A DNA stretch of 64,000 nucleotides from Thermoplasmatota archaeon. Its GTDB lineage: Archaea > Thermoplasmatota > E2 > JACPAO01 > JAHFTW01. Location: assembly GCA_041601615.1 (NCBI GenBank), contig JBFIHX010000001.1:320001-384000 (forward strand), in the 5' to 3' direction. This document shows positions 1-64,000 of the stretch, piece by piece (position 1 is the first letter of the stretch; every line of letters begins with the position of its first letter). The notes below the pieces were generated by a model. That model ran no database searches. It had not been told where the DNA came from and saw only the letters and a program-made list of their open reading frames with translations. Both the position numbers and the translations under genes were made by a program.

Positions 1-1
1 C

Positions 2-2638
2 GTCGATACACCCGCAGCCGACCCTCCCGTCGCCGACACACCTGTAGCCGATGACCTACCGATTGCCACGGACGTGCAAAGCGACAAGATTTCGCCGCGC
101 CAAATCGACCAGGAGATGCGCCAGTCGTTCCTGGACTACGCCATGTCCGTCATCGTCTCACGAGCGCTTCCCGACGCCCGCGACGGCCTCAAGCCCGTCC
201 ACCGGCGCATCCTGTACGCCATGGGCGAACTTGGGATGAGCCACACGGCGTCGTACAAGAAATCCGCCAACGTGGTGGGTGAAGTGCTTGGTAAGTACCA
301 CCCGCACGGCGACTCTTCGATTTACGACGCCATGGTCCGCATGGCCCAAGACTGGAGCCTGCGCTACCCCATGGTCGACGGCCAGGGCAACTTTGGCAGC
401 GTCGACGGCGACTCGGCAGCCGCCATGCGGTACACCGAAGCACGCCTTGCCAAGGTGGCAAGCCAAATGCTGTCCGACATCGACAAGAACACCGTCGATT
501 GGGGCACGACCTACGATGGTGCTCGCAAGGAACCCCGCGTCCTGCCCGCAGCCATTCCAAATCTGCTCATCAACGGCAGCGACGGCATTGCAGTCGGCAT
601 GGCGACGCGCATGCCACCCCACAATCTTTCCGAAGTCATCGACGCGACGCTTCGGCTCATCGAAGACCCCAACGCCACTATGATGGATCTCCTGGAACAC
701 ATCCAGGGCCCCGACTTCCCGACCGGCGGCATCATCTACGGCCGCAGCGGCATCCTGCAAGCACTCAACACCGGCAAGGGCCGCATCGTCGTGCGCGGCA
801 AGCACCACGTGGAACCGATGGGCGCCGACCGCGACCGCATCGTCTTCGAAGAACTGCCCTACCAAGTCAACAAAGCCACCCTCTTGATGGCCATCGCGGA
901 CCTGGCCAAGGACAAAGTCATCGAAGGCATCAGCGACCTGCGCGACGAGTCCGACCGACGCGGCATGCGCATGGTGATCGAGCTCAAACGCGACGCCATC
1001 ACCGACGTGGTGCTGAACCAACTCTGGAAGCACACAGCGCTGCAAAGCAGCTACAGCGTCAACAACGTCGCGATCGTCGACGGTCGGCCGCGCACCCTGA
1101 ACGTCATGGAACTCCTGAAGGTGTTCCTGGCGCACCGGTTCGAGGTCGTCACCCGCCGCACGCAATTCGAATTGGACAAGGCCCAAGCCCGCGCCCACAT
1201 CGTCAGTGGCCTCCTGACGGCACTGGACCAAATCGACGCCGTGGTCGCCCTGATTCGCGCCAGCGCCGACGCCGAGACGGCCCGCGCCGGCCTCATGAGC
1301 CAATTTGGGCTCTCCGAGATTCAAAGCAAGGCGATTCTCGACATGCGGCTGCAAAAGCTGACCGGCCTTGAGTCGGATGCACTGCGCGCCGAATTCGAAG
1401 AATTGCAGAAGAAAATCGAGTACTACATGCGCGTCCTTGGCGACCCCGCTGAGGTATACGCCATCATTCGCGAGGAGCTTCTGAAGGTCAAGGACGACTT
1501 TGGCGACGTGCGCCGAACCACGATCGAAGAAGGCGAAATCGACATCGACGACGAATCGCTGATTCCCGAAGAACAATCGGTGTTCACCTTCACCCAACAA
1601 GGCTACCTCAAGCGCCTGCCCCTGGACACGTACCGCGAGCAGAACCGCGGCGGCAAGGGCCTCAAGGGCATGGCCAGCAAGGACGATGACTTCGTCGTCG
1701 GCACCACCGTCGGAAGCACCCACGACTACCTTTGCTTGTTCACCAACACGGGCCGCGTGCACTGGCTCAAGGGCTACAAGGTGCCCTTCGGCAGCCGCCA
1801 GAGCCGAGGCAAGCCCGTGCAAAACCTCGTGCAACTGGACGAAGGCGAAACCGTCGAGACCATCATCCCGGTGCGCGACTTCGAAGAACCCGGCGCCCAC
1901 CTGTTCTTTGCCACCAAGAAAGGCATTGTCAAGCGCACGGAACTCTCGGCGTTCAAGAACGTCCGTGTCGTCGGCATCAAGGCCATCAACCTCGCCGAGG
2001 ACGACGCATTGCTGGGTGTCCGCAAGACCGACGGCGAGCGCCACATTCTGATTGCCAGCCGCAACGGCCAATGCGTCCACTTCCTAGAAGGCAAGGTCCG
2101 CAGCATGGGACGCGTCGCCACGGGTGTTCGCGGCATGACCATGCGCCCCGGCGACGAAGTGGTGGGACTCGCAGTGGCCGAACCAGGCACCCAAGTGCTC
2201 ACCGTGACCCAGAATGGGTTTGGCAAGCGCACCCCCGTCGAAGAATACCGCGAAACCAACCGCGGCGGCAAGGGTGTCCGCACCATCAAGGTCACCGAGC
2301 GCAACGGGGACGTGGTGGCCATCCGCACCGTAATTGGCGACGAAGGACTGCTGCTGGTAACCAAGTCCGGCATGGTGGTACGCACCCGCGTCGCCGACGT
2401 TAGCCAACTCGGCCGCGACACGCAAGGTGTCACCATCATGCGGCTCAACGGCGACGACGAAGTGATGCAAGTAGCCGTACTGCCGCCCGAGGAAACTCCG
2501 GACGATTCGGACGAATCATCGGGCGCGGATGGCGACGCAGCCGCGCCGACCAACGGGGCATCCGACGAAGCAGACGCGACGGCCCCGGAAGCTGAACCCG
2601 GCCATGAAGTAACGCCCGAAACGAGCCAAATTTCCTAG
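2..2638 (+). CDS. gyrA: DNA gyrase subunit A (5' end probably outside the window; ORF track start at GTG 74)
   Basis: Motifs [24 protein letters not shown], catalytic AAMRYTE, GyrA-box QNRGGKG, C-terminal pinwheel repeats and acidic tail. Frame stays open upstream of 74 to the window edge. Confidence 0.97.
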
Positions 2639-2682
2639 CTGCCCACCAAAATCCCTATCAGCAGCTACGCCCCCGTTCCGCC

Positions 2683-4785
2683 GTGCGCCACGCCCGGACC
2701 CTCGCCCTCCTCGCCCTCCTCCTTGTCGCACCCCTGCCCGGAATCCAAGCGGAACCGATCCAGATCCTCACGGACGACGCGGGAGACGTAGAGGCTGATA
2801 CTCTGGATGGCGCCTCGGCACCGCCAGGGAGCTTTGATCCAAGTGGCGCCGACCTGCTCAGCCTCACCATCGACGAATCCGACAAGAGCTTGCAATTCGT
2901 TCTGGCCGTCGGAAGCGTGGCCCCTGAGATCCAAGGCAGCGGCAACGCCCGATTCCAAGTCGAATTTTGGAACGCAGACCAAGCCTACCGAATCATCATC
3001 GAGCGCGACTCCCGAGTGGAAGGAAGCCACGCATACAACGCAGAATTGGAAGGGTTCGACGCAGGACGCGATCGGTTCGTGGGCTTGATGAGCACCGAGC
3101 TCGAAGTGGACCCAAGCGCCAACACCTACACTGTCCGTGTGCCCCGGGAGGCCCTCGTGGACGGCAACGGCACAGCACCCACGGCCGGGCGCGAATTGCG
3201 CCTGCTTCGAGTCCAATCCCAGGAATTTGTCAACGCCGGCCTCTTCGTAAGCATCGGCCTCATCCAAATGAGCGACGCCATGCCCGACAGTGGCACAAGC
3301 CTGCCCTACGCCGTCCAGCGAGGACTCGTCCAATCCGGCCACGCATTCCTCGCAAGCTCCGACCCCGTGCGCGCCAGCAACGGCGAAGAGGCGACCTTCC
3401 TCTACTACGTGGACGCATCCAATTTGGCCAGTGAAGACGACCGATTCGACTTGACCACCTCCAATGTTCCACAAGGCTGGAGCATCACCCTGCCCGCCTC
3501 CACCATCCGCATCGGCGGCAACCAAACCGTGCGCTTCCCCGTCCTCGTCACCACCCCCTTCAACCACCAACACGGAGCATTCGAGAACTTCATTCTCAGC
3601 ATGACCAGCCAACACGAAAAGTCCGCCGTGGGACGCCTCGAAATGGGCATCCGGTACCTCGCTGTGCCCCAACCCGCCGGTCACCACGACACGGTATGGA
3701 TCCATACCCGCCCCGCGGACCGAGCCAGCGACCTCACCTTTTGCCTGGGTTGCCCACCCACCACGATCGCCTACATGAACACCCTCGAAAACGACGACCG
3801 CGACGAGGGCATGCCGGCCTCCGGATCCAACAGCTTTCTGGGCACCGGACACTGGGCATGGAACATTTTCCTGGAACCGGGCCTCCAAATGGGACTCGAC
3901 TTCAACACCAACGACACCGGCGCAATCGAAGTAGGCTTCACAGCGCCCCTCTCCGTCAACAACGCCGTACTTTCCGGGCGGCTCACCCATTATGCCGCCA
4001 TCGAAGACCCGGACGGCCGCACCCGCCTGGAGCGCACCATTCTTGCAGAAATCCTAGAAACCACGCCCCGTGACCTCCAAGGCGACGTGCTCTTGGACAC
4101 CATCCTCATCCCGACCGCCGCCTCCGACTTCGTGCGCTACAATTCCCGCGCCGCATTGGCACTGGAGCTGGATCTGGACGGCGACATGCCCACCGTAGGC
4201 GGCACCGAAGAACAAACGCAGCCCCACCTCACCGGCGGCACCATGCAATTGCCCCTCCTCGAATACCGCGACCCCGTGGACGACGTTTTCTCGGAACTTG
4301 CCGGCCTGACATTGCGCCACGCCGACCGCGCCGAAAAATTCGTCAACCCCGGCGAAACAGTGCTCTTCAACCTCACGCTGCAAAACGAAGGCGCCATCGA
4401 CGACGTGTTCGAAATCCGCGTCAATGGCACCAACCAAGCATGGGCACGGGTGCTCGGCGACCAGCGCATCTTCGTGGGCACCGGCAACGAACGCCATGTT
4501 GTGGTCGCCATTTCGCCTCCAATGGACGCCCCCGACGGAGCCGTGGTGGACCTCGTCGTCACTGTCGCCAGTCTTGCCGAACCCACCGTGCAAGGCAACA
4601 TTCGCGTCGTTGCCACTGTGGACGATTTGGTGGATCGCACCGATGAAGGGTTCCTTGTTCAAGACGCCGAATCCCGGCTCCACGAAAACAAGAAAAGCCC
4701 CGGCACGGGTACCATCGTGATGATTGCCTTGCTTGGCGCCATTGCTTGCACAAGGCGACGCCAGAGGGAACCATCCTCTGGCTAA
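2683..4785 (+). CDS. Secreted/surface-anchored protein with Ig-like repeats and KKSPG-TM-basic C-terminal tail (paralog 1)
   Basis: Signal peptide (LALLALLLVAPLPGIQA), acidic beta-rich body, C-terminus KKSPGTGTIVMIALLGAIACTRRRQR. Similar along its length to the next gene. Confidence 0.85.
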   Translation: MRHARTLALLALLLVAPLPGIQAEPIQILTDDAGDVEADTLDGASAPPGSFDPSGADLLSLTIDESDKSLQFVLAVGSVAPEIQGSGNARFQVEFWNADQAYRIIIERDSRVEGSHAYNAELEGFDAGRDRFVGLMSTELEVDPSANTYTVRVPREALVDGNGTAPTAGRELRLLRVQSQEFVNAGLFVSIGLIQMSDAMPDSGTSLPYAVQRGLVQSGHAFLASSDPVRASNGEEATFLYYVDASNLASEDDRFDLTTSNVPQGWSITLPASTIRIGGNQTVRFPVLVTTPFNHQHGAFENFILSMTSQHEKSAVGRLEMGIRYLAVPQPAGHHDTVWIHTRPADRASDLTFCLGCPPTTIAYMNTLENDDRDEGMPASGSNSFLGTGHWAWNIFLEPGLQMGLDFNTNDTGAIEVGFTAPLSVNNAVLSGRLTHYAAIEDPDGRTRLERTILAEILETTPRDLQGDVLLDTILIPTAASDFVRYNSRAALALELDLDGDMPTVGGTEEQTQPHLTGGTMQLPLLEYRDPVDDVFSELAGLTLRHADRAEKFVNPGETVLFNLTLQNEGAIDDVFEIRVNGTNQAWARVLGDQRIFVGTGNERHVVVAISPPMDAPDGAVVDLVVTVASLAEPTVQGNIRVVATVDDLVDRTDEGFLVQDAESRLHENKKSPGTGTIVMIALLGAIACTRRRQREPSSG

Positions 4786-4838
4786 GTTCGACCAGGCCAC
4801 CAGGGTCCTTAAGTATCGGAATTGCAGGGTCATCCTTG

Positions 4839-6953
4839 ATGCGTACCCTCCCGGTGCTGTTGCTTGTTGCACTGATGATTCCCATACCTGTGATTGCCCA
4901 GGATGCGCCCGCTTTGCTCGAAGACCCAGAAGGCGACGTGCAGATCCACATTTTTGACAGCACCACCACCGCGGCCCCCTCCGGCCTCGGTGAACAGGCA
5001 GACCTGCGTTTCCTTCGCATCGAGGAAGACCGAACCGACCTCACGTTCACCGTCGGCCTCGCATCCGTGGACACCGCCGAGGAAATCAGCCTGGCAGTCA
5101 ACGTACTTTTCCAATTCAACGGCCGCGACATGGGGCTGCGCTTCAACCGCTTCGAGGCGGTCATGGACGGCGCCCGTGCGACCTTGTACCAAACCGATCC
5201 CGGTAGTGGATTTTCCTATGCAGTAGAACAATGGCCCGCGATTGTGGACGAAGCGGCCGCAACGCTCGCCGTGGAAGTGCCCCGCAACCTCATCGTGGAT
5301 ATGCAAGGCAACACTCCGGGGCCCGGAACAAGCCTCACCGGCATCCACGTCACCAGCGACCTGAACCAGTTTTTTTCCTTCGATGGCGAAGGCAGCACCG
5401 GCTCTCTCCAAGACAAAATGGGCACCGACGCCCCCGCCGAATTGCCCATCCTCATGGGCCTCGAACAGACCGGCCACGCCCGCCTCCACGCAGCCACCCC
5501 ATTCCGAGCCAGCAACGGTGAGGCGACCACGTTCGTTTTCGAAGTGGAAGCCAGCAACCTTGGCACCGAATCGGATATCTTCAGCCTCAAAGTACTCGGC
5601 GCTCCCAACAATTGGGAAGTCACCACGCCCACCCAAAACTTGCGCCTGGAGCCCAACGAAACCCAGACTGTACCCGTCGTGGTTCGCACCGCGTTCGTGC
5701 ACGCCCACGGCAAGGCCACGGCGTTCGTCCTAGCAATGCACAGCGAAACCGACCCGGGAAGCATCGGTCGCGTCGAACTTGGTGTACGCTACCCCGAGAT
5801 TCCACAGCCCGCCGGCCACCACGACACCCTGTGGTTGCATAGCTACCAGGCAGGTAACGGCGTAAGCAGCCTTTCCAGCTTGATTCTCCGCGAAGCACTG
5901 CTTGGCAGCGGCACCCAGGACCTTCTCACGATGAACGGCGTCGAAAACGACGATGCAGACGACGGCATTGCCGTCAAGGGAAACTGGTGCGGCAACCCCG
6001 ACAACAGCAGCATCCCCTTCGCCCCGCTGTTCTGCTGGCCCGTGTACCTCGCCCCCGGCCTCGAAATGGGACTCGACTTTGACCTCTCCCGCGAAGGCAG
6101 CATCTCCTTCCCGGTCCACAGCCTCATCCCCGCGCCGCACCGCATCCAAGGCCAGCTCCTCTGGCAGGGCCCACTCGAGAACCCCGACCCTGCCCGTCCC
6201 TTCCAAACTGTCCGGGAAACCATCGTCCTAGCCAACCTGGTAGGAGACTGGACCGACATCGGCCTCAATGGCCAGGCCATCCTGGAAGCGCGCATCGTTG
6301 CGACCCCCGAAGCCGACCTCATCGAGTACACGCCCGGCACCGCCTTCCTGCTCGACCTCCAGGTCGCCGCAGACCGCCCCGACAACTTCTTTTTGGGACC
6401 CAAAGCCGACAAACCCGACATCATGCCCGGCGGCTCCCTGCAACTGCCCCTCCTGGAGTACGAGGACCCCGTGGGCGACGTGTTCGACGCCGGCGGCCTC
6501 GTCTCCCTGCGCGCCGACGTGCAAGAAAAACTGGTCAACCCCGGCAAGACCGTCGTCTTCAACGTCACCGTCGAAAACCTCAGCCCCCGCTCCGAAACCT
6601 ACGTGGCCCGGCTCGTCGGCAGCAACGAAGCATGGGGCAGCATCCTCGGAAGCACACGCATCAGCATGGCTGGCAACGGCAGCGCACGGCTTTCCATTGC
6701 AGTCACCGCCCCCGAGGACGCCGCGGACGGCGACCGCGCAGACCTATTGCTCGAAGTGGCAAGCACACGCGACCTCGACGGCCGCGGCCTCATCCGACTC
6801 GTCACCACCGTCGACACCGACGCCGAACACCCAGACGAGGCAACCACCGCCAAAGATCTCAACCACGTGCCAAACAAAAAGAGCCCCGGCGCCCCCCTCG
6901 AGGCAGTCCTTGTTGCTTGTGCCGCCCTCGCCGTGCTGCGCCGCCGCTTCTAA
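4839..6953 (+). CDS. Secreted/surface-anchored protein with KKSPG-TM-basic tail (paralog 2)
   Basis: ATG 4839 opens a signal peptide ([20 protein letters not shown]). Shares [15 protein letters not shown], PGLxMGLDF, QLPLLEY and VNPG blocks with paralog 1. Ends [25 protein letters not shown]. Confidence 0.85.
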
Positions 6954-7024
6954 GCCCAACCAAGGGCCACCAAACCCGGCTTGGCGTCGTGGGGTTCATA
7001 TCAGGCCCACGGCTGGGCAACGCA

Positions 7025-7444
7025 ATGACGGACCGACCGATCCGCGTGCTTGTCGCCAAGCCTGGCCTCGATGGCCACGACCGAGGCGCCAAAGTGGTCG
7101 CCCGCGCCCTGCGGGACGCCGGCTTCGAGGTCATTTACACCGGCCTTCGCCAAACCCCCGCCCAGATTGCCAGTGCCGCGATCCAAGAAGACGTGGACCT
7201 CGTGGGCCTCAGTTGCCTCAGCGGTGCCCACAACACCCTGTTTCCCCGCATCAAGCAGCTCCTGGTGGACGAGGGCGCCGAGGATGTCATCGTGTTTGGT
7301 GGCGGCATCATCCCCGACGACGATGCCGTGACCCTCAAGGGCAAAGGCATCGAAGCGGTGTTCGGCCCCGGCACCGACACTCGGGACATCGTGAAGTTCA
7401 TCGAGCAACACCCCCGGTTTGCCGCCCGGTTCGCCGAGGCATAA
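7025..7444 (+). CDS. Methylmalonyl-CoA mutase small (cobalamin-binding) subunit
   Basis: [19 protein letters not shown] (DxHxxG B12-binding motif), GLS, GGGIIP. Confidence 0.95.
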
Positions 7445-7449
7445 CCCCC

Positions 7450-8403
7450 ATGGTCCTGGACCTTGTCGCAGGCGTTCGAGAAGGCAACCGGCGCGCCGTG
7501 GCCCGACTCCTCACTCTCGTCGAGAGCCACACCCCCGAGGCCGTGGACGCCTTGCGCGCCTTGCACGATTTGATCGGCCGCGCCCACGTCATCGGCGTCA
7601 CCGGCAGCCCAGGCACCGGCAAGTCCACCCTCACCGACCGCCTCATCGAACACTACCGCCGCGAAGGCAAACGCGTCGCGGTCATGGCCGTGGATCCTTC
7701 CAGCCCCTTCACCGGCGGCGCCATCCTTGGCGACCGCATCCGCATGCAGCACCGCAGCACCGATCCCGGCGTATTCATTCGCAGCATCGGCACCCGCGGA
7801 GCCCTCGGCGGCCTCTCCGCATCCACCGGCGACGCCGTGAAAGTGCTCGATGCCGCAGGCTACGACGTAATCATCGTCGAAACCGTCGGCGTCGGCCAAG
7901 CCGAAGTGGACGTAATCCGCCTTGCCGACACGGTCTGCGTGGTGCTGGTGCCGAACCTTGGCGACGACGTGCAAGCCGTCAAAGCGGGGGTCATGGAAAT
8001 TGCCGACGTATTCGTGGTCAACAAATCCGATCTTGACGGCAGCGACAAGGTCCACGCGGAAGTGGAGGCAAGCATGAACCTCGGCCACCCTGACGAGGAC
8101 GATTTCTGGTGGCCGCCCATTGTGCGCACCGTCGCCGAAAAAGGCACCGGAGTCTCCGAGCTTGCCGCCGCCGTGGGCGAGCACCGCGCCTGGGCCGAAC
8201 GAACCGGCCACTGGCACAAGCGCCGCTTGCAACGGATGCGCCGCCAAGTACGCGACCTGTTGCAAAGATCCGTCGTGGAGTTTGCATTCAAAGGGGAAGA
8301 ACCACGCCCGGCGTTCTTGCCGTGGTTTGAGCAGGCGCAAGCAGGGGACGCCGCACCTCAGGATGTCGCGGACCAAATTCTTGCTGCCTACAAGCAATCG
8401 TAG
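7450..8403 (+). CDS. meaB: Methylmalonyl-CoA mutase-associated GTPase MeaB/ArgK
   Basis: GSPGTGKST, VDPSSPFTGGAILGDRIRM, ETVGVGQ, NKSD. Follows the B12-binding subunit. Confidence 0.95.
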   Translation: MVLDLVAGVREGNRRAVARLLTLVESHTPEAVDALRALHDLIGRAHVIGVTGSPGTGKSTLTDRLIEHYRREGKRVAVMAVDPSSPFTGGAILGDRIRMQHRSTDPGVFIRSIGTRGALGGLSASTGDAVKVLDAAGYDVIIVETVGVGQAEVDVIRLADTVCVVLVPNLGDDVQAVKAGVMEIADVFVVNKSDLDGSDKVHAEVEASMNLGHPDEDDFWWPPIVRTVAEKGTGVSELAAAVGEHRAWAERTGHWHKRRLQRMRRQVRDLLQRSVVEFAFKGEEPRPAFLPWFEQAQAGDAAPQDVADQILAAYKQS

Positions 8404-8535
8404 GTACGGCCACGGGCCAAAAACCTGCACCGATCGCGGGAAGCTTCGCGAAGGCGAGGAACAAAGGCGGAAGGAGAGGGAAAGATCGGGGAAAGAGAAA
8501 GGGAAAAAACGGGCCAAGCCCGCTGCAAGCTTCGA

Positions 8536-9279
8536 TTAAGCCGTGCTCTTGGCAAAGCTGCGCCAGACGAGCAAGGCGACAAACGCCATGCCGCTAATTC
8601 CCAGCACCGGACCCCAGGGGAACACAGCCCCAGTAGGCGCGCCGGGCGTCTGGCCGTTGGGCTGCGCAAGGGACTGCAATTCGGCAATACCATCCGCATC
8701 CTCGTCGCCGTAGACAATGAGAATCTCGTAGCCATCCGGCACCTGCATCTTGTCCAACTTGGCAATGGAAATCTGCGTCCAGTTGCCCTGCCACGGCTTT
8801 TGCCAAGCCGTGAGCTTGTGGGTTTCGTTGACCGTGTGCGTGCCGCCCCAGCCTTGTTCGGCGTGGTAGGAGCCACTCAAGACGAGCTTGTCCGGACTCA
8901 TGTTCATGTCAACGCGTTCCAGTGCCGCGCTGTACTTGATGCACTCCTTGCTCGTCGGCTCAAAGTGCCATAGAGATTCACTGCCACGGTGCATGTGGGT
9001 CTTCACAGGCATGGTGCCGCCTTCAAGCGTGTACTGGGGGTTGCCGGTGAACGTCACGCGCTCGCCGTTCACATACAGCGTCATGGTGCTGTGCCAGTGG
9101 CCGGGGCAATCCGCAACATTGTCGGCTGCTGTGACATTGTACGCCACGATGCCACCCCACAGGAGGATGATCACCAGGGGAACTCGGTATTTCTTGAAGG
9201 AGAAGCCAGACTTGGCGCCTTCTTTGTGCTGTTCTGCGCGCTGGCGGCGCCGTTCTCGTACATCCGTTTCGTCTGACAT
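8536..9279 (-). CDS. Membrane protein (N- and C-terminal TM) with His-motif extracellular domain
   Basis: Basic N-terminus, TM segment, CPGHWHST...THMHRGSESLWHFEP...EC, C-terminal TM. Paralog of 10546-11106. Confidence 0.75.
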   Translation of the reverse strand: MSDETDVRERRRQRAEQHKEGAKSGFSFKKYRVPLVIILLWGGIVAYNVTAADNVADCPGHWHSTMTLYVNGERVTFTGNPQYTLEGGTMPVKTHMHRGSESLWHFEPTSKECIKYSAALERVDMNMSPDKLVLSGSYHAEQGWGGTHTVNETHKLTAWQKPWQGNWTQISIAKLDKMQVPDGYEILIVYGDEDADGIAELQSLAQPNGQTPGAPTGAVFPWGPVLGISGMAFVALLVWRSFAKSTA

Positions 9280-9283
9280 GGGT

Positions 9284-10426
9284 TCACTCCTTGAGTAGGT
9301 GATTGGAGATCACAAGGCGCTGAATTTCACTCGTGCCTTCGTAGATCTCCGTGATCTTTGCATCGCGGAAGTGTCGTTCCACGGGATAATCCTTGGTGTA
9401 GCCGTTGCCGCCATGGATCTGAATCGCATCGGTTGCAGCCCACATGGCGGTCTCGCTGGCGTAGACCTTGGCCATGCTGGCTTCTTTGCTGTAGCGCGCA
9501 CCCGCATCCTTCAGACCGGCGGCGCGGTGGATCAGCAAGCGGCTGGCGTCGATGCGCGTCGCCATGTCCGCGAGTTTCCATTGGATTGCCTGGTTGGCTC
9601 CGATGGGTTTGCCAAACTGGTGCCGTTCCTTGGCGTAGGATAGGCTTGCCTCGAAAGCGGCACGGGCGATGCCCAACGCCTGGGACGCGATGCCGAGGCG
9701 GCCGCCGTCCAGGGTCTTCATGGCAATCTTGAAGCCCTCGCCTTCGGGGCCCAAGCGGTTTTCGACTGGCACATGGACGTTTTCAAAGAAGAGGGGGCAG
9801 CAGGGGGCACCTCGAATGCCGAGTTTGTCCTCGGTCTTGCCGATTTCAAAGCCATCCATGCCTTTCTCCACGATGAAGGCGCTCTGGCCCTTGTGCTTGG
9901 CGGCCTTGTCGGTCTGCGCAAACACAATGTAGGTCTCGGCGGGCCCGGCGTTGGTGATGAACAGCTTTTGGCCGTTCAGGACGTAGTGGTCGCCCTCTCG
10001 GACGGCCGTGGTGCCCATGCTGACCACGTCGCTGCCGGCGTTGGGCTCGGTTAAGCCATAGGCGCCGATGCGCTTGCCTTGCAGCATGTCCGTAAGGTAG
10101 CGTTCATGCTGGTCCTCGTTGCCGTAGGTAAACAAGGGCCAGCCGGAAAGGGAGTTGTTGACACTTGCGATGACGCCCGTGGAAGCACAGCCTCGGCTGA
10201 GTTCCTCAATGGCGATGCAGTAGCTGACCATGTCGGTGCCGGCGCCGCCTTTCTCCGCTGGGAAGTTCATGCCCATCAGGCCGAGCGCCGACATTTCGGC
10301 GATGAGGTCGGCAGGAAACAGGTGCTCCTCGTCGATTTTTGCTGCCATGGGTGCCACTCGGCGATCCGAGAACTCGGCGACCATGTTGCGAATCATGTCG
10401 TGCTCTGGGCTTTCGCGCAGGTCCAC
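9284..10426 (-). CDS. Acyl-CoA dehydrogenase (short/branched-chain type)
   Basis: YGLTEPNAGSD, LNGQKLFITN, LDGGRLGIA, QFGKPI, QIHGGNGY, EIYEGTSEIQR. GTG start at 10426 with TTTAT about 25-30 nt upstream. Confidence 0.95.
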   Translation of the reverse strand: MDLRESPEHDMIRNMVAEFSDRRVAPMAAKIDEEHLFPADLIAEMSALGLMGMNFPAEKGGAGTDMVSYCIAIEELSRGCASTGVIASVNNSLSGWPLFTYGNEDQHERYLTDMLQGKRIGAYGLTEPNAGSDVVSMGTTAVREGDHYVLNGQKLFITNAGPAETYIVFAQTDKAAKHKGQSAFIVEKGMDGFEIGKTEDKLGIRGAPCCPLFFENVHVPVENRLGPEGEGFKIAMKTLDGGRLGIASQALGIARAAFEASLSYAKERHQFGKPIGANQAIQWKLADMATRIDASRLLIHRAAGLKDAGARYSKEASMAKVYASETAMWAATDAIQIHGGNGYTKDYPVERHFRDAKITEIYEGTSEIQRLVISNHLLKE

Positions 10427-10545
10427 GACGGCGCCACCGGGAGGCGGTTGATAAAGGGGTTGACCAATCCTCGCTATGGCCCAACTCGGCCTTTTCGCAT
10501 CACTTGGAGCCCCCTCGGCCCCATTGCTTGCTGCGAGATCCAAGG

Positions 10546-11106
10546 TTAGCGAGGCTGCATTTTGTTGGGTTGTGCCTGCTGTTGGAATTCAACCACGTCG
10601 TTGGCATCGTACTTTCCAAACAACACAAGGACTTCCGAGCCATCCGAGACTTGGGACGCGACCAATTCTTTGATGGAAATCGGCGTCCATTCTCCTTGCC
10701 AGGAGCGAATCCACGCTTGCAATTGCATACCGTTGCCCTCCGAGTACGTTGCATTCAGCTCGTTTTCAAGGTAGTAGGTGCTTGCAAATTCGAGTCGGCC
10801 AGGCTCTAGCTGAATGTCAATGACCGCCAATGCATCGGCCATCGGAATGCACTCCGTCCCGGTGTTTGGTTCGAAGTGCCAAAGCGACTCGGCTCCTCGA
10901 TGCATGTGGGTTCGTACAGGCATCGTGCCGCCCTCCAGCGTGTATGCCGGATTAGGAGTGAACAAAACCCGCTCGCCGTGCACAAAGAGCGTGAAGGTGC
11001 TGTGCCAATGGCCTGGACAGTCCACTTCCTCGGCCGGTGCAGACAGAGACTCAATACAACCGGGCAACAAAAGCGACAGGGCGGCCCCAAGTAGCAGAAT
11101 TCGCAT
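10546..11106 (-). CDS. Lipoprotein with His-motif domain (paralog of 8536-9279)
   Basis: MRILLLGAALSLLLPGC lipobox, then CPGHWHST...YTLEGGTMPVRTHMHRGAESLWHFEP. Confidence 0.75.
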   Translation of the reverse strand: MRILLLGAALSLLLPGCIESLSAPAEEVDCPGHWHSTFTLFVHGERVLFTPNPAYTLEGGTMPVRTHMHRGAESLWHFEPNTGTECIPMADALAVIDIQLEPGRLEFASTYYLENELNATYSEGNGMQLQAWIRSWQGEWTPISIKELVASQVSDGSEVLVLFGKYDANDVVEFQQQAQPNKMQPR

Positions 11107-11192
11107 GTCCTTGAGAGCAAGCGACATGATTTCTAGCTGCCGACAAATCAAATCCGTCGCCCAATCCGGAGCTTGAGTCGTTTCACCGACCC

Positions 11193-11606
11193 TTGCAAGG
11201 CCCTGAAACTCCGGAGCACCATGCAGAATTTGTGGTTGCATGGCCCCTTCCGATCTTGGCATTGATTGTCGTGTCCGGAGCATGGCTCCTGACCCTGCTC
11301 CTTCTATCGGCCTGGATCCGACGCCTCCGCCGATCCCTTTGCGCATTGGACAGCGCCAAGCGCAGCCAGAGCGCTCGCTACGGCCAAATCGCGGAGCAAT
11401 TCATTCCCTTCTCCACTGCTTGGCCGTGGGACCCCAAACGATTTCGGTTTCTCGGTGACCCCATCGACGGCGTGCAATTCACCGACGAAGGTATCGTACT
11501 CGTGGAAATCAAAAGCGCCAGAAGCCGCCTCAGCACCGTGCAGCGGCAGGTACGAGATCATGTCCGAGCAGGGCGTGTCTCGTGGCAGGAAATCCGGATT
11601 GAATGA
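11193..11606 (+). CDS. Membrane-anchored PD-(D/E)xK endonuclease related to archaeal Holliday junction resolvase (start uncertain, possibly GTG 11232)
   Basis: N-terminal TM, GQIAEQFIPF, RFLGDPIDGVQF, VEIKS..SRLS..QRQVR. Confidence 0.8.
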   Translation: MQGPETPEHHAEFVVAWPLPILALIVVSGAWLLTLLLLSAWIRRLRRSLCALDSAKRSQSARYGQIAEQFIPFSTAWPWDPKRFRFLGDPIDGVQFTDEGIVLVEIKSARSRLSTVQRQVRDHVRAGRVSWQEIRIE

Positions 11607-11618
11607 AGGAGGCAGCGC

Positions 11619-12056
11619 TCAGGCTTCGATTGCCACGGGCCCCCAGCGAGCCAGCAAAGCCCGCAGTTGAGCGACCAAATCTTCGAACCGATCAGGTTTC
11701 TCAAAAACGTCTCTAGCCCCTGCAAGCAAGACTCGATGGCGCTCTGCTGCTGCCACCGCGCCCGAATAGACCACCACCGGGCACGTCGGTAGCCCAGCAA
11801 TCGATTGGACCGCCGCCAGCACCGCCACCGCCCCGATTCCCGCGGGCCTCATGTCGAGAAGCACAAAGCACGGCATACAGCCTCTCTCCCAGGAGGCCAA
11901 GAGCCGTCCAGCCACAACATCTCCCGATCGTTCGTGCAAGCAAACAAGCTCCGAGGAAACAATTTTCAATCCACGCTGCACCAGATCCGCCATCAAGGGA
12001 TCGTCCTCCACCATCAACACCCACGGCCCCGAGGGCAGCTCAAGCGAAGCGTCCAT
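11619..12056 (-). CDS. Single-domain response regulator (receiver)
   Basis: VLMVEDD, VLLD (phospho-acceptor Asp), VVVYS, EKP. Divergent from the CheB/CheR kinase. Confidence 0.8.
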   Translation of the reverse strand: MDASLELPSGPWVLMVEDDPLMADLVQRGLKIVSSELVCLHERSGDVVAGRLLASWERGCMPCFVLLDMRPAGIGAVAVLAAVQSIAGLPTCPVVVYSGAVAAAERHRVLLAGARDVFEKPDRFEDLVAQLRALLARWGPVAIEA

Positions 12057-12161
12057 CGAGAGGCAGAACAAAGTCTCCGGGTAACCCTTGCCCCACCCGG
12101 CGCACGCAACGCGCAAACGTCTTTCCCTCCGGAACATTCGCCGAATACGGAAGCCTAGGCC

Positions 12162-15100
12162 ATGCCAAAGGGAAATGCAGCAAAAAAGGCCGTCGCTCCG
12201 TCAGCCAACAAAAACGTAACCGTGGTTGGAATTGGCGCCTCCGCAGGTGGCTTGGAGGCACTCAAACGTATGCTCGAGCAATTGCCGCCTGCCCCCGGCG
12301 TGGCAATCGTCATCCAGCAGCACCTGGAACCGAAGCATCCGAGCCACATGGCGGAGCTTCTGGACCGCATCTGTGCACTCCCAGTGCAAGAAGCGAGCGA
12401 CAACGTGCTGGTGGAAGTGGACCACGTCTATGTGGCTCCCTCCGAGCAGGACATGGAACTTCGGGATGGCTACCTGCGTATGATTCCACGCTCGCCAAAA
12501 GACGGCCTCGTCTCCACCATCGACCGCTTTTTTTCATCGCTCGCGGGCGACGCGGGGCCACGATCCATGGGCGTCATCCTGTCTGGAACCGGCTCCGACG
12601 GTACCTTGGGGCTCGGCAAAATCAAAGCAGCCGGCGGCATCACATTCGCCCAAGATCCCGCAACGGCAGGTTTTGCTTCCATGCCGGAATCGGCTCAGCG
12701 AGCCGGAACCGTGGACATGGTCCTGGCCCCGAGCCAAATCGCCGATGAAATTGTCAAACTCGCCGCGCACCCTTACACGCGTATGTCGCTAGACTTGGAA
12801 GGCACCACAGAACCGTCGGACGAGGGCATGCCCGGCGTCTTCAAGGCGCTGCTCAAGGTAACCGGCGTCGATTTTGCCAACCACAAACAAGCAACGTTTC
12901 GCCGCCGCGTCCAGCGCCGCATGGCACTTCTGGGACTCGCGTCCCTACCTGAATACGTCAGCCGACTCAACGCGGACCCGCATGAGGTCCATGCGCTCTT
13001 TTCGGACGCCCTCATCAATGTCACGGCGTTCTTTCGTGATCCGGAATCCTACGATGCGCTGCGAAAGCACGTACTACCCAAGATTCTGGAACACCAATCT
13101 CCCGAACGCACCATTCGAATCTGGGTCGCCGGCTGTGCCACGGGCGAAGAAGTCTACTCCATCGCCATCACACTACTCGAGTTCCTAGGAGACATAGCTC
13201 CGGGACAAATGCAAATTTTTGGCACGGATCTCAACGAATCCAACATTCAAGCCGCCAGGTCCGGCCTCTTCAAGGGCGGCATCGAGGACCAAGTGCCGGA
13301 GGATTTGCTTGCTCGCTACTTCGTCAGAAATGCAGACGGCGGCTACCGCATCAGCAAACGAGTCCGCGACTTGTGCATCTTCTCCGTCCACAACCTGTAC
13401 CGCGACCCCCCCTTCTCCGGCATCGACCTCATCAGCTGCCGCAACGTCCTCATCTACCTCAATGCAGCCGCGCAACACAGCGTCCTGGCGTCATTCCACT
13501 ACGCCCTCAAGCCCCATGGCTTCCTTACCCTGGGCCCGAGTGAAACACCCGGCGTGCTCGAAAGAAGCTTCCGGGCCGTGGACAGAAAAAACCGCATCTA
13601 CATGCGAAAAAACGTCGCGACCCCGCTGGCCCGGCCACTTTTTCAAGCGCCCAACTACACGCCAACAACCCCACGCAAACACACCCTAGAAATCAACGAC
13701 GCAACCGACACATACCTGGTCGAACGCGTCCTCGTCGATCACTTCGTGCCCGCGGGTGTTGTGGTGGACCGCGAAGGCGAAGTCCTGCGATTCCTGGGCC
13801 GCACCGGCGAATTCCTCGAACACACGCCGGGCCGCGCCAACATGAACCTGTTTCGAATGGCGCACCACGGCCTCGAAGTAGACCTACGCTCTGCATTGCG
13901 CCACGCCCAAACCCACCGCACACCCACATTCCAGCACGACATCCGCTGGATTACAGACTCTGGAGTACGCATCGTAGACCTAGACGTGCTGCCAGTCACC
14001 GGCACCCAGGACGAACAATACGTCATCACGTTCCGATCGCGCCCCGAATCAAACAACCTCGTGCAGGCGCCTGCCAGCATGGACGACGCCACCAGAGACG
14101 CTGCCGGCCTCCTAGAAGCGGAATTGGACCGAACGCGCAAGCAGTTGCAGGAAATCTCCGAGCAATACGAAGCCACCACAGAGGAACTGCGCACGTCCAA
14201 CGAAGAAACGCTCTCCATGAACGAGGAGCTGCAGAGTACCAACGAGGAGATGCAGACCACGGCAGAAGAACTGCAATCGGCCAATGAGGAATTGACCACA
14301 CTCAACGAGGAACTGCAAAACCGCAACGAGCAACTCAACCGCGTCAACGACGACGTCATCAACCTGCTTGCCTCCGTGCGCCTGCCCATCATATTCCTCG
14401 GCCCAGACCTACGCATCCGCCGCTTCACCCCTACCGCCCGCCGCGCCTTGAACTTCATCGACTCCGACGTGGGCCGTTCCATCACCGACTTGCGCCCCAA
14501 GATCCCCCTTGGCGGCCTCATGGAGAAGGTCCGCGACGTCATGGAGCACCTAACGGTCCAAGAATCGGAGGTCCAAGACGAAGACGGCCACTGGTACCGA
14601 TTGCACATCCAGCCCTACCGCACCGCCGAAAACCGCATCGACGGCGCCGTCCTTGTGCTCATGGACATCGACGACATCAAACGTGCATCCGAGGAACTGC
14701 GTTGCTCGAACCGCGACCTGGAGAACTTCGCCTCCTTTGCATCCCACGAACTCCAGGAACCACTGCGCAACATGCGCCAATTCATGCAACTGGCTACAGC
14801 GCCCGACGCGAGCATCGCATCGCGGGACTCCGACATTGAAAGTGTATTCGAAAGCCTCGACCGCGCAACACGACTCGTCAAGACGCTCCTGCGCTTTGCC
14901 CGCCTAGGAAGCCAGACCGCAGAACTCCGTCGCGTATCGCTTTCCCAAATCGTCGAAGGCGCCCGCCAAAACCTGTCCAAATTCGTCCAGGAAAACGAAG
15001 CCCTCGTGGAAATCAAAGGCGCTCTTCCGGAAGCCATGGCGGACGAATCGCTGCTCGGTGATTTATTTTCCAACCTGTTTCTCAACGCCATCCAAAACCA

Positions 15101-15443
15101 AGCCGAAGCAACACCACACATCCAGGTGGAAGTCGTAGGCGGCGGCGACGAATTGATGGAAATCGTGGTACGCGACAACGGCATCGGTGTCCCCCCTGAC
15201 CAATACGAGCAAATCTTTGAATTGTTCCGGCGGGGAACCACCAGCCGCGGCGATGGCCTCGGCATGGGGTTGGCGCTGTGCAGGCGCATCGTCGACATGC
15301 ACGGCGGCAACATATGGGCAGAATCCCACCTTGAGCAAGGAATGGAATTCCACTTCACCCTCCCCAAAGTCACCGGGGCCTCCCTGGCAAAAGGCCTCGT
15401 GCCGCAGAGTCGCCAAAAACGTGATGGAGGACGAACACCATAG
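12162..15443 (+). CDS. CheB methylesterase-CheR methyltransferase-coiled coil-PAS-histidine kinase fusion
   Basis: CheB GASAGG / QH / GSDG; CheR NVTAFFRD, IWVAGCATGEEVYS, DLISCRNVLIY; ELQS[T/A]NEE repeats; H-box SHELQEPL; DNGIG and GLGMGL ATP-lid. Confidence 0.93.
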   Translation: MPKGNAAKKAVAPSANKNVTVVGIGASAGGLEALKRMLEQLPPAPGVAIVIQQHLEPKHPSHMAELLDRICALPVQEASDNVLVEVDHVYVAPSEQDMELRDGYLRMIPRSPKDGLVSTIDRFFSSLAGDAGPRSMGVILSGTGSDGTLGLGKIKAAGGITFAQDPATAGFASMPESAQRAGTVDMVLAPSQIADEIVKLAAHPYTRMSLDLEGTTEPSDEGMPGVFKALLKVTGVDFANHKQATFRRRVQRRMALLGLASLPEYVSRLNADPHEVHALFSDALINVTAFFRDPESYDALRKHVLPKILEHQSPERTIRIWVAGCATGEEVYSIAITLLEFLGDIAPGQMQIFGTDLNESNIQAARSGLFKGGIEDQVPEDLLARYFVRNADGGYRISKRVRDLCIFSVHNLYRDPPFSGIDLISCRNVLIYLNAAAQHSVLASFHYALKPHGFLTLGPSETPGVLERSFRAVDRKNRIYMRKNVATPLARPLFQAPNYTPTTPRKHTLEINDATDTYLVERVLVDHFVPAGVVVDREGEVLRFLGRTGEFLEHTPGRANMNLFRMAHHGLEVDLRSALRHAQTHRTPTFQHDIRWITDSGVRIVDLDVLPVTGTQDEQYVITFRSRPESNNLVQAPASMDDATRDAAGLLEAELDRTRKQLQEISEQYEATTEELRTSNEETLSMNEELQSTNEEMQTTAEELQSANEELTTLNEELQNRNEQLNRVNDDVINLLASVRLPIIFLGPDLRIRRFTPTARRALNFIDSDVGRSITDLRPKIPLGGLMEKVRDVMEHLTVQESEVQDEDGHWYRLHIQPYRTAENRIDGAVLVLMDIDDIKRASEELRCSNRDLENFASFASHELQEPLRNMRQFMQLATAPDASIASRDSDIESVFESLDRATRLVKTLLRFARLGSQTAELRRVSLSQIVEGARQNLSKFVQENEALVEIKGALPEAMADESLLGDLFSNLFLNAIQNQAEATPHIQVEVVGGGDELMEIVVRDNGIGVPPDQYEQIFELFRRGTTSRGDGLGMGLALCRRIVDMHGGNIWAESHLEQGMEFHFTLPKVTGASLAKGLVPQSRQKRDGGRTP

Positions 15444-15452
15444 TGTACAAGG

Positions 15453-15902
15453 ATGAACGAGGGAATCAGGACCCATTGGCGCGGCACCCTCGATGTCCTG
15501 TGGCTGGAGGACGACCCCCTGTACGCCGACATCGCCCAGCGGCTTCTCGACCAAGGTGCCCGGGATTCCCACGCCAACGATTTGCGCCTCGACCCCGTCA
15601 TGCGCTTGGCAACAACCCTCGCCGACGCGCTGGCAGAGCTAGCCTCATCCGTCCCAGACATCATCATCGCCGACCTGAACCTCCCGGACAGCCAAGGCAG
15701 CAAGACCCTGCTCGCCTTGCGCCAAGCCGCCCCAGTCGTCCCCCTTCTGGTCCTCTCCGGCAACGAAACCCTCGAACCAGCCCTACTTGCGGCACTAGAG
15801 GAAGCCGAATTCATGGACAAGGACGAACTCACGCCCCGTCGACTCTGGCGCTCCGTCTGCATGGCCATCACCCGCACCAGTGCCCACATATCCTCCCATT
15901 GA
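15453..15902 (+). CDS. Single-domain response regulator (receiver)
   Basis: LWLEDD, IIIADLNLPD, LVLSG, MDK. Lies 9 bp after the kinase. Confidence 0.85.
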   Translation: MNEGIRTHWRGTLDVLWLEDDPLYADIAQRLLDQGARDSHANDLRLDPVMRLATTLADALAELASSVPDIIIADLNLPDSQGSKTLLALRQAAPVVPLLVLSGNETLEPALLAALEEAEFMDKDELTPRRLWRSVCMAITRTSAHISSH

Positions 15903-15914
15903 CCGGGTGGTTCC

Positions 15915-17096
15915 ATGCCTGAATCGCCCTCGGCCCCCCGCAACGCCAGGGCCACCTTGGACGCGCAAGAAGCATTCATGCACGCCATCGCCGCCGTAGA
16001 CCCAACCAAGCGCGTCAAGGCCCACGTCCGCACCGGCGCCATCGACGACTGGCTCAAGAACCGCGACCACCCCGAGACCCTACACGTCTTGGCACTCGGA
16101 AAAGCGGCCGCCCGCATGACTTGGGGCCTCGTAGAAGCAAACGTACCCTTCCGAGGCCTCGGCGTCCACCCCGGCGGAGTCCCTGTACCCAACTGGGAAG
16201 GATTCCAGTGGATCAAAGGCAACCACCCCACCCCCGGCCCGGAATCCTTTGCCGCCGGCACCAGCGTGTGGGACTGGTTCGACAACCTCCCCCCCGGTGC
16301 CCCCGTGCTCGTGCTCCTATCCGGCGGCGCCAGCAGCCTCCTCGAACGACCAAAGCCCAATGAGACCACGGACGAACTGGTGGCCCATTGGACAACCGAC
16401 CTTCAGGCCGGACTGCCCATCGACCAACTCAACAACCGCCGCGCCACCCGCAGCAGCCTCAAAGCCGGCGGACTTGCCCACCACGCAAAAGACCACCCGC
16501 TGCGCGTCTGGCTCATCTGCGACGTCCCTCCAAACCAACCCGAAGTAGTCGCCAGCGGCCCCTTCTGGAACGACGCGGCCCCCCAAACAATTCCCCACAC
16601 TGTACTTGCCCACAACGACGACGCGGTCCAAGCCGCAGGCGCAGCCCTCCAAGCCAAAGGATACAACGTCTACCTGCACCCCACACGCATCCAAGGCGAC
16701 GCCAGTGAGGAAGCCAAACGATTCGTCGACCTGTTTGCAAGCCTCGAAGGCGAACGCGTCGCCCTCGTCGGGGGCGGCGAACCCACGATTCGACTCCCCA
16801 CCAACGCCCCTCCCGGCGGCCGCGGGCAACACGCCTCGCTGGCCGCAGCACGAGCCCTCCACGATCAAAACATCCCAGCAACATTCATCGCCGGGGCCAC
16901 CGACGGACGCGATGGCGTAGACGTAGCCGCCGCCTGGAGCGACCAGGACCTCTGGAACGACGACGCAGCACAGGCCCTCCAGTCGTTCAACGCCCACCGA
17001 TTCTTGACCCAACACCAACGCACCATCAAAACCGGCGCCACCGGCACCAACGTCGCAGACGTCTGGATGCTGCTTGACCACGACGCACCCGAATAA
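15915..17096 (+). CDS. Glycerate 2-kinase / MOFRL (DUF4147) family protein
   Basis: LGKAA, HPTP, LLSGGASSL, GGEPT, GGRGQH, ATDGRDG, TGTNVAD. Confidence 0.88.
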   Translation: MPESPSAPRNARATLDAQEAFMHAIAAVDPTKRVKAHVRTGAIDDWLKNRDHPETLHVLALGKAAARMTWGLVEANVPFRGLGVHPGGVPVPNWEGFQWIKGNHPTPGPESFAAGTSVWDWFDNLPPGAPVLVLLSGGASSLLERPKPNETTDELVAHWTTDLQAGLPIDQLNNRRATRSSLKAGGLAHHAKDHPLRVWLICDVPPNQPEVVASGPFWNDAAPQTIPHTVLAHNDDAVQAAGAALQAKGYNVYLHPTRIQGDASEEAKRFVDLFASLEGERVALVGGGEPTIRLPTNAPPGGRGQHASLAAARALHDQNIPATFIAGATDGRDGVDVAAAWSDQDLWNDDAAQALQSFNAHRFLTQHQRTIKTGATGTNVADVWMLLDHDAPE

Positions 17097-17164
17097 GGCC
17101 AACAACCGTTCGAATTCGCTCCCCCCGCCAGCACCCCTAAGACAAGCGCCGGAGTCGCCGCATC

Positions 17165-19453
17165 GTGGCCCTGACCGACCTCGGCATCGACCCCCGGGTA
17201 GCCGAGCACCTGGAGGCCCAAGGCATCACTTCGCTCTACCCGCCCCAAGAGGACGCCTGGAGCATCATCGACAAAGGCCACAACACCGTCGTCGCCATCC
17301 CAACCGCCAGCGGCAAGAGCCTCATCGCCTACCTCGCCATCCTGCACCGCTGGCTGCGCACGGGCAAAAAAGCCCTCTACATCGTACCCCTGCGCGCCCT
17401 CGCCTCCGAAAAAGTGGACGAATTACGTGCCTTCCGGGACCTCGGCATCAAAATCGGAGTCGCCACCGGAGACCTCGACGAACAAGACCCACGCCTCGGC
17501 AGCAACGACGTCATCGTCTGCACCAGCGAAAAAGCCGACAGCCTCCTGCGCCACCGCACCCCATGGGTCGACGAAGTAGGCTGCGTCGTTGCCGACGAAT
17601 TCCACCTCGTCCACGACCCCAACCGAGGACCCACCCTCGAAGTCATCCTCAGCCGCTTCCGGGCCCTCCTTCCCGCCGCCCAAATCGTCGGCCTTTCCGC
17701 CACCGTCCAAAACGCTCCGGAACTCGCGCGCTGGCTCGGCGCCGAATTGGTCACCAGCGAATGGCGCCCCGTCGACTTGCGCATGGGCACCTACTACGGC
17801 AACGCCCTGCAATTTTTGGGCCAAGCCGCCACCAAACTGGAAGCCGGCCGCGACCCCATCGCCGCCCTCGTCGAACAAACCATCCAAGAAGGCGCCCAAT
17901 GCCTCGTCTTCGTCAGCACCCGTCGCTCAGCGGAAGCGCAGGCGGTCAAACTCGGAGGCGTCGTGCGCGACCTTCTGGACAGCAATGACCTCGCCGCCCT
18001 CGAAGAAGCCGTCAAGGAACTCGGCGACGACGAAGACGCAGCCGGCGGACCCACGCAGCAAAAACTCAGCAAACTCATCAAAGCCGGTGTCGCCTACCAC
18101 ACCGCCGGCCTCGACGCCAAGCAACGGCGCTTCGTGGAGGCGAACTTCCGCGCCGGCCGCATCAAGGTCCTCTGCGCAACACCCACCCTCGCCGCCGGCG
18201 TCAACACCCCCGCCCGCCGCGTCATCATCCGCGACATGACCCGGTTCGAAGCAGGCCAAGGCAACCGACCCCTGCCCGTCATGGAAGTCAAGCAAATGAT
18301 GGGACGCGCCGGACGCCCCCGCTACGACCCCCACGGCGAAGCGATTCTGCTGGCCAAGACCTGGGAAATGAAGGAAACCCTCGAACACGAATACCTACAC
18401 GGCGAACCAGAGCCGATCAGCAGCAAACTCGCCGCCGACGCCGCCCTGCGCATCCATACGCTTGCCAGTGTCGCCGGCAACTACGCCGAGAGCTTCGAGG
18501 ACCTCGTCCAATTCTACGGCCACACGTTCTGGGGCCAACAAAGCCAAGACTGGATCATCCGCGACCGCGTCGAAGACACCGTGTTTTTCTTGGAGGAAAA
18601 CGGCTTCCTGGAGCGCGACGGCGGGCGCCTCAAAACCACGCTCTTTGGCAAGCGCACGAGCGACTTGTACATCGATCCGCTTACGGCACTGCGCATGAAG
18701 GAAGCCTTGGATTCCAAGTCCGAGGAGCCCACCGTCTTCGGCGCGCTGCATGTGCTTGCCGGCTGCCCCAACATGTACCCATTGTACCTGCGCCAAAGCG
18801 ACGACTGGGTCCAAGGTGCCTACTACGAACGGTTCCCCAGCCTCCTCATCCACGAGAAGGACCTGGAGGACGAATTCAGCTACACCAAAACCGCGACGCT
18901 GCTCTGGGACTGGATCGAGGAACTGCCACCCAGCGAAGTGGAGGTCAAGTACCAAGTCGGCCCCGGCGACGTGCGCATGCGCGTCGACACCGGCAAATGG
19001 ATGCTGCATGCCTTCCGCGAACTTGCCCGCGCATTGCGCCCCGAATGGCAAGCGCCACTCAGCGACCTCGTCCTCCGCCTCGAACACGGCATCAAAGCCG
19101 ACGCCTTGCCCATGATTCGCCTCAAGGGCATTGGTCGCGTGCGCGCCCGCAACTTGATCCGCGCCGGATTCAAGCGCCCTGCGGACTTGGCAGGCGTCCC
19201 CGTCAGCCGCATCGCCAAGCTCCCCGGCTTCGGCGACAAACTTGCCCGGGAACTTCTGCGCCAAGTGGGCGACGACCCCGGCGAAGCGCCCAAAACCAAA
19301 GCGAAACCGAGCAAGAAAGCCGCAGCGACCGCGGCCCCCGAGCCCGAACCCGAACCCACTCCTGGACCAACAAACGAAGCAGCCGAGGACGAAGCCCCCG
19401 ACCCGGACGCACCCGGACAAACAGGACTCTCCGCATGGGGCATGAAACCATGA
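17165..19453 (+). CDS. hel308: Archaeal Ski2-like DNA helicase Hel308/Hjm
   Basis: LYPPQ, PTASGKS, VPLRALASEK, DEFH, GLSAT, TPTLAAGVN, QMMGRAGRP, C-terminal HhH (GIGRVRAR). Confidence 0.95.
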   Translation: MALTDLGIDPRVAEHLEAQGITSLYPPQEDAWSIIDKGHNTVVAIPTASGKSLIAYLAILHRWLRTGKKALYIVPLRALASEKVDELRAFRDLGIKIGVATGDLDEQDPRLGSNDVIVCTSEKADSLLRHRTPWVDEVGCVVADEFHLVHDPNRGPTLEVILSRFRALLPAAQIVGLSATVQNAPELARWLGAELVTSEWRPVDLRMGTYYGNALQFLGQAATKLEAGRDPIAALVEQTIQEGAQCLVFVSTRRSAEAQAVKLGGVVRDLLDSNDLAALEEAVKELGDDEDAAGGPTQQKLSKLIKAGVAYHTAGLDAKQRRFVEANFRAGRIKVLCATPTLAAGVNTPARRVIIRDMTRFEAGQGNRPLPVMEVKQMMGRAGRPRYDPHGEAILLAKTWEMKETLEHEYLHGEPEPISSKLAADAALRIHTLASVAGNYAESFEDLVQFYGHTFWGQQSQDWIIRDRVEDTVFFLEENGFLERDGGRLKTTLFGKRTSDLYIDPLTALRMKEALDSKSEEPTVFGALHVLAGCPNMYPLYLRQSDDWVQGAYYERFPSLLIHEKDLEDEFSYTKTATLLWDWIEELPPSEVEVKYQVGPGDVRMRVDTGKWMLHAFRELARALRPEWQAPLSDLVLRLEHGIKADALPMIRLKGIGRVRARNLIRAGFKRPADLAGVPVSRIAKLPGFGDKLARELLRQVGDDPGEAPKTKAKPSKKAAATAAPEPEPEPTPGPTNEAAEDEAPDPDAPGQTGLSAWGMKP

Positions 19454-19965
19454 TCGACGACCCAGAATTCCAACTCGCAGCCGCCGGGGTACGCGGACCG
19501 CTCACCCTCGAAAACGTCCTCTACCAAGCCCGCAAAGCCTCCCGCCTTGCGCCCCTTCAAGTGGTACGCGCCGATCGTGTGCTTGGCATCGATCACCTAC
19601 GCGCTGCCGCCCTCCACGCCAACCGCGCCTTCGACGAGGGCCGCAACAAAGCCGACGACCTCGCGGTCGAATTTGCCCGGTACCTCAGCGGCAAACGCAC
19701 TATTCGTGAAGCGATCCAACACGTGGGCGTCCCCGCCACCATGGGCACCGCAGTCGTCGTCAGCCTCGGCAAACGCCGCACGGACGCAGTAGCCTACTTT
19801 GCCGACATGCTTGGACTCGACCAAGACGACGCACTCATCGAGCCCAGTACGGAAAAACTGGCACAATTTGGCCTGCCAAACGGACTCCTAGAATCCACGC
19901 CAGAACACCTGCAATTCGACCGCGTTCTGGAGGCCGTAGCGGCCGTCGACTTGATGCGCAACTGA
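19450..19965 (+). CDS. cgi121: KEOPS complex subunit Cgi121
   Basis: Q..RADRV.G.DHL..A...A.RAF..G.N.A..L.VE..RYLSG.R.I.EAI..VG pattern. ATGA overlap with hel308, a pairing known in euryarchaeal-type genomes. Confidence 0.8.
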   Translation: MIDDPEFQLAAAGVRGPLTLENVLYQARKASRLAPLQVVRADRVLGIDHLRAAALHANRAFDEGRNKADDLAVEFARYLSGKRTIREAIQHVGVPATMGTAVVVSLGKRRTDAVAYFADMLGLDQDDALIEPSTEKLAQFGLPNGLLESTPEHLQFDRVLEAVAAVDLMRN

Positions 19966-20025
19966 AGGCTCATATACAGGACCTGTGTCGGCCGGCTTGT
20001 CCCCCCGGGGACGCACCAACCCACT

Positions 20026-20099
20026 GGTCCTGTGGGGTAGCTTGGATATCCTGGTGGCTTGCGGAGCCACTGACACGTGTTCGAATCGCGTCAGGACCG
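20026..20099 (+). tRNA. tRNA-Arg (anticodon GCG), CCA not encoded
   Basis: Acceptor GGTCCTG/CAGGACC plus discriminator G; anticodon arm GTGGC-TTGCGGA-GCCAC; T arm ACGTG-TTCGAAT-CGCGT. The GCG Arg anticodon is typical of archaea. Confidence 0.95.
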
Positions 20100-20100
20100 C

Positions 20101-20118
20101 TCTTTTCCCTTTGTTTTC
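20101..20118 (+). terminator. Pyrimidine/T-rich putative archaeal terminator after tRNA-Arg
   Basis: tcttttccctttgtttt immediately after the tRNA. Confidence 0.45.
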
Positions 20119-20352
20119 ATTGTCTGCGGGCAATGGGTTCGTCGCGCCTTGGAGCGTGGCTGCTGTCAAGTGCTCAGCGCGCACTTTTTCTTGGCGTTCG
20201 GGGCCGGACTTGCCTTTTGCCTCGACGGGCTCGCGGGGGCGGTGCGTGGTTGGGTGCTTTGCCTGGAACGGTGGGTTGAGGCTGTGCGTTGTCGCTGCCG
20301 CTGGACTCTTTGACCCGTGTTTCGGGGCGCTCTTGTGCCGGCGCCCTCGGGG

Positions 20353-23300
20353 TTATTGAGCAAGCCGCGCGGCTTCTTCATCCGTCATGCCTTCCAGTTT
20401 CTCCATCAGAAGCGCTTCGACGGCTTGGCTTAGCTCATAGATGGTGCGCACTTCAAAGAGCCGGGGCAGCGCGACTTCTACGTCGAAGGTTTCGCGGATG
20501 TGGGCGACCATTTTGGTGGCTATGAGGCTGTGTCCGCCGAGGTCGAAGAAGTCGTCGTGGATGCCGATGCCTTGGAAGCCGAGGATGTTTTCCCAGATTT
20601 CGACGAGTGCTTCTTCGAGCGGCTCTGTGGCGGCGGCGTAGGGCACGGGCAGATCGGGCCTGGTGTGGCCGTTGGTTGCCGGGAAGGGGCCGGTTCCGGT
20701 CTCCGGGGTTGGCGCGTCGGTTTCGTGGGTGTCTTCGCCTTTGCCGATGCCGGCTTCTTGCGCGGGGAGCCAGTAGCGCCGCTTTTCCCAGGGGTAGGTG
20801 GGTAATTGCACGCGGCGGGGGCGGGGGCCTTGGTGCACTTGTGGCCAGTTGGGTGTGGCGCCTGCGTTCCAGAGTCTTGCGAGGGCTTCGCGCAGGACGA
20901 TGGCGTCGTCGGCGTTGTCCTTGGGGTGGCCGAGGCTGGTGAGAATGGGTGCGCGTTTGGTCGCGGGGTCGAGTTGCCGTTGGGCGAGGCTGCTGAGGGT
21001 GCGGCCGGGTCCGACTTCGAGCAAGGCGAGACCGGGTTGTTCGAGCAAATGCGCGACGCCTTTGGCAAAGTCCACGGGTTGGCGCACGTGTTGGACCCAG
21101 TACATGGGGTCCTTGGCTTGCGCGTCTGTCAGCGGTGCTCCGGTTTGGTTGCTGATGATGGGAATCGTGGGTGCTTGAAGTGGGGCGCTGCGCACGATGG
21201 CTTCGAAGTCTTCGAGGGCGCCGTCCACGAGGGGCGAGTGGAAGGCGCGGGTGACGTGCAAGAGCCGGGCTTCGATGCCTTGGTTTTCGAGGCGCGCGTG
21301 CAGTTGTTCGATGCCTGCGGGGCTGCCACTGGCGACACAGGTGCCGGGGGCGTTGATAGCGGCAATGCTTGCGTCGGCTTCGAGCAGGGCTTGCACGGTT
21401 TCGGCTTCGGCGCTGATGGCGAGCATGCGGCCTTCGGGGGTGTTTTGCATGAGCCTTGCGCGGGCGGCGACGATGCGGGTGGCGTCGGCCAGTTCGAAGA
21501 CGCCTGCGAGGGTGGCTGCGACGAGTTCGCCGAGGCTGTGGCCCAGGAGGGCTCTGGGTTCGATGCCCCAGTGCATCCAAAGACGCGCCAGTGCGTATTC
21601 GACGGCAAACAGGGCGGGTTGGGTTTGTTGGGTTTCGTTGAGGCGGGCGGTGGCGGCGGCGAGGTCCGTTCCGGCCGCGGGGTAGAGCAGGGCGCTGAGG
21701 TCTTCCACGCCGTGTAGGGCAAAGTGCCCGGCGCATTCGTCGAAGTGTTCGCGGAAGGTTGGCTCGTTTTGGTAGAGCGCTTGCGCCATGTGGATGTGTT
21801 GTGCGCCTTGGCCGGGCAGCAAGAACGCCACGTCCAGTTCCTTTGCGTCGGTGCTGTGCGCGAAGGTGCGGCGGGCTGGCCCGGCGCCGCGTAGGATTTC
21901 GATGGCTTCGGTTCGGTCCTTGGCGAGGATACTGCGTCGGTGGCCGTGTCGTTTGCGACCGGTTTGGAGGGTCCAGGCGGCGTCTTCGAGTGCGGGGGCT
22001 TCTGTCTCGAGGTGGGTGGCGAGTGCTGCGACGCTAGCTTCGAGGGCACTGGCGCTGCGGGCGGAGAGTGTGATCAATTGCGGCGCGGCGCTTGGTTCGG
22101 GCCGAGGCGCAGCGGGGGGCGCTTGTTCGAGGATGACGTGGGCGTTGGTGCCGCCGATGCCGAAGCTGCTGACACCTGCGCGGCGGGGCGTGCCGGGAGC
22201 GGATGGGAACGGTACGGGCGCAGTGGGAACGTGGAAGCGCGTTTCGGTAAGGCGGAGCGCCGGGTTTGGTGTCTGGAAGTGCAAGGTGGGTGGAATCGTG
22301 CCGTGCTCCACGGCCAGGGCTGCTTTGATGAGTCCTGCGACTCCGGCGGCTGCGTCGAGGTGTCCGATGTTGGTTTTTACGGCGCCGAGTGCGATGCTGT
22401 TGGGTGGGCCGGCTCCGAGGGCGCGGTGGAGCGCGGTCACTTCGATGGGGTCGCCGACGGGGGTGCCGGTGCCGTGGGTTTCGATGTATCCAATGGTGTC
22501 GGGTTCGATGCCGGCGACAGCCAGTGCTTCGCTGACCACAGTGGATTGGCCTTCGATGCTGGGGGCAGTGTAGCCGGTTTTGGCAGCACCATCGTTGTTG
22601 GTTGCGGCTCCTTTGATGACGGCATGGATGGGGTCGCCGTCGGCCAGGGCGTCGCTGAGCCGTTTGAGGGCGACGACGCCGGTTCCGCTGCCTGCGACGG
22701 TGCCGTTTGCGCCTGCGTCAAAGGCGCGGCAGATGCTGTCTTTGCTGCCGATGTTGCCTTCTTCCAGGAAGTATCCGAAAGCCGGGTCGGGCTTGATGCT
22801 GCTTGCACCCGCAAGTGCTACGTCACATTGGTAGGACAGGAGTGATTCGATGGCTTGCACGACGGCAACAAGGCTGGTGCTGCATGCGGTGTGGATGCTG
22901 AGGCTGGGGCCGCGAAGGTCGAGCCGGTAGCTGGTTTGGGTGGCGACGAAGTCTTTTTCGTTGCTGGCGATGGCTTGGAAGGCGTTGGCGCCTTGCATGA
23001 CGCGCGGATTGGGCAGGACGTGACGCAGGTAGTAGGTGTTGATGCCGACGCCGGCGTAGACGCCCACCCGGGTCTCAGGGTCGTTGCCGTCGTGGCCGGC
23101 TCGTTGGAGTGCTTCGGCGGCGCATTCCAAAAAGAGGCGAATTTGGGGATCCATCACTTCGGCTTCGCGGGGTGTGAGTCCGAAGTAGCCGGCGTCGAGG
23201 TGTCCGATGTCGGGAATCATGCCGACGGCGGTCTCGCCGGCGCGGTCGGCTGCGGGCACGGGCCGGGGCGCGTCCTCGTACCAGTGGCGGCGAGGGGTCA

Positions 23301-23412
23301 GGGATTCGATGCCGTTGAGGAGGTTGTCAAAGAATTGTTCGGGGGATTGGGCTCCGGGGAAGCGGCAGGACATGCCGACGATGGCAATGGCTTCGGGGTC
23401 TTGGTCGGTCAT
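20353..23412 (-). CDS. Type I PKS module KS-AT-ACP (no KR/DH), ~1019 aa
   Basis: EAIAIVGMSCRFPGA, TACSTS (Cys), HGTGT, KTNIGH, AT GHSLG and RAFHS (malonyl-like), LPTYPW, ACP FFDLGGHSL. ATG 23412 with GGAGG SD and ATGA overlap with the upstream gene. Confidence 0.96.
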   Translation of the reverse strand: MTDQDPEAIAIVGMSCRFPGAQSPEQFFDNLLNGIESLTPRRHWYEDAPRPVPAADRAGETAVGMIPDIGHLDAGYFGLTPREAEVMDPQIRLFLECAAEALQRAGHDGNDPETRVGVYAGVGINTYYLRHVLPNPRVMQGANAFQAIASNEKDFVATQTSYRLDLRGPSLSIHTACSTSLVAVVQAIESLLSYQCDVALAGASSIKPDPAFGYFLEEGNIGSKDSICRAFDAGANGTVAGSGTGVVALKRLSDALADGDPIHAVIKGAATNNDGAAKTGYTAPSIEGQSTVVSEALAVAGIEPDTIGYIETHGTGTPVGDPIEVTALHRALGAGPPNSIALGAVKTNIGHLDAAAGVAGLIKAALAVEHGTIPPTLHFQTPNPALRLTETRFHVPTAPVPFPSAPGTPRRAGVSSFGIGGTNAHVILEQAPPAAPRPEPSAAPQLITLSARSASALEASVAALATHLETEAPALEDAAWTLQTGRKRHGHRRSILAKDRTEAIEILRGAGPARRTFAHSTDAKELDVAFLLPGQGAQHIHMAQALYQNEPTFREHFDECAGHFALHGVEDLSALLYPAAGTDLAAATARLNETQQTQPALFAVEYALARLWMHWGIEPRALLGHSLGELVAATLAGVFELADATRIVAARARLMQNTPEGRMLAISAEAETVQALLEADASIAAINAPGTCVASGSPAGIEQLHARLENQGIEARLLHVTRAFHSPLVDGALEDFEAIVRSAPLQAPTIPIISNQTGAPLTDAQAKDPMYWVQHVRQPVDFAKGVAHLLEQPGLALLEVGPGRTLSSLAQRQLDPATKRAPILTSLGHPKDNADDAIVLREALARLWNAGATPNWPQVHQGPRPRRVQLPTYPWEKRRYWLPAQEAGIGKGEDTHETDAPTPETGTGPFPATNGHTRPDLPVPYAAATEPLEEALVEIWENILGFQGIGIHDDFFDLGGHSLIATKMVAHIRETFDVEVALPRLFEVRTIYELSQAVEALLMEKLEGMTDEEAARLAQ

Positions 23413-25280
23413 GGGGTGTCCTCCGGGGTTCGTGTGGGTCGGCGGCGTTGCGTGTGCGCGGCGCGGCGGGCGGCTCCGCGATCGGTGCCGGCTTGGCGGG
23501 ACGGGGTGGCTGCATGGGCGGTTGGTTGTGCGCCTTGTTGCAGTTCTTGGAGTTGCTTGGAGAGCCCGGCGATGGTGGGGTGTTCGAAGAGCAGGAGGAT
23601 GTCGAGGGGGCGTCCGAGTTCCTGTTCGAGGGCTTCCTGGACGCGGGCGGCAAGCAGGGAGTGGGCCCCGAGTTCGAACACGTTGTCGTGGATGCCGGGG
23701 GTTTTGGCGAGTTCTTGTGTCCACAATTGCACGAGGAGCCGTTCGGTGGGGTTGCGGGGGCCTTCGACGAGGACCGGTTCGACTTGGACGAGGCTGCGGG
23801 GGTCGGGGAGTGCTTTGCGGTCGAGTTTGCCGTTGGGTGTCCGGGGCAGGGGGGCGAGTTCGATGAAGTGGCTGGGCACGAGAGCGGGCGGAAGTTCGGT
23901 GTGGAGTGCTTCGCGCAAGCTGCGGGCCTGTTCGGGCGCCATGGTGCTTGCGGGCCCTTCGGTGGTTTCGTCAAGGTGGACGTAGGCGATGAGTTGTTTG
24001 CTGTCTCGGGTGTCCTCGTGGGTGGCTACGGCGCAGGCGCGGACGCGGGGCACGTTTCCGAGCGCCGCTTCGATGTCGCCAAGTTCCACGCGCATGCCTC
24101 GGATTTTGACTTGTCCGTCGATGCGGCCGTGCATTTCGACGCATCCGTCGGGGCGAATGAGGCCGCGGTCGCCGGTTCGGTATAGTCGGGTTCCTGGCAA
24201 TTCGGGGTGGTCTTGGAACCGGGCGGCGGTGGCTTCGGGCATGCCGAGGTAGCCGCGTGCGAGTCCGATGCCGCTGATGCACAACTCGCCGGCCTGTCCG
24301 GGGGGCAGGACTCGGCCTTCGTCATCGATGCTGATCATCTGTACGCCGTCGATGGGTCGTCCGAGGCAGGCGGGTGTGCCGGGTTGGCAGTCGTCGGTGC
24401 TGGTCCAGATGGTGGTTTCGGTGGGGCCGTAGAGGTTGACGAAGCGGCGGCCGTTGCCCCATCGGGCGACGAGGGATTCGGGGAAGGCGTCGCCGCCGAC
24501 CATCATGGCTCGAAGGGCCGGGAGCGGCGTTTCGGGGAGGGTGGCAAGCACGCTTGGTGGAAAGAAGGCGATGTTGGCTTGGGTGTTGGCAAGATATCGG
24601 GCAAGGCCGGTGCCGCTGCGGCGCAGGTCGTCGGGGATCAGGATGAGGGTGGCGCCGGCGCTCCAGGGCAGGAAGATTTCGAAGAGGGATGCGTCCCAGG
24701 CGAGGTTGCTGTATTGGGTGCAGCGTTCGTTGGGTTGGACGGCAAATTGATTGCGTTGGATCTGGGCGCGGTGGGCGAGGCCTTCGTGTTCGACGAGGAC
24801 GCCTTTGGGTGTGCCTGTGCTGCCGCTGGTGTAGAGGACGTAGGCGAGGTTGCTTGCGCGGACGGTGGGCAGTTTGCTTGCGTCGTGGTCCGTGGGTGCG
24901 GGTTGCAGGCGGGGCGGCGCGAGGGTCTGGCCGCTGCCTTTGCCATCGATTCGCGTTGTGATGGTGCAGTGGGGTTGTGCGTCTGCGAGGATTGCGTCGC
25001 GTCGGGCGGGGGGAAGCGCTGGATCAAGGGGCAGGTAGGCGCCGCCGGCTTTCCAGATTCCGAGCATGGCGACGAGGGTTTCGGGAGTCCGGTGGGCGTC
25101 TACGGCGACGATGGCTTCCGGTTGGAGGCCTGTGGCGAGCAATTGCTGGGCGAAGATGGTGGCAGCGAGGTCCAATTGTGCGTAGGTGAGGCGCGTGGTT
25201 CCCGCTTCGAGTGCGATGGCGTCGGGCGTTCTTTGGGCGTGCTGCCTGATGAGTTCGTGGGCAAGGGGGTGCGGGTTCAT
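23409..25280 (-). CDS. Stand-alone NRPS adenylation-thiolation (A-T) didomain, ~623 aa
   Basis: YTSGSTGTPKG, WDAS, NLYGPTE, GELCISG, YRTGD, NGKLDR, T domain FELGAHSL. ATG 25280 preceded by AAGGAGGT, with ATGA overlap. Confidence 0.95.
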   Translation of the reverse strand: MNPHPLAHELIRQHAQRTPDAIALEAGTTRLTYAQLDLAATIFAQQLLATGLQPEAIVAVDAHRTPETLVAMLGIWKAGGAYLPLDPALPPARRDAILADAQPHCTITTRIDGKGSGQTLAPPRLQPAPTDHDASKLPTVRASNLAYVLYTSGSTGTPKGVLVEHEGLAHRAQIQRNQFAVQPNERCTQYSNLAWDASLFEIFLPWSAGATLILIPDDLRRSGTGLARYLANTQANIAFFPPSVLATLPETPLPALRAMMVGGDAFPESLVARWGNGRRFVNLYGPTETTIWTSTDDCQPGTPACLGRPIDGVQMISIDDEGRVLPPGQAGELCISGIGLARGYLGMPEATAARFQDHPELPGTRLYRTGDRGLIRPDGCVEMHGRIDGQVKIRGMRVELGDIEAALGNVPRVRACAVATHEDTRDSKQLIAYVHLDETTEGPASTMAPEQARSLREALHTELPPALVPSHFIELAPLPRTPNGKLDRKALPDPRSLVQVEPVLVEGPRNPTERLLVQLWTQELAKTPGIHDNVFELGAHSLLAARVQEALEQELGRPLDILLLFEHPTIAGLSKQLQELQQGAQPTAHAATPSRQAGTDRGAARRAAHTQRRRPTRTPEDTP

Positions 25281-28200
25281 GCGACCTCCTTGGGTGTGAG
25301 GTGTGCGTTCAGGGTCTCTGCTAGGTCTTCCACGAATCCGGGTTCTAGGATGTGGTCGTGGGTGCCGGGAATGGTGGCTTCGCGGGGGGCCTTGGAGAGG
25401 TGTTTGTACCAACTGGAGACGAGGGTGGGTAGCTGGGCGCGGGTGTCGTCGGTGACGAGCAGGATTGCCGGGGCTTGGACGGTTCCTGGTTCGTGTTCGA
25501 GCATGGCTTGGATGTGGGCTTGGCGCACGGCGAGGCGGCGGGCCACGTCGGCTCGGTCTGGTTCTTGGTCGGGGGTGAGGCCTACGAGTTGCAGGATTTC
25601 GGGACCGATGGGGCCGTCTTCGAGTTCGACCTTGGTTTTGAGGTGGCTTGCGAGGTTGAATGTGGGGGTTGGTTCCAGGAGCACCAATTGGTCCACGGTG
25701 TGTCCGTCGGCTTCCAGGATGCGGGTCATTTCGTGGGCGATGAGGGCGCCGAAGGACCAGCCGCCGAGGGTGTAGGGGGCTTGGGGTTGGATGGTGCGCA
25801 TGTCGTGGAGGTATTGCTTGGCGAGTTCGGTGATGGAGGAGTTTGGTGTGGTGCCTTCTTGGATGCCGGGGGCTTGGAATGCGTGGAGGGCGTGGTGGGG
25901 GAGCATCCGGGCGAGGGGTGCGAAGGGGCCGGCGCCTCCTGCTGCGGCGTGGACGAGGAAGAGGGGGTTGTTGGAGCGTTGTCCGAAGGAGACGATGCTG
26001 CCGTTGCTGGCGGCGGTGCCGGTTTCGATGGCGTTGGCGAGTTCTTCGATGTTTTGGAATTCGAACAGTTGTTTGGGTTCGAGGTGGATGCCTTGTTGTT
26101 CGGCAAGGGCGATGACGCGGATGGTGAGGATGCTGTCGCCGCCGATGTCGAAGAAGTTGTCGTGGATGCCGACGTGGTCGCGTTTGAGGACCTTGGACCA
26201 GATGTTGAAGAGGGTTCGTTCTAGTTCTGTGCGGGGTGCTTGGTGGTGGTCGGCGGTTTGGGGGCTGGCGCCGGGCGCGGGGAGGGCTGTTTTGTCGACT
26301 CTGCCGTGGAGGGTCAGGGGCATGGCGTCGAGGGGGACGATGGCGCTGGGGATCATAGAGTCGGGCAGGGTTCGTGCCAGTGCTGCGCGTAGGGCCTCGG
26401 GTGTGCGTTGTTTGCCGTCGCCATGGACGATGTAAGCGATGAGTCGTGGGTTGCCGGGTTCGTCTTCGCGGATGGTTGCGACGGCGGTTGCGATCTCTGC
26501 TTGTTCGTGTAGGGCGGCTTCGATTTCGCCAGGGTCGATGCGGTGGCCTCGAATGTTGATTTGGTCATCCATGCGGCCAAGGTACTCGAGTTGGCCGTCG
26601 GGGCGCCAGCGGGCGATGTCGCCGGTCCGGTGCATGCGTTCGCCGGTTGCAAAGGGTGCTTCGACGAATCGCTCGTTGGCGAGGCCTGGGCGGTTGATGT
26701 AGTCCGTGGCGAGGCCGGTGCCGGCGATGCAGAGTTCTCCGGCGATGCCTACGGGGACGGGTTGGAGGTGGGCGCCGAGCACATAGGCGCGGTTGTTGGC
26801 GATGGGTCGGCCGATGGGGGTGGTGCCTTGGTGGTCTGCGGAGATTTCGGCGAGGGTTGCGATGACCGTCGCCTCCGTGAGGCCATAGGCGTTCGCGAGT
26901 GAAACCTTGCGGGCCCAGGTGCGGGCGAGTGCGGGGGGCAGTGGGTCGCCGCGGGTGAGCAGTCGTTCGAGGTGGGGTAGCTGCACGTCTGGTGGCAGGG
27001 TTGCCAGGACGGCGGGGGGCAACAGCACCGAGGTGATTTCTTGCTCGGCGAGGATGCGGTGCAGGTTGGCGCCGAGGGGGGTGGTGCTGGGGGTTGGGAT
27101 GATGAGGCTGGCGCCGTTGGCGAGTGTTCCGATCATTTCGAGGATGGATCCGTCGTCGCCGGCACTGGCGTATTGCAGCACGCGGCTCTTGGGGTGGATG
27201 CCGAGTGCGGTTTTGCTTGCTTCGGCGAGATTGCTGATTGCTTGGTGGTGGAGGACGACGCCCTTGGGTCGCCCATCGCTGCCACTGGTGTAGGTGATGA
27301 TCGCGGGCGCTTGTGGTCCGGGGAGGTTGCCTTGTGTTTCGACGCGAGGAGCTTCGTGCGGGATGCTGTCGAGGGTGATGCGGGTGCCGGGCCAGGTGCC
27401 AAGCAGCGCTTCTTGTTTGGCGTGGTGGAGGACTGTTTTGATATGGGCGTCGTTGAGGATGTAGGCGATGCGATCGCGGGGGGCGCTTGGTGCGATGGGC
27501 ACGTAGACGGCGCCGGCTTTGAGGACGCCGAGCAGGGCGGCGGGCGTGTCGGTGCTGCGTTCGAGCAGGACGGCGACATGGTCTCCGGGTTGGGTTCCGG
27601 ATGCCTTGATGTGGGCTGCGATGGCTTCGGCGCGGTCGTCTAGTTGCGCGTAGGTCCATGTGGAGTCGCCGTGGAGGACGGCGGGTGCGTCGGGCGTGCG
27701 GTGTCGTTGTTCTTGGACGAGGTCGTGGATGCAGTGGGCGTCGGGGTAGGGCGCGGAGGTTTGGTTCCAGGTGTGCAAGACGAGTTCGCGTTCGGCGGCT
27801 GGTAGGAGGCTGAGTCCGGACAGGGGTGTGTCAGGGTCGTTGAGGACGGCTTCGATGAGGGCTTGGAATTGGTTGCAGAGGCGATCCATGGTGGTGGCAT
27901 CGAAGAGGTCGCTGCGGTATTCGACGAGGCCTTCGAGGCGCTCTTCGGCGTCGGCGACGAACATGGTGATGTCAAATTTGGAGGCGTTGCTGCTGACGGG
28001 GATGCCGCCTACGCGCACGCCGCCCCATTTGTTGCCTTCCATGGCGTCGTCTTGCAGGGCGAACATGGCTTGGAAGAGGGGCGATCGGCTGGTGTCTCGT
28101 TGGGGGTGCAGTTCGCTGACGAGGCGTTCGAAGGGTACGTCTTGGTTGGCGTAGGCGTCGAGGCAACTGTCGCGTACGCGGCTTAGAAGTTCGCGGAAGC

Positions 28201-31200
28201 TGGGGTCGCCTTGGACGTCGGCGCCGAGTACGAGGGTGTTGACGAAGAAGCCAAGGAGGCCTTCGGTTTCGGCTCGGGTGCGGCCGGCGACGGGGGTACC
28301 GATGGCAAAGTCTTCTTGTCCGCTCCAGCGGTGGAGGATGGTTTCGAAGGCGGCAAGCAAGGGCATGAAGAGGGTGACGCCTTCTTCGCGGGCGAATGTT
28401 TTGAGGCGTTCGGAGAGGTGGCTTGGGAGTGCGAACCAGCGGTGGCTGCCGCGGAAGGATTGTACTTTGGGTCGGGGGCGGTCCGTGGGGAGGTCTAGGG
28501 ATTGGACGTGGGCAAGTTCCTTGTGCCAGTGTTTCATTTGCTTGGCGAGTGCTGTTTCGTCGAGGTGTTGGCGTTGCCAGCGGGCGAAGTCTCCGTATTG
28601 GACTTCGGGGTCGGGGAGGCTGTGGGGTGTGCCTGCGTGGTAGGCTTCGTAGAGGACGCCGATTTCGTGCAGCAGGACACTCATGGACCAGCCATCGAAG
28701 GCGATGTGGTGGAAGCCTAGCAGCATCCAGTGGTCGTCGCGGGCGAGGCGTAGGAGTTTGACGCGGTAGACGGGGCCGTGGGCTAGGTCGAAGGGTTTGC
28801 GGGATTCTTCGTTTGCGATAGCTTGGGCGGCTTGTTCGCGGTCGGCCACGGGTATGTGGGTCAAGTCGATGATTTCGAGGGGTTGTCGGTCGTGGGGGCC
28901 GACGAGTTGGGTGGGTTGTCCTTCGTCGTCGGTGGTGTAGGTGGTGCGCAGGACGTGGTGTCGGCGTATGGTTTCGCTGAGGGCACTTTCGAGGGCGCGC
29001 ACGTCGAGGATGCCGGAGAGGCGGTAGAAGGCGGGGATGTTGTAGACGGCGCTCCCGGGTTCCCATTGGTCGAGGAACCAGAGTCGTTGTTGGCTGAAGG
29101 AGAGTGGCGCGGATTCTGTTTCGTCGTTGCCGTCGAATCGAGTAACGGGGGGCACCAGCAGCCCTGAGCCGTCGTCGCGCAGGCGGCGGACTTCGTGGGC
29201 GAGTGCTTCGAGGGTGCGGGCTGAAAATAGGGTCTTCAAAGGCACTTCCATGTCGAGTGCGTTGCGGATGCGGCTGACGACTTGGGTGGCGGTGAGGCTG
29301 TGGCCGCCGAGTTCGAAGAAGTCGTCGTGGACACCGACGCGGGTGGCGCCAAGCACGCGGGTCCAGATGCTGGCGAGGATTTGTTCGACGGGGTCGCGGG
29401 GGGCGATGTGGTTGCTGCCGAGGCGGGCGATGTCTTCGGGGGCGGGGAGTGCTTTGCGGTCGACTTTGCCATTGGGGGTGAGCGGTAGGGCTTCGAGGGC
29501 GACGAAGGCCGAGGGGATCATGGCGTCGGGGAGGGTCTGGGCTAGGAAGCTGCGCAGGTCGGGGGCGGCGGGGACGTTGTCTCCAAGGAGGTAGGCGACG
29601 AGTCGTTGGCCGCCGGCGGGGTCGGGCAGGGCCATGGCGAATGCGTCGGCAACTAGGGGGTGGGCGCGCAGGGCGTTTTCCACTTCGCCGCATTCGATGC
29701 GGTGGCCGCGGATCTTGACTTGGTGGTCGATGCGTCCCAAAAATTCCAGTTCGCCGTCGGGGTTCCAGCGGGCGAGATCCCCGGTGCGGTAGAGGCGGGC
29801 GGTGGCGTCGTCGGGCTGGGTGGGGTCGTTTATGAAGCGGTCGGCGGTGAGTTCGGGGCGGTCGTGGTAGCCGCGTGCGAGGCAGTCGCCGCCGATGCAG
29901 AGTTCTCCTGCGACGCCTGCGGGGACGGGGCGTTTTTTGGTGTCGAGTAGCACGATGCGGGCGCCTGCAAACGGTTTGCCGATCGTGGGGGTGCCGTCGC
30001 CGACTTGGCATTGTTTGATGCTGGCGCAGACGGTGCTTTCGGTGGGGCCGTAGGCGTTGAACATGCTGCGTCCGTGGGCCCAAGCGTTGCAGAGGTCGGC
30101 GGCGAGTTCTTCTCCGGCGGAGACGACGACGCGGAGGTTGGGCAGGGATTCAGGTTCGAGGCTTCGAAGGACCGTGGGAGGCAGGGTTGCCGCGTGGATG
30201 GTTTCCTGGACGAGGAAGGATTGGAGTGCTTCTCCGGCGACGCGCTGGGGCATCAGGCAGAGGGTTGCGCCGTTTGCGAGGGCCATGAGCATTTCCCAGA
30301 CGCTGGCGTCGAAGCTCCAGGAGGCAAATTGCAGCACACGGGTGCCGGGTTGGATGTCAAAGGCGGCTTGTTGGGCGGCGGCGAGGGCGGCGGCGCCCTG
30401 GTGTTCGACGAGGACGCCTTTGGGTTTGCCGGTGCTGCCGCTGGTGTAGATGATGTAGGCAAGGTCGCGGGGCTTCGTCTCGACCGGGGCGAAGGCTGCC
30501 GGCGCCTTCCAGGTGGATTCGTCGTCGAGCAAGATCAAGTCGGCTCCGGTGTCGGTGAATCGATCGGCGAGGTCGCTGGTGGTGATGATGCATTGGGCTT
30601 GACTGTCTTGCAACATGTGCGCAATGCGGTCGGCGGGGTATTCGGGGTCGACGGGGACGTAGGCGGCGCCGGCTTGGAAGGTGCCGAGGGCGGCTGCGAC
30701 GGCGTCGGGGCTGGGTTTGAGGGCCAGGGCGAGGACGGTGCCGTGCTCGATGCCGATAGCGCGAAGGCATGCGGCGAATGCGTTGCTGCGCGCTTGCAGT
30801 TCTTGGTAGGTGTACTTGATTCCGGCTTGTTCGACGGCGATGGCCTTGGGGTCCGCCGTGGCGCGGGCGTGGACGAGGTCGTGGATGCAGGCGGGTGCCA
30901 CATGGGTGGTCGTTTGGCCCCAGTGGGCGAGGCGGGCGGATTCGTTGGCTCCGAGGATGCCGAGGTCTCCGACTGTGGCTGTGGGTGGCGCGTGGGCGAG
31001 GCCTTCGAGCACATGGGTGAGGTGTTCCATGAGCCGTTGGATGCCGGCGTCGTCGAAGCGGCTGGTGTCAAAGAACAGGCGCAGGCCGAGCCCGTCACCA
31101 GGTGCGGCCACGAGGGAGAGAGGGAAGTTGGTGCGGCTGAGTCCCTGGACGCTTTGGATGGGGAGGGCTTGTTTGCTGCCTTCGCTCCAAGGGTAGTTTT

Positions 31201-34200
31201 CGAACACGAGCAGGGACTCGAACAGGCTCTGGCCGCGAGCCAGTGGACTCCAGGATTGGATTTCGGGCAGCGGGACGTGTTCGTGGTCGCGCATTTCGAT
31301 CTGTTGTCGTTGCAGGCCCATGAGCCAGTTGGGCACGGTCTCGTTGTCGGGGAGGCGGACGCGCACGGGGAGGGTGTTGATGAACAATCCAACCATGGAT
31401 TCGACGCCGTCGAGTTCTGCGGGGCGGCCGCTGACGGTGGCGCCAAACAGCACGTCGTCGCGGTCGTTGTGGCGGCCGAGGACCACGGCCCAGGCGGCTT
31501 GGAGGACGGTGCTGAGGGTGACGCGGGTCCGGCGGGCGAGGTCTTGCAGGGCCTGGAGGGTGCCCGTGTCGAGGTGGGTGGAGACTTCGCCGGGTAGCAG
31601 GGATTTGGTGCCGGTGGCAAGGTTTGCGGATCCACCTTCGAAGGGCAGGGGCGTTGGAGATTCGAGGCCAGCGAGCGCGTTTTGCCAGTAGGTTTTGGCT
31701 GCGGCGGGGTCTTTGTTTTGCAGGTGGGCTACGAACGCAGAAAACGGCCGGGGCTCGGGGAGTTCTAGCGCTTGGTCTTTGCAGTGGGCGCTGTAGGCTT
31801 GGCCGAGTTCGTCGAGCAAGACGGGGAGGCTCCAGCCGTCGAGGAGGGTGTGGTGGTTGGTCCAGACCATGTGGTGTTGTTCGGGGGCGTGCTGGATGAG
31901 GGCGACGCGCATCAGGGGGGGTGCTGCGAGGTCGAAGCCTCGGATGCGGTCTTCGTCGAGGAACGCTTCCAATCGTGCCTCAAGGGCGGCGGCGGAGTCG
32001 TTGCTCCAGTCGAGTCGTTGGACTTCGAGGGGTGCTTCGTGGTAGACGAGTTGCAGCACTTCGTCGAGGCCTTCCCAGGCAAATGCGGTGCGCAGAATGT
32101 CGTGGCGGGTGACGAGGGTGCGCCAGGCGGCTTCGAGGGCGTCGAGGTTGATGGGTCCGTCGAGGTGGAAGGCGCTTTGTTCGACGTAGACGCCGGTTTC
32201 GGGTTCACGCAGGGAGTGGAAGAGCATGCCTTCCTGCATGGGGGTGAGGGGGTAGGCGTCGGCGACTTGGCTGGTGCGGCCGGCGAGGGCGCGTTGCAGT
32301 TGGGCGGCTGGGGCGCGTACGAGGGGGAAGCGGGCGGCTTCGTTGCTGCCTTGGCGCTCGGCGCGGGCTTTCCAGGTCTGGGCCATGTCTTGCAGGACTT
32401 GTTGGAATCGGTCGGCGACGCGTTGGATGGTTGCTTCGTGGTGGATAGAGTCCGCATACGAAAATCGCATGGACAATTGGCCGTGGGTGACGGCGCCGTT
32501 GAGTTCCAGCACGCGGTTGCGGGCGCCGACTGGTGCTACGTCGTCGCCGTGGGCGTCGTCGAGCATGCGCAGTTTGGCAGGGGGCCCGTCGCTGGGCGCG
32601 TCGTCGAATCGGCCAAGATAATTGAAGGAGACTTCGGGCGCGGCGAGGGCCGCAAGTTGGGCGCGGGCTGCGTTGGGTCCGAGGTATTCGAGGAGGCCGT
32701 GTCCGATTCCTCGGTTGGGGACGGCGCGTAGGGTTTCGCGTACGGCGTCGAGGGTGGCGTCGTTGCTGGTGCCGGGCAGGTCGATGCGCAGGGGGTAGGT
32801 GGTGGTGAACCATCCGACGGTGCGGTTGGTGTCTACGTCGTCGAGGATGTCTTCGCGGCCGTGGCCTTCCATGTCGACGAGGACTTGGTTTTGGCCGGTC
32901 CATTCGGCAAGGGCGGTGGCGAGGGCGGCGAGGAGGGCTTCTTCGGTGCGGGCACCACTGGCGCGGGGTAGGTCGCGAAGGAGTGCTTCGGTGTAGTCGC
33001 GGCCCAAGGTGACGTGGATGTGTTGTTCGTGATCGGTGGTGTTTTCGCCGTCGCTGTCGCGGGGTAGGCGGGTGTCTAGGGTTTGTTGGGTCCAGTAGGG
33101 CAGTTGTGCTTGGAGTTCCTCGTCGTGGGTGGCGTGGTCGACGAGTTTGGTTGCCCAATCACGGAAAGCCGTGGATTTGGGGGGTAGTTCGGCTTCGGGG
33201 TCGGCAAACAGGGTTTCGAGGTCTTCGAGGATGATGCGCCACGAAACGCCATCCACGACCAAGTGGTGCACGGCGATCAGCAGTTTGCGAGGACGTTCGG
33301 CGCCGAGGTCGAAGAGGACGGCGCGCACGTTGTGGCCGGTGGTGGGGTCGAGACTGGCTTGGGCTTCTTGGCAGGCTTCGAGCATCGCGGCGTCGGCGGC
33401 GGCGGCCGAATGGTCTCCGAGTCCGATGCGGGCGTAGGCGTCATGACTCGCGGCGTCGGGGGAAACGTGGTCTTGGGTCCAGCCATTGGCGCCGGATTGG
33501 AAGCGCAATCGTAGTGCGTCGTGGTGGGACAGGATGCGTTGGATGGCCTGTTCTATGGCGGTGTCCGGAACCGAGTCGGCGACTTCGAGCAACACGGACT
33601 GGTTGAAGTGGTGGCGTGCGGGCAGGTCGCGGGCAAAGAACCAGTGCTGAATGGGGGTGAGCGGCACGGTTCCTTCGACGAGTCCTTGCTCGGCTTGCAC
33701 TTCCTTTTCCGTGGCAGCCACGGCGGCGAGGGCGGCTACGGTTTGGTGGTCAAACAGGGCGCGGGTGGTGATGGCGAGGCCGCGTTTTTGGGCCCGGGCG
33801 ACCACTTGGATGCTCAGAATGCTGTCGCCGCCAAGTTCGAAGAAGTTGTCGTGGATGCCGACGCGGGGCACGCGCAGCACTTCTTGCCAGACTTTGGCAA
33901 GTTCCGCTTCGCGGGGGGTGCGAGGTGCTACGAAGGTGGCGCTGCTGGTGAGGGCCGAGGCGCTTGGGTCGGGAAGGGCGCGGCGGTCGACTTTGCCGTT
34001 GGGTGTGAGCGGCAGGGCGTCGAGGACCACGAACGCAGAGGGGACCATGTGGCCGGGGAGCCTAGTTTCGAGGTGTTGCCGGCAGGTGGCTGCGTCGGTG
34101 TTGCCGGTGAGGTAGGCGACGAGTCGTTTGTCGCCGGGTACGTCTTCGCGCGCCATGACGATGACCTCCGAAACGTCAGGGTGTTCGAGGAGCGTGGATT

Positions 34201-37200
34201 CCACTTCTCCGAGCTCGATGCGGTAGCCGCGGATCTTGACTTGGTGGTCGATGCGGCCCAAGAATTCCAGTTGGCCGTCGGCCAGGCGGCGTACGAGGTC
34301 GCCGGTGCGGTAGAGTCGAGCACCTGGTTTTTCGGGGTGCGGGATGAATCGGTCGGCGGTGAGTTCGGGGCGGTTGTGGTAGCCTCGTGCGAGGCCTGCT
34401 CCGCCGGCGTGCAGTTCGCCGGGGACTCCGATGGGCACGGGTCGGCCGTTGGCGTCGAGTACGTGGGCTTCCATGTTGGGAAGTGGGTGGCCGATGGGCA
34501 GGACGCGGCGTGGGGGGTCTTCGGCAAAGTGCGCGGTGACGCAGACGCTGGTTTCGGTGGGTCCGTACGCGTTGACGAATCGGCGGCCTTTGCTCCAGTG
34601 TTGCACGAGGGGCGGGGCGCAGGCTTCTCCGGCGACGATGAGGGTGTGGAGGCGAGGAAAATCGGTGTTGGTGTCGAGGGTGGCAAGTGCCGTGGGAGGG
34701 AGTGTTGCGAGGGTGATGTGTTGGTCTTGGAGCATGTGGGCCAGGTCGTCTCCGGCGAGGGTTGTGCCGGCGGAAGGGAGGACGAGGGCGGCGCCGTGTG
34801 TGAGGGCCATGAGCCATTCCCAGACGCTGGCGTCGAAGCTTGCGGAGGCAAATTGTAGGACGCGGTCGCCTGGGCCGGGGGCAAATAGGACGCCGTGGGA
34901 CATGGCGAGGTTTGCGGCTCCCAGATGCTCGAGGAGGACACCTTTGGGTTGGCCGGTGCTGCCGCTGGTGTAGATGATGTACGCGAGGTCGTCGGGCGCA
35001 ACGACGGGGAGTGCTACGGCTTCAGCGGGATCATTGGATCCGGGTCCGTCGAGCAGGTACAATCGGTCGCCGTCCACGGGCAATCGTTCGGCGAGGTCTG
35101 TGTGGGTCAAGACGAGGCGGGGGGCTGCGTCTTCGATCATGAATGCGAGTCGTTCGCGGGGGTAGGACGGGTCGAGGGGAATGTAGGCAGCACCGGCTTT
35201 CAAGACGGCGAGGACTGCAATGGTGGTGTCGAGGGAGCGCCTGGTGGAGATGCCGACGAGGTCGCCGTGGCGAATGCCGAGGCCGATGATGCGGTGGGCA
35301 AGGTGGGTGGATGCGGTGTCCAATTCTGCATACGTCAATTCGGCGTCGCCTTGGATGAGGGCGGGCGCGTCCGGGGTGGCTTGTGCTTGGGCCGAGAACA
35401 TGGTGTGCAACACGGCGGGCTCAGGCAGTGCGCGTTTGGTTTGGTTCCAGGATTCGATTTGTGCTTCTTCGGCGGCTTCCAGCATGGATGCATGGGCCAC
35501 GGCGCGGTCGGGTTCGGCCACCATGGCAGCGAGGAGAGCCGTGAAGTGGGTCGCCATGCGCTCGGCGGTTTCGGGGGCAAAGAGGTCGGTGCTGTATTCG
35601 AGGAATCCGTCCATTTCTGCCGCGTCGTCGCCGTCGGTGAGTGCGAGGGTGAGGTCGAATTTTGCGGTCTCGGCGGGGACATGGAAGTGGCTCCATTGCA
35701 GTTCGTTGGGGCCCGGTTCGCTCGGGGTTTGGGCGCTGGCTTGGAGTAGGAAGGCAACTTGGAACAGGGGGGTTCGGTCGAGTTCGCGGGCGATGCCGAG
35801 TTCTTCGACGACGTGTTCGAGGGGCGCTTCTTGATGGGCGTAGGCGTTCAGTGCTGTGGTTTTTGCCTGGGCAAGCAGGGTGCGGAAGGAGGGCGTGTCG
35901 GAGAAGTCGGCGCGGAGGGCGAGGGTGTTGACGAAGAATCCGATGAGGTTGTGGGTTTCTTCGTGGTCGCGTCCGGCGATGGGGGTGCCGACGGCGAAGT
36001 CCTCTTGGCCGGAGTAGCGGTGCAGGAGGGATTGCCATGCGGCGAGGAGGCCCATGTGCAGGGTTGCTCCGGTGTCGTTGCAGAGGGAGCGGAGGCCGTC
36101 GAGGACGGTGCCGGGGATGCGAACGGGTGTTGTTGCGCCGTGGTTGGTGGGGGCGGCAGGCCGTGCGTGGTCGGTGGGCAAGTCGAGGGGCGGTAGGCTA
36201 GCTAGTTGTTGTTTCCAGTAGGCGAGTTGGTCGTCGAGTGTGCCGGCTTCGAGGCGGCTGCGCGTGGCGGCTGCGTGTTGTGCGTAGGTGCGTGGGAGGT
36301 TTTTGAAGCGGGGCGGGGCGCCTTGGATGCGTGCGTGGTAGGCGAGGCGTAGGTCGGCTAGGAGTACGTCTTCGCTCCATTCGTCGAAGGCGATGTGGTG
36401 GACGCCGATGAGCAGGATGTGGTGTTCGGGGGCGAGGGTTACGAGGGTGGCGCGCACGATCGGGCCGGTGGCGAGGTCGAATGGTTCGTGGGCGGCGTCT
36501 TGGAGGATGCAGCGGGCGTCTTCCTCGTCTTCGGCTTTGATGATTTGGAGGGGGATTTGGTCTTCGGCTAGGAGTTTGGGAGTGGGTATGCCGTGGTCGT
36601 TGCGGGGGAATATGGTGCGCAGGGTAGGGTGGCGGTGGATGACTTCGCCCAGTGCTTGTTGTAGGACGGCGGTGTCGAGGGGGCCTTGGATGCGGCGCAG
36701 TACGGCCATGTTGTATGCGGCGCTTGCGGGGTCCAGGTCGTGCAAGAACAGCATGCGTTGTTGTTGGAAGCTGATGCTGCCTGTTGCGTCCGAGGCGTCG
36801 TTTGCGTCGTTGGCTTCGTGTAGGCTGTCTACGAGGGCGGCTTGGGCTTCGAGAGTCAAGGCCGCAAGGAGGTCGCGCAGAGGTACTTCCACGGCGAGAA
36901 CGCTGCGGATGCGGCTTGCGAGTCTGGTGGCAAGCAAGGAGTGTCCGCCGCGTTGGAAGAAGTGGTCGTGGACGGTTACGTTGGAGACTTGCAGGAGATC
37001 TTGCCAGAGTTCGGCCAGTGCTTGCTCGGTGTCGGTGCGGGGCGCTACGAGTTTGGCGTCGTATCCGGGGGCGGTGGCGGGGTCGACGGATTCGGGCGCG
37101 GGGAGTGCTGCTAGGTCGATTTTTTTGTTCGGGGTGAGGGGCAGTTCGTCCAGGGTGACGAAGGTGGACGGGACCATGTGTTGGGGTAGTCGCTTGCCGA

Positions 37201-40200
37201 GGGCTTTGCGAAGGCCGCTTGCATCAAAGCCTGGTTCCATGGCGACGTAGGCGACGAGCCTTGCGCTGCTTCCGGCTGTGCTGTGGGCGACCACGGCGGC
37301 TTGTTGGACTCCGGGTTCTTGGCGTAGGGCGTGTTCGATGTCGCCGGGTTCGATGCGGAAGCCGCGTACCTTGAGTTGGCGGTCCATGCGGCCGTGAAAC
37401 AGCAGCGTTCCGTCGGGGGCCCAGCTTGCTAGGTCGCCGGTTCGGTACATGCGCTTGCCGGGTTCGAATGGATCTTCTACGAATTTCTCGGCGGTCAATT
37501 CGGGTCGTTCGAGATAGCCGGCGCCAACGCCTGCTCCGGCAAGGCACAGTTCTCCGCGTACACCCACGGGGGCGAGTTGGTTTTGGGGGTCGAGGATGTA
37601 GGCGCGGGTGTTGGCGAGGGGGCGGCCGATGGGCATGGCCGCTTCGTCTCCGGTTACGGGGTGGATCGTGGACCAAATGGTGGTCTCGGTGGGTCCGTAG
37701 ACGTTCCACAGGGAGGCTGTTCGTGATCGAAGCGATTGGGCAAGGTCCATGGGGAGGGCTTCGCCGCCGCACAGGGCGCGTAGGTTGGGATTTCCGCCCC
37801 AGTCTTCATCGACGAGCATGCGCCAGGTTGCGGGGGTTGCCTGCATCAGGTTCGCGTTGTCGGCAAGCGGTGCAAGGTACCGTGGGTCCGTGGCTTGTTT
37901 CTTGGTGGCGAGGACGATGGTGGCGCCGCTTACGAGGGGCAAGAACAGTTCCAGTGCGGCGATGTCGAAGCTGATGGTGGTGACGGCGAGCAGTCGGTCC
38001 GTGGATTGTACGTCGAGTTGGGCGCGGAAGGCTCCGAGGAGGTTGCGCAGTGCTTCGTGGCCGACCATGACGCCCTTGGGGGTGCCGGTGCTGCCGCTGG
38101 TGTGCAGGACGTACGCTAGGTCGGTGGAAAGATCCGTGCGGGGGGCAATGTGGACGTCGTTGTCGGTTTCGGGGGCGTCCACGGCGAGGCGGATGCAAGA
38201 GGACGGCAGCGCGTTTCGAGTGGATGTTGTGCAGAGGACGAGTTGGATGTCTGCGTCGGCGAGCACGAGGGCGGTGCGGGAGGCGGGGTGGTCGGGATCC
38301 AGGGGAACGTAGGCAGCACCTACGCGGTGGACGGCAAGCAGGCTGGCGACTAGGTCGAATCCGCGCGGCATGCAGACGGCGACCATGGTTCCGGGTCCGG
38401 CGCCTCGTGCTTGGATGCGTGCGGCGATGGCGTCCACGCGGGTGTTCAGGGCTTGGTAGGTGCAGGGGATGCCTTCGCATTCGATTGCGACTGCATTGGG
38501 GGTTTGTGTTGCGTGGTTGCGCACGGCGGCCTCGGCGGATACGGCCATGATGGGCGTTGCATCGGGGTTGAAGGCAAGCAAGCTCGATGCTTCAGCGGGG
38601 GATTGGAGGGGCAGGTTGCCTACGGGGGTGTTGGGTTCTGTGATGGCGGCGTCTAGGAGGTGCTGGAAGGATGCTGCGAATCGTTGGGCCCATGCGGCGT
38701 CGAAGAGGTCGGTGCTGTATTCGAGGCTGGCACGGATTCCGGCGGGGGTGTCTTGCACGAACAGCGATACGTCGAATTTGCTGGTTGGTGTTGGCACCAT
38801 CCATGTTTCCATGTGGAGGCCGGGGATGGCGTCCATGTTGGTGTTGGCGTGTTCGAAGGAGAAGAATGCGTGCGCGAGTTCGCCCGTGGCGTGGGGGCGT
38901 TGGGCGTGTATGTGGCTGGCTAGTTCGGCGTAGGCTACGTCGTGTGCGTAGGCTTCGCTGCATGTGGCTCGGACGTTTGTGAGGTGGTTTTGGAAGGTTT
39001 GCGCTGCGTCAAGGTGGGCGGGAATGGCGAGGGTGTTGACGAACATCCCCACGACGTTGTTCCAGTGCTCGGAGGGTCGGCCGGAGCTTGGGGCGGCGAC
39101 GGCAAAATCGATTTGTCCGCTGAATCGATGCAGGGTCGCTTGGAAGGCCGCCAGGAGCGTCATGAAGGGGGTCGCGGAGGCGGAGGCAGAGACTGCTTGG
39201 AGTTGCGGGCGGGGAACTTGGAGTTTGAAGTGGTGGTGGGCGCCGTGGAACGTGCGGGTGGCGGGCGCTGCATGCGTGGTGGGAAGATCGAGGGGCCGAG
39301 CGGCAAGGAGCCTTTGGCTCCAGGATTCGAGCGCGGCTCGCTTTGGGGCGGGGTCTTGGTGGGCTTGCCAGTGGGCGAAGTCTCCGTATTGTAGCTCGGC
39401 GGGGCCCATGCTTGGCTCGCCGTTGCGGGCGGCTGTGTATGCGGCGCCGAGGTCGTTTAGGAGGACCTGGTGGGAGTGTTCGTCGAAGGCAAAGTGGTGC
39501 AGGACCAGCAGGAGTACGTGGTCGTCGTCGGCGCGGCACAGGAGGGTGGCTCGAAGGACGGGGCCGTGTTGTAGGTCGAAGGGCTGGGCGGCCGATTCGT
39601 CCATGATGGCATGGAGCCGTTCGGTTTGTGGGTCCGTTTCGAGGGTGCGAAGGTCGTGGAATGCGAGGTCCACTTGGGCTTCGCTGGCGTCGAGTACGAC
39701 TTGCACGGGGGCGCCTTCTGCCTCCAAGACCACGGTGCGAAGTGCTTCATGCTTGGTGACGACGGCTTGAATGGCGGCGCCGAGGGCGTCTCTGTCGAGG
39801 CTTCCCGTGAGTTGGTGCGCGAAGGCCATGTTGTAGGCGGCGCTTGTGGGGTCCATTTGGTGCAGGAACCACATGCGTTCTTGTGCCGGGGAGAGCGGGA
39901 GTCCGGTGCGGTTGGCGAGGGGTTCGGGACGGGGTTCGTCGGGGCCTGCATCGATGGCGAGGGCCTGGTCGATGGCGGTGGCGAGGTCTCGTAGTTTTGG
40001 GGTTGCGAAAACGTGGCGCAGGGGCAGCGTGATTCCTTGGTCTTCGCGGATGCGGGCGACTAGACGTGTTGCTAGGAGGCTGTGTCCGCCGAGTGCAAAA
40101 AAGTCGTCTGCTCGGCCTACGTTTTCGACGCCAAGCACCTCTTTCCAGAGGGCCGCGAGCGCGTGTTCCGTGGCGGTTTGAGCCGGTTCGTGGGTGGCGG

Positions 40201-43200
40201 TTCGTGCCAGGTGGTCTTCGTCGGGGGCGGGGAGTTTCGCGGTGTCCACTTTGCCGTTGGGCAGAAGCGGAATGGCGGGGAGGGTCACGAAGGCTGCCGG
40301 GACCATGTGGCTGGGCAGTTGTGCCGCAAGGTGCTGGCGAAGGAGGGCCGGGAGCTCCGGTTCGTCGGGCGTTTTGGCGACGACGTAGGCAACGAGGCGT
40401 GGTTCTGCTTGACTCCGATGGACGCTGACGACGGCGTTGGTGACTTGTTTGTGGCTGCGCAGGGCTACTTCGATTTCGCCGGGTTCGATGCGGAAGCCGC
40501 GGATTTTGACTTGGCGATCGATGCGGCCCAGGTAGTCGAGGGTGCCGTCGGGCAGCCAGCGCACGAGGTCGCCTGTGCAGTAGGTGCGGGTGCCGTCGGG
40601 AGCCGTCAGGAATTTTTCGGCGCTGAGCTCGGGCCGTCCCAGGTAGCCAGTGGCAACACCGTGGCCTTGGATGCGCAGTTCGCCGGGAACACCGGGCAGA
40701 GTGAGGTTGCCGTGGCGGTCGACGACGGTCAAGGTTGTGCCGGGTACGGCGGTTCCGATCGGGATGCGTGGCGCGTCGAGGTCTTGGGGCCGGACACGGT
40801 GCGCGGTGCTGTAGATGGTGGTCTCGGTGGGGCCGTAGCCGTTGTAGAGCTGGGCGGCGCGGGCGAGGATGGCGCGCGATAGGTCTGGTGCGAGGGGTTC
40901 GCCGCCGCTGAGTGCCCGGAGTCGCCGGTGGGATTCGGGGACTTTGGGCCAGCCGGCGTCCACGAGCATGCGCCAAGTTGCGGGGGTTGCCTGCATCAGG
41001 GTCGCGGTGGGAACGAGTGCTGCGAGGGCTTCGGAGTCGCGGGCGGTTTCGCGCGAGACAAGCGAAAGGGTTGCGCCGGTGATGAGGGGCAGCAAGAGTT
41101 CCATGGTGCCGATGTCGAAGCTGAGGGTCGTGATGCTCAGCAAGGTGTCCTCGGGGGTTACTTCGAGGCGGTTTTGCATGGCCGCGAGGAGGTTGCAGAG
41201 GGCGCCGTGGTGGATGGGGGTGCCTTTGGGTTGGCCGGTGCTGCCGCTGGTGTAGAGTACGTAGGCGGTGTCTTCGGACGCGACGGCCGCGGGCGCAAAT
41301 TCGTTGCCTACCTGCATCGTGGAGTCGGCGGCGGGCATGGGGACGCGGCGGGCGTCGCTGGCGGGCAGAACGTCGTCGAGTCCGGTGCCCATCAGGACGT
41401 GGCTGGCGCCGCTGTCTTGGAGCATGAACGCGAGTCTTTCTTTCGGGTACGCGGGGTCGAGGGGGAGGTAGGCGGCGCCGCATCGCAGGACGGCGAGGAC
41501 GGCGGCGACGAGATCCGGGCTGCGTTCGGAGCAAAGGCCCACGAGTGCACCGGGGCGGACGCCGGCTGCTTGTAGGGTGGCGGCGAGGACGGTGGCTCGC
41601 TCGTCCAATTCCTGGTAGGTCCAGGCTTCCGGCGCCATCTGGATGGCGATCTTGTCCGGGTGCTGCTGGGCTGTCTGGGCAATCCATTCGTGGACGGTGT
41701 GCGTGGGTGTCGGAAGGGCCGGTGTGGTTCCTAGGGCGAGGAGCCGGGCTTGTTCATCCTCATCCAGCAGGGCCAACTGAGCGAGGGGGGCGTCGGGAGA
41801 TGCGCAGGCGCTTTTCATCAATTGTTCCAAGTGCTGGGCCATGCGAGCGATGGTGGATTCGTCAAACAGGTCGGTGCTGTATTCGATCCAGCCCTGGAAT
41901 CCATCCGGGTCGTCGAGCATGTACAGGGACAAGTCGAATTTGCTTGTGGGGCTGACGACGAATTGAGCTTCCATGTCGAGGCCGTGCGGCTTCGGGGTTT
42001 CGTCGAGGGTGTTTTGCAGCGAAAACAGGGCCTGAAACAGGGGCGTCCGGCTTGGGTCGCGTTCGGGTTGGACCGCTTCGACGACGTGTTCGAAAGGAAC
42101 ATCTTGGTGGCTGTAGGCTTCGAGGCAGGTGCTGCGGGTGCGGGAAAGGAATTCTCGGTAGGAGGGCGCTCCCGTGAAGTCGGCGCGCAGAACGAGGGTG
42201 TTGACAAAGAATCCAATCAAGTCCTCGGTGTCTTTGTGGGTGCGGCCGGAAACGGGAGAGCCCGTGGCCAGATCATCTTGTCCTGAGTACCGGTGCAGGA
42301 GCGATTGGAAGGCGGCAAGGAGCCCCATGTAGACCGTGACGTTTTCGCTTCGACACAGGTCCCGGAACCGCTGGCTGACCGTGGCGGGCAGCCGGAACGA
42401 ATGCATGGTGCCCTGGGAGCCGTGCACGGCGGGCCTAGGGCGATCCGTGGGAAGATCGAGAGCTGGGAGGCCCGACAATTTGGTCTTCCAGTAGTTCAAG
42501 TGCGCTTCGGAGCCGGTTTTGGGTAGGTTGCGTTGCCAGGCGGCGTAGTCGGCGTATTGAATCCGGGGCTCGGGAAGGGGTGCGGTTTCCTTTTGGGTCG
42601 CGGCGGCGGTGTAGTGGGCCGCGAGTTCTTGCTGGAATCGCAGTTCGCTGCCTTCGTCGAAAGCAACGTGGTGGACGGTGACGAGTAATTCGTGGTCTTC
42701 GGCGCCGAGACGCAGCAACCGAGCCCGGAGGACGGGTCCGGTCGTGGGGTCGATGGGCTCTTGGGTTTCCTCAAGTCCGTGCTGGTTGCGGGCTGCTTGT
42801 TGCGCTTCCGGGGCCAGGTCTTGCAGATCATGCAGGGGCAAGGGTACCGAAGCGGCGGGATGGACTACCTGGACGGGACCGTTTGCACCTGCCTCGAACG
42901 TGGTGCGAAGGACACTGTGGCGGCGCACGATCGCGGCAAGTGCCTGCTCGAGTGCCGGGATCTGCAAGGGGCCGCGCATGCGGTAGGCGTTGACCATGTT
43001 GTATGCAGCATTTTTTGGGTCCAATTCGTGCAGAAACCAGAGCCGTTGCTGCGCGTAGGACAGCGGCGCTGGAGCTGCAGGGTCGATCCGTGGAATCGAA
43101 AGCAACGCCGGCTTTGGGCCCTTTTTTTGCACCCATTTTGCCAGCAATGCCGCCTTTGCCTCCGAGAGGACGGACGGGTCAGATGCGGGTTTTTTTGACA

Positions 43201-43219
43201 CTTGGTCGGTTGGGTCCAT
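25277..43219 (-). CDS. Five-module NRPS, ~5980 aa: C-A-T / C-A-T / C-A-T-E / C-A-T / C-A*-T-TE
   Basis: Five C domains (HHVAFDE, HHFAFDE, HHIAFDE, HHTLLDG, HHIAFDG), five A domains, T motifs GGHS/GGHS/GGDS/GGHS/GGDS, E domain (PLTPIQHWFF, HHLVVDGVSW), TE GWSFG. Likely start ATG 43219 (ORF open to 43303). Confidence 0.97.
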   Translation of the reverse strand: MDPTDQVSKKPASDPSVLSEAKAALLAKWVQKKGPKPALLSIPRIDPAAPAPLSYAQQRLWFLHELDPKNAAYNMVNAYRMRGPLQIPALEQALAAIVRRHSVLRTTFEAGANGPVQVVHPAASVPLPLHDLQDLAPEAQQAARNQHGLEETQEPIDPTTGPVLRARLLRLGAEDHELLVTVHHVAFDEGSELRFQQELAAHYTAAATQKETAPLPEPRIQYADYAAWQRNLPKTGSEAHLNYWKTKLSGLPALDLPTDRPRPAVHGSQGTMHSFRLPATVSQRFRDLCRSENVTVYMGLLAAFQSLLHRYSGQDDLATGSPVSGRTHKDTEDLIGFFVNTLVLRADFTGAPSYREFLSRTRSTCLEAYSHQDVPFEHVVEAVQPERDPSRTPLFQALFSLQNTLDETPKPHGLDMEAQFVVSPTSKFDLSLYMLDDPDGFQGWIEYSTDLFDESTIARMAQHLEQLMKSACASPDAPLAQLALLDEDEQARLLALGTTPALPTPTHTVHEWIAQTAQQHPDKIAIQMAPEAWTYQELDERATVLAATLQAAGVRPGALVGLCSERSPDLVAAVLAVLRCGAAYLPLDPAYPKERLAFMLQDSGASHVLMGTGLDDVLPASDARRVPMPAADSTMQVGNEFAPAAVASEDTAYVLYTSGSTGQPKGTPIHHGALCNLLAAMQNRLEVTPEDTLLSITTLSFDIGTMELLLPLITGATLSLVSRETARDSEALAALVPTATLMQATPATWRMLVDAGWPKVPESHRRLRALSGGEPLAPDLSRAILARAAQLYNGYGPTETTIYSTAHRVRPQDLDAPRIPIGTAVPGTTLTVVDRHGNLTLPGVPGELRIQGHGVATGYLGRPELSAEKFLTAPDGTRTYCTGDLVRWLPDGTLDYLGRIDRQVKIRGFRIEPGEIEVALRSHKQVTNAVVSVHRSQAEPRLVAYVVAKTPDEPELPALLRQHLAAQLPSHMVPAAFVTLPAIPLLPNGKVDTAKLPAPDEDHLARTATHEPAQTATEHALAALWKEVLGVENVGRADDFFALGGHSLLATRLVARIREDQGITLPLRHVFATPKLRDLATAIDQALAIDAGPDEPRPEPLANRTGLPLSPAQERMWFLHQMDPTSAAYNMAFAHQLTGSLDRDALGAAIQAVVTKHEALRTVVLEAEGAPVQVVLDASEAQVDLAFHDLRTLETDPQTERLHAIMDESAAQPFDLQHGPVLRATLLCRADDDHVLLLVLHHFAFDEHSHQVLLNDLGAAYTAARNGEPSMGPAELQYGDFAHWQAHQDPAPKRAALESWSQRLLAARPLDLPTTHAAPATRTFHGAHHHFKLQVPRPQLQAVSASASATPFMTLLAAFQATLHRFSGQIDFAVAAPSSGRPSEHWNNVVGMFVNTLAIPAHLDAAQTFQNHLTNVRATCSEAYAHDVAYAELASHIHAQRPHATGELAHAFFSFEHANTNMDAIPGLHMETWMVPTPTSKFDVSLFVQDTPAGIRASLEYSTDLFDAAWAQRFAASFQHLLDAAITEPNTPVGNLPLQSPAEASSLLAFNPDATPIMAVSAEAAVRNHATQTPNAVAIECEGIPCTYQALNTRVDAIAARIQARGAGPGTMVAVCMPRGFDLVASLLAVHRVGAAYVPLDPDHPASRTALVLADADIQLVLCTTSTRNALPSSCIRLAVDAPETDNDVHIAPRTDLSTDLAYVLHTSGSTGTPKGVMVGHEALRNLLGAFRAQLDVQSTDRLLAVTTISFDIAALELFLPLVSGATIVLATKKQATDPRYLAPLADNANLMQATPATWRMLVDEDWGGNPNLRALCGGEALPMDLAQSLRSRTASLWNVYGPTETTIWSTIHPVTGDEAAMPIGRPLANTRAYILDPQNQLAPVGVRGELCLAGAGVGAGYLERPELTAEKFVEDPFEPGKRMYRTGDLASWAPDGTLLFHGRMDRQLKVRGFRIEPGDIEHALRQEPGVQQAAVVAHSTAGSSARLVAYVAMEPGFDASGLRKALGKRLPQHMVPSTFVTLDELPLTPNKKIDLAALPAPESVDPATAPGYDAKLVAPRTDTEQALAELWQDLLQVSNVTVHDHFFQRGGHSLLATRLASRIRSVLAVEVPLRDLLAALTLEAQAALVDSLHEANDANDASDATGSISFQQQRMLFLHDLDPASAAYNMAVLRRIQGPLDTAVLQQALGEVIHRHPTLRTIFPRNDHGIPTPKLLAEDQIPLQIIKAEDEEDARCILQDAAHEPFDLATGPIVRATLVTLAPEHHILLIGVHHIAFDEWSEDVLLADLRLAYHARIQGAPPRFKNLPRTYAQHAAATRSRLEAGTLDDQLAYWKQQLASLPPLDLPTDHARPAAPTNHGATTPVRIPGTVLDGLRSLCNDTGATLHMGLLAAWQSLLHRYSGQEDFAVGTPIAGRDHEETHNLIGFFVNTLALRADFSDTPSFRTLLAQAKTTALNAYAHQEAPLEHVVEELGIARELDRTPLFQVAFLLQASAQTPSEPGPNELQWSHFHVPAETAKFDLTLALTDGDDAAEMDGFLEYSTDLFAPETAERMATHFTALLAAMVAEPDRAVAHASMLEAAEEAQIESWNQTKRALPEPAVLHTMFSAQAQATPDAPALIQGDAELTYAELDTASTHLAHRIIGLGIRHGDLVGISTRRSLDTTIAVLAVLKAGAAYIPLDPSYPRERLAFMIEDAAPRLVLTHTDLAERLPVDGDRLYLLDGPGSNDPAEAVALPVVAPDDLAYIIYTSGSTGQPKGVLLEHLGAANLAMSHGVLFAPGPGDRVLQFASASFDASVWEWLMALTHGAALVLPSAGTTLAGDDLAHMLQDQHITLATLPPTALATLDTNTDFPRLHTLIVAGEACAPPLVQHWSKGRRFVNAYGPTETSVCVTAHFAEDPPRRVLPIGHPLPNMEAHVLDANGRPVPIGVPGELHAGGAGLARGYHNRPELTADRFIPHPEKPGARLYRTGDLVRRLADGQLEFLGRIDHQVKIRGYRIELGEVESTLLEHPDVSEVIVMAREDVPGDKRLVAYLTGNTDAATCRQHLETRLPGHMVPSAFVVLDALPLTPNGKVDRRALPDPSASALTSSATFVAPRTPREAELAKVWQEVLRVPRVGIHDNFFELGGDSILSIQVVARAQKRGLAITTRALFDHQTVAALAAVAATEKEVQAEQGLVEGTVPLTPIQHWFFARDLPARHHFNQSVLLEVADSVPDTAIEQAIQRILSHHDALRLRFQSGANGWTQDHVSPDAASHDAYARIGLGDHSAAAADAAMLEACQEAQASLDPTTGHNVRAVLFDLGAERPRKLLIAVHHLVVDGVSWRIILEDLETLFADPEAELPPKSTAFRDWATKLVDHATHDEELQAQLPYWTQQTLDTRLPRDSDGENTTDHEQHIHVTLGRDYTEALLRDLPRASGARTEEALLAALATALAEWTGQNQVLVDMEGHGREDILDDVDTNRTVGWFTTTYPLRIDLPGTSNDATLDAVRETLRAVPNRGIGHGLLEYLGPNAARAQLAALAAPEVSFNYLGRFDDAPSDGPPAKLRMLDDAHGDDVAPVGARNRVLELNGAVTHGQLSMRFSYADSIHHEATIQRVADRFQQVLQDMAQTWKARAERQGSNEAARFPLVRAPAAQLQRALAGRTSQVADAYPLTPMQEGMLFHSLREPETGVYVEQSAFHLDGPINLDALEAAWRTLVTRHDILRTAFAWEGLDEVLQLVYHEAPLEVQRLDWSNDSAAALEARLEAFLDEDRIRGFDLAAPPLMRVALIQHAPEQHHMVWTNHHTLLDGWSLPVLLDELGQAYSAHCKDQALELPEPRPFSAFVAHLQNKDPAAAKTYWQNALAGLESPTPLPFEGGSANLATGTKSLLPGEVSTHLDTGTLQALQDLARRTRVTLSTVLQAAWAVVLGRHNDRDDVLFGATVSGRPAELDGVESMVGLFINTLPVRVRLPDNETVPNWLMGLQRQQIEMRDHEHVPLPEIQSWSPLARGQSLFESLLVFENYPWSEGSKQALPIQSVQGLSRTNFPLSLVAAPGDGLGLRLFFDTSRFDDAGIQRLMEHLTHVLEGLAHAPPTATVGDLGILGANESARLAHWGQTTTHVAPACIHDLVHARATADPKAIAVEQAGIKYTYQELQARSNAFAACLRAIGIEHGTVLALALKPSPDAVAAALGTFQAGAAYVPVDPEYPADRIAHMLQDSQAQCIITTSDLADRFTDTGADLILLDDESTWKAPAAFAPVETKPRDLAYIIYTSGSTGKPKGVLVEHQGAAALAAAQQAAFDIQPGTRVLQFASWSFDASVWEMLMALANGATLCLMPQRVAGEALQSFLVQETIHAATLPPTVLRSLEPESLPNLRVVVSAGEELAADLCNAWAHGRSMFNAYGPTESTVCASIKQCQVGDGTPTIGKPFAGARIVLLDTKKRPVPAGVAGELCIGGDCLARGYHDRPELTADRFINDPTQPDDATARLYRTGDLARWNPDGELEFLGRIDHQVKIRGHRIECGEVENALRAHPLVADAFAMALPDPAGGQRLVAYLLGDNVPAAPDLRSFLAQTLPDAMIPSAFVALEALPLTPNGKVDRKALPAPEDIARLGSNHIAPRDPVEQILASIWTRVLGATRVGVHDDFFELGGHSLTATQVVSRIRNALDMEVPLKTLFSARTLEALAHEVRRLRDDGSGLLVPPVTRFDGNDETESAPLSFSQQRLWFLDQWEPGSAVYNIPAFYRLSGILDVRALESALSETIRRHHVLRTTYTTDDEGQPTQLVGPHDRQPLEIIDLTHIPVADREQAAQAIANEESRKPFDLAHGPVYRVKLLRLARDDHWMLLGFHHIAFDGWSMSVLLHEIGVLYEAYHAGTPHSLPDPEVQYGDFARWQRQHLDETALAKQMKHWHKELAHVQSLDLPTDRPRPKVQSFRGSHRWFALPSHLSERLKTFAREEGVTLFMPLLAAFETILHRWSGQEDFAIGTPVAGRTRAETEGLLGFFVNTLVLGADVQGDPSFRELLSRVRDSCLDAYANQDVPFERLVSELHPQRDTSRSPLFQAMFALQDDAMEGNKWGGVRVGGIPVSSNASKFDITMFVADAEERLEGLVEYRSDLFDATTMDRLCNQFQALIEAVLNDPDTPLSGLSLLPAAERELVLHTWNQTSAPYPDAHCIHDLVQEQRHRTPDAPAVLHGDSTWTYAQLDDRAEAIAAHIKASGTQPGDHVAVLLERSTDTPAALLGVLKAGAVYVPIAPSAPRDRIAYILNDAHIKTVLHHAKQEALLGTWPGTRITLDSIPHEAPRVETQGNLPGPQAPAIITYTSGSDGRPKGVVLHHQAISNLAEASKTALGIHPKSRVLQYASAGDDGSILEMIGTLANGASLIIPTPSTTPLGANLHRILAEQEITSVLLPPAVLATLPPDVQLPHLERLLTRGDPLPPALARTWARKVSLANAYGLTEATVIATLAEISADHQGTTPIGRPIANNRAYVLGAHLQPVPVGIAGELCIAGTGLATDYINRPGLANERFVEAPFATGERMHRTGDIARWRPDGQLEYLGRMDDQINIRGHRIDPGEIEAALHEQAEIATAVATIREDEPGNPRLIAYIVHGDGKQRTPEALRAALARTLPDSMIPSAIVPLDAMPLTLHGRVDKTALPAPGASPQTADHHQAPRTELERTLFNIWSKVLKRDHVGIHDNFFDIGGDSILTIRVIALAEQQGIHLEPKQLFEFQNIEELANAIETGTAASNGSIVSFGQRSNNPLFLVHAAAGGAGPFAPLARMLPHHALHAFQAPGIQEGTTPNSSITELAKQYLHDMRTIQPQAPYTLGGWSFGALIAHEMTRILEADGHTVDQLVLLEPTPTFNLASHLKTKVELEDGPIGPEILQLVGLTPDQEPDRADVARRLAVRQAHIQAMLEHEPGTVQAPAILLVTDDTRAQLPTLVSSWYKHLSKAPREATIPGTHDHILEPGFVEDLAETLNAHLTPKEVA

Positions 43220-43322
43220 CCTACGACTCTGCTCGAATCCGCTGACCTCTTTAGCGGTTCGGGACGCCGCGTTCGCTGCAAATGCGCCGTGGGGCCCGGC
43301 CACAAGGCAAAAGAGCGCGCCC

Positions 43323-44267
43323 GTGTCGGGCCTGATTGGAGCTCCGGACGTGGAAGACGAACCTTTGGTTGTGGATGGTCTTGTGAAGCGCTACGGCAAA
43401 CTGGTCGCGGTGGACAACGTCTCGTTGCAAGCCAAGCGCGGCCAGGTGCTCTGCGTCCTGGGCACCAATGGCGCCGGCAAGACCACGACCTTGGAGGTTT
43501 CGCAAGGGGTTCGAAAGGCGACCGAGGGGCATGTGCGCATTTTTGGCGAGGATGCCTGGGGTGCCGCCAAGAACCTCAAGCGCCGCATGGGATTCCTTCC
43601 CCAGCAGTTTACAGGCTTTCCCATGCTGACCGTGAAGGAAAACTTGGATTACTTCAGTGCCATCTATGATGCGCGACCCGACACGGAGGGTCTGTTGGCA
43701 AGCCTTGGATTGGAGCACTGCACTCATCAGCGGTTTGGAACCTTGAGCGGGGGCACCATGCGCCGGGTGGCCATCGCGACGGCGCTTGTGAACGACCCTG
43801 AGCTGTTGTTTTTGGACGAACCGGCCGCGGGCGTAGATCCGGCCAGCCGCCGACATTTGTGGGGCATCGTGGAATCGCTTCGCAGCCGGGACCGCGCCAT
43901 TGTCTTGACGACCCACGCCATGGATGAGGCAGAGCGCCTTGCCGATGAAGTGGTGGTGATGCACAAGGGCCGCATTGTTGCCCGTGGCCCCCCGGCACAG
44001 GTTCGCTTGGAGCACGGCGGCGGCGCCATGCTTCGATTGGCGGGAGTGCCCGAGCCGATTCCTGAAATTCTTGCCCGTCGCACCGGTTTGCTCCGAGACG
44101 AGGACGACGCCTTGCTCCTGCCCCTGGCGAGTGCTGCAGAAGGTTCGTCCATCATGGCAAGCCTGGTCCAAGCCGGCGTTCCCTTCCATGAGGTTTCCAT
44201 TCGAGAGCCGAGCCTAGACGACGCCTTCGTTCGACTGGTGGGCACCGGCGCGGAGGCACGCGCATGA
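43323..44267 (+). CDS. ABC-2 type exporter ATP-binding subunit
   Basis: GTNGAGKT, LSGG, LLFLDEP, TTH. Divergent from the NRPS. Confidence 0.93.
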   Translation: MSGLIGAPDVEDEPLVVDGLVKRYGKLVAVDNVSLQAKRGQVLCVLGTNGAGKTTTLEVSQGVRKATEGHVRIFGEDAWGAAKNLKRRMGFLPQQFTGFPMLTVKENLDYFSAIYDARPDTEGLLASLGLEHCTHQRFGTLSGGTMRRVAIATALVNDPELLFLDEPAAGVDPASRRHLWGIVESLRSRDRAIVLTTHAMDEAERLADEVVVMHKGRIVARGPPAQVRLEHGGGAMLRLAGVPEPIPEILARRTGLLRDEDDALLLPLASAAEGSSIMASLVQAGVPFHEVSIREPSLDDAFVRLVGTGAEARA

Positions 44268-45337
44268 ACCGCCGTGCCGTCGGCGCCGAGTGTCAGTACA
44301 TTTTGCGCATCTGGACGCGCTCCGGTTCCCACATCGTCATGTCGGTGGTGATGCCGGTGATTCTCTTGCTTGCCCTGGGATTCTTCTTCGGCGCGTCGAG
44401 CACGCCAGCACCCCATGTGTTCGTCGAAGATCGAGCCGACTCCGAAGCATCCCATGACTTGGTGGCCAACCTCACCCAATCCAGCTTGTTTGAACTCCAA
44501 TCGGGCAAGGCCCCCGCGCAAGACACCGCCACCATTTCGTCGTGGATGCACGCCCAGAACCTAGACGCATACGTGCACATCCCCGCAGGCTACGGCAACG
44601 CCTCAGCGCCCGAAACCGTGCAGGTCTTTGTGGTGGACGCCGATTCCTACGCCGGCAAAACACTGCTTGCATCCATCCAGCACGCGCTTGCTGCGCCCAC
44701 CGAAACAACCAGTCCCCTTGCCGTGTTGCCCATTGCGCCCGCCCCCGCCTACCGCGCCATGCTGCTTCCCGGCATCATCGGCCTCTCCATCGTCACTACC
44801 GGCGTCTCCGTGGGCTTTGCCAGCATCTCCGAATTGCGCCACCATGGCCTCTTGCAGCGCCTCGCTGCCTCCCCGCTTGGAAAAGCAGAATGGCTCCTGG
44901 GCCGCATGATGGGCGTTGGCGTCGTAAGCCTCGTCTCCGTGCTCGTGCTCCTCGTCGTGAGCCGCATCGTCTTCGGTGCCACATTCACCCTTGGCATCTG
45001 GACGCTCCCGCTCGTCTTGGGAGGAACCTTGGTGTTTGCAGGCCTAGGAACCCTGTTGGGTCTCGCCGTAGAGCGCCCCGAAGCGGGAGCCGCCGTGATG
45101 AACCTCGTGCTCATGCCGCTGATTCTGCTTTCCGGCGCGTTCTTCGACCTCTCCAACAGCCCCGTCGTGCTGCAATGGATCGCCTTGGCCTCGCCCTTGA
45201 CACACCTCGTGGACGGACTACGCGCCGACATGCTCGGCATCGGCGACGCGGCAGTGCCGGCCCTCGCCATGGTCGGATTTGCACTCCTGCTCCTCGTCGG
45301 TGGAGCACGCCTCATTCGGTGGACGGAACGCCCGTAG
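44264..45337 (+). CDS. ABC-2 type exporter permease
   Basis: N-terminal TM, extracellular loop, about 5 further TMs, LSGAFF..., SPLTH. ATGA overlap with the ATPase. Confidence 0.9.
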   Translation: MNRRAVGAECQYILRIWTRSGSHIVMSVVMPVILLLALGFFFGASSTPAPHVFVEDRADSEASHDLVANLTQSSLFELQSGKAPAQDTATISSWMHAQNLDAYVHIPAGYGNASAPETVQVFVVDADSYAGKTLLASIQHALAAPTETTSPLAVLPIAPAPAYRAMLLPGIIGLSIVTTGVSVGFASISELRHHGLLQRLAASPLGKAEWLLGRMMGVGVVSLVSVLVLLVVSRIVFGATFTLGIWTLPLVLGGTLVFAGLGTLLGLAVERPEAGAAVMNLVLMPLILLSGAFFDLSNSPVVLQWIALASPLTHLVDGLRADMLGIGDAAVPALAMVGFALLLLVGGARLIRWTERP

Positions 45338-46100
45338 AATCCTGCGGCCACGGGAATACTCGAACCAAAGCCGGCTCCGGTCCATCCAAGGCCAACGCCA
45401 AACCGACGCTCGAATGACCCGGAATCGCGGGCCGCTGAAGCCGAAACGACAAGCCTGGCCCCAGCGGATCCGGCACCGCCTCGCCCTGCCACGTCGCCGT
45501 GTCCACTTGTTCCAATGCCAGAGCCAGTCCATGGCCACGCAACTTGCCGTATGCTTCCTTGGCGCTCCAAGCCTGCAAAAACGCCGAACGCCACTCCGAT
45601 GCAGACCCGGACGCAGCAAGCAATGCCTGCTCAGCCACGGAGAAAAACCGCAGCGAAACGTCCTCCACATCCTCGGCGCGTTCAGGAACCTCCACATCCA
45701 CCCCAACTTCCCGATGCCACGCCACCGCAACCACACCCAAGCCGCCCGCGTGGCTCGTGTTGAACTGCAAGGGCGAAGGCTGCAAGGGCTCCTGGTTCTC
45801 CATCAATCGAGGCTTGCCGTGGGACTTGCCACAATGGCGACAGGTTCGATCAAATTGCAGCGCCGACGGATCGCGCCGCGTGTATCCGGCAAGGATGGCT
45901 CGAAGTGCTCCGCGACGGGCGCGGAATCGGGCCGCATCCACGGGATCTCGAAATCGCTTGGCCGCGCTTCGTTCCGCATCCTCCAGGACTTCTTCCGGCA
46001 CGATTGCGGCCTCCGTATCGGTATCGAACCACCATAAATGCACGGCGCCAGCGCGAAGGTCCAGAAGATCCAACAACCCCACACTTGGCCCATGGCTCAT
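45312..46100 (-). CDS. Sfp-type 4'-phosphopantetheinyl transferase
   Basis: HGKP, FNTSH, VGVDVE, WSAKEAYGK motifs. Confidence 0.92.
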   Translation of the reverse strand: MSHGPSVGLLDLLDLRAGAVHLWWFDTDTEAAIVPEEVLEDAERSAAKRFRDPVDAARFRARRGALRAILAGYTRRDPSALQFDRTCRHCGKSHGKPRLMENQEPLQPSPLQFNTSHAGGLGVVAVAWHREVGVDVEVPERAEDVEDVSLRFFSVAEQALLAASGSASEWRSAFLQAWSAKEAYGKLRGHGLALALEQVDTATWQGEAVPDPLGPGLSFRLQRPAIPGHSSVGLALALDGPEPALVRVFPWPQDSTGVPSTE

Positions 46101-46147
46101 GTGCCTGCCGCCGCCACGGCTAAGCACACCCCCACTTCGACCCCCGG

Positions 46148-46900
46148 GTGCCCGCCGTACCAGCGCGACGCATCACGCAAATTCCTGGCTCGTTGCCGAC
46201 CCGGTTGCAGTTGTTTGTGGTTCCCCACGCGGGCGCGGGTGCGTCCGCCTACCGAGGCTTCCGGTCTCTGCTGCCCGAGGACGTGGAGCTCTGCCTCGTG
46301 CATCTGCCGGGCCGAGAAGGCCGCATCCAAGAGCCACTGCTTCGGGATATGCTGGACTTGGTCGATGATTTGCTGCCGTCCCTGCAAGCAGCCACTGCGG
46401 GCCCCTATGCGTTCTTTGGCCACAGCATGGGCGCTATACTTGCCTTCGAAGCAACCATGCGAATCTTGGCCACGGGCGGCCAAGCCCCGCGCCGCCTCTT
46501 CGTCAGTGCCCACCGCGCCCCGCACCTGTCCGATCCGCGAGGGCCACGGCACATGGCCACGGATGAACAACTCCTCGAAGAACTGGCGCGCCTTGGCGGA
46601 ACTCCCCCGGAAATCCTCGCCCACCCCGAACTGATGGCCATGGTCTTGCCCGTGTTTCGAGCCGACTTGGAAGCACTCCATTCCAGGACCAACTCCCGAC
46701 TCGAGGCCCTTCCCGTGCACATCACCGCACTTGGCGGCACCCAAGACCCCACCGTAGGCGAACCGGGACTCGCCGCTTGGCAAGCACTGGCGCCCGCACA
46801 CGGGTTCCAACTTCATTGGTTCGAAGGCGGCCATTTCTACTTCCAAGACAACCCCGCCTTCGCCTCATTCTTGACCAAGCAGCTCCAGGCCCTTTACTGA
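46148..46900 (+). CDS. Type II (editing) thioesterase
   Basis: PHAGAGAS, LPGREGR, FFGHSMGA, FRADL, GGHFY. Confidence 0.93.
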   Translation: MPAVPARRITQIPGSLPTRLQLFVVPHAGAGASAYRGFRSLLPEDVELCLVHLPGREGRIQEPLLRDMLDLVDDLLPSLQAATAGPYAFFGHSMGAILAFEATMRILATGGQAPRRLFVSAHRAPHLSDPRGPRHMATDEQLLEELARLGGTPPEILAHPELMAMVLPVFRADLEALHSRTNSRLEALPVHITALGGTQDPTVGEPGLAAWQALAPAHGFQLHWFEGGHFYFQDNPAFASFLTKQLQALY

Positions 46901-46901
46901 A

Positions 46902-48026
46902 TTAGACCGGCGACGCGACGCGAGATTTTGCAACCTTGGCCACGCGCTTGACCGCAAGGACACCCTTGGGATTAGCCAAAATCTGCCAGAGCTTGGGCTT
47001 GTCTCCCACGTGGCGTCCATGCCAAGCACCGGCCGCATAGCAAATCTCTTCGTCGTTGAGCTTCAGCATCGCCTCGTTGGAGTTGCGCAAATGGACGTAC
47101 TTACCAAGCCACTGCTTTTTCCAGCGCTTCTCGTACTCCTCAAGGCTCGTTTTTCCCTGCAAGAATCGAGCCGCAACATCGCCAGCAAGCCAACCCGAAT
47201 GCAGCCCCACCTCGAAGCCACCCTGACCCGCCGCGCCGCCCGTGGCCATGACGCGATCTTTGTACAATTGATTCGGCAACGTGTACAGCGGATCGGCGCC
47301 GACGCCACAGTACCGCGCATCCACATCCTTCCAACCCATCAAACCTGCGTCAATTTCTAGGGCACGCCGAGCCATCGCTTCGGCGCCTTCGCGGTCTCCT
47401 CGAAAAAACGTCCAGTGGATCCATTTGTCCTTGCCAAGCGGATTCAACTGCGAGCGCCCACCAGGTGCATGAGTGCCGATGGTGTTGTACACACGCCCGT
47501 CCGACTCTGGCTCCGGCGCCTCGAACTCCATGACGCCCACCCACTGCATCGCGTCGGGGTTCTGCGTCGCCTCGAAGAAACGAGACACTTGCGAACGGGC
47601 ACCGTCGGCAAAAATCAGCAACTCGGGTTGGATTTCGAGGCCCTTGGCCACAAGCCGCAGATCCGGATGCGCCTCCACGCCCTCCACTCCGGTGTGGATT
47701 GTGACGCCTTCCGCCCTTGCAAGCTCGGCAAGGTGCTGGTCAAATGCCGTCCGATCCATCAAAGACAATCCGCCATCAATGAACGGGCCCCGGCCGTCGC
47801 GGCCGCGCAGCCGCGTTCCCGCGAGTCGCCGGGTAATCGTGTGTTCCGGTTGCTCGATTTGCTTGGGCCAGAGAAAATCCATGGCCGTAATGGCAGGTGC
47901 CGCCGGCACGCCAATTTCCTTTTTTGCTTCGATCAGAACCACGCTGGCGCCGGCTCGGGCCGCCGCGATGGCCGCCGCCAGACCCGCAGCACTTGCTCCT
48001 ACGATCGCGATCTGCGTTTGCTGCAC
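46902..48026 (-). CDS. Divergent geranylgeranyl reductase-family FAD oxidoreductase
   Basis: IVGASAAGLAAA, EAKKEIGVP, DRTAFDQHLA, IFADGARS, APGG, SGWLAG, YEKRWK. Confidence 0.75.
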   Translation of the reverse strand: MQQTQIAIVGASAAGLAAAIAAARAGASVVLIEAKKEIGVPAAPAITAMDFLWPKQIEQPEHTITRRLAGTRLRGRDGRGPFIDGGLSLMDRTAFDQHLAELARAEGVTIHTGVEGVEAHPDLRLVAKGLEIQPELLIFADGARSQVSRFFEATQNPDAMQWVGVMEFEAPEPESDGRVYNTIGTHAPGGRSQLNPLGKDKWIHWTFFRGDREGAEAMARRALEIDAGLMGWKDVDARYCGVGADPLYTLPNQLYKDRVMATGGAAGQGGFEVGLHSGWLAGDVAARFLQGKTSLEEYEKRWKKQWLGKYVHLRNSNEAMLKLNDEEICYAAGAWHGRHVGDKPKLWQILANPKGVLAVKRVAKVAKSRVASPV

Positions 48027-48264
48027 GGAGCGTCGAGCCCGGCCGGGGTCCAAGAAGTTTTTCAGCCGGACTCCAAGGCGTCATCGGGGGTTTTGGACAG
48101 CGGATGGATGATGAGCCACGATCCACGGAAACGACATTTGCCTCAAAATAACCACGCGCTCCGCCTCCGATGGGCCCTCAAACCATCATTTCCACTCCAG
48201 GGGACAGAGTACTTTTTATGACCTCCCCCGAAGAGGTTTACTGGACCTCCCCATATCGCCGTTC

Positions 48265-48405
48265 ATGCACAATGGGAGGGTAGTGGAAGCCTACTGCGAC
48301 AACTGCAAAGAAGTCCGGACCCACAACATGAAAATGGCCGATCCCGGTTCCTGTACCTGCCAAACCTGCGACAAAACGCAGCAATTGATGGTCCCGCTGG
48401 CCTAG
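48265..48405 (+). CDS. 46-aa zinc-ribbon-like microprotein (not in the ORF track)
   Basis: MHNGRVVEAYCDNCKEVRTHNMKMADPGSCTCQTCDKTQQLMVPLA, with CxxC...CxxC. AT-rich TTTTTAT upstream. Confidence 0.6.
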   Translation: MHNGRVVEAYCDNCKEVRTHNMKMADPGSCTCQTCDKTQQLMVPLA

Positions 48406-48545
48406 CCAATCCATCCAAGGTCCAAGTCCTCGTCCGGCGCCTTTTCCTTTTTCTTGTCCACCTTTTTGTCCAAGCCCGCCGCACGACGCTCCTCCAAATC
48501 ATCCATGTCATCGAGGACACTGCGACGCTTGCGTTCTTCAACCAT
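48402..48545 (-). CDS. 47-aa charged microprotein
   Basis: MVEERKRRSVLDDMDDLEERRAAGLDKKVDKKKEKAPDEDLDLGWIG. TTTAT about 28 nt upstream; stop overlaps the zinc-ribbon stop (CTAG). Confidence 0.5.
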   Translation of the reverse strand: MVEERKRRSVLDDMDDLEERRAAGLDKKVDKKKEKAPDEDLDLGWIG

Positions 48546-48618
48546 GCATCCGCCAGCACCCCCCGTTCGATAAATCTGCGCTCCGAAACCCTCAACGCAG
48601 AGGCGACGTGGCGCCCCC

Positions 48619-49275
48619 GTGGACGGGGTGGTCTTCGACTTCGATGGCGTCATTGCGCAAAGCATGGAACAACACGCCGAGGCCTACCGGCGGATACTGG
48701 GCCCGCTTGGAGTCGAAGTGCATAACGCGGATGTGTTTGCACGGGAAGGCGCACGCAGCGAATCCATCATCCGGGGTTTCCTCGAAGACGCTGGACAAAA
48801 CCCTTCTGCCGCCGAAGTAGCACGACTGGCCAACGAGAAGCAAGCCGTGTTTCGTGCGCTCGGGACACCACCCTTGTACCGGGGCGCCGAAGCCATGGTG
48901 CGCGCCGTGCAAGAAGCGATTCTTACGGGACTCGTCACCGGCACGCGCCTACAGAATCTCGAGCACCTGATTCCCAATCTCCTGCCTGGATTCGGCGCAG
49001 TAATGAGCCAAGAAACCTACACCCACGACAAACCCCACCCAGAACCATACCAGAAGGCCGCCGAGGCCATGAACGTGGACCCGAACAGCTTGGTGGCCGT
49101 GGAAAACGCCGTACGAGGCATCCAAAGTGCCCGCGCCGCCGGCTACGGACTCGTGTACGGCATCGCCACCACCATGGAGGCGGAAGCGCTCCAGGCCGCC
49201 GGGGCAGATCAAGTGTTTTTGGACCACAGCCAGCTCGCCACTGCCCTGCTTCAACTGGCCGCTTTGAACAAGTAG
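48619..49275 (+). CDS. HAD-superfamily phosphatase (beta-PGM/CbbY-like)
   Basis: FDFDGV, LVTG, KPHPEPY, VENAVRGIQSA. Confidence 0.9.
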   Translation: MDGVVFDFDGVIAQSMEQHAEAYRRILGPLGVEVHNADVFAREGARSESIIRGFLEDAGQNPSAAEVARLANEKQAVFRALGTPPLYRGAEAMVRAVQEAILTGLVTGTRLQNLEHLIPNLLPGFGAVMSQETYTHDKPHPEPYQKAAEAMNVDPNSLVAVENAVRGIQSARAAGYGLVYGIATTMEAEALQAAGADQVFLDHSQLATALLQLAALNK

Positions 49276-49296
49276 TCCACGCACCCATACAATCGC

Positions 49297-49770
49297 ATGA
49301 GAAAACGCGTCGTCGGCGTCATGGGCGGGCACGAACACGACCCAGAAGCCGAGGCCCTCGCACAAGAAGTCGGCCGCCAGATCGCCAAACGCGATTGGAT
49401 CCTTCTCAACGGCGCCCGCAACGAAGGCGTCATGGCCGCCAGCGCACACGGAGCCCACGAAGCCGGAGGATTCGTCATTGGAATCCACCCCGGCGACCGA
49501 CACAGCCCCGATGTCGCCCCCGGCCTCGACCTCGTCATCTTCAGCAACGTCGGCTACGCCCGCAACGCCATCAACGTCATGAGCAGCGACGCCATCATTG
49601 CGCTGCCCGGCGGACCCGGCACCCTATCCGAGGTCGCCTACGCGCAGACCTACCGAATCCCCACGGTCCTGCTTGGCTTTGACGACAAGGGCTGGTTCCA
49701 AGACAACGTGCGCCGCGCCAAGGACGTGTACGAAGCGATGAAGATGCTGGAAGATATCATGTCCAATTGA
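49297..49770 (+). CDS. LOG/SLOG family protein (TIGR00725-like)
   Basis: VGVMGG, GVMAA, GIHPG, ARNAINV, PGGPGTLSE. Confidence 0.85.
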   Translation: MRKRVVGVMGGHEHDPEAEALAQEVGRQIAKRDWILLNGARNEGVMAASAHGAHEAGGFVIGIHPGDRHSPDVAPGLDLVIFSNVGYARNAINVMSSDAIIALPGGPGTLSEVAYAQTYRIPTVLLGFDDKGWFQDNVRRAKDVYEAMKMLEDIMSN

Positions 49771-49857
49771 TCCACCACCCAAGCTCCCGCCCCCCAAAGC
49801 TCTGCAAACATCCCCAGGAACCTTCAATTTGCCATCCGCATCTTCATGCCCGATTCT

Positions 49858-50172
49858 ATGAAGTGGATCATCCCCCTCCTGCTCCTAGCCAGCCTCCTTT
49901 CCATCGCCCCCGCCAGCGCGGAGGACGTTTGCGTGGGCAAAACATTGGCCAGCGCTTGCTACCACGGCCAGACATGCACAAGTGGCCAAGTGGCCGGCAT
50001 TGTCGAATGGCAACCCGGACCCAACTGCAACAACATCAGCATCGACCCCTTCCCGGACCCTCCCTGCTACGGCATCGAAACCAGCAAAGGCCTCACCGGG
50101 TACTGCCAATTCCAGAACTGCCAATACTGGTACGTCCAAGGCATCTACATCGAGAAGACCTGCTGGATCTAG
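49858..50172 (+). CDS. Small secreted Cys-rich protein (paralog 1 of 3; alternative start 49846)
   Basis: Signal peptide MKWIIPLLLLASLLSIAPASA, 8 Cys, C-terminal LTGYC..CQYWYVQGIYIEKTCWI. Confidence 0.75.
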   Translation: MKWIIPLLLLASLLSIAPASAEDVCVGKTLASACYHGQTCTSGQVAGIVEWQPGPNCNNISIDPFPDPPCYGIETSKGLTGYCQFQNCQYWYVQGIYIEKTCWI

Positions 50173-50248
50173 GCACGCACAACCAAGCGCTCCGAGCTTT
50201 CTGGACATCCCGAGAAACACCCTTCCACAGGGAACGGAATCGCACACC

Positions 50249-50554
50249 ATGCGATGGACATCCATCCTGCTCGCAGTCCTACTCCTGACTCTCTTCCTGC
50301 CCGCCTCCGAGGCCCGGCCCGGCATCCTCGTCGATGACGGAACTTGTTTCGGCGTCAATCCAGGAAACCTAGAGTATCCCGCCGCTGTCCAAGGACTCCT
50401 CGAAGACCTCGAGGAGCCACCCACCAACATCGAGGACCCCCCTGAAATCCCCGATTCTTTCACCGGCTACTGCTGGAAAGCCTGGCCCTGCATCTGCCCC
50501 AACATGTGCCAACACTGGTACATCCACGGCATCTACGTCTTCCAGTTGTGCTGA
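50249..50554 (+). CDS. Small secreted Cys-rich protein (paralog 2 of 3)
   Basis: Signal peptide MRWTSILLAVLLLTLFLPASEA, VDDGTCFGVN...FTGYC...CQHWYIHGIYVFQLC. Confidence 0.78.
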   Translation: MRWTSILLAVLLLTLFLPASEARPGILVDDGTCFGVNPGNLEYPAAVQGLLEDLEEPPTNIEDPPEIPDSFTGYCWKAWPCICPNMCQHWYIHGIYVFQLC

Positions 50555-50621
50555 GCCGGATGACCGCGGCTCTCCGGATGTCCCGAGTTAACCTCAATGA
50601 TCTCGGGCCGAATGACGGGGC

Positions 50622-50867
50622 ATGCGATGGAACGCAATCCTTCTCGCTGCCTGCTTCCTGACCGTACTGATCCCGACAGGAGCCGCCAAGCCCGACATCA
50701 TCGTCGATGACGGCACATGCTTCGGCGTAAACCAAGGGAATACCAATCCGCCGATCTTTGCCGACAGATTCACGGGCTACTGCAACGCGCCCTGCTACTG
50801 CCCCGGCTACCCATGCCAAGACTGGTACGCCTACGACATCTACCTGTTCCACGCCTGCTGGGTCTAA
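50622..50867 (+). CDS. Small secreted Cys-rich protein (paralog 3 of 3)
   Basis: Signal peptide MRWNAILLAACFLTVLIPTGAA, VDDGTCFGVN...FTGYC...CQDWYAYDIYLFHACWV. Confidence 0.78.
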   Translation: MRWNAILLAACFLTVLIPTGAAKPDIIVDDGTCFGVNQGNTNPPIFADRFTGYCNAPCYCPGYPCQDWYAYDIYLFHACWV

Positions 50868-50949
50868 CCTCGCCACAGCACCAGCATCTTCCTCCTTGCC
50901 CGCACCCTCCCCCTTCCCCCTTTTTGAATCCCCTCACGCTCGCCGCCCC

Positions 50950-52008
50950 GTGGCCCACCGAACCTCCCTCTGGGACGCCCACGCCAGCCTCGGCGCGACC
51001 ATGACGGAATTTGCCGGCTACGACATGCCCGTCGTCTACGGCAGCATCAAAGACGAACACGCCGCCGTGCGCGAACGCTGCGGCCTCTTCGATGTCAGCC
51101 ACATGAGCAACTTGTTCTTGGAAGGCCCCGGCGCCACCGCAGCAATCGCCGCCGTAACCACCCGCGACATGGCAGGCCTCGAAGTGGGCAAAGGCCAGTA
51201 CGGCGTCATCCTTCGTCAAGACGGAACCATCGTGGACGACGTGTTCACATTCCGCCTCGAAACAGACCGCTGGATGATGGTGCCCAACGCCGGCATGAAC
51301 GAAATCGTCGCCGCCCACCTCACCATGCACGCACCGGAGCCGTTCGAACTGCACGACGCCACCGCAGACTGGGCGATTCTCGCCCTCCAAGGCCCCGCCG
51401 CCCGCGCCGTGCTTGCCGAAGCTGCTGAAGGAACGGCCCCCAAATTCCACCGCATCACCACCATGAAGATTCAAGGCGAAGAGTGCCTCGTATCAGGCAC
51501 CGGCTACACGGGCGAAAAGGGCGTAGAAATCTACGTGCGCGCCACCGAAGCCGCCGCCGTCTGGTACCACTTGCTCGCAGTCGGCGCCGCGCACGGCATC
51601 GCACCCGTAGGCCTAGGGGCCCGCGACACACTGCGCCTGGAGAAGGGGTACTGCTTGGCGGGCAACGAGTTTGCCGGCGGCCGCACGCCCCTCGAAGCAG
51701 GCCTCGGCTGGCTCATCAACTGGGACCACGAATTTCTAGGCAAGGCCGCCCTCGTAGCCCAACGCGACGCAGGCGACCATGACGTTCTGGTGGGAATCGT
51801 GCAGGAGAAAGGCATCCCCCGCCACGACTACAAGGTCCTCAGGGACGGGGATCCCATCGGAGTCGTCACCAGCGGAACACTCAGTCCCGTTCTTGGAAAA
51901 GGCATCGCGCTTGCATATTGTCGCGGCGTCGGACCCGGCGACGAAGTGCAAGTGGACGTGCGCGGTAGGCCACAAACGGCCACCATCCAAGCGCCTCCTT
52001 TCGCCTAG
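50950..52008 (+). CDS. gcvT: Glycine cleavage system aminomethyltransferase T
   Basis: FAGYDMPVVY, GLFDVSHM, ALQGP, TGYTGEKGVEI, GLGARDTLRLEKG, VTSG. GTG start at 50950. Confidence 0.95.
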   Translation: MAHRTSLWDAHASLGATMTEFAGYDMPVVYGSIKDEHAAVRERCGLFDVSHMSNLFLEGPGATAAIAAVTTRDMAGLEVGKGQYGVILRQDGTIVDDVFTFRLETDRWMMVPNAGMNEIVAAHLTMHAPEPFELHDATADWAILALQGPAARAVLAEAAEGTAPKFHRITTMKIQGEECLVSGTGYTGEKGVEIYVRATEAAAVWYHLLAVGAAHGIAPVGLGARDTLRLEKGYCLAGNEFAGGRTPLEAGLGWLINWDHEFLGKAALVAQRDAGDHDVLVGIVQEKGIPRHDYKVLRDGDPIGVVTSGTLSPVLGKGIALAYCRGVGPGDEVQVDVRGRPQTATIQAPPFA

Positions 52009-52086
52009 CCACAAGGAGAAAAATAGCCCGGAAAGGGGGCCGGTTATGACCGCTTCCAAAATCCGATTGCATTATCAAGCGGAGCC

Positions 52087-53451
52087 ATGACTGGACGGAA
52101 GTCCATGTACGTGATCGTCGGAGGTGCCGGGGAGGTCGGGTTCCATGTAGCCCGCGCATTGCGAGACGAAGGTCACGACGTAGCCGTGGTCGAATCCGAT
52201 CCGCGACGACTGGAACGCGTAAGCGGCCTTGACGTGCTTGCCATCGAAGGCAACATCGCCAGCCGCCGCGTGCTGGAAGAAGAAGCCAACATCGGCCAAG
52301 CGCAACTCTTGATCGCTTGCACGGGCGTGGACGAAATCAACATGGTCGCCGCAGCCCTTGCCAAAACCTACGGCTTGCGCACCATCGCCCGCATCAACGA
52401 ACCCGAGTACCTCAACGTCCCCTACAGCGACGAGTATGCCGGCATGGGCATCGACGTAGCCGTTTCCCCCGAAATGGTCGCCGCCATCCGCATCCGGCGC
52501 CTCCTGAACCAACCGGACCTTGTCAACACCGACGTATTTGCCCAAGGAAAAGTCGTCGTGGCCGAGGGCCGCGTTTCCGAAGACGCATTCGTCGTAGGCA
52601 AGCGCGTGGCAGACGTGGAGCCCCCCGCTGGCTTCAATCTCTTTGCCATCTACCGAGGCGACGACGTCATCATCCCACGGGGCCACACGCGCTTCCAAGC
52701 CCACGACCGCCTCCTGATGGCAATGAAAAACAAGGACGTCCTTGCGGAAGTAGAACCCTATATCGGCCGCATGAAAGCTGTGCAGACGCCCAAAAAAATC
52801 CAGCGCGTGATGATCGCAGGCGCCACCCGTGTCGGCGTGCACCTAGCCCGCCTGTTGGAGCAATCCAAGCGCGACGTGGTCCTCGTAGATGCCGACGCCG
52901 AACGCTGCCGCCGCGCCGGAGAACGCCTCCAAAAAGCCCTCGTCGTGCACGGAGACGCCACAGACCGTGACGTATTGATCCAAGAGAACGTCGACACATT
53001 CGACGCATTCGTCGCCGCCACCCGCGTCGAAGAATACAACGTACTCGCCGCCCTCATGGCCAAAGAACTCGGCGTGGAATTGACCGTGGCCGTCATCAAC
53101 CAACCCGAACTCAAGCAATTTCTGGAAACCCTCGACATCGACCTCGCCGTAGCACCCCGCCTCAGCACCGTCGGCGCCATCCTCAAACACGTTCATGCCG
53201 AAACCGAAGAGGTAAGCCTCCAAAACATGGGTGAAGAGCGCATCATCATCATGAAAGTACACGACGGCTCCGCCGCCTCCGGCAAACCCGTCAAAAAACT
53301 CGCCATTCCAACCCACAGCATCCTGGCCGCCGTCGTGCGCGGCGAAGACGTCATCCTCCCTCGCGGCGACGACATCTTGCATCCCGGCGACACAGTCGTC
53401 GCCTACGCCTTGACCGAGGCCGTGGAGAAACTGGAGCGACTGTTCCGATGA
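52087..53451 (+). CDS. trkA: Trk K+ uptake NAD-binding subunit
   Basis: Two RCK N/C pairs (GAGEVG; IAGATRVG). Confidence 0.93.
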   Translation: MTGRKSMYVIVGGAGEVGFHVARALRDEGHDVAVVESDPRRLERVSGLDVLAIEGNIASRRVLEEEANIGQAQLLIACTGVDEINMVAAALAKTYGLRTIARINEPEYLNVPYSDEYAGMGIDVAVSPEMVAAIRIRRLLNQPDLVNTDVFAQGKVVVAEGRVSEDAFVVGKRVADVEPPAGFNLFAIYRGDDVIIPRGHTRFQAHDRLLMAMKNKDVLAEVEPYIGRMKAVQTPKKIQRVMIAGATRVGVHLARLLEQSKRDVVLVDADAERCRRAGERLQKALVVHGDATDRDVLIQENVDTFDAFVAATRVEEYNVLAALMAKELGVELTVAVINQPELKQFLETLDIDLAVAPRLSTVGAILKHVHAETEEVSLQNMGEERIIIMKVHDGSAASGKPVKKLAIPTHSILAAVVRGEDVILPRGDDILHPGDTVVAYALTEAVEKLERLFR

Positions 53452-54953
53452 ACCTCGGGCCCCGGCTCCTGTCGGGACTTGCAGACGTAGTCGTCGTCAC
53501 CAGCCTCGTGCTTCTTGTCCCCGTCGTCTTTTCCCTCCTCTTTGACCCATGGAGCGCCACCTACGCCGGCATCCACTACCCGCCCGCTGCGGTCGCGTTT
53601 CTTGCCTCCAGTGTTCTCGCCATCTTGTTCTGGCTCCCGGCCAAAATCCTCACCCGCAACGTACCCACGCACCTCAACGAACGCGACGCCCTGCTGCTGG
53701 CCGGCACCGCATGGCTGCTCACCGCAGCGTTCGCCTCCGTGCCGTTTCTGATTTCGGGCACCTTCGCACGCCCCGAAGACGCCTTCTTTGAAGCCATGAG
53801 CGGACTCACCGCCACCGGCGCAACCCTCCTTGCCCGGCCCGAATCCGCCGCACCCAGCATCCTGCTGTACCGAGCCTTGTTGCAATTCGTCGGCGGACTA
53901 GCCATCATCGTCCTCAGCGTCGCCTTGCTCTCCCGCATCGCACACACAGGAGCCCGACTCCTTGGCGAAACCGGCCGAGGAGTCGCACGCATGCGCCCAA
54001 AAGTCGGACAAGCCGCCCGCGCCCTTTGGAAAATCTACGCAATCTTTGCCGGGCTCCTATTCGCCATCCTCGTGCCCGTGTTCACCTTCCACGTCGGCTT
54101 ACCCTGGAAACTTGCGGTTTTCGAAGCCCTGGCCCACGCCATGGCAACCATAAGCACCGGCGGCTTCACCACCCACGCCACCAACATCTCCTTCTTCGAC
54201 AGCGGACTCCTCGAAGGCATCCTCGTCGCCTTCATGCTCCTATCCGGCATGAACTACACCCTCCACCATCGACTCTGGAACGGCGACTGGAAACGAATGG
54301 TGCGCGATGCCGAATGGCGCATCTACCTCGCCGTGGTGGCCATCACCGCCGCCGGACTCACAGGAAGCCTCTGGTGGGCCGGCGAAGGACTCGCCGAAGC
54401 ATTGCGCCACGGGCTATTTACCACCGTCAGCTTTCTGACCAGCACCGGCTACGTCATCGCCGACACTGACCAATGGAGCCAGGCCGCCAAACTCGTACTC
54501 GTAGCACTCATGTTCGTGGGCGCCTCCGCCGGCAGCACAGCAGGCGGCATGAAACTCCTACGCGTCCTATTGCTCTGGCGCGTCGTACAACGAGAACTAC
54601 GCAGGCTCCTGCACCCCCGCGCCGTCATCCCCGTGCGCCACGCAGACCGCATCGTCCCCGAAACCGCCGTCCTCACCGTCGTGGCTTTCTTCTTTGCCTT
54701 CCTCACCGTCTGGATGGTCGGAGCACTTCTGTTGATCCTCCTCGACCCCGCCCTAGGCCTGTTTGACGGCTCCGTGGCGGCAGCAGCAGCCATCGGCAAC
54801 ACCGGCCCAGCCCTCGGCGTCGTCGGCCCCACCGAAAGCTACGCCGCACTCGCACCCGCAAGCCGCATCATCATGGCGGCGCTGATGTTTGTCGGACGAC
54901 TGGAAGTGTTTGCCGCCCTCGTCGTATTCCATCCGGCAAGCTGGAAGAACTGA
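53448..54953 (+). CDS. trkH: Trk K+ uptake membrane subunit
   Basis: FEAMSGLTATGAT, STGGF, STGY, GASAGSTAGGMK, GNTGP, GRLE. Confidence 0.93.
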   Translation: MNLGPRLLSGLADVVVVTSLVLLVPVVFSLLFDPWSATYAGIHYPPAAVAFLASSVLAILFWLPAKILTRNVPTHLNERDALLLAGTAWLLTAAFASVPFLISGTFARPEDAFFEAMSGLTATGATLLARPESAAPSILLYRALLQFVGGLAIIVLSVALLSRIAHTGARLLGETGRGVARMRPKVGQAARALWKIYAIFAGLLFAILVPVFTFHVGLPWKLAVFEALAHAMATISTGGFTTHATNISFFDSGLLEGILVAFMLLSGMNYTLHHRLWNGDWKRMVRDAEWRIYLAVVAITAAGLTGSLWWAGEGLAEALRHGLFTTVSFLTSTGYVIADTDQWSQAAKLVLVALMFVGASAGSTAGGMKLLRVLLLWRVVQRELRRLLHPRAVIPVRHADRIVPETAVLTVVAFFFAFLTVWMVGALLLILLDPALGLFDGSVAAAAAIGNTGPALGVVGPTESYAALAPASRIIMAALMFVGRLEVFAALVVFHPASWKN

Positions 54954-54979
54954 AGAGCCACCCCCGCCTCGGCGACCCC

Positions 54980-56677
54980 GTGGTCCACTCCGAGGTCGCA
55001 TTGCATGTCGCCCAAGGCGTGGAAGCGGCACTGCGCGCCGGCAACATCACCGACAAAGACGGCATCCAGCGCGTCAAGAAGGTCCTCCTGCGCGGCCAAC
55101 ACGCCGCCGTGACCCCAACCGACGCAGACCTGCTTGCCCTGATCGCTCCCGACGCCGCAGCCACTTGGGGCCACCTCTTTTTGAAAAAGCCCATGCGCAG
55201 CCAATCCGGCGTCGCCGTCGTCGCCGTCATGAGCAGCCCCGCATCCTGCCCCCACGGCAAGTGCATCTACTGCCCCGGCGGCCCCGAAGTCAACTCACCA
55301 CAGAGCTACACCGGCTTCGAGCCCAGCACCATGCGCGCCAAGCGCAACAACTACGATCCCTACCGCATCGTACGCGGCCGCCTCGAAGGCCTCGAACACA
55401 ACGGCCACGCCATCGACAAAGTCGAACTCATCGTCCAAGGCGGCACCTTCCCCGCCCGCGACGACGCCTACCAGGACTGGTTCATCGCCGGGCTATACGC
55501 AGGCTGCAACGAAGGCCCCGGCAAAGGCCTCGATCCATGGGAAGACATCGAAGACTGGGAAGCAATGCCGGAGGCCCAACGCACCGCCCGCCTCGAAGCG
55601 CTCCAAGCCACCAACGAATCCGCCCGCTGCCGCGTGGTCGGCCTCACGATCGAAACCAAGCCAGACTGGTGCATGGAGCCCCACGTCGACCGCATGCTGC
55701 GCCACGGAGCCACCCGCGTCGAACTGGGCATCCAATGCCTCGACGAAGAAACCACCAAGCGCACCAACCGAGGCCACACGGTGCAAGACGGCATCGACGC
55801 CATGCGCATCGCCCGCGACGCCGGCTTCAAAATCTGCATCCACCTCATGCCGGGCCTGCCCCGCGTCGTCACCGAAACCGGCTGGGCCGTGGACGGCGAC
55901 GCCGACGCCCGCGACATGCAACAAGTGTTCGAAGACCCCGAGTGGCGTCCAGACATGCTCAAAGTCTACCCGACGCTCATCGTCGAAGAAGGCGAAACCA
56001 CCCTCAAACGCTGGTGGAAAGAAGGCCGCTTCGAGCCCATGGACACCCAAGCGGCTTCCACCGTCATCTCCAAGGGCCTCCAATTTGTTCCTGAGTGGTG
56101 CCGCATCCAGCGCATCGACCGCGACATTCCCACCACACACGTGCTTGCGGGCGTCCAGAACTCGAATCTGCGCCAAATCGCCGAGGCCGAAGCCCAAGAC
56201 GCCGGCACGAAGCTGCGCGACATCCGCAGCCGCGAAGTCGGCATGAGGCTCCGCGAGGGCCACACCATTGAACCCGACCGCCTCGTCGTCGTGCGCCGCG
56301 ACTACGAAGCCGGAAACGGCCTCGAAACCTTCCTTAGCCTCGAAGACCCCGAAGTGGACGCACTCGTTGGATTCCTACGACTACGCCGCGTCGGCCCCGG
56401 TGCCCACCGGGCTGAATTCCAAGTCGAGGGAGGCGCTGCCGTCATCCGCGAATTGAAAGTGTATGGAGCGGCACTCGGACTTGGCGAACACTCAGAATCC
56501 GCCTGGCAGCACCGAGGATTCGGCGCGCAACTCGTGCGTGAGGCGGAGGCCATCGCGTTTGAGGAATGGAACGTGGGGCGGCTGCTCGTGATTGCAGGTG
56601 TTGGGGTGAAGGAGTACTACCGGAAGCTTGGGTACGGGGATGAGGGTGTGTTTGTGGCTCGCGACCGCCTGATTTGA
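54980..56677 (+). CDS. elp3: Archaeal Elp3 tRNA wobble-uridine carboxymethyl synthase (radical SAM + KAT)
   Basis: SGVAVVAVM, CPHGKCIYCPGG, QSYTG.EP, ETKPD, RVELG, RELKVYG, QHRGFG, YYRKLGY. Confidence 0.95.
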   Translation: MVHSEVALHVAQGVEAALRAGNITDKDGIQRVKKVLLRGQHAAVTPTDADLLALIAPDAAATWGHLFLKKPMRSQSGVAVVAVMSSPASCPHGKCIYCPGGPEVNSPQSYTGFEPSTMRAKRNNYDPYRIVRGRLEGLEHNGHAIDKVELIVQGGTFPARDDAYQDWFIAGLYAGCNEGPGKGLDPWEDIEDWEAMPEAQRTARLEALQATNESARCRVVGLTIETKPDWCMEPHVDRMLRHGATRVELGIQCLDEETTKRTNRGHTVQDGIDAMRIARDAGFKICIHLMPGLPRVVTETGWAVDGDADARDMQQVFEDPEWRPDMLKVYPTLIVEEGETTLKRWWKEGRFEPMDTQAASTVISKGLQFVPEWCRIQRIDRDIPTTHVLAGVQNSNLRQIAEAEAQDAGTKLRDIRSREVGMRLREGHTIEPDRLVVVRRDYEAGNGLETFLSLEDPEVDALVGFLRLRRVGPGAHRAEFQVEGGAAVIRELKVYGAALGLGEHSESAWQHRGFGAQLVREAEAIAFEEWNVGRLLVIAGVGVKEYYRKLGYGDEGVFVARDRLI

Positions 56678-56691
56678 TAGACCCCATATTC

Positions 56692-56713
56692 TGATAGGGT
56701 CCCTATCATTTAT
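56692..56713 (+). promoter_or_regulatory. Perfect palindrome TGATAGGG-T-CCCTATCA abutting a TTTAT TATA-like box; candidate operator
   Basis: 8-bp arms at 56692-56699 and 56701-56708 in an AT-rich spacer upstream of the ATPase gene. Confidence 0.6.
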
Positions 56714-56745
56714 CTGATATAGGTCGTGTTCCAATAGGCTTTCCC

Positions 56746-57909
56746 ATGGAGCCACCCTTTCGCGTCGGCGGCGGCGAAGTTGAAAGCCCTTACTTCATCG
56801 GCCGTTGGAACGAGTTGAACGATCTCGTGCACACCCTTGGCTCCATGAGCGAGAACAAAGTGGTGCTCGGAATCCGCCGCGTGGGCAAATCATGCCTCAT
56901 TCACAACGCACTCCGAGCCATCCGAACCACCTATCCTGGCGTTTTGTGTGGCAAAATCAATTGTCGCGGAATCGGCTCCCATCGCAGCCTCGCAGATGAG
57001 ATTGTCCTCGCAGCCCTCCAGGCATACAAAGATGAGGCCCTCGTTCGCGGCTGGACGCGGCTTCGAGGGCACCTTGCAAGTCGACGAATCGCCCAAGCCA
57101 TCGACGCCGTGAACGCCATTGAATTTACGGCCGTCCAGGAGTTGTTTCGGGCGCGCATCGAACTGCACGAGCGGAGCTTGTCCGAGGAACAATTTCTGCG
57201 CCGCGCCTTTCAATTCCTTCGCGAGTTCACAACGGCCGACCGGCAATTGGTCCTTGCCCTAGACGAGTTCCAGGAACTCGAAAAGCTCCCGGGCGACATT
57301 TTCCAGCATTTCAAAGCGGCAAGCGACAGCCTACCGAATGTCCGTTTCGTGTTCAGCGGCAGCAGCCTCGGCTTGCTGGAGAAAGTGTTTCTTCGTCCCG
57401 ACAGCCCCCTCTACCTCATGGCGGGAAAAATGCACTTGGCGCCCTTGCCAGACCTCGCCGTGGAAGCATTCGTCGGCGACCGACTTCAGCTTGCAGGCAT
57501 TGAGGCAGACAAGGATACCTGTCTGCATGTCCACACGCGCACCGGCGGCATCCCGTACTATGTCCAGAAGCTTGGTTTACTCATGTGGATTCGAGCGCTC
57601 CAGAGCAGAATGCTGCAAGTCACGACTGACGATGTGGACGCGGCGTTCGAGGAAATGTTGCGGGAAGTGGGCGGCGAGTTTGAGTCACGCCTTGAACACA
57701 AGTATGGGCCGCTACAGAAGGACATTCTTCGAGCCATTTCAGAAGGATTCCACCGCCGCCGAGACATCGCCACCGCCATCGACCGACCGGAAGGGCAACT
57801 AAGTGCGGCGCTTCGCAGCATGGAAGCAGGGCAAGTGATTTTCAAGGCGGGGCGAGGAGTCTACGAAATTGCAGATCCGGTTTTCCAGGAGTGGCTTCGA
57901 AGGCTGTAA
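56746..57909 (+). CDS. Archaeal ATPase family (STAND-like P-loop) protein with C-terminal winged HTH
   Basis: FIGR..EL, GIRRVGKS, LDEFQEL, FSGS, TGGIPYYVQ, Y.I.DPVF..WL. Confidence 0.85.
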   Translation: MEPPFRVGGGEVESPYFIGRWNELNDLVHTLGSMSENKVVLGIRRVGKSCLIHNALRAIRTTYPGVLCGKINCRGIGSHRSLADEIVLAALQAYKDEALVRGWTRLRGHLASRRIAQAIDAVNAIEFTAVQELFRARIELHERSLSEEQFLRRAFQFLREFTTADRQLVLALDEFQELEKLPGDIFQHFKAASDSLPNVRFVFSGSSLGLLEKVFLRPDSPLYLMAGKMHLAPLPDLAVEAFVGDRLQLAGIEADKDTCLHVHTRTGGIPYYVQKLGLLMWIRALQSRMLQVTTDDVDAAFEEMLREVGGEFESRLEHKYGPLQKDILRAISEGFHRRRDIATAIDRPEGQLSAALRSMEAGQVIFKAGRGVYEIADPVFQEWLRRL

Positions 57910-57937
57910 CCAGATTTGCCCTAGCGCGCAGGATTGC

Positions 57938-59590
57938 CTAAAGATCCCCACCCGCAACGTATTCTCCCCACGCCTCGCGCATGACGCCACAAATCTCTCC
58001 GACCGTCGCATAGCTGCGAACCGCGTCGAGAATGAACGGCAACACGTTCTCGCTTCCGGCGGCGGCACCCCGCAGCGCCTCTAGTTTCTGGGCCACCACG
58101 TCCGCGTCTCGTTCCGCCTTCAGGGCTGCGAGTTTGGCCAGTTGGGCTTTCTCGGCGGAATCGTCGAGCTTCAGGACCTCGAAATGGTCCTCGTCTTCCA
58201 TGACGTAGTCGTTGACGCCCACGACGGTGCGCTCATTTCGCTCCACTTCGCGCTGGAAGCGGAAGGCGGCATCGTGGATTTGGTGCTGGACCCAGCCCTT
58301 TTCGATGGCGCGAAGCACTCCGCCCATGTCGTCGATTTTCTGGATGATCTCGAATGCTTCTGCCTCCAGTTCATCCGTGAGTTTCTCGACGGCAAAGCTG
58401 CCGGCGACGGGGTCGATGGTGTTGGTGACGCCGGACTCTTCGGCGATGATTTGCTGCGTGCGCAGGGCGATGCGGGCGGATTTTTCCGTGGGAAGGCCGA
58501 GCGCTTCGTCCATGGCATTGGTGTGCAGGCTCTGGGTGCCGCCAAGAACCGCCGCGAGTGCCTGGAGTGCGACGCGGACTACGTTGTTTTCCGGTTGCTG
58601 CGCCGTGAGCGTGGAGCCGGCCACTTGCGTGTGGAATCGAAGCATGGCGCTTTTTGGGTCCTTGGCGCCAAACCGCTCGGTCATGATGGTGTGCCACATG
58701 CGGCGGGCGGCGCGGAACTTGGCGATTTCCTCCAAGAAGTCGTTGTGTCCGTTGAAGAAGAAGGCAAGGCGGGGGCCGAAGGTATCCACGTCTTGGCCTG
58801 CGTCCACGGCGGCTTGCACGTAGGCGATGCCGTCGGCCAAGGTGAATGCGAGTTCCTGGGCTGCGGTGCTGCCGGCTTCGCGGATGTGGTAGCCGCTGAT
58901 GCTGATGGTGTTCCACTTCGGGACGTTCTCGGCACAGTACGCAAAGGTGTCCGTAATGAGACGCATGCTGGGTGCGGGCGGGAAAATGTAGGTGCCGCGA
59001 GCGACGTATTCCTTGAGAATGTCATTCTGGATCGTGCCCGAGACCTTCGCCATGTCGACGCCTTGCTTTTCGGCGACGGCGAGGTACATACAGAGAAGTA
59101 CTGCGGCGGGCGCGTTGATGGTCATGCTCGTGGTGACCTTGTCCAGCGGGATGCCGTCGAAGAGAATCTCCATGTCGCGCAGGCTGTCGATGGCAACGCC
59201 CACTTTGCCCACTTCGCCTTCGCTCATGGGGTCGTCCGAGTCCATGCCGATTTGCGTAGGCAAGTCGAAGGCGACACTGAGGCCGGTGCTGCCTTGCTCT
59301 AGGAGCATCTTGTAGCGCTGATTGGATTCCTCAGGCGTGCTGAAGCCGGCGTACTGGCGCATGGTCCAGAAGCGGCCTCGGTACATGGTGGGCTGGACGC
59401 CGCGGGTGTAGGGCGCCTCGCCGGGATAGCCAAGCTTTGCGTCCGGATCGAAGCCCGCAAGGTCGTCGCCTGCGTACAGCGCCTCCAATTCGCGGCCGCT
59501 GAAAGCCGAAAAGGATTCCTTGCGTTCGGGACGCTTGGCCGTGAACGGCTCGTACGTCTCGCGTTCCCAGTCCCGCTTGGACCGCACCAT
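57938..59590 (-). CDS. Methylmalonyl-CoA mutase large (substrate-binding) subunit
   Basis: [18 protein letters not shown] (Tyr, MCM-type), [39 protein letters not shown]. Confidence 0.95.
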
Positions 59591-59693
59591 GAGTCGTTCG
59601 GAGGCGGGCGCCGGTTACAAAGGCGGCGGCCTGCATCGGCGGCATTTTGATCAAAACCCCCCAAGTGCAAAGCGAGACGCAGAAACCGATAGA

Positions 59694-60182
59694 CTAGGTG
59701 ACTTGTTCCCGCTCTGCTTCCATCACGGCCTCTTTGGCCAATTCTAGGCATTTTTGTACAGAGTCGCGCCGGATGTCGTCGCGGTCGCCGTCAAAGTGGT
59801 ACTTGTGGACCGACAAGAGATCCACTGGGCCAAGCACCGCGATCCAGACGGTCCCGACCGGTTTTGCCTCGGTTCCCCCATCGGGCCCTGCGATGCCGCT
59901 GACGGCGATGGCCACGTCCACTGCGAACCGTGTGCGCAACCCGCGAGCCATCGCTTCCACGGTTGCGCCACTGACCGCGCCGTGGGTTGCCAATTGGGCC
60001 TTGGTGACCCCGAGGATGTCTCGTTTGACATCGTTGTGGTACGCAAGGATGCCGCCGCGAAAAACGGCGCTGGCACCCGGTACGGCGGTGATGGCAGCCC
60101 CCAGGAGGCCACCCGTGCAGGATTCAGCAACGGCCATGCTTAGGCCGCGCGAACGAAGAGAATCAAGGATTTCGTGCACCAT
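59694..60182 (-). CDS. CinA C-terminal / PncC NMN deamidase
   Basis: AESCTGG, PGAS, HGAVS, SGIAGPDGG..KPVGTV. Confidence 0.92.
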   Translation of the reverse strand: MVHEILDSLRSRGLSMAVAESCTGGLLGAAITAVPGASAVFRGGILAYHNDVKRDILGVTKAQLATHGAVSGATVEAMARGLRTRFAVDVAIAVSGIAGPDGGTEAKPVGTVWIAVLGPVDLLSVHKYHFDGDRDDIRRDSVQKCLELAKEAVMEAEREQVT

Positions 60183-60190
60183 GGCCCGTG

Positions 60191-60694
60191 TCAGGCGGGC
60201 ACCCCCGATTCCAGGCTACGAATCCTCTTGTCGGCGCCCATTTCGTCCAAGATGGACACGATGGCTGGGGGGACGGCGTCGCGCCAAGCACGGTCGCCCG
60301 CTGCAAGCCGCATGCGGACGGTGGCGCCTTTTTGGTCGTCGCGTGCAACGAGTCCGGTTCGGCGAATGGGAATGCCGGCGTCCTCGAAGAGGTCGAGGGT
60401 CCGTTCATCGTTGCCGAAGACACGATCCACAGGACCGACGGTTTTCATCACGTGGTCTGCCCAGTTGGGCGGGTCGTGAATATCAGGGACAGACAGCACC
60501 TCCACGGTGTCGCCGAAGACGGCGCGAACCATGCGCTCCCGTTCTTCGAACGTGAACGGGTTGCGCACGCTGACGGGGGCGTTGCTGCTTCCGATGCCGA
60601 CGACCACGTGGACACAGTCCTCGATGGCGGCTCGGATGACACTGGCATGTCCCTTGTGGAGGGGTTGGAAACGTCCGATGACGAGGCCACGCAC
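60191..60694 (-). CDS. nadM: Archaeal nicotinamide-nucleotide adenylyltransferase
   Basis: IGRFQPLHKGH, IGSS, NPFTFEER, GAT.VR. Confidence 0.9.
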   Translation of the reverse strand: MRGLVIGRFQPLHKGHASVIRAAIEDCVHVVVGIGSSNAPVSVRNPFTFEERERMVRAVFGDTVEVLSVPDIHDPPNWADHVMKTVGPVDRVFGNDERTLDLFEDAGIPIRRTGLVARDDQKGATVRMRLAAGDRAWRDAVPPAIVSILDEMGADKRIRSLESGVPA

Positions 60695-60757
60695 GCATTC
60701 AGATGCGCACCGCCTGCTTATGCCTCTTTCCCTGGGAATTGCCAGCCCGGAAACGGC

Positions 60758-62785
60758 CTAGAAGTCGTTCTTGGTTGGGACGTTTTCCATGGGTATGGCC
60801 GCAGTGGGCCCGCCTTCCAGGGACTCTTCGAGCACGCTGAGTTTCTCCAGGAGTTCCTGCTTGGCGGGGCTGTCCACGAGCGCGTGGCGCACCACGTCGT
60901 GGATGGTGTCGCAGGGGATGACCTTGATCTTGTCCGCGTAGTCGTCCTCGATGAGCACGTCGATCTCGTTGGCCTTGGGAATCAAGACGGTCTTGATGCC
61001 AATCTTGGCCGCTGCTTCGATCTTGGCCGTGACACCGCCGACGGGGAGCACGAGGCCGTGCACGCTGAGGCTACCGGTCATGGCGACGTCTTGGCGCACG
61101 CGGGTCTTGGTGAGGGCAGAAAGCACGGCGGTGGCCACGGTGACACTTGCGGAGTCGCCTTCAACGCCTTCGTGGGCCAAGACGAACTGAACGTGGATGT
61201 CGTGGTTGCTTACGTCCTCGCGCAGGAACCGCTTGACGATGGCGCTGATGTTCTGGACCGATTCCTTGGCGATCTCGCCGAGTTTTCCGGTGGCGATGAT
61301 CTTGCCCTCGCCGCGGGAGCTTGCGGGGGCAATCTGGGCGTCGATCTCCATGACGATGCCGCTGTGTTCGTTCATGCCGCCGCCGGCGGAGAAGACGGCG
61401 AGGCCGTTGACGACGCCGATGAGGGCGCCGGTGGTGCGGATGAGGTTGTATTGTTCCTTGTATTCGATCTGCCGGTCGTAGATCTGCTGTTCCAGAGAGC
61501 GGGCCACACTCTTGGCACGCAGGACGTGGTCTGCGGTGGCAAATTCGGCTTCTTCTTCCTTGGCAAGGTCCCCGGCGACGCGCACGAGGCCGCCGAGTTC
61601 ACGCAGGCGCAGGGTCAGGGTGCCTTTGCGGCCGGCGCGTCGTTGGGCCTCGTGGATGATTTCGGCGACTCCGGTGCGGTCGAAGTGGGGGATTTTGTCG
61701 GCTTCCTTGGCGACTTCTTGGGCGACGAACCGCACGAGTTTGTGGCGGTTTTCGTCCGTGTCTTCCATGTGGTCCTTGACGTAGACTTCGTAGCCGTAGC
61801 CTCGGATGCGGCTGCGCAGGGCAGGGTGCATGCCTTGCAAGGCGTCGAGGTTGCCGGCGGCGATTAGAATGAAGTCGCAGGGTACGGGCTCGGTCTTGAC
61901 CATGGCGCCGCTGCTGCGTTCGCTCTGGCCGGTGATCTGGAATTTCTTGTCCTGGATGGCCGTGAGCATGTGCTGTTGGCTTTGCAGGTGCAGCGTGTTG
62001 ATTTCGTCGATGTACAAGACGCCTCGGTGGGCCTTGTGGATGGCGCCGGCTTCGACGCGGTCGTGGGCGGGGGTTTCGAGGCCGCCGGCTTGGAACGGGT
62101 CGTGGCGCACGTCACCAAGCAAGGCACCGCTGTGGGCGGCGGTGGCGTCGATGAAGGGTGCGGTTTCGTCTTGGTCATGCCCGACGAGTAATTTGGGAAC
62201 GACTTGGTTGGGCCGGTTCATGCCCATGGAGCGGAAAATGAAGAAAACGAGGAGGATGCCAAGAAGGCCGAACAGGATGAAGCTGTATTCTTTGGTGGTG
62301 AATGCGATGAATACGGCGAGGCCGCCGAGGGTCATCATGAGGATCATCATCAGGAAGCCGCGTTGTTCCTGTTTCTTGCGCGCTTCGAATTTTTGAGCGT
62401 CGACGATTTCTTTGCCCTTGCCGGCGGGCACGACGCGGATGCGGGGAGTGTTTTGATCCTCCACGTTGGGGTAAGCGATGACATCTTCCAGTTCCTCTTT
62501 GGGCAGGAATTCAGTCATGGCGCGTGCGAGCATGGATTTGCCCGTGCCGGGGTCGCCGACCATCATGACGTGGCGTTTTTGGACGGCGGCTTTGCGAACG
62601 ACGGTGACGGCGTGGTCTTGGCCGATGACTTGGTCTAGGAGCCGCTTGGGGACCTCGATGTCGGCGGTGGTTTGGATGTCCACCATTTCCATCCATTCGT
62701 TGACAGGAGGCAGGGGTGCTGCGGCCTCCCTGGGCGCCTTGCCCTCGGTGCCGTTGCTCGGGGCCTCTGGTCCATCGTCCGACAT
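60758..62785 (-). CDS. lonB: Membrane-anchored archaeal Lon protease (LonB)
   Basis: [14 protein letters not shown], two TM helices inside the AAA domain, LYIDEI, EGDSAS (Ser) and GGVTAK (Lys). ATG 62785 with TTTTAT about 30 nt upstream. Confidence 0.95.
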
Positions 62786-62980
62786 GGGTGTCTGGTACCA
62801 CCGAAGTCTCCGATAAAAGCACGGGGTTAGGGGGCGGCGGGCTGCCTTCTGTGGGCGCGGGGCAAATTGGGCCTTGTACAGGAGGACGGAGGGGCAGGGG
62901 CCCAAACTGCACCGTTTTAGAGAATCGCCAAAGTGGCTAAATAGCTACCAAAGCGCAGCAAGTGTTTGGGTGTATCCCAA

Positions 62981-63466
62981 ATGAAGCAGAAGACCCTCCT
63001 CCAACTCGTTCCTCCCCCCAACGAACGGGACTACTTGGAGCACTTCCAGAGCCTCGCAAGCGTGAACCTGGAGATTCGACAGCGGGGACCCACGGCAGAA
63101 CGACTGCTTCGCAAGTCCATCCTTGAAATGGATCTCGGTAACTTTTCGGCAAGCTTGGATGCCGCACGAGACGCGGCCGAGTTGCATCACAAGGACCCGG
63201 AGGCGCGCTACCAAGAAGCAATGGCACTCGTGATGCTGGCCTTCACCAAGGCTGGCGTTCTTGCGGGTGCTGCGGGCATGGAGTCGCCGCTGGCGTCCAC
63301 GCAGACGCTGATGAAGCAGGCAACCCAGGCGTTCGCCGAGGTCGTCAAGTACAATCCTGAAGACGAGGAGGCAGCGGAGGACCTTGCGGCCCTGTCCCGC
63401 TTCCTCATGGAGCATCCAGCCGAGAAGGACCTGGATGCCGGCCTACAGTCCCTGTGGGCCAACTGA
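62981..63466 (+). CDS. Hypothetical helical (TPR-like) protein
   Basis: Ala/Leu/Glu-rich helices with TPR-like A..AF..V...NP.D.EA segment. Confidence 0.55.
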   Translation: MKQKTLLQLVPPPNERDYLEHFQSLASVNLEIRQRGPTAERLLRKSILEMDLGNFSASLDAARDAAELHHKDPEARYQEAMALVMLAFTKAGVLAGAAGMESPLASTQTLMKQATQAFAEVVKYNPEDEEAAEDLAALSRFLMEHPAEKDLDAGLQSLWAN

Positions 63467-63623
63467 GGAAATCCGATCAACATGGGTATCTCCTTTCTCC
63501 TCTTTTCTCCCTTGCAGTTTCGAAGATTGGATGCGAATGGCTGCCAGCATCAGTGAACCATCTTTTTGGCGAACCATACATGCATGGCGATTTGTTTTCT
63601 GATTATTGCGCGCGATGGTTGCG

Positions 63624-63998
63624 TCACGGGCGCTTCCGTCGATACACATCGATTTCACCGCGCAGGCTGGTGGCGGTTCCGATGGTTTGCCAATCTCGAA
63701 CCAGAAAGGACTGGGCTTGGGATTCGTCCACGCTCGTGTAGAGCGCCTCCGCCCCTCGGTTCCAGGCTTCCGTTTCGATGGCGGCGATGAGACGCTGCCG
63801 AATTTGCTGGGTGTGTGGCGCCTCGATTTCGGGCAGCATTCCAGTCAGCCACGGCCCCAAATCAGGGTGGCTGATGGAGGAATCTCGCAGGCATGCGGTT
63901 CCGCGCTGGGTGTCGTTGTCCAGTGCTAGGACACAGTACGGGGCTCCTTTTTTGGCATCGAGACGAGCTTCTAGGTCTCGCTTGGCGTCGCCTGGACC
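63624..63998 (-). CDS. GNAT-like protein, 3' part (frame open to window end)
   Basis: Frame reads ...CVLALDND...GTACLRDSSISHPDLGPWL...LIAAIETEAWNRGAEALY...W, resembling a GNAT fold with a degenerate acetyl-CoA motif. Confidence 0.5.
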   Translation of the reverse strand, partial: GPGDAKRDLEARLDAKKGAPYCVLALDNDTQRGTACLRDSSISHPDLGPWLTGMLPEIEAPHTQQIRQRLIAAIETEAWNRGAEALYTSVDESQAQSFLVRDWQTIGTATSLRGEIDVYRRKRP

Positions 63999-64000
63999 GT

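Follow-up and report, generated by a model that had tools for sequence, protein, structure and literature searches.

Bacterial hybrid NRPS-PKS lines in which a KS-AT-carrier module is primed by an aminoacyl group are the closest described systems to the locus that we analyze here, with which they share domain families, catalytic motifs and logic. Their homologues are found in Cyanobacteriota, Acidobacteriota, Myxococcota and others; 7996 proteins match the PKS of our locus at E≤1e-50, including fusions of the forms A-T-KS-AT-T and KS-AT-T-C. Unlike these lines, our locus has an archaeal host, an identity to named bacterial proteins of at most 51%, a flavoprotein of the GGR superfamily that comes from a Thermoplasmatota gene family, and a gene order that is not colinear. 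Gramicidin S synthetase 1 (GrsA) and tyrocidine synthetase 1 (TycA) offer a narrower comparison: their A-T-E modules make D-Phe, and module 3 of our NRPS has the same A-T-E arrangement, although it is internal and preceded by a C domain whereas theirs are initiation modules.

In archaea, antiSMASH surveys count both NRP and PK clusters (PMC12144867, PMC10105419), with 581 NRP clusters among 7731 clusters in 3451 archaeal genomes (PMC12144867); the portions of these surveys on which we draw name no NRPS or PKS product (PMC12144867, PMC10105419). Genome surveys list NRPS genes from methanogens and from other archaea; these resemble ours in being bacterial-type enzymes in archaeal hosts, and the present locus differs from them as a PKS hybrid with junctions verified in two species and a defined insertion site. 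To our knowledge, no archaeal NRPS or PKS has a characterised product.

Another relative lies in the same genome, where contig C2 encodes a 3183-aa PfaA-like (PUFA-synthase type) protein that combines KS, AT, four ACPs, KR and DH with a PPTase domain. This multi-ACP PKS has its KS and AT families in common with our PKS (44% and 37% identity, respectively), and is nevertheless a different enzyme, conserved across the order and encoded at a different locus. Genes for acyl-CoA carboxylase subunits adjoin it.

The preliminary description of this DNA regarded large modular lines as very rare in archaea. C domains are indeed rare in our sample of the phylum, with PF00668 above its cut-off in 10 of 401 genomes; within the family, a match at E≤0.001 was seen in one of 18 genomes only, that of a different species of the same genus (G002). 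Family f10, also in the phylum sample, contributes two C-domain-containing frames, of 5225 and 7364 aa. Set against the 581 NRP clusters that PMC12144867 counts, the wording is overstated; the pathway type is uncommon in archaea, with canonical machinery in an unusual host.

An island next to tRNA-Arg

The window, meaning the whole 64,000-nucleotide stretch that was analyzed, lies in the genome of a marine member of the archaeal phylum Thermoplasmatota (G000). Genomes of the same genus and the same family have the same flanking synteny, and the host is therefore archaeal, in agreement with the preliminary description. The contig is 436 kb long, with archaeal genes on either side of the island. 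The genes and edges that frame the insertion site are:

17165..19453, plus strand: Hel308 helicase, host flank (Pfam DEAD, Helicase_C and Helicase_dom4_arc, 93 bits)
18997..19965, plus strand: Cgi121 KEOPS subunit, host flank (PF08617, 26.9 bits; NF011465, 64.4 bits, cut-off 40)
20026..20100, plus strand: tRNA-Arg(GCG), host gene at the left margin of the insertion site (ARAGORN; Rfam tRNA, 51.7 bits)
20101..20352, no strand: left island edge, non-coding (no tRNA-derived direct repeat at the opposite island end)
48265..48405, plus strand: 46-aa Zn-ribbon gene, host, right margin of the insertion site (synteny)
48619..49275, plus strand: HAD hydrolase, first larger host gene to the right (Pfam Hydrolase)

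The archaeal markers reported on the left (Hel308, Cgi121 and the tRNA) were all confirmed by protein models, including the archaeal domain-4 model of Hel308, and by the tRNA search. Hel308 is present in 30 of 31 relatives (E≤1e-50), and the same tRNA-Arg follows Cgi121, whose true start is probably later than the longest-ORF start at 18997, in five of eight relatives' loci. On the right, the Zn-ribbon gene separates HAD from the tRNA-Arg side in G002, G007, G008, G010 and G018, and the order HAD-SLOG-GcvT-TrkA-TrkH-Elp3 is common to relatives. Of the right-hand markers proposed earlier, Elp3 (620 bits, cut-off 350) and LonB (archaeal LID model) were recovered by models and a 167-aa cytidylyltransferase-like ORF (60191-60694, minus strand) is compatible with NadM; the "GGR-like" gene, however, belongs to the island and is no host marker.

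Three relatives without the cluster (G007, G008 and G010) have Cgi121, tRNA-Arg, Zn-ribbon and HAD adjacent to each other. The island therefore extends over approximately 20101-48260 and includes the "GGR-like" gene, so that the span first given for the cluster, 20353-46900, ends too early: the flavoprotein gene at 46902-48053 falls within the island, whose right end is near 48260. The GC content of the island (64.8%) lies above every one of the 108 genome windows, which average 61.7 and reach 64.7 at most, and only three of the 108 are further from the genome mean in tetranucleotide composition. Taken together with the pathway and origin discussed below, these data make it highly probable that this segment of about 28 kb is a horizontally acquired chromosomal island, inserted immediately 3' of tRNA-Arg(GCG) and carrying a canonical thiotemplate assembly line. 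Of the features of a tRNA-targeted integrative element only the tRNA adjacency was found: there is no integrase among the island genes, all of which are accounted for by Pfam, and no att repeat, as no 11-mer of the tRNA-Arg occurs at the far island end.

Since the genome is metagenome-assembled and the island is its most GC-rich stretch, bacterial DNA might have been joined onto an archaeal contig during assembly or binning, and continuity across the junctions had been named as the check to make. G002 contains the entire cluster in identical gene order together with both host junctions. One of its contigs links Hel308, Cgi121, tRNA-Arg and PKS, and three others carry the NRPS end, A-T and PKS start; the flavoprotein (FAD-OR), type II thioesterase (TEII), phosphopantetheinyl transferase (PPT), two ABC genes and NRPS start; and FAD-OR, Zn-ribbon and HAD through to Elp3. 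In sequencing run X1, possibly the run from which this DNA derives, a single contig spans 41227-52999 without differences, at a word depth of 27-29 over both NRPS and host flank. Runs X2 and X3, made on further samples from that study, gave contigs that span 46890-48456 and 45654-48230, thereby crossing 46900 and the right junction. The joins are real and the junctions are not chimeric. With both junctions recurring in a different species, even depth, and archaeal genes on both sides of a long contig, the artefact explanation is already contradicted, and we give it practically no weight.

The assembly line and its accessory genes

The megasynthases and the genes that accompany them are arranged as follows:

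20353..23412, minus strand: PKS module KS-AT-T, 1019 aa (Pfam ketoacyl-synt, 215 bits; Acyl_transf_1, 163 bits; PP-binding, 54 bits)
23409..25280, minus strand: stand-alone A-T didomain, 623 aa (AMP-binding, 258 bits, and PP-binding; TIGR01733, 389 bits, cut-off 317)
25277..43219, minus strand: five-module NRPS, 5980 aa, C-A-T, C-A-T, C-A-T-E, C-A-T, C-A-T-TE (Pfam and motif positions)
25280..25972, minus strand: C-terminal TE domain of the NRPS (PF00975, 93 bits; motif GWSFG)
26270..27712, minus strand: module 5 A domain, core motifs not canonical (motif reading)
32300..33667, minus strand: epimerisation domain of module 3 (motif HHLVVDG; PDB chain matches)
43323..44267, plus strand: ABC transporter ATPase, DrrA-like (ABC_tran, 105 bits; TIGR01188, 206 bits, under the cut-off of 312)
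44264..45337, plus strand: ABC-2 permease (ABC2_membrane_3, 127 bits)
45312..46127, minus strand: 4'-phosphopantetheinyl transferase, probably Sfp-type (ACPS, 50 bits, cut-off 25)
46148..46900, plus strand: type II thioesterase, stand-alone, about 250 aa (PF00975, 150 bits, cut-off 26; motif GHSMG)
46902..48053, minus strand: FAD-dependent oxidoreductase, GGR superfamily (TIGR02032, 60.8 bits)

The NRPS, A-T and PKS genes form one minus-strand operon in which the A-T gene is overlapped at both ends by ATGA, each overlap following a GGAGG-type ribosome-binding site. The order is not colinear, as the NRPS with its TE comes first. Pfam and motifs thus uphold the genes, the operon and the two overlaps as originally described, but not the third protein as KS-AT-ACP: its carrier motif, GGHSL, is PCP-type rather than ACP-type.

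The NRPS probably starts at the ATG at 43219 (the longest ORF would begin at 43303), and an open frame of 5980 codons cannot have arisen by chance. PF00668 scores 1074 and 934 bits on the two halves of the protein, which holds five A, five T and five C domains, one E and one TE. Six HHxxxD sites correspond to the five C domains and the E domain; in C1-C3 the motif is HHxAFDE, with Glu replacing the usual Gly after Asp. The E domain follows a T domain with the motif GGDS and is most similar to PvdL chains (277 bits), followed by TycB, TycA and GrsA chains at 222-243 bits (222-225 for TycA and GrsA), which we take to be epimerisation domains; against the Txo1/Txo2 chains that best match C1 it reaches only 57-61 bits. 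All seven carrier serines are intact, in GGHS or GGDS motifs in T1-T5, GAHS in the loading T and GGHS in the PKS carrier. In the PKS module, where Pfam matches the KS at 215 and 140 bits and finds no KR, DH or ER domain, the Cys-His-His triad of the KS is present (Cys in TACSTS, HGTGT, NIGH). The AT has the motifs GHSLG and RAFHS, the latter an xAFH motif that may mark a malonyl rather than a methylmalonyl type.

The presence of a dedicated PPTase (probably Sfp-type), type II TE and ABC exporter was likewise supported by Pfam and motifs. The PPTase best matches HetI among NCBIfam models (102 bits, under the cut-off of 370), and AASDHPPT_N, the model for an N-terminal pseudo-repeat, scores 23.9 bits, under the cut-off of 27. 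No MbtH-like gene was found in the one genome searched, which is 93% complete. The FAD-OR, missing from the insertion site in cluster-free relatives, is proposed to be a tailoring enzyme. A true GGR or DGGGPL reductase was rejected on scores (TIGR02032 60.8 against a cut-off of 158.8, NF041160 27.8 against 780), which places the protein in the broader FAD-oxidoreductase superfamily only, and a flavin-dependent halogenase on the absence of a WxWxI(P) motif and of PF04820 from the Pfam matches.

A predicted keto-peptide pathway and the state of module 5

The following pathway is suggested by the order of the domains, by their motifs and by the gene fusions that homologues show. The PPTase would prime the seven carrier domains, and the stand-alone A-T, proposed to be the loading module, would load an alpha-amino acid (code DAFFMGLIWK). 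The KS would accept this residue and the AT supply malonate, so that one Claisen condensation would yield a gamma-amino-beta-ketoacyl thioester, left unreduced by a module with no reductive domain. C1 of the NRPS would then hand the starter onward, and modules 1-5 would add a Gly-like residue, Gly, Phe (converted to D-Phe), Phe or another aromatic, and a fifth residue. These tentative substrate assignments follow position rules and code tables; the pocket code of module 3, DAWTIAAVCK, matches what we take to be the GrsA Phe code at nine of ten positions. The TE would free the chain, perhaps by closing a macrolactam onto the unblocked amine of the starter, the FAD-OR would tailor the product, TEII would edit stalled carriers and the DrrAB-like ABC pair would export the product. 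The proposed order is supported by the TE at the NRPS end and by fusions in homologues: P0002, the nearest outside homologue (61%), is one A-T-KS-AT-T protein in which A-T is fused to KS-AT-T, and P0042 and P0057 end in KS-AT-T-C.

The A domains of modules 1-4 and the loading A domain have canonical core motifs (A3, A4, A5, A7, A8, A10). Between G000 and G002 the pocket codes of modules 1, 2 and 3 are identical at ten of ten positions and that of the loading domain at nine of ten, while whole A-domain identity where the codes hold is only 60-76%. This conservation, together with the open 17.9-kb frame, argues for a functional line. The A domain of module 5 departs from this pattern. It reads SGSDGRPKG, GDDG, RGD, GLTE, HRTGD, INIRG and GRVD, with seven core positions non-canonical, including Arg for the A10 Lys, whereas at each of those positions its G002 orthologue is canonical, as are the five other A domains; its pocket differs from that of G002 at four of ten positions. 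The cluster had seemed self-sufficient, and its own PPTase, TEII, exporter and complete hybrid line agree with this, but the substitutions in this domain call for caution, and the assembly line may stall at module 5.

It is accordingly conceivable that the pathway in G000 has decayed and no longer yields its product, while possibly still working in the sister species. Such decay would explain why positions otherwise invariant are substituted in this genome and not in G002, and why, of all domains, identity between the two species is lowest in the module 5 A domain (55.7%, the lowest of the A domains) and in the TE (44.3%). It sits poorly with the lack of any stop or frameshift across 5980 + 623 + 1019 codons and with the intact carrier serines and all other catalytic motifs; moreover, T5 could receive its substrate in trans, and the A10 Lys-to-Arg change would be a conservative one. 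We consider decay rather unlikely, though still the most serious of the competing explanations.

Origin and possible residence in Thermoplasmatota

The megasynthases show at most 51% identity to named bacteria, and their nearest relatives (55-61%) are metagenome proteins and a third Thermoplasmatota genome (G138). In the AT tree G000 and G002 join with support 100 and group with G138 with support 82, a value that is not decisive for the three archaeal rows; all three belong to a set of 11 rows (support 94) that also takes in P0002-P0008 and a single Myxococcota genome. P0002-P0008 have no taxonomy, P0005 (57% identity) being labelled "uncultured bacterium"; P0002 and P0006 are encoded on contigs of 49 kb and 83 kb. 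In G138 the cluster lies on short contigs of 4-9 kb; contamination of this genome is 4%, and its archaeal assignment comes from binning.

The flavoprotein adds a second line of evidence. Its homologue adjoins the PKS homologue in G138, and a single clade of 17 rows (support 100) contains all six copies linked to a cluster; this clade is nested among copies of family f15, where the gene occurs in six of nine genomes, and of NCBI-labelled Thermoplasmatota. Its link to the pathway is not universal, since five f15 homologues have no NRPS or PKS gene in the fetched stretches of 11-20 kb (about 1-11 kb per side).

The preliminary description considered the cluster as probably acquired from bacteria. 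This holds only as far as the ultimate ancestry of the megasynthase type is concerned. A direct and recent transfer from a bacterium into the archaeal genus would fit the overwhelmingly bacterial distribution of such NRPS/PKS enzymes, the nesting of the archaeal AT set among Acidobacteriota, Myxococcota, Gemmatimonadota and other bacteria, the label of P0005, and the outlying GC and tetranucleotide composition of the island. Against it stand the low identity of named bacterial homologues, another Thermoplasmatota genome as the closest named relative, and the place of the island flavoprotein within a Thermoplasmatota family; in addition, the cluster proteins of the two species have diverged to 51-88% identity, and the event is therefore old. 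We judge such a transfer improbable. Descent from an ancestor of the whole family with many subsequent losses is far less probable still: a different type I PKS is conserved across the order, which would make carrier-protein chemistry native to this lineage, but 17 of the 18 family genomes searched have no PF00668 match, the site is compact in G007, G008 and G010 (tRNA-Arg, Zn-ribbon and HAD adjacent), and the island is a composition outlier.

From the closest relatives and the flavoprotein's family, an archaeal proximate source appears more likely than a bacterial one, the last transfer having passed from archaeon to archaeon. The island would have been acquired by an ancestor that at least two species of the genus share, as part of a cluster family that would also occur in another Thermoplasmatota family and on metagenome contigs, with megasynthases ultimately of bacterial type. 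We tentatively propose, as a possibility that falls somewhat short of an even chance, that Thermoplasmatota are the standing hosts of this family and pass it among themselves, that bacterial-type megasynthases and a recruited archaeal flavoprotein of the GGR superfamily were brought together within archaea to form it, and that it still makes a D-Phe-containing keto-peptide.

A complete cluster with junctions verified in two species, a mapped site and conserved pockets is a well-defined candidate for expression in a heterologous host. It is also a tractable example of how secondary metabolism of bacterial type becomes established in archaea, the island being co-inherited with an archaeal-family flavoprotein in a lineage with a conserved type I PKS already in operation. 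If a resident cluster family producing a D-Phe-containing keto-peptide is indeed the correct reading, its product would give archaea their first native assembly-line natural product.

The megasynthase and its accessory genes

The core genes lie on the minus strand of a 436-kb contig (C1) of the G000 genome (2.79 Mb in 30 contigs, 93% complete, 0.28% contaminated).

Core genes of the cluster (window coordinates, strand, product)
20353-23412, minus: KS-AT-carrier PKS, 1019 aa
23409-25280, minus: A-T didomain protein, 623 aa
25277-43219, minus: NRPS, 5980 aa; probable ATG at 43219 (the longest-ORF start would be 43303)

Pfam matches and motif reading gave the NRPS the layout C-A-T, C-A-T, C-A-T-E, C-A-T, C-A-T-TE. 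The preliminary description had proposed a five-module NRPS, an A-T didomain and a KS-AT-ACP PKS; all of these genes and domains were recovered, but the PKS carrier is PCP-like (GGHSL). The two ATGA overlaps it reported were also found, with both downstream ATGs overlapping the upstream TGA and AAGGAGG or GGAGG ahead of each. By motif reading the KS has its Cys-His-His triad and the AT carries GHSLG and RAFHS, and neither Pfam nor motif reading detected a KR, DH or ER domain in the PKS gene. Among PDB chains, the E domain matched PvdL at 277 bits and TycB, TycA and GrsA, whose matched chains we take to be epimerisation domains, at 222-243 bits; against the Txo1/Txo2 chains, the best matches of the first NRPS condensation domain, it scored only 57-61 bits.

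Four divergently oriented genes near the core encode a DrrA-like ABC ATPase, an ABC-2 permease, an Sfp-type PPTase and a type II thioesterase, in agreement (by Pfam, NCBIfam and motifs) with the earlier claim of a dedicated PPTase, type II TE and ABC exporter. The top NCBIfam model for the PPTase was HetI, under its cut-off. No MbtH gene (PF03621) was found in the 93% complete G000 genome, a clear archaeal TATA box was not seen at 43180-43420, and the sole match in an Rfam scan of the window was a tRNA. Over 20001-44000 the plus strand has a GC skew of +0.2 to +0.34, as compared to about -0.11 to -0.24 for host plus-strand genes, which makes the coding strand of the island roughly two times richer in C than that of host genes.

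Proposed order of action and substrate pockets

The proposed order of action is A-T didomain, then PKS, then NRPS with its terminal TE. The NRPS would act last because the TE closes it; the didomain would precede the PKS since one database homologue, P0002, fuses A-T-KS-AT-T, and the PKS would precede a C domain since two others, P0042 and P0057, carry KS-AT-T-C fusions.

Pocket codes were read at Stachelhaus positions set by a motif rule and compared with known specificity codes. We took positions 235, 236 and 239 from the FDxS motif, and assumed 278 to lie three residues ahead of the conserved P-S/T, 299 and 301 four and two residues ahead of the GGE acid, 322 to be the x of NxYGPTE, 330 and 331 the third and fourth residues past that E, and 517 the K of GKxD.

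Pocket codes of the G000 adenylation domains
Loading A (A-T didomain): DAFFMGLIWK
A1: DIMQLGGIYK
A2: DILQLGVIWK
A3: DAWTIAAVCK
A4: DAWTVAAVCK
A5: DGLLLRAVIR

Since Asp235 is present in the loading A domain, its substrate is predicted to be an alpha-amino acid. A1 is probably Gly-like in specificity, and the A2 code agrees at 9/10 positions with a Gly code. The A3 code agrees with that of GrsA for Phe at 9/10 positions, and as an E domain comes after this Phe-like domain, D-Phe is predicted at module 3. The predicted substrate of A4 is aromatic, probably Phe. The assembly line would accordingly make a peptide containing Gly-Gly-D-Phe-Phe together with a beta-keto-gamma-amino starter. When G000 is compared with G002, another species in its genus, all 10 code positions agree in each of A1, A2 and A3 and 9/10 in the loading A domain, with the whole domains at 60-76% identity; for A4 the comparison is limited by partial coverage in G002. 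Codes kept while domains diverged to this extent indicate, as judged from these alignments, purifying selection on substrate choice.

Module 5 stands apart. The motifs of A5 in G000 read SGSDGRPKG, GDDG, RGD, GLTE, HRTGD, INIRG and GRVD, at positions that are canonical in the G002 orthologue and in every other A domain of the G000 cluster, and A5 is the A domain least conserved with G002 (55.7%). In G000, A5 may have lost or changed its activity; the frames themselves are unbroken.

An archaeal chromosome and its insertion site

The archaeal left flank claimed earlier was confirmed by Hel308 with an archaeal domain-4 model, Cgi121 and tRNA-Arg(GCG). On the right, Elp3 and LonB (with an archaeal LID model) stood as markers, but the gene described as GGR-like, a flavoprotein (FAD-OR), belongs to the insert. 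PolD DP2 is encoded elsewhere in G000, and the control set showed matches to this family in its three euryarchaeal genomes alone. G002, whose host proteins are 58-94% identical to those of G000, has all of the cluster with its gene order unchanged, spread over four contigs.

Gene order on the four G002 contigs
Hel308-Cgi121-tRNA-Arg-PKS (C-terminal part)
NRPS (end)-A-T-PKS (start)
FAD-OR (end)-TEII-PPT-permease-ATPase-NRPS (start)
FAD-OR (start)-Zn-ribbon-HAD-SLOG-GcvT-TrkA-TrkH-Elp3

Continuity on the right side is supported by a single contig from sequencing run X1, a possible source run, which spans 41227-52999 with zero differences and has a word depth of 27-29, alike in the NRPS and the host flank. 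Contigs from X3 and X2 cover 45654-48230 and 46890-48456, respectively; those of X2-X4 include bins of low or zero depth, and all four runs (X1-X4) come from one study. The cluster really sits in an archaeal chromosome. In G001, of the same genus, a PKS C-terminal fragment (54-59% identity; L095, L096) lies on a contig that lacks the Hel308 neighbourhood, and on its Hel308 contig the Cgi121 match is split and tRNA-Arg is absent; this genome may carry a different version of the cluster or have it in a different location.

Three relatives (G007, G008 and G010) lack the cluster, and in them Cgi121, tRNA-Arg(GCG), the gene for a 46-aa Zn-ribbon protein and HAD are neighbours. Because these relatives have a compact tRNA-Arg/Zn-ribbon/HAD site, the G000 insert can be bounded at about 20101-48260, which places the flavoprotein gene inside it. 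G018, from another genus, bears an unlike insert of about 7 kb in the identical place between tRNA-Arg and Zn-ribbon (contig C2, L097, locus positions 7568-14528), which suggests that the site is an insertion hot spot. No integrase was found in the island, and 11-mers of 19960-20360 searched against 43000-49500 for att repeats gave chance matches only, none in the tRNA. The island is a compositional outlier: its GC content (64.8%) is higher than that of every 23-kb stretch among 108 covering the genome (mean 61.7, maximum 64.7), and just 3 of the 108 exceed its tetranucleotide distance from the genome mean.

Several other genes were noted in the window. A 1093-aa ORF (12162-15443, plus) combines CheB methylesterase, CheR methyltransferase, PAS and histidine kinase domains near a response-regulator gene (11619-12137, minus). 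In a 711-aa ORF (6268-8403, plus) the MeaB GTPase domain is confined to residues 412-673; the protein may have a long extension at its N terminus, or the ORF may have been called too long. The large subunit of a methylmalonyl-CoA mutase is encoded 50 kb from it (57938-59590, minus). A CinA/PncC-type domain protein (59694-60182, minus) and the adjoining 167-aa cytidylyltransferase-like ORF (60191-60694, minus) look like an NAD salvage pair.

Distribution and origin of the cluster

The condensation domain (PF00668) exceeded its cut-off in 10 of 401 sampled genomes of the phylum, and within the family it matched G002 only (1/18 genomes at E<=0.001). Among the further matches are G138 (family f15) and a number of small f10 genomes, whose frames reach 7364 aa. 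Three of the latter (G350:C51, G320:C1 and G306:C1; 1.5-1.7 Mb, two of them single-contig) have condensation-domain frames of 5225-7364 aa, and the island PKS found no match in the two f10 genomes tested (G320, G350). For 3451 archaeal genomes, an antiSMASH survey counts a total of 7731 clusters, of which 581 are NRP (PMC12144867). By this count the earlier wording "very rare in archaea" is too strong, although such clusters are uncommon. No paper describing the island cluster was found by literature search; supplementary tables of the surveys may list it or a relative.

The island PKS, used as query, matched at least 28 of 30 other genomes from the order, most listed matches being long PfaA-like frames; among the matches listed there was none from the 10 genomes that represent other families of the class. 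G000 itself encodes a 3183-aa PfaA-like type I PKS (contig C2, L103:2431-11982, minus) with KS, AT, a second KS-like stretch, four ACPs, KR, DH and a C-terminal PPTase, beside biotin carboxylase, carboxyltransferase and BioY; no paper on such a PKS in Thermoplasmatota was found.

The island PKS is 38-51% identical to named bacterial homologues, 61% to P0002 (a single A-T-KS-AT-T protein), 55-58% to P0003-P0008 and 53-55% to G138:C66; the sole taxonomic label among P0002-P0008 is "uncultured bacterium" (P0005). Scanning metagenome contigs with the PKS alignment gave 51% at best among the matches listed, with generic patterns, and did not recover the contigs of P0002 and P0006. In an AT-region tree of 84 rows (omitting L083 as a duplicate of G138:C66, alignments below 380 residues and rows with internal stops), G000 and G002 group at support 100 and are joined by G138 at support 82. 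The archaeal rows, P0002-P0008 and one long-branched Myxococcota genome form an 11-row set (support 94), which is nested among bacteria.

The flavoprotein has only 43 matches at E<=1e-20 in a 5.8-billion-protein database; those bearing NCBI organism names are Thermoplasmatota (3/3), and 6 of 9 f15 genomes have it. Six cluster-linked copies (G000, G002, G138 and partners of P0002, P0006 and P0008, these three linked only by identical size of their longest contigs) all fall within one 17-row clade at support 100. By size identity alone, P0002 and P0124 apparently share a 49,164-bp contig, and P0006 and P0130 an 83,473-bp contig. The clade is sister to, and nested among, copies not seen beside a cluster, which come from f15 and NCBI-labelled Thermoplasmatota; the 11-20 kb retrieved around each of five f15 copies (some 1-11 kb per side) contained no NRPS/PKS gene. 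All clusters matched in a protein atlas search were generic, of FAD-oxidoreductase and GGR-family type, and came from both domains of life; a halogenase assignment was rejected.

The suggested acquisition from bacteria holds for the type of megasynthase; for the last step, the AT and flavoprotein trees make another Thermoplasmatota lineage the more likely source. On the simplest reading, this type of megasynthase descends from bacteria, and the cluster family then gained an archaeal flavoprotein and came to its present host genus from another Thermoplasmatota lineage. Found in an unusual host and with a well-defined insertion history, the hybrid NRPS-PKS cluster is genuine, complete and canonical.
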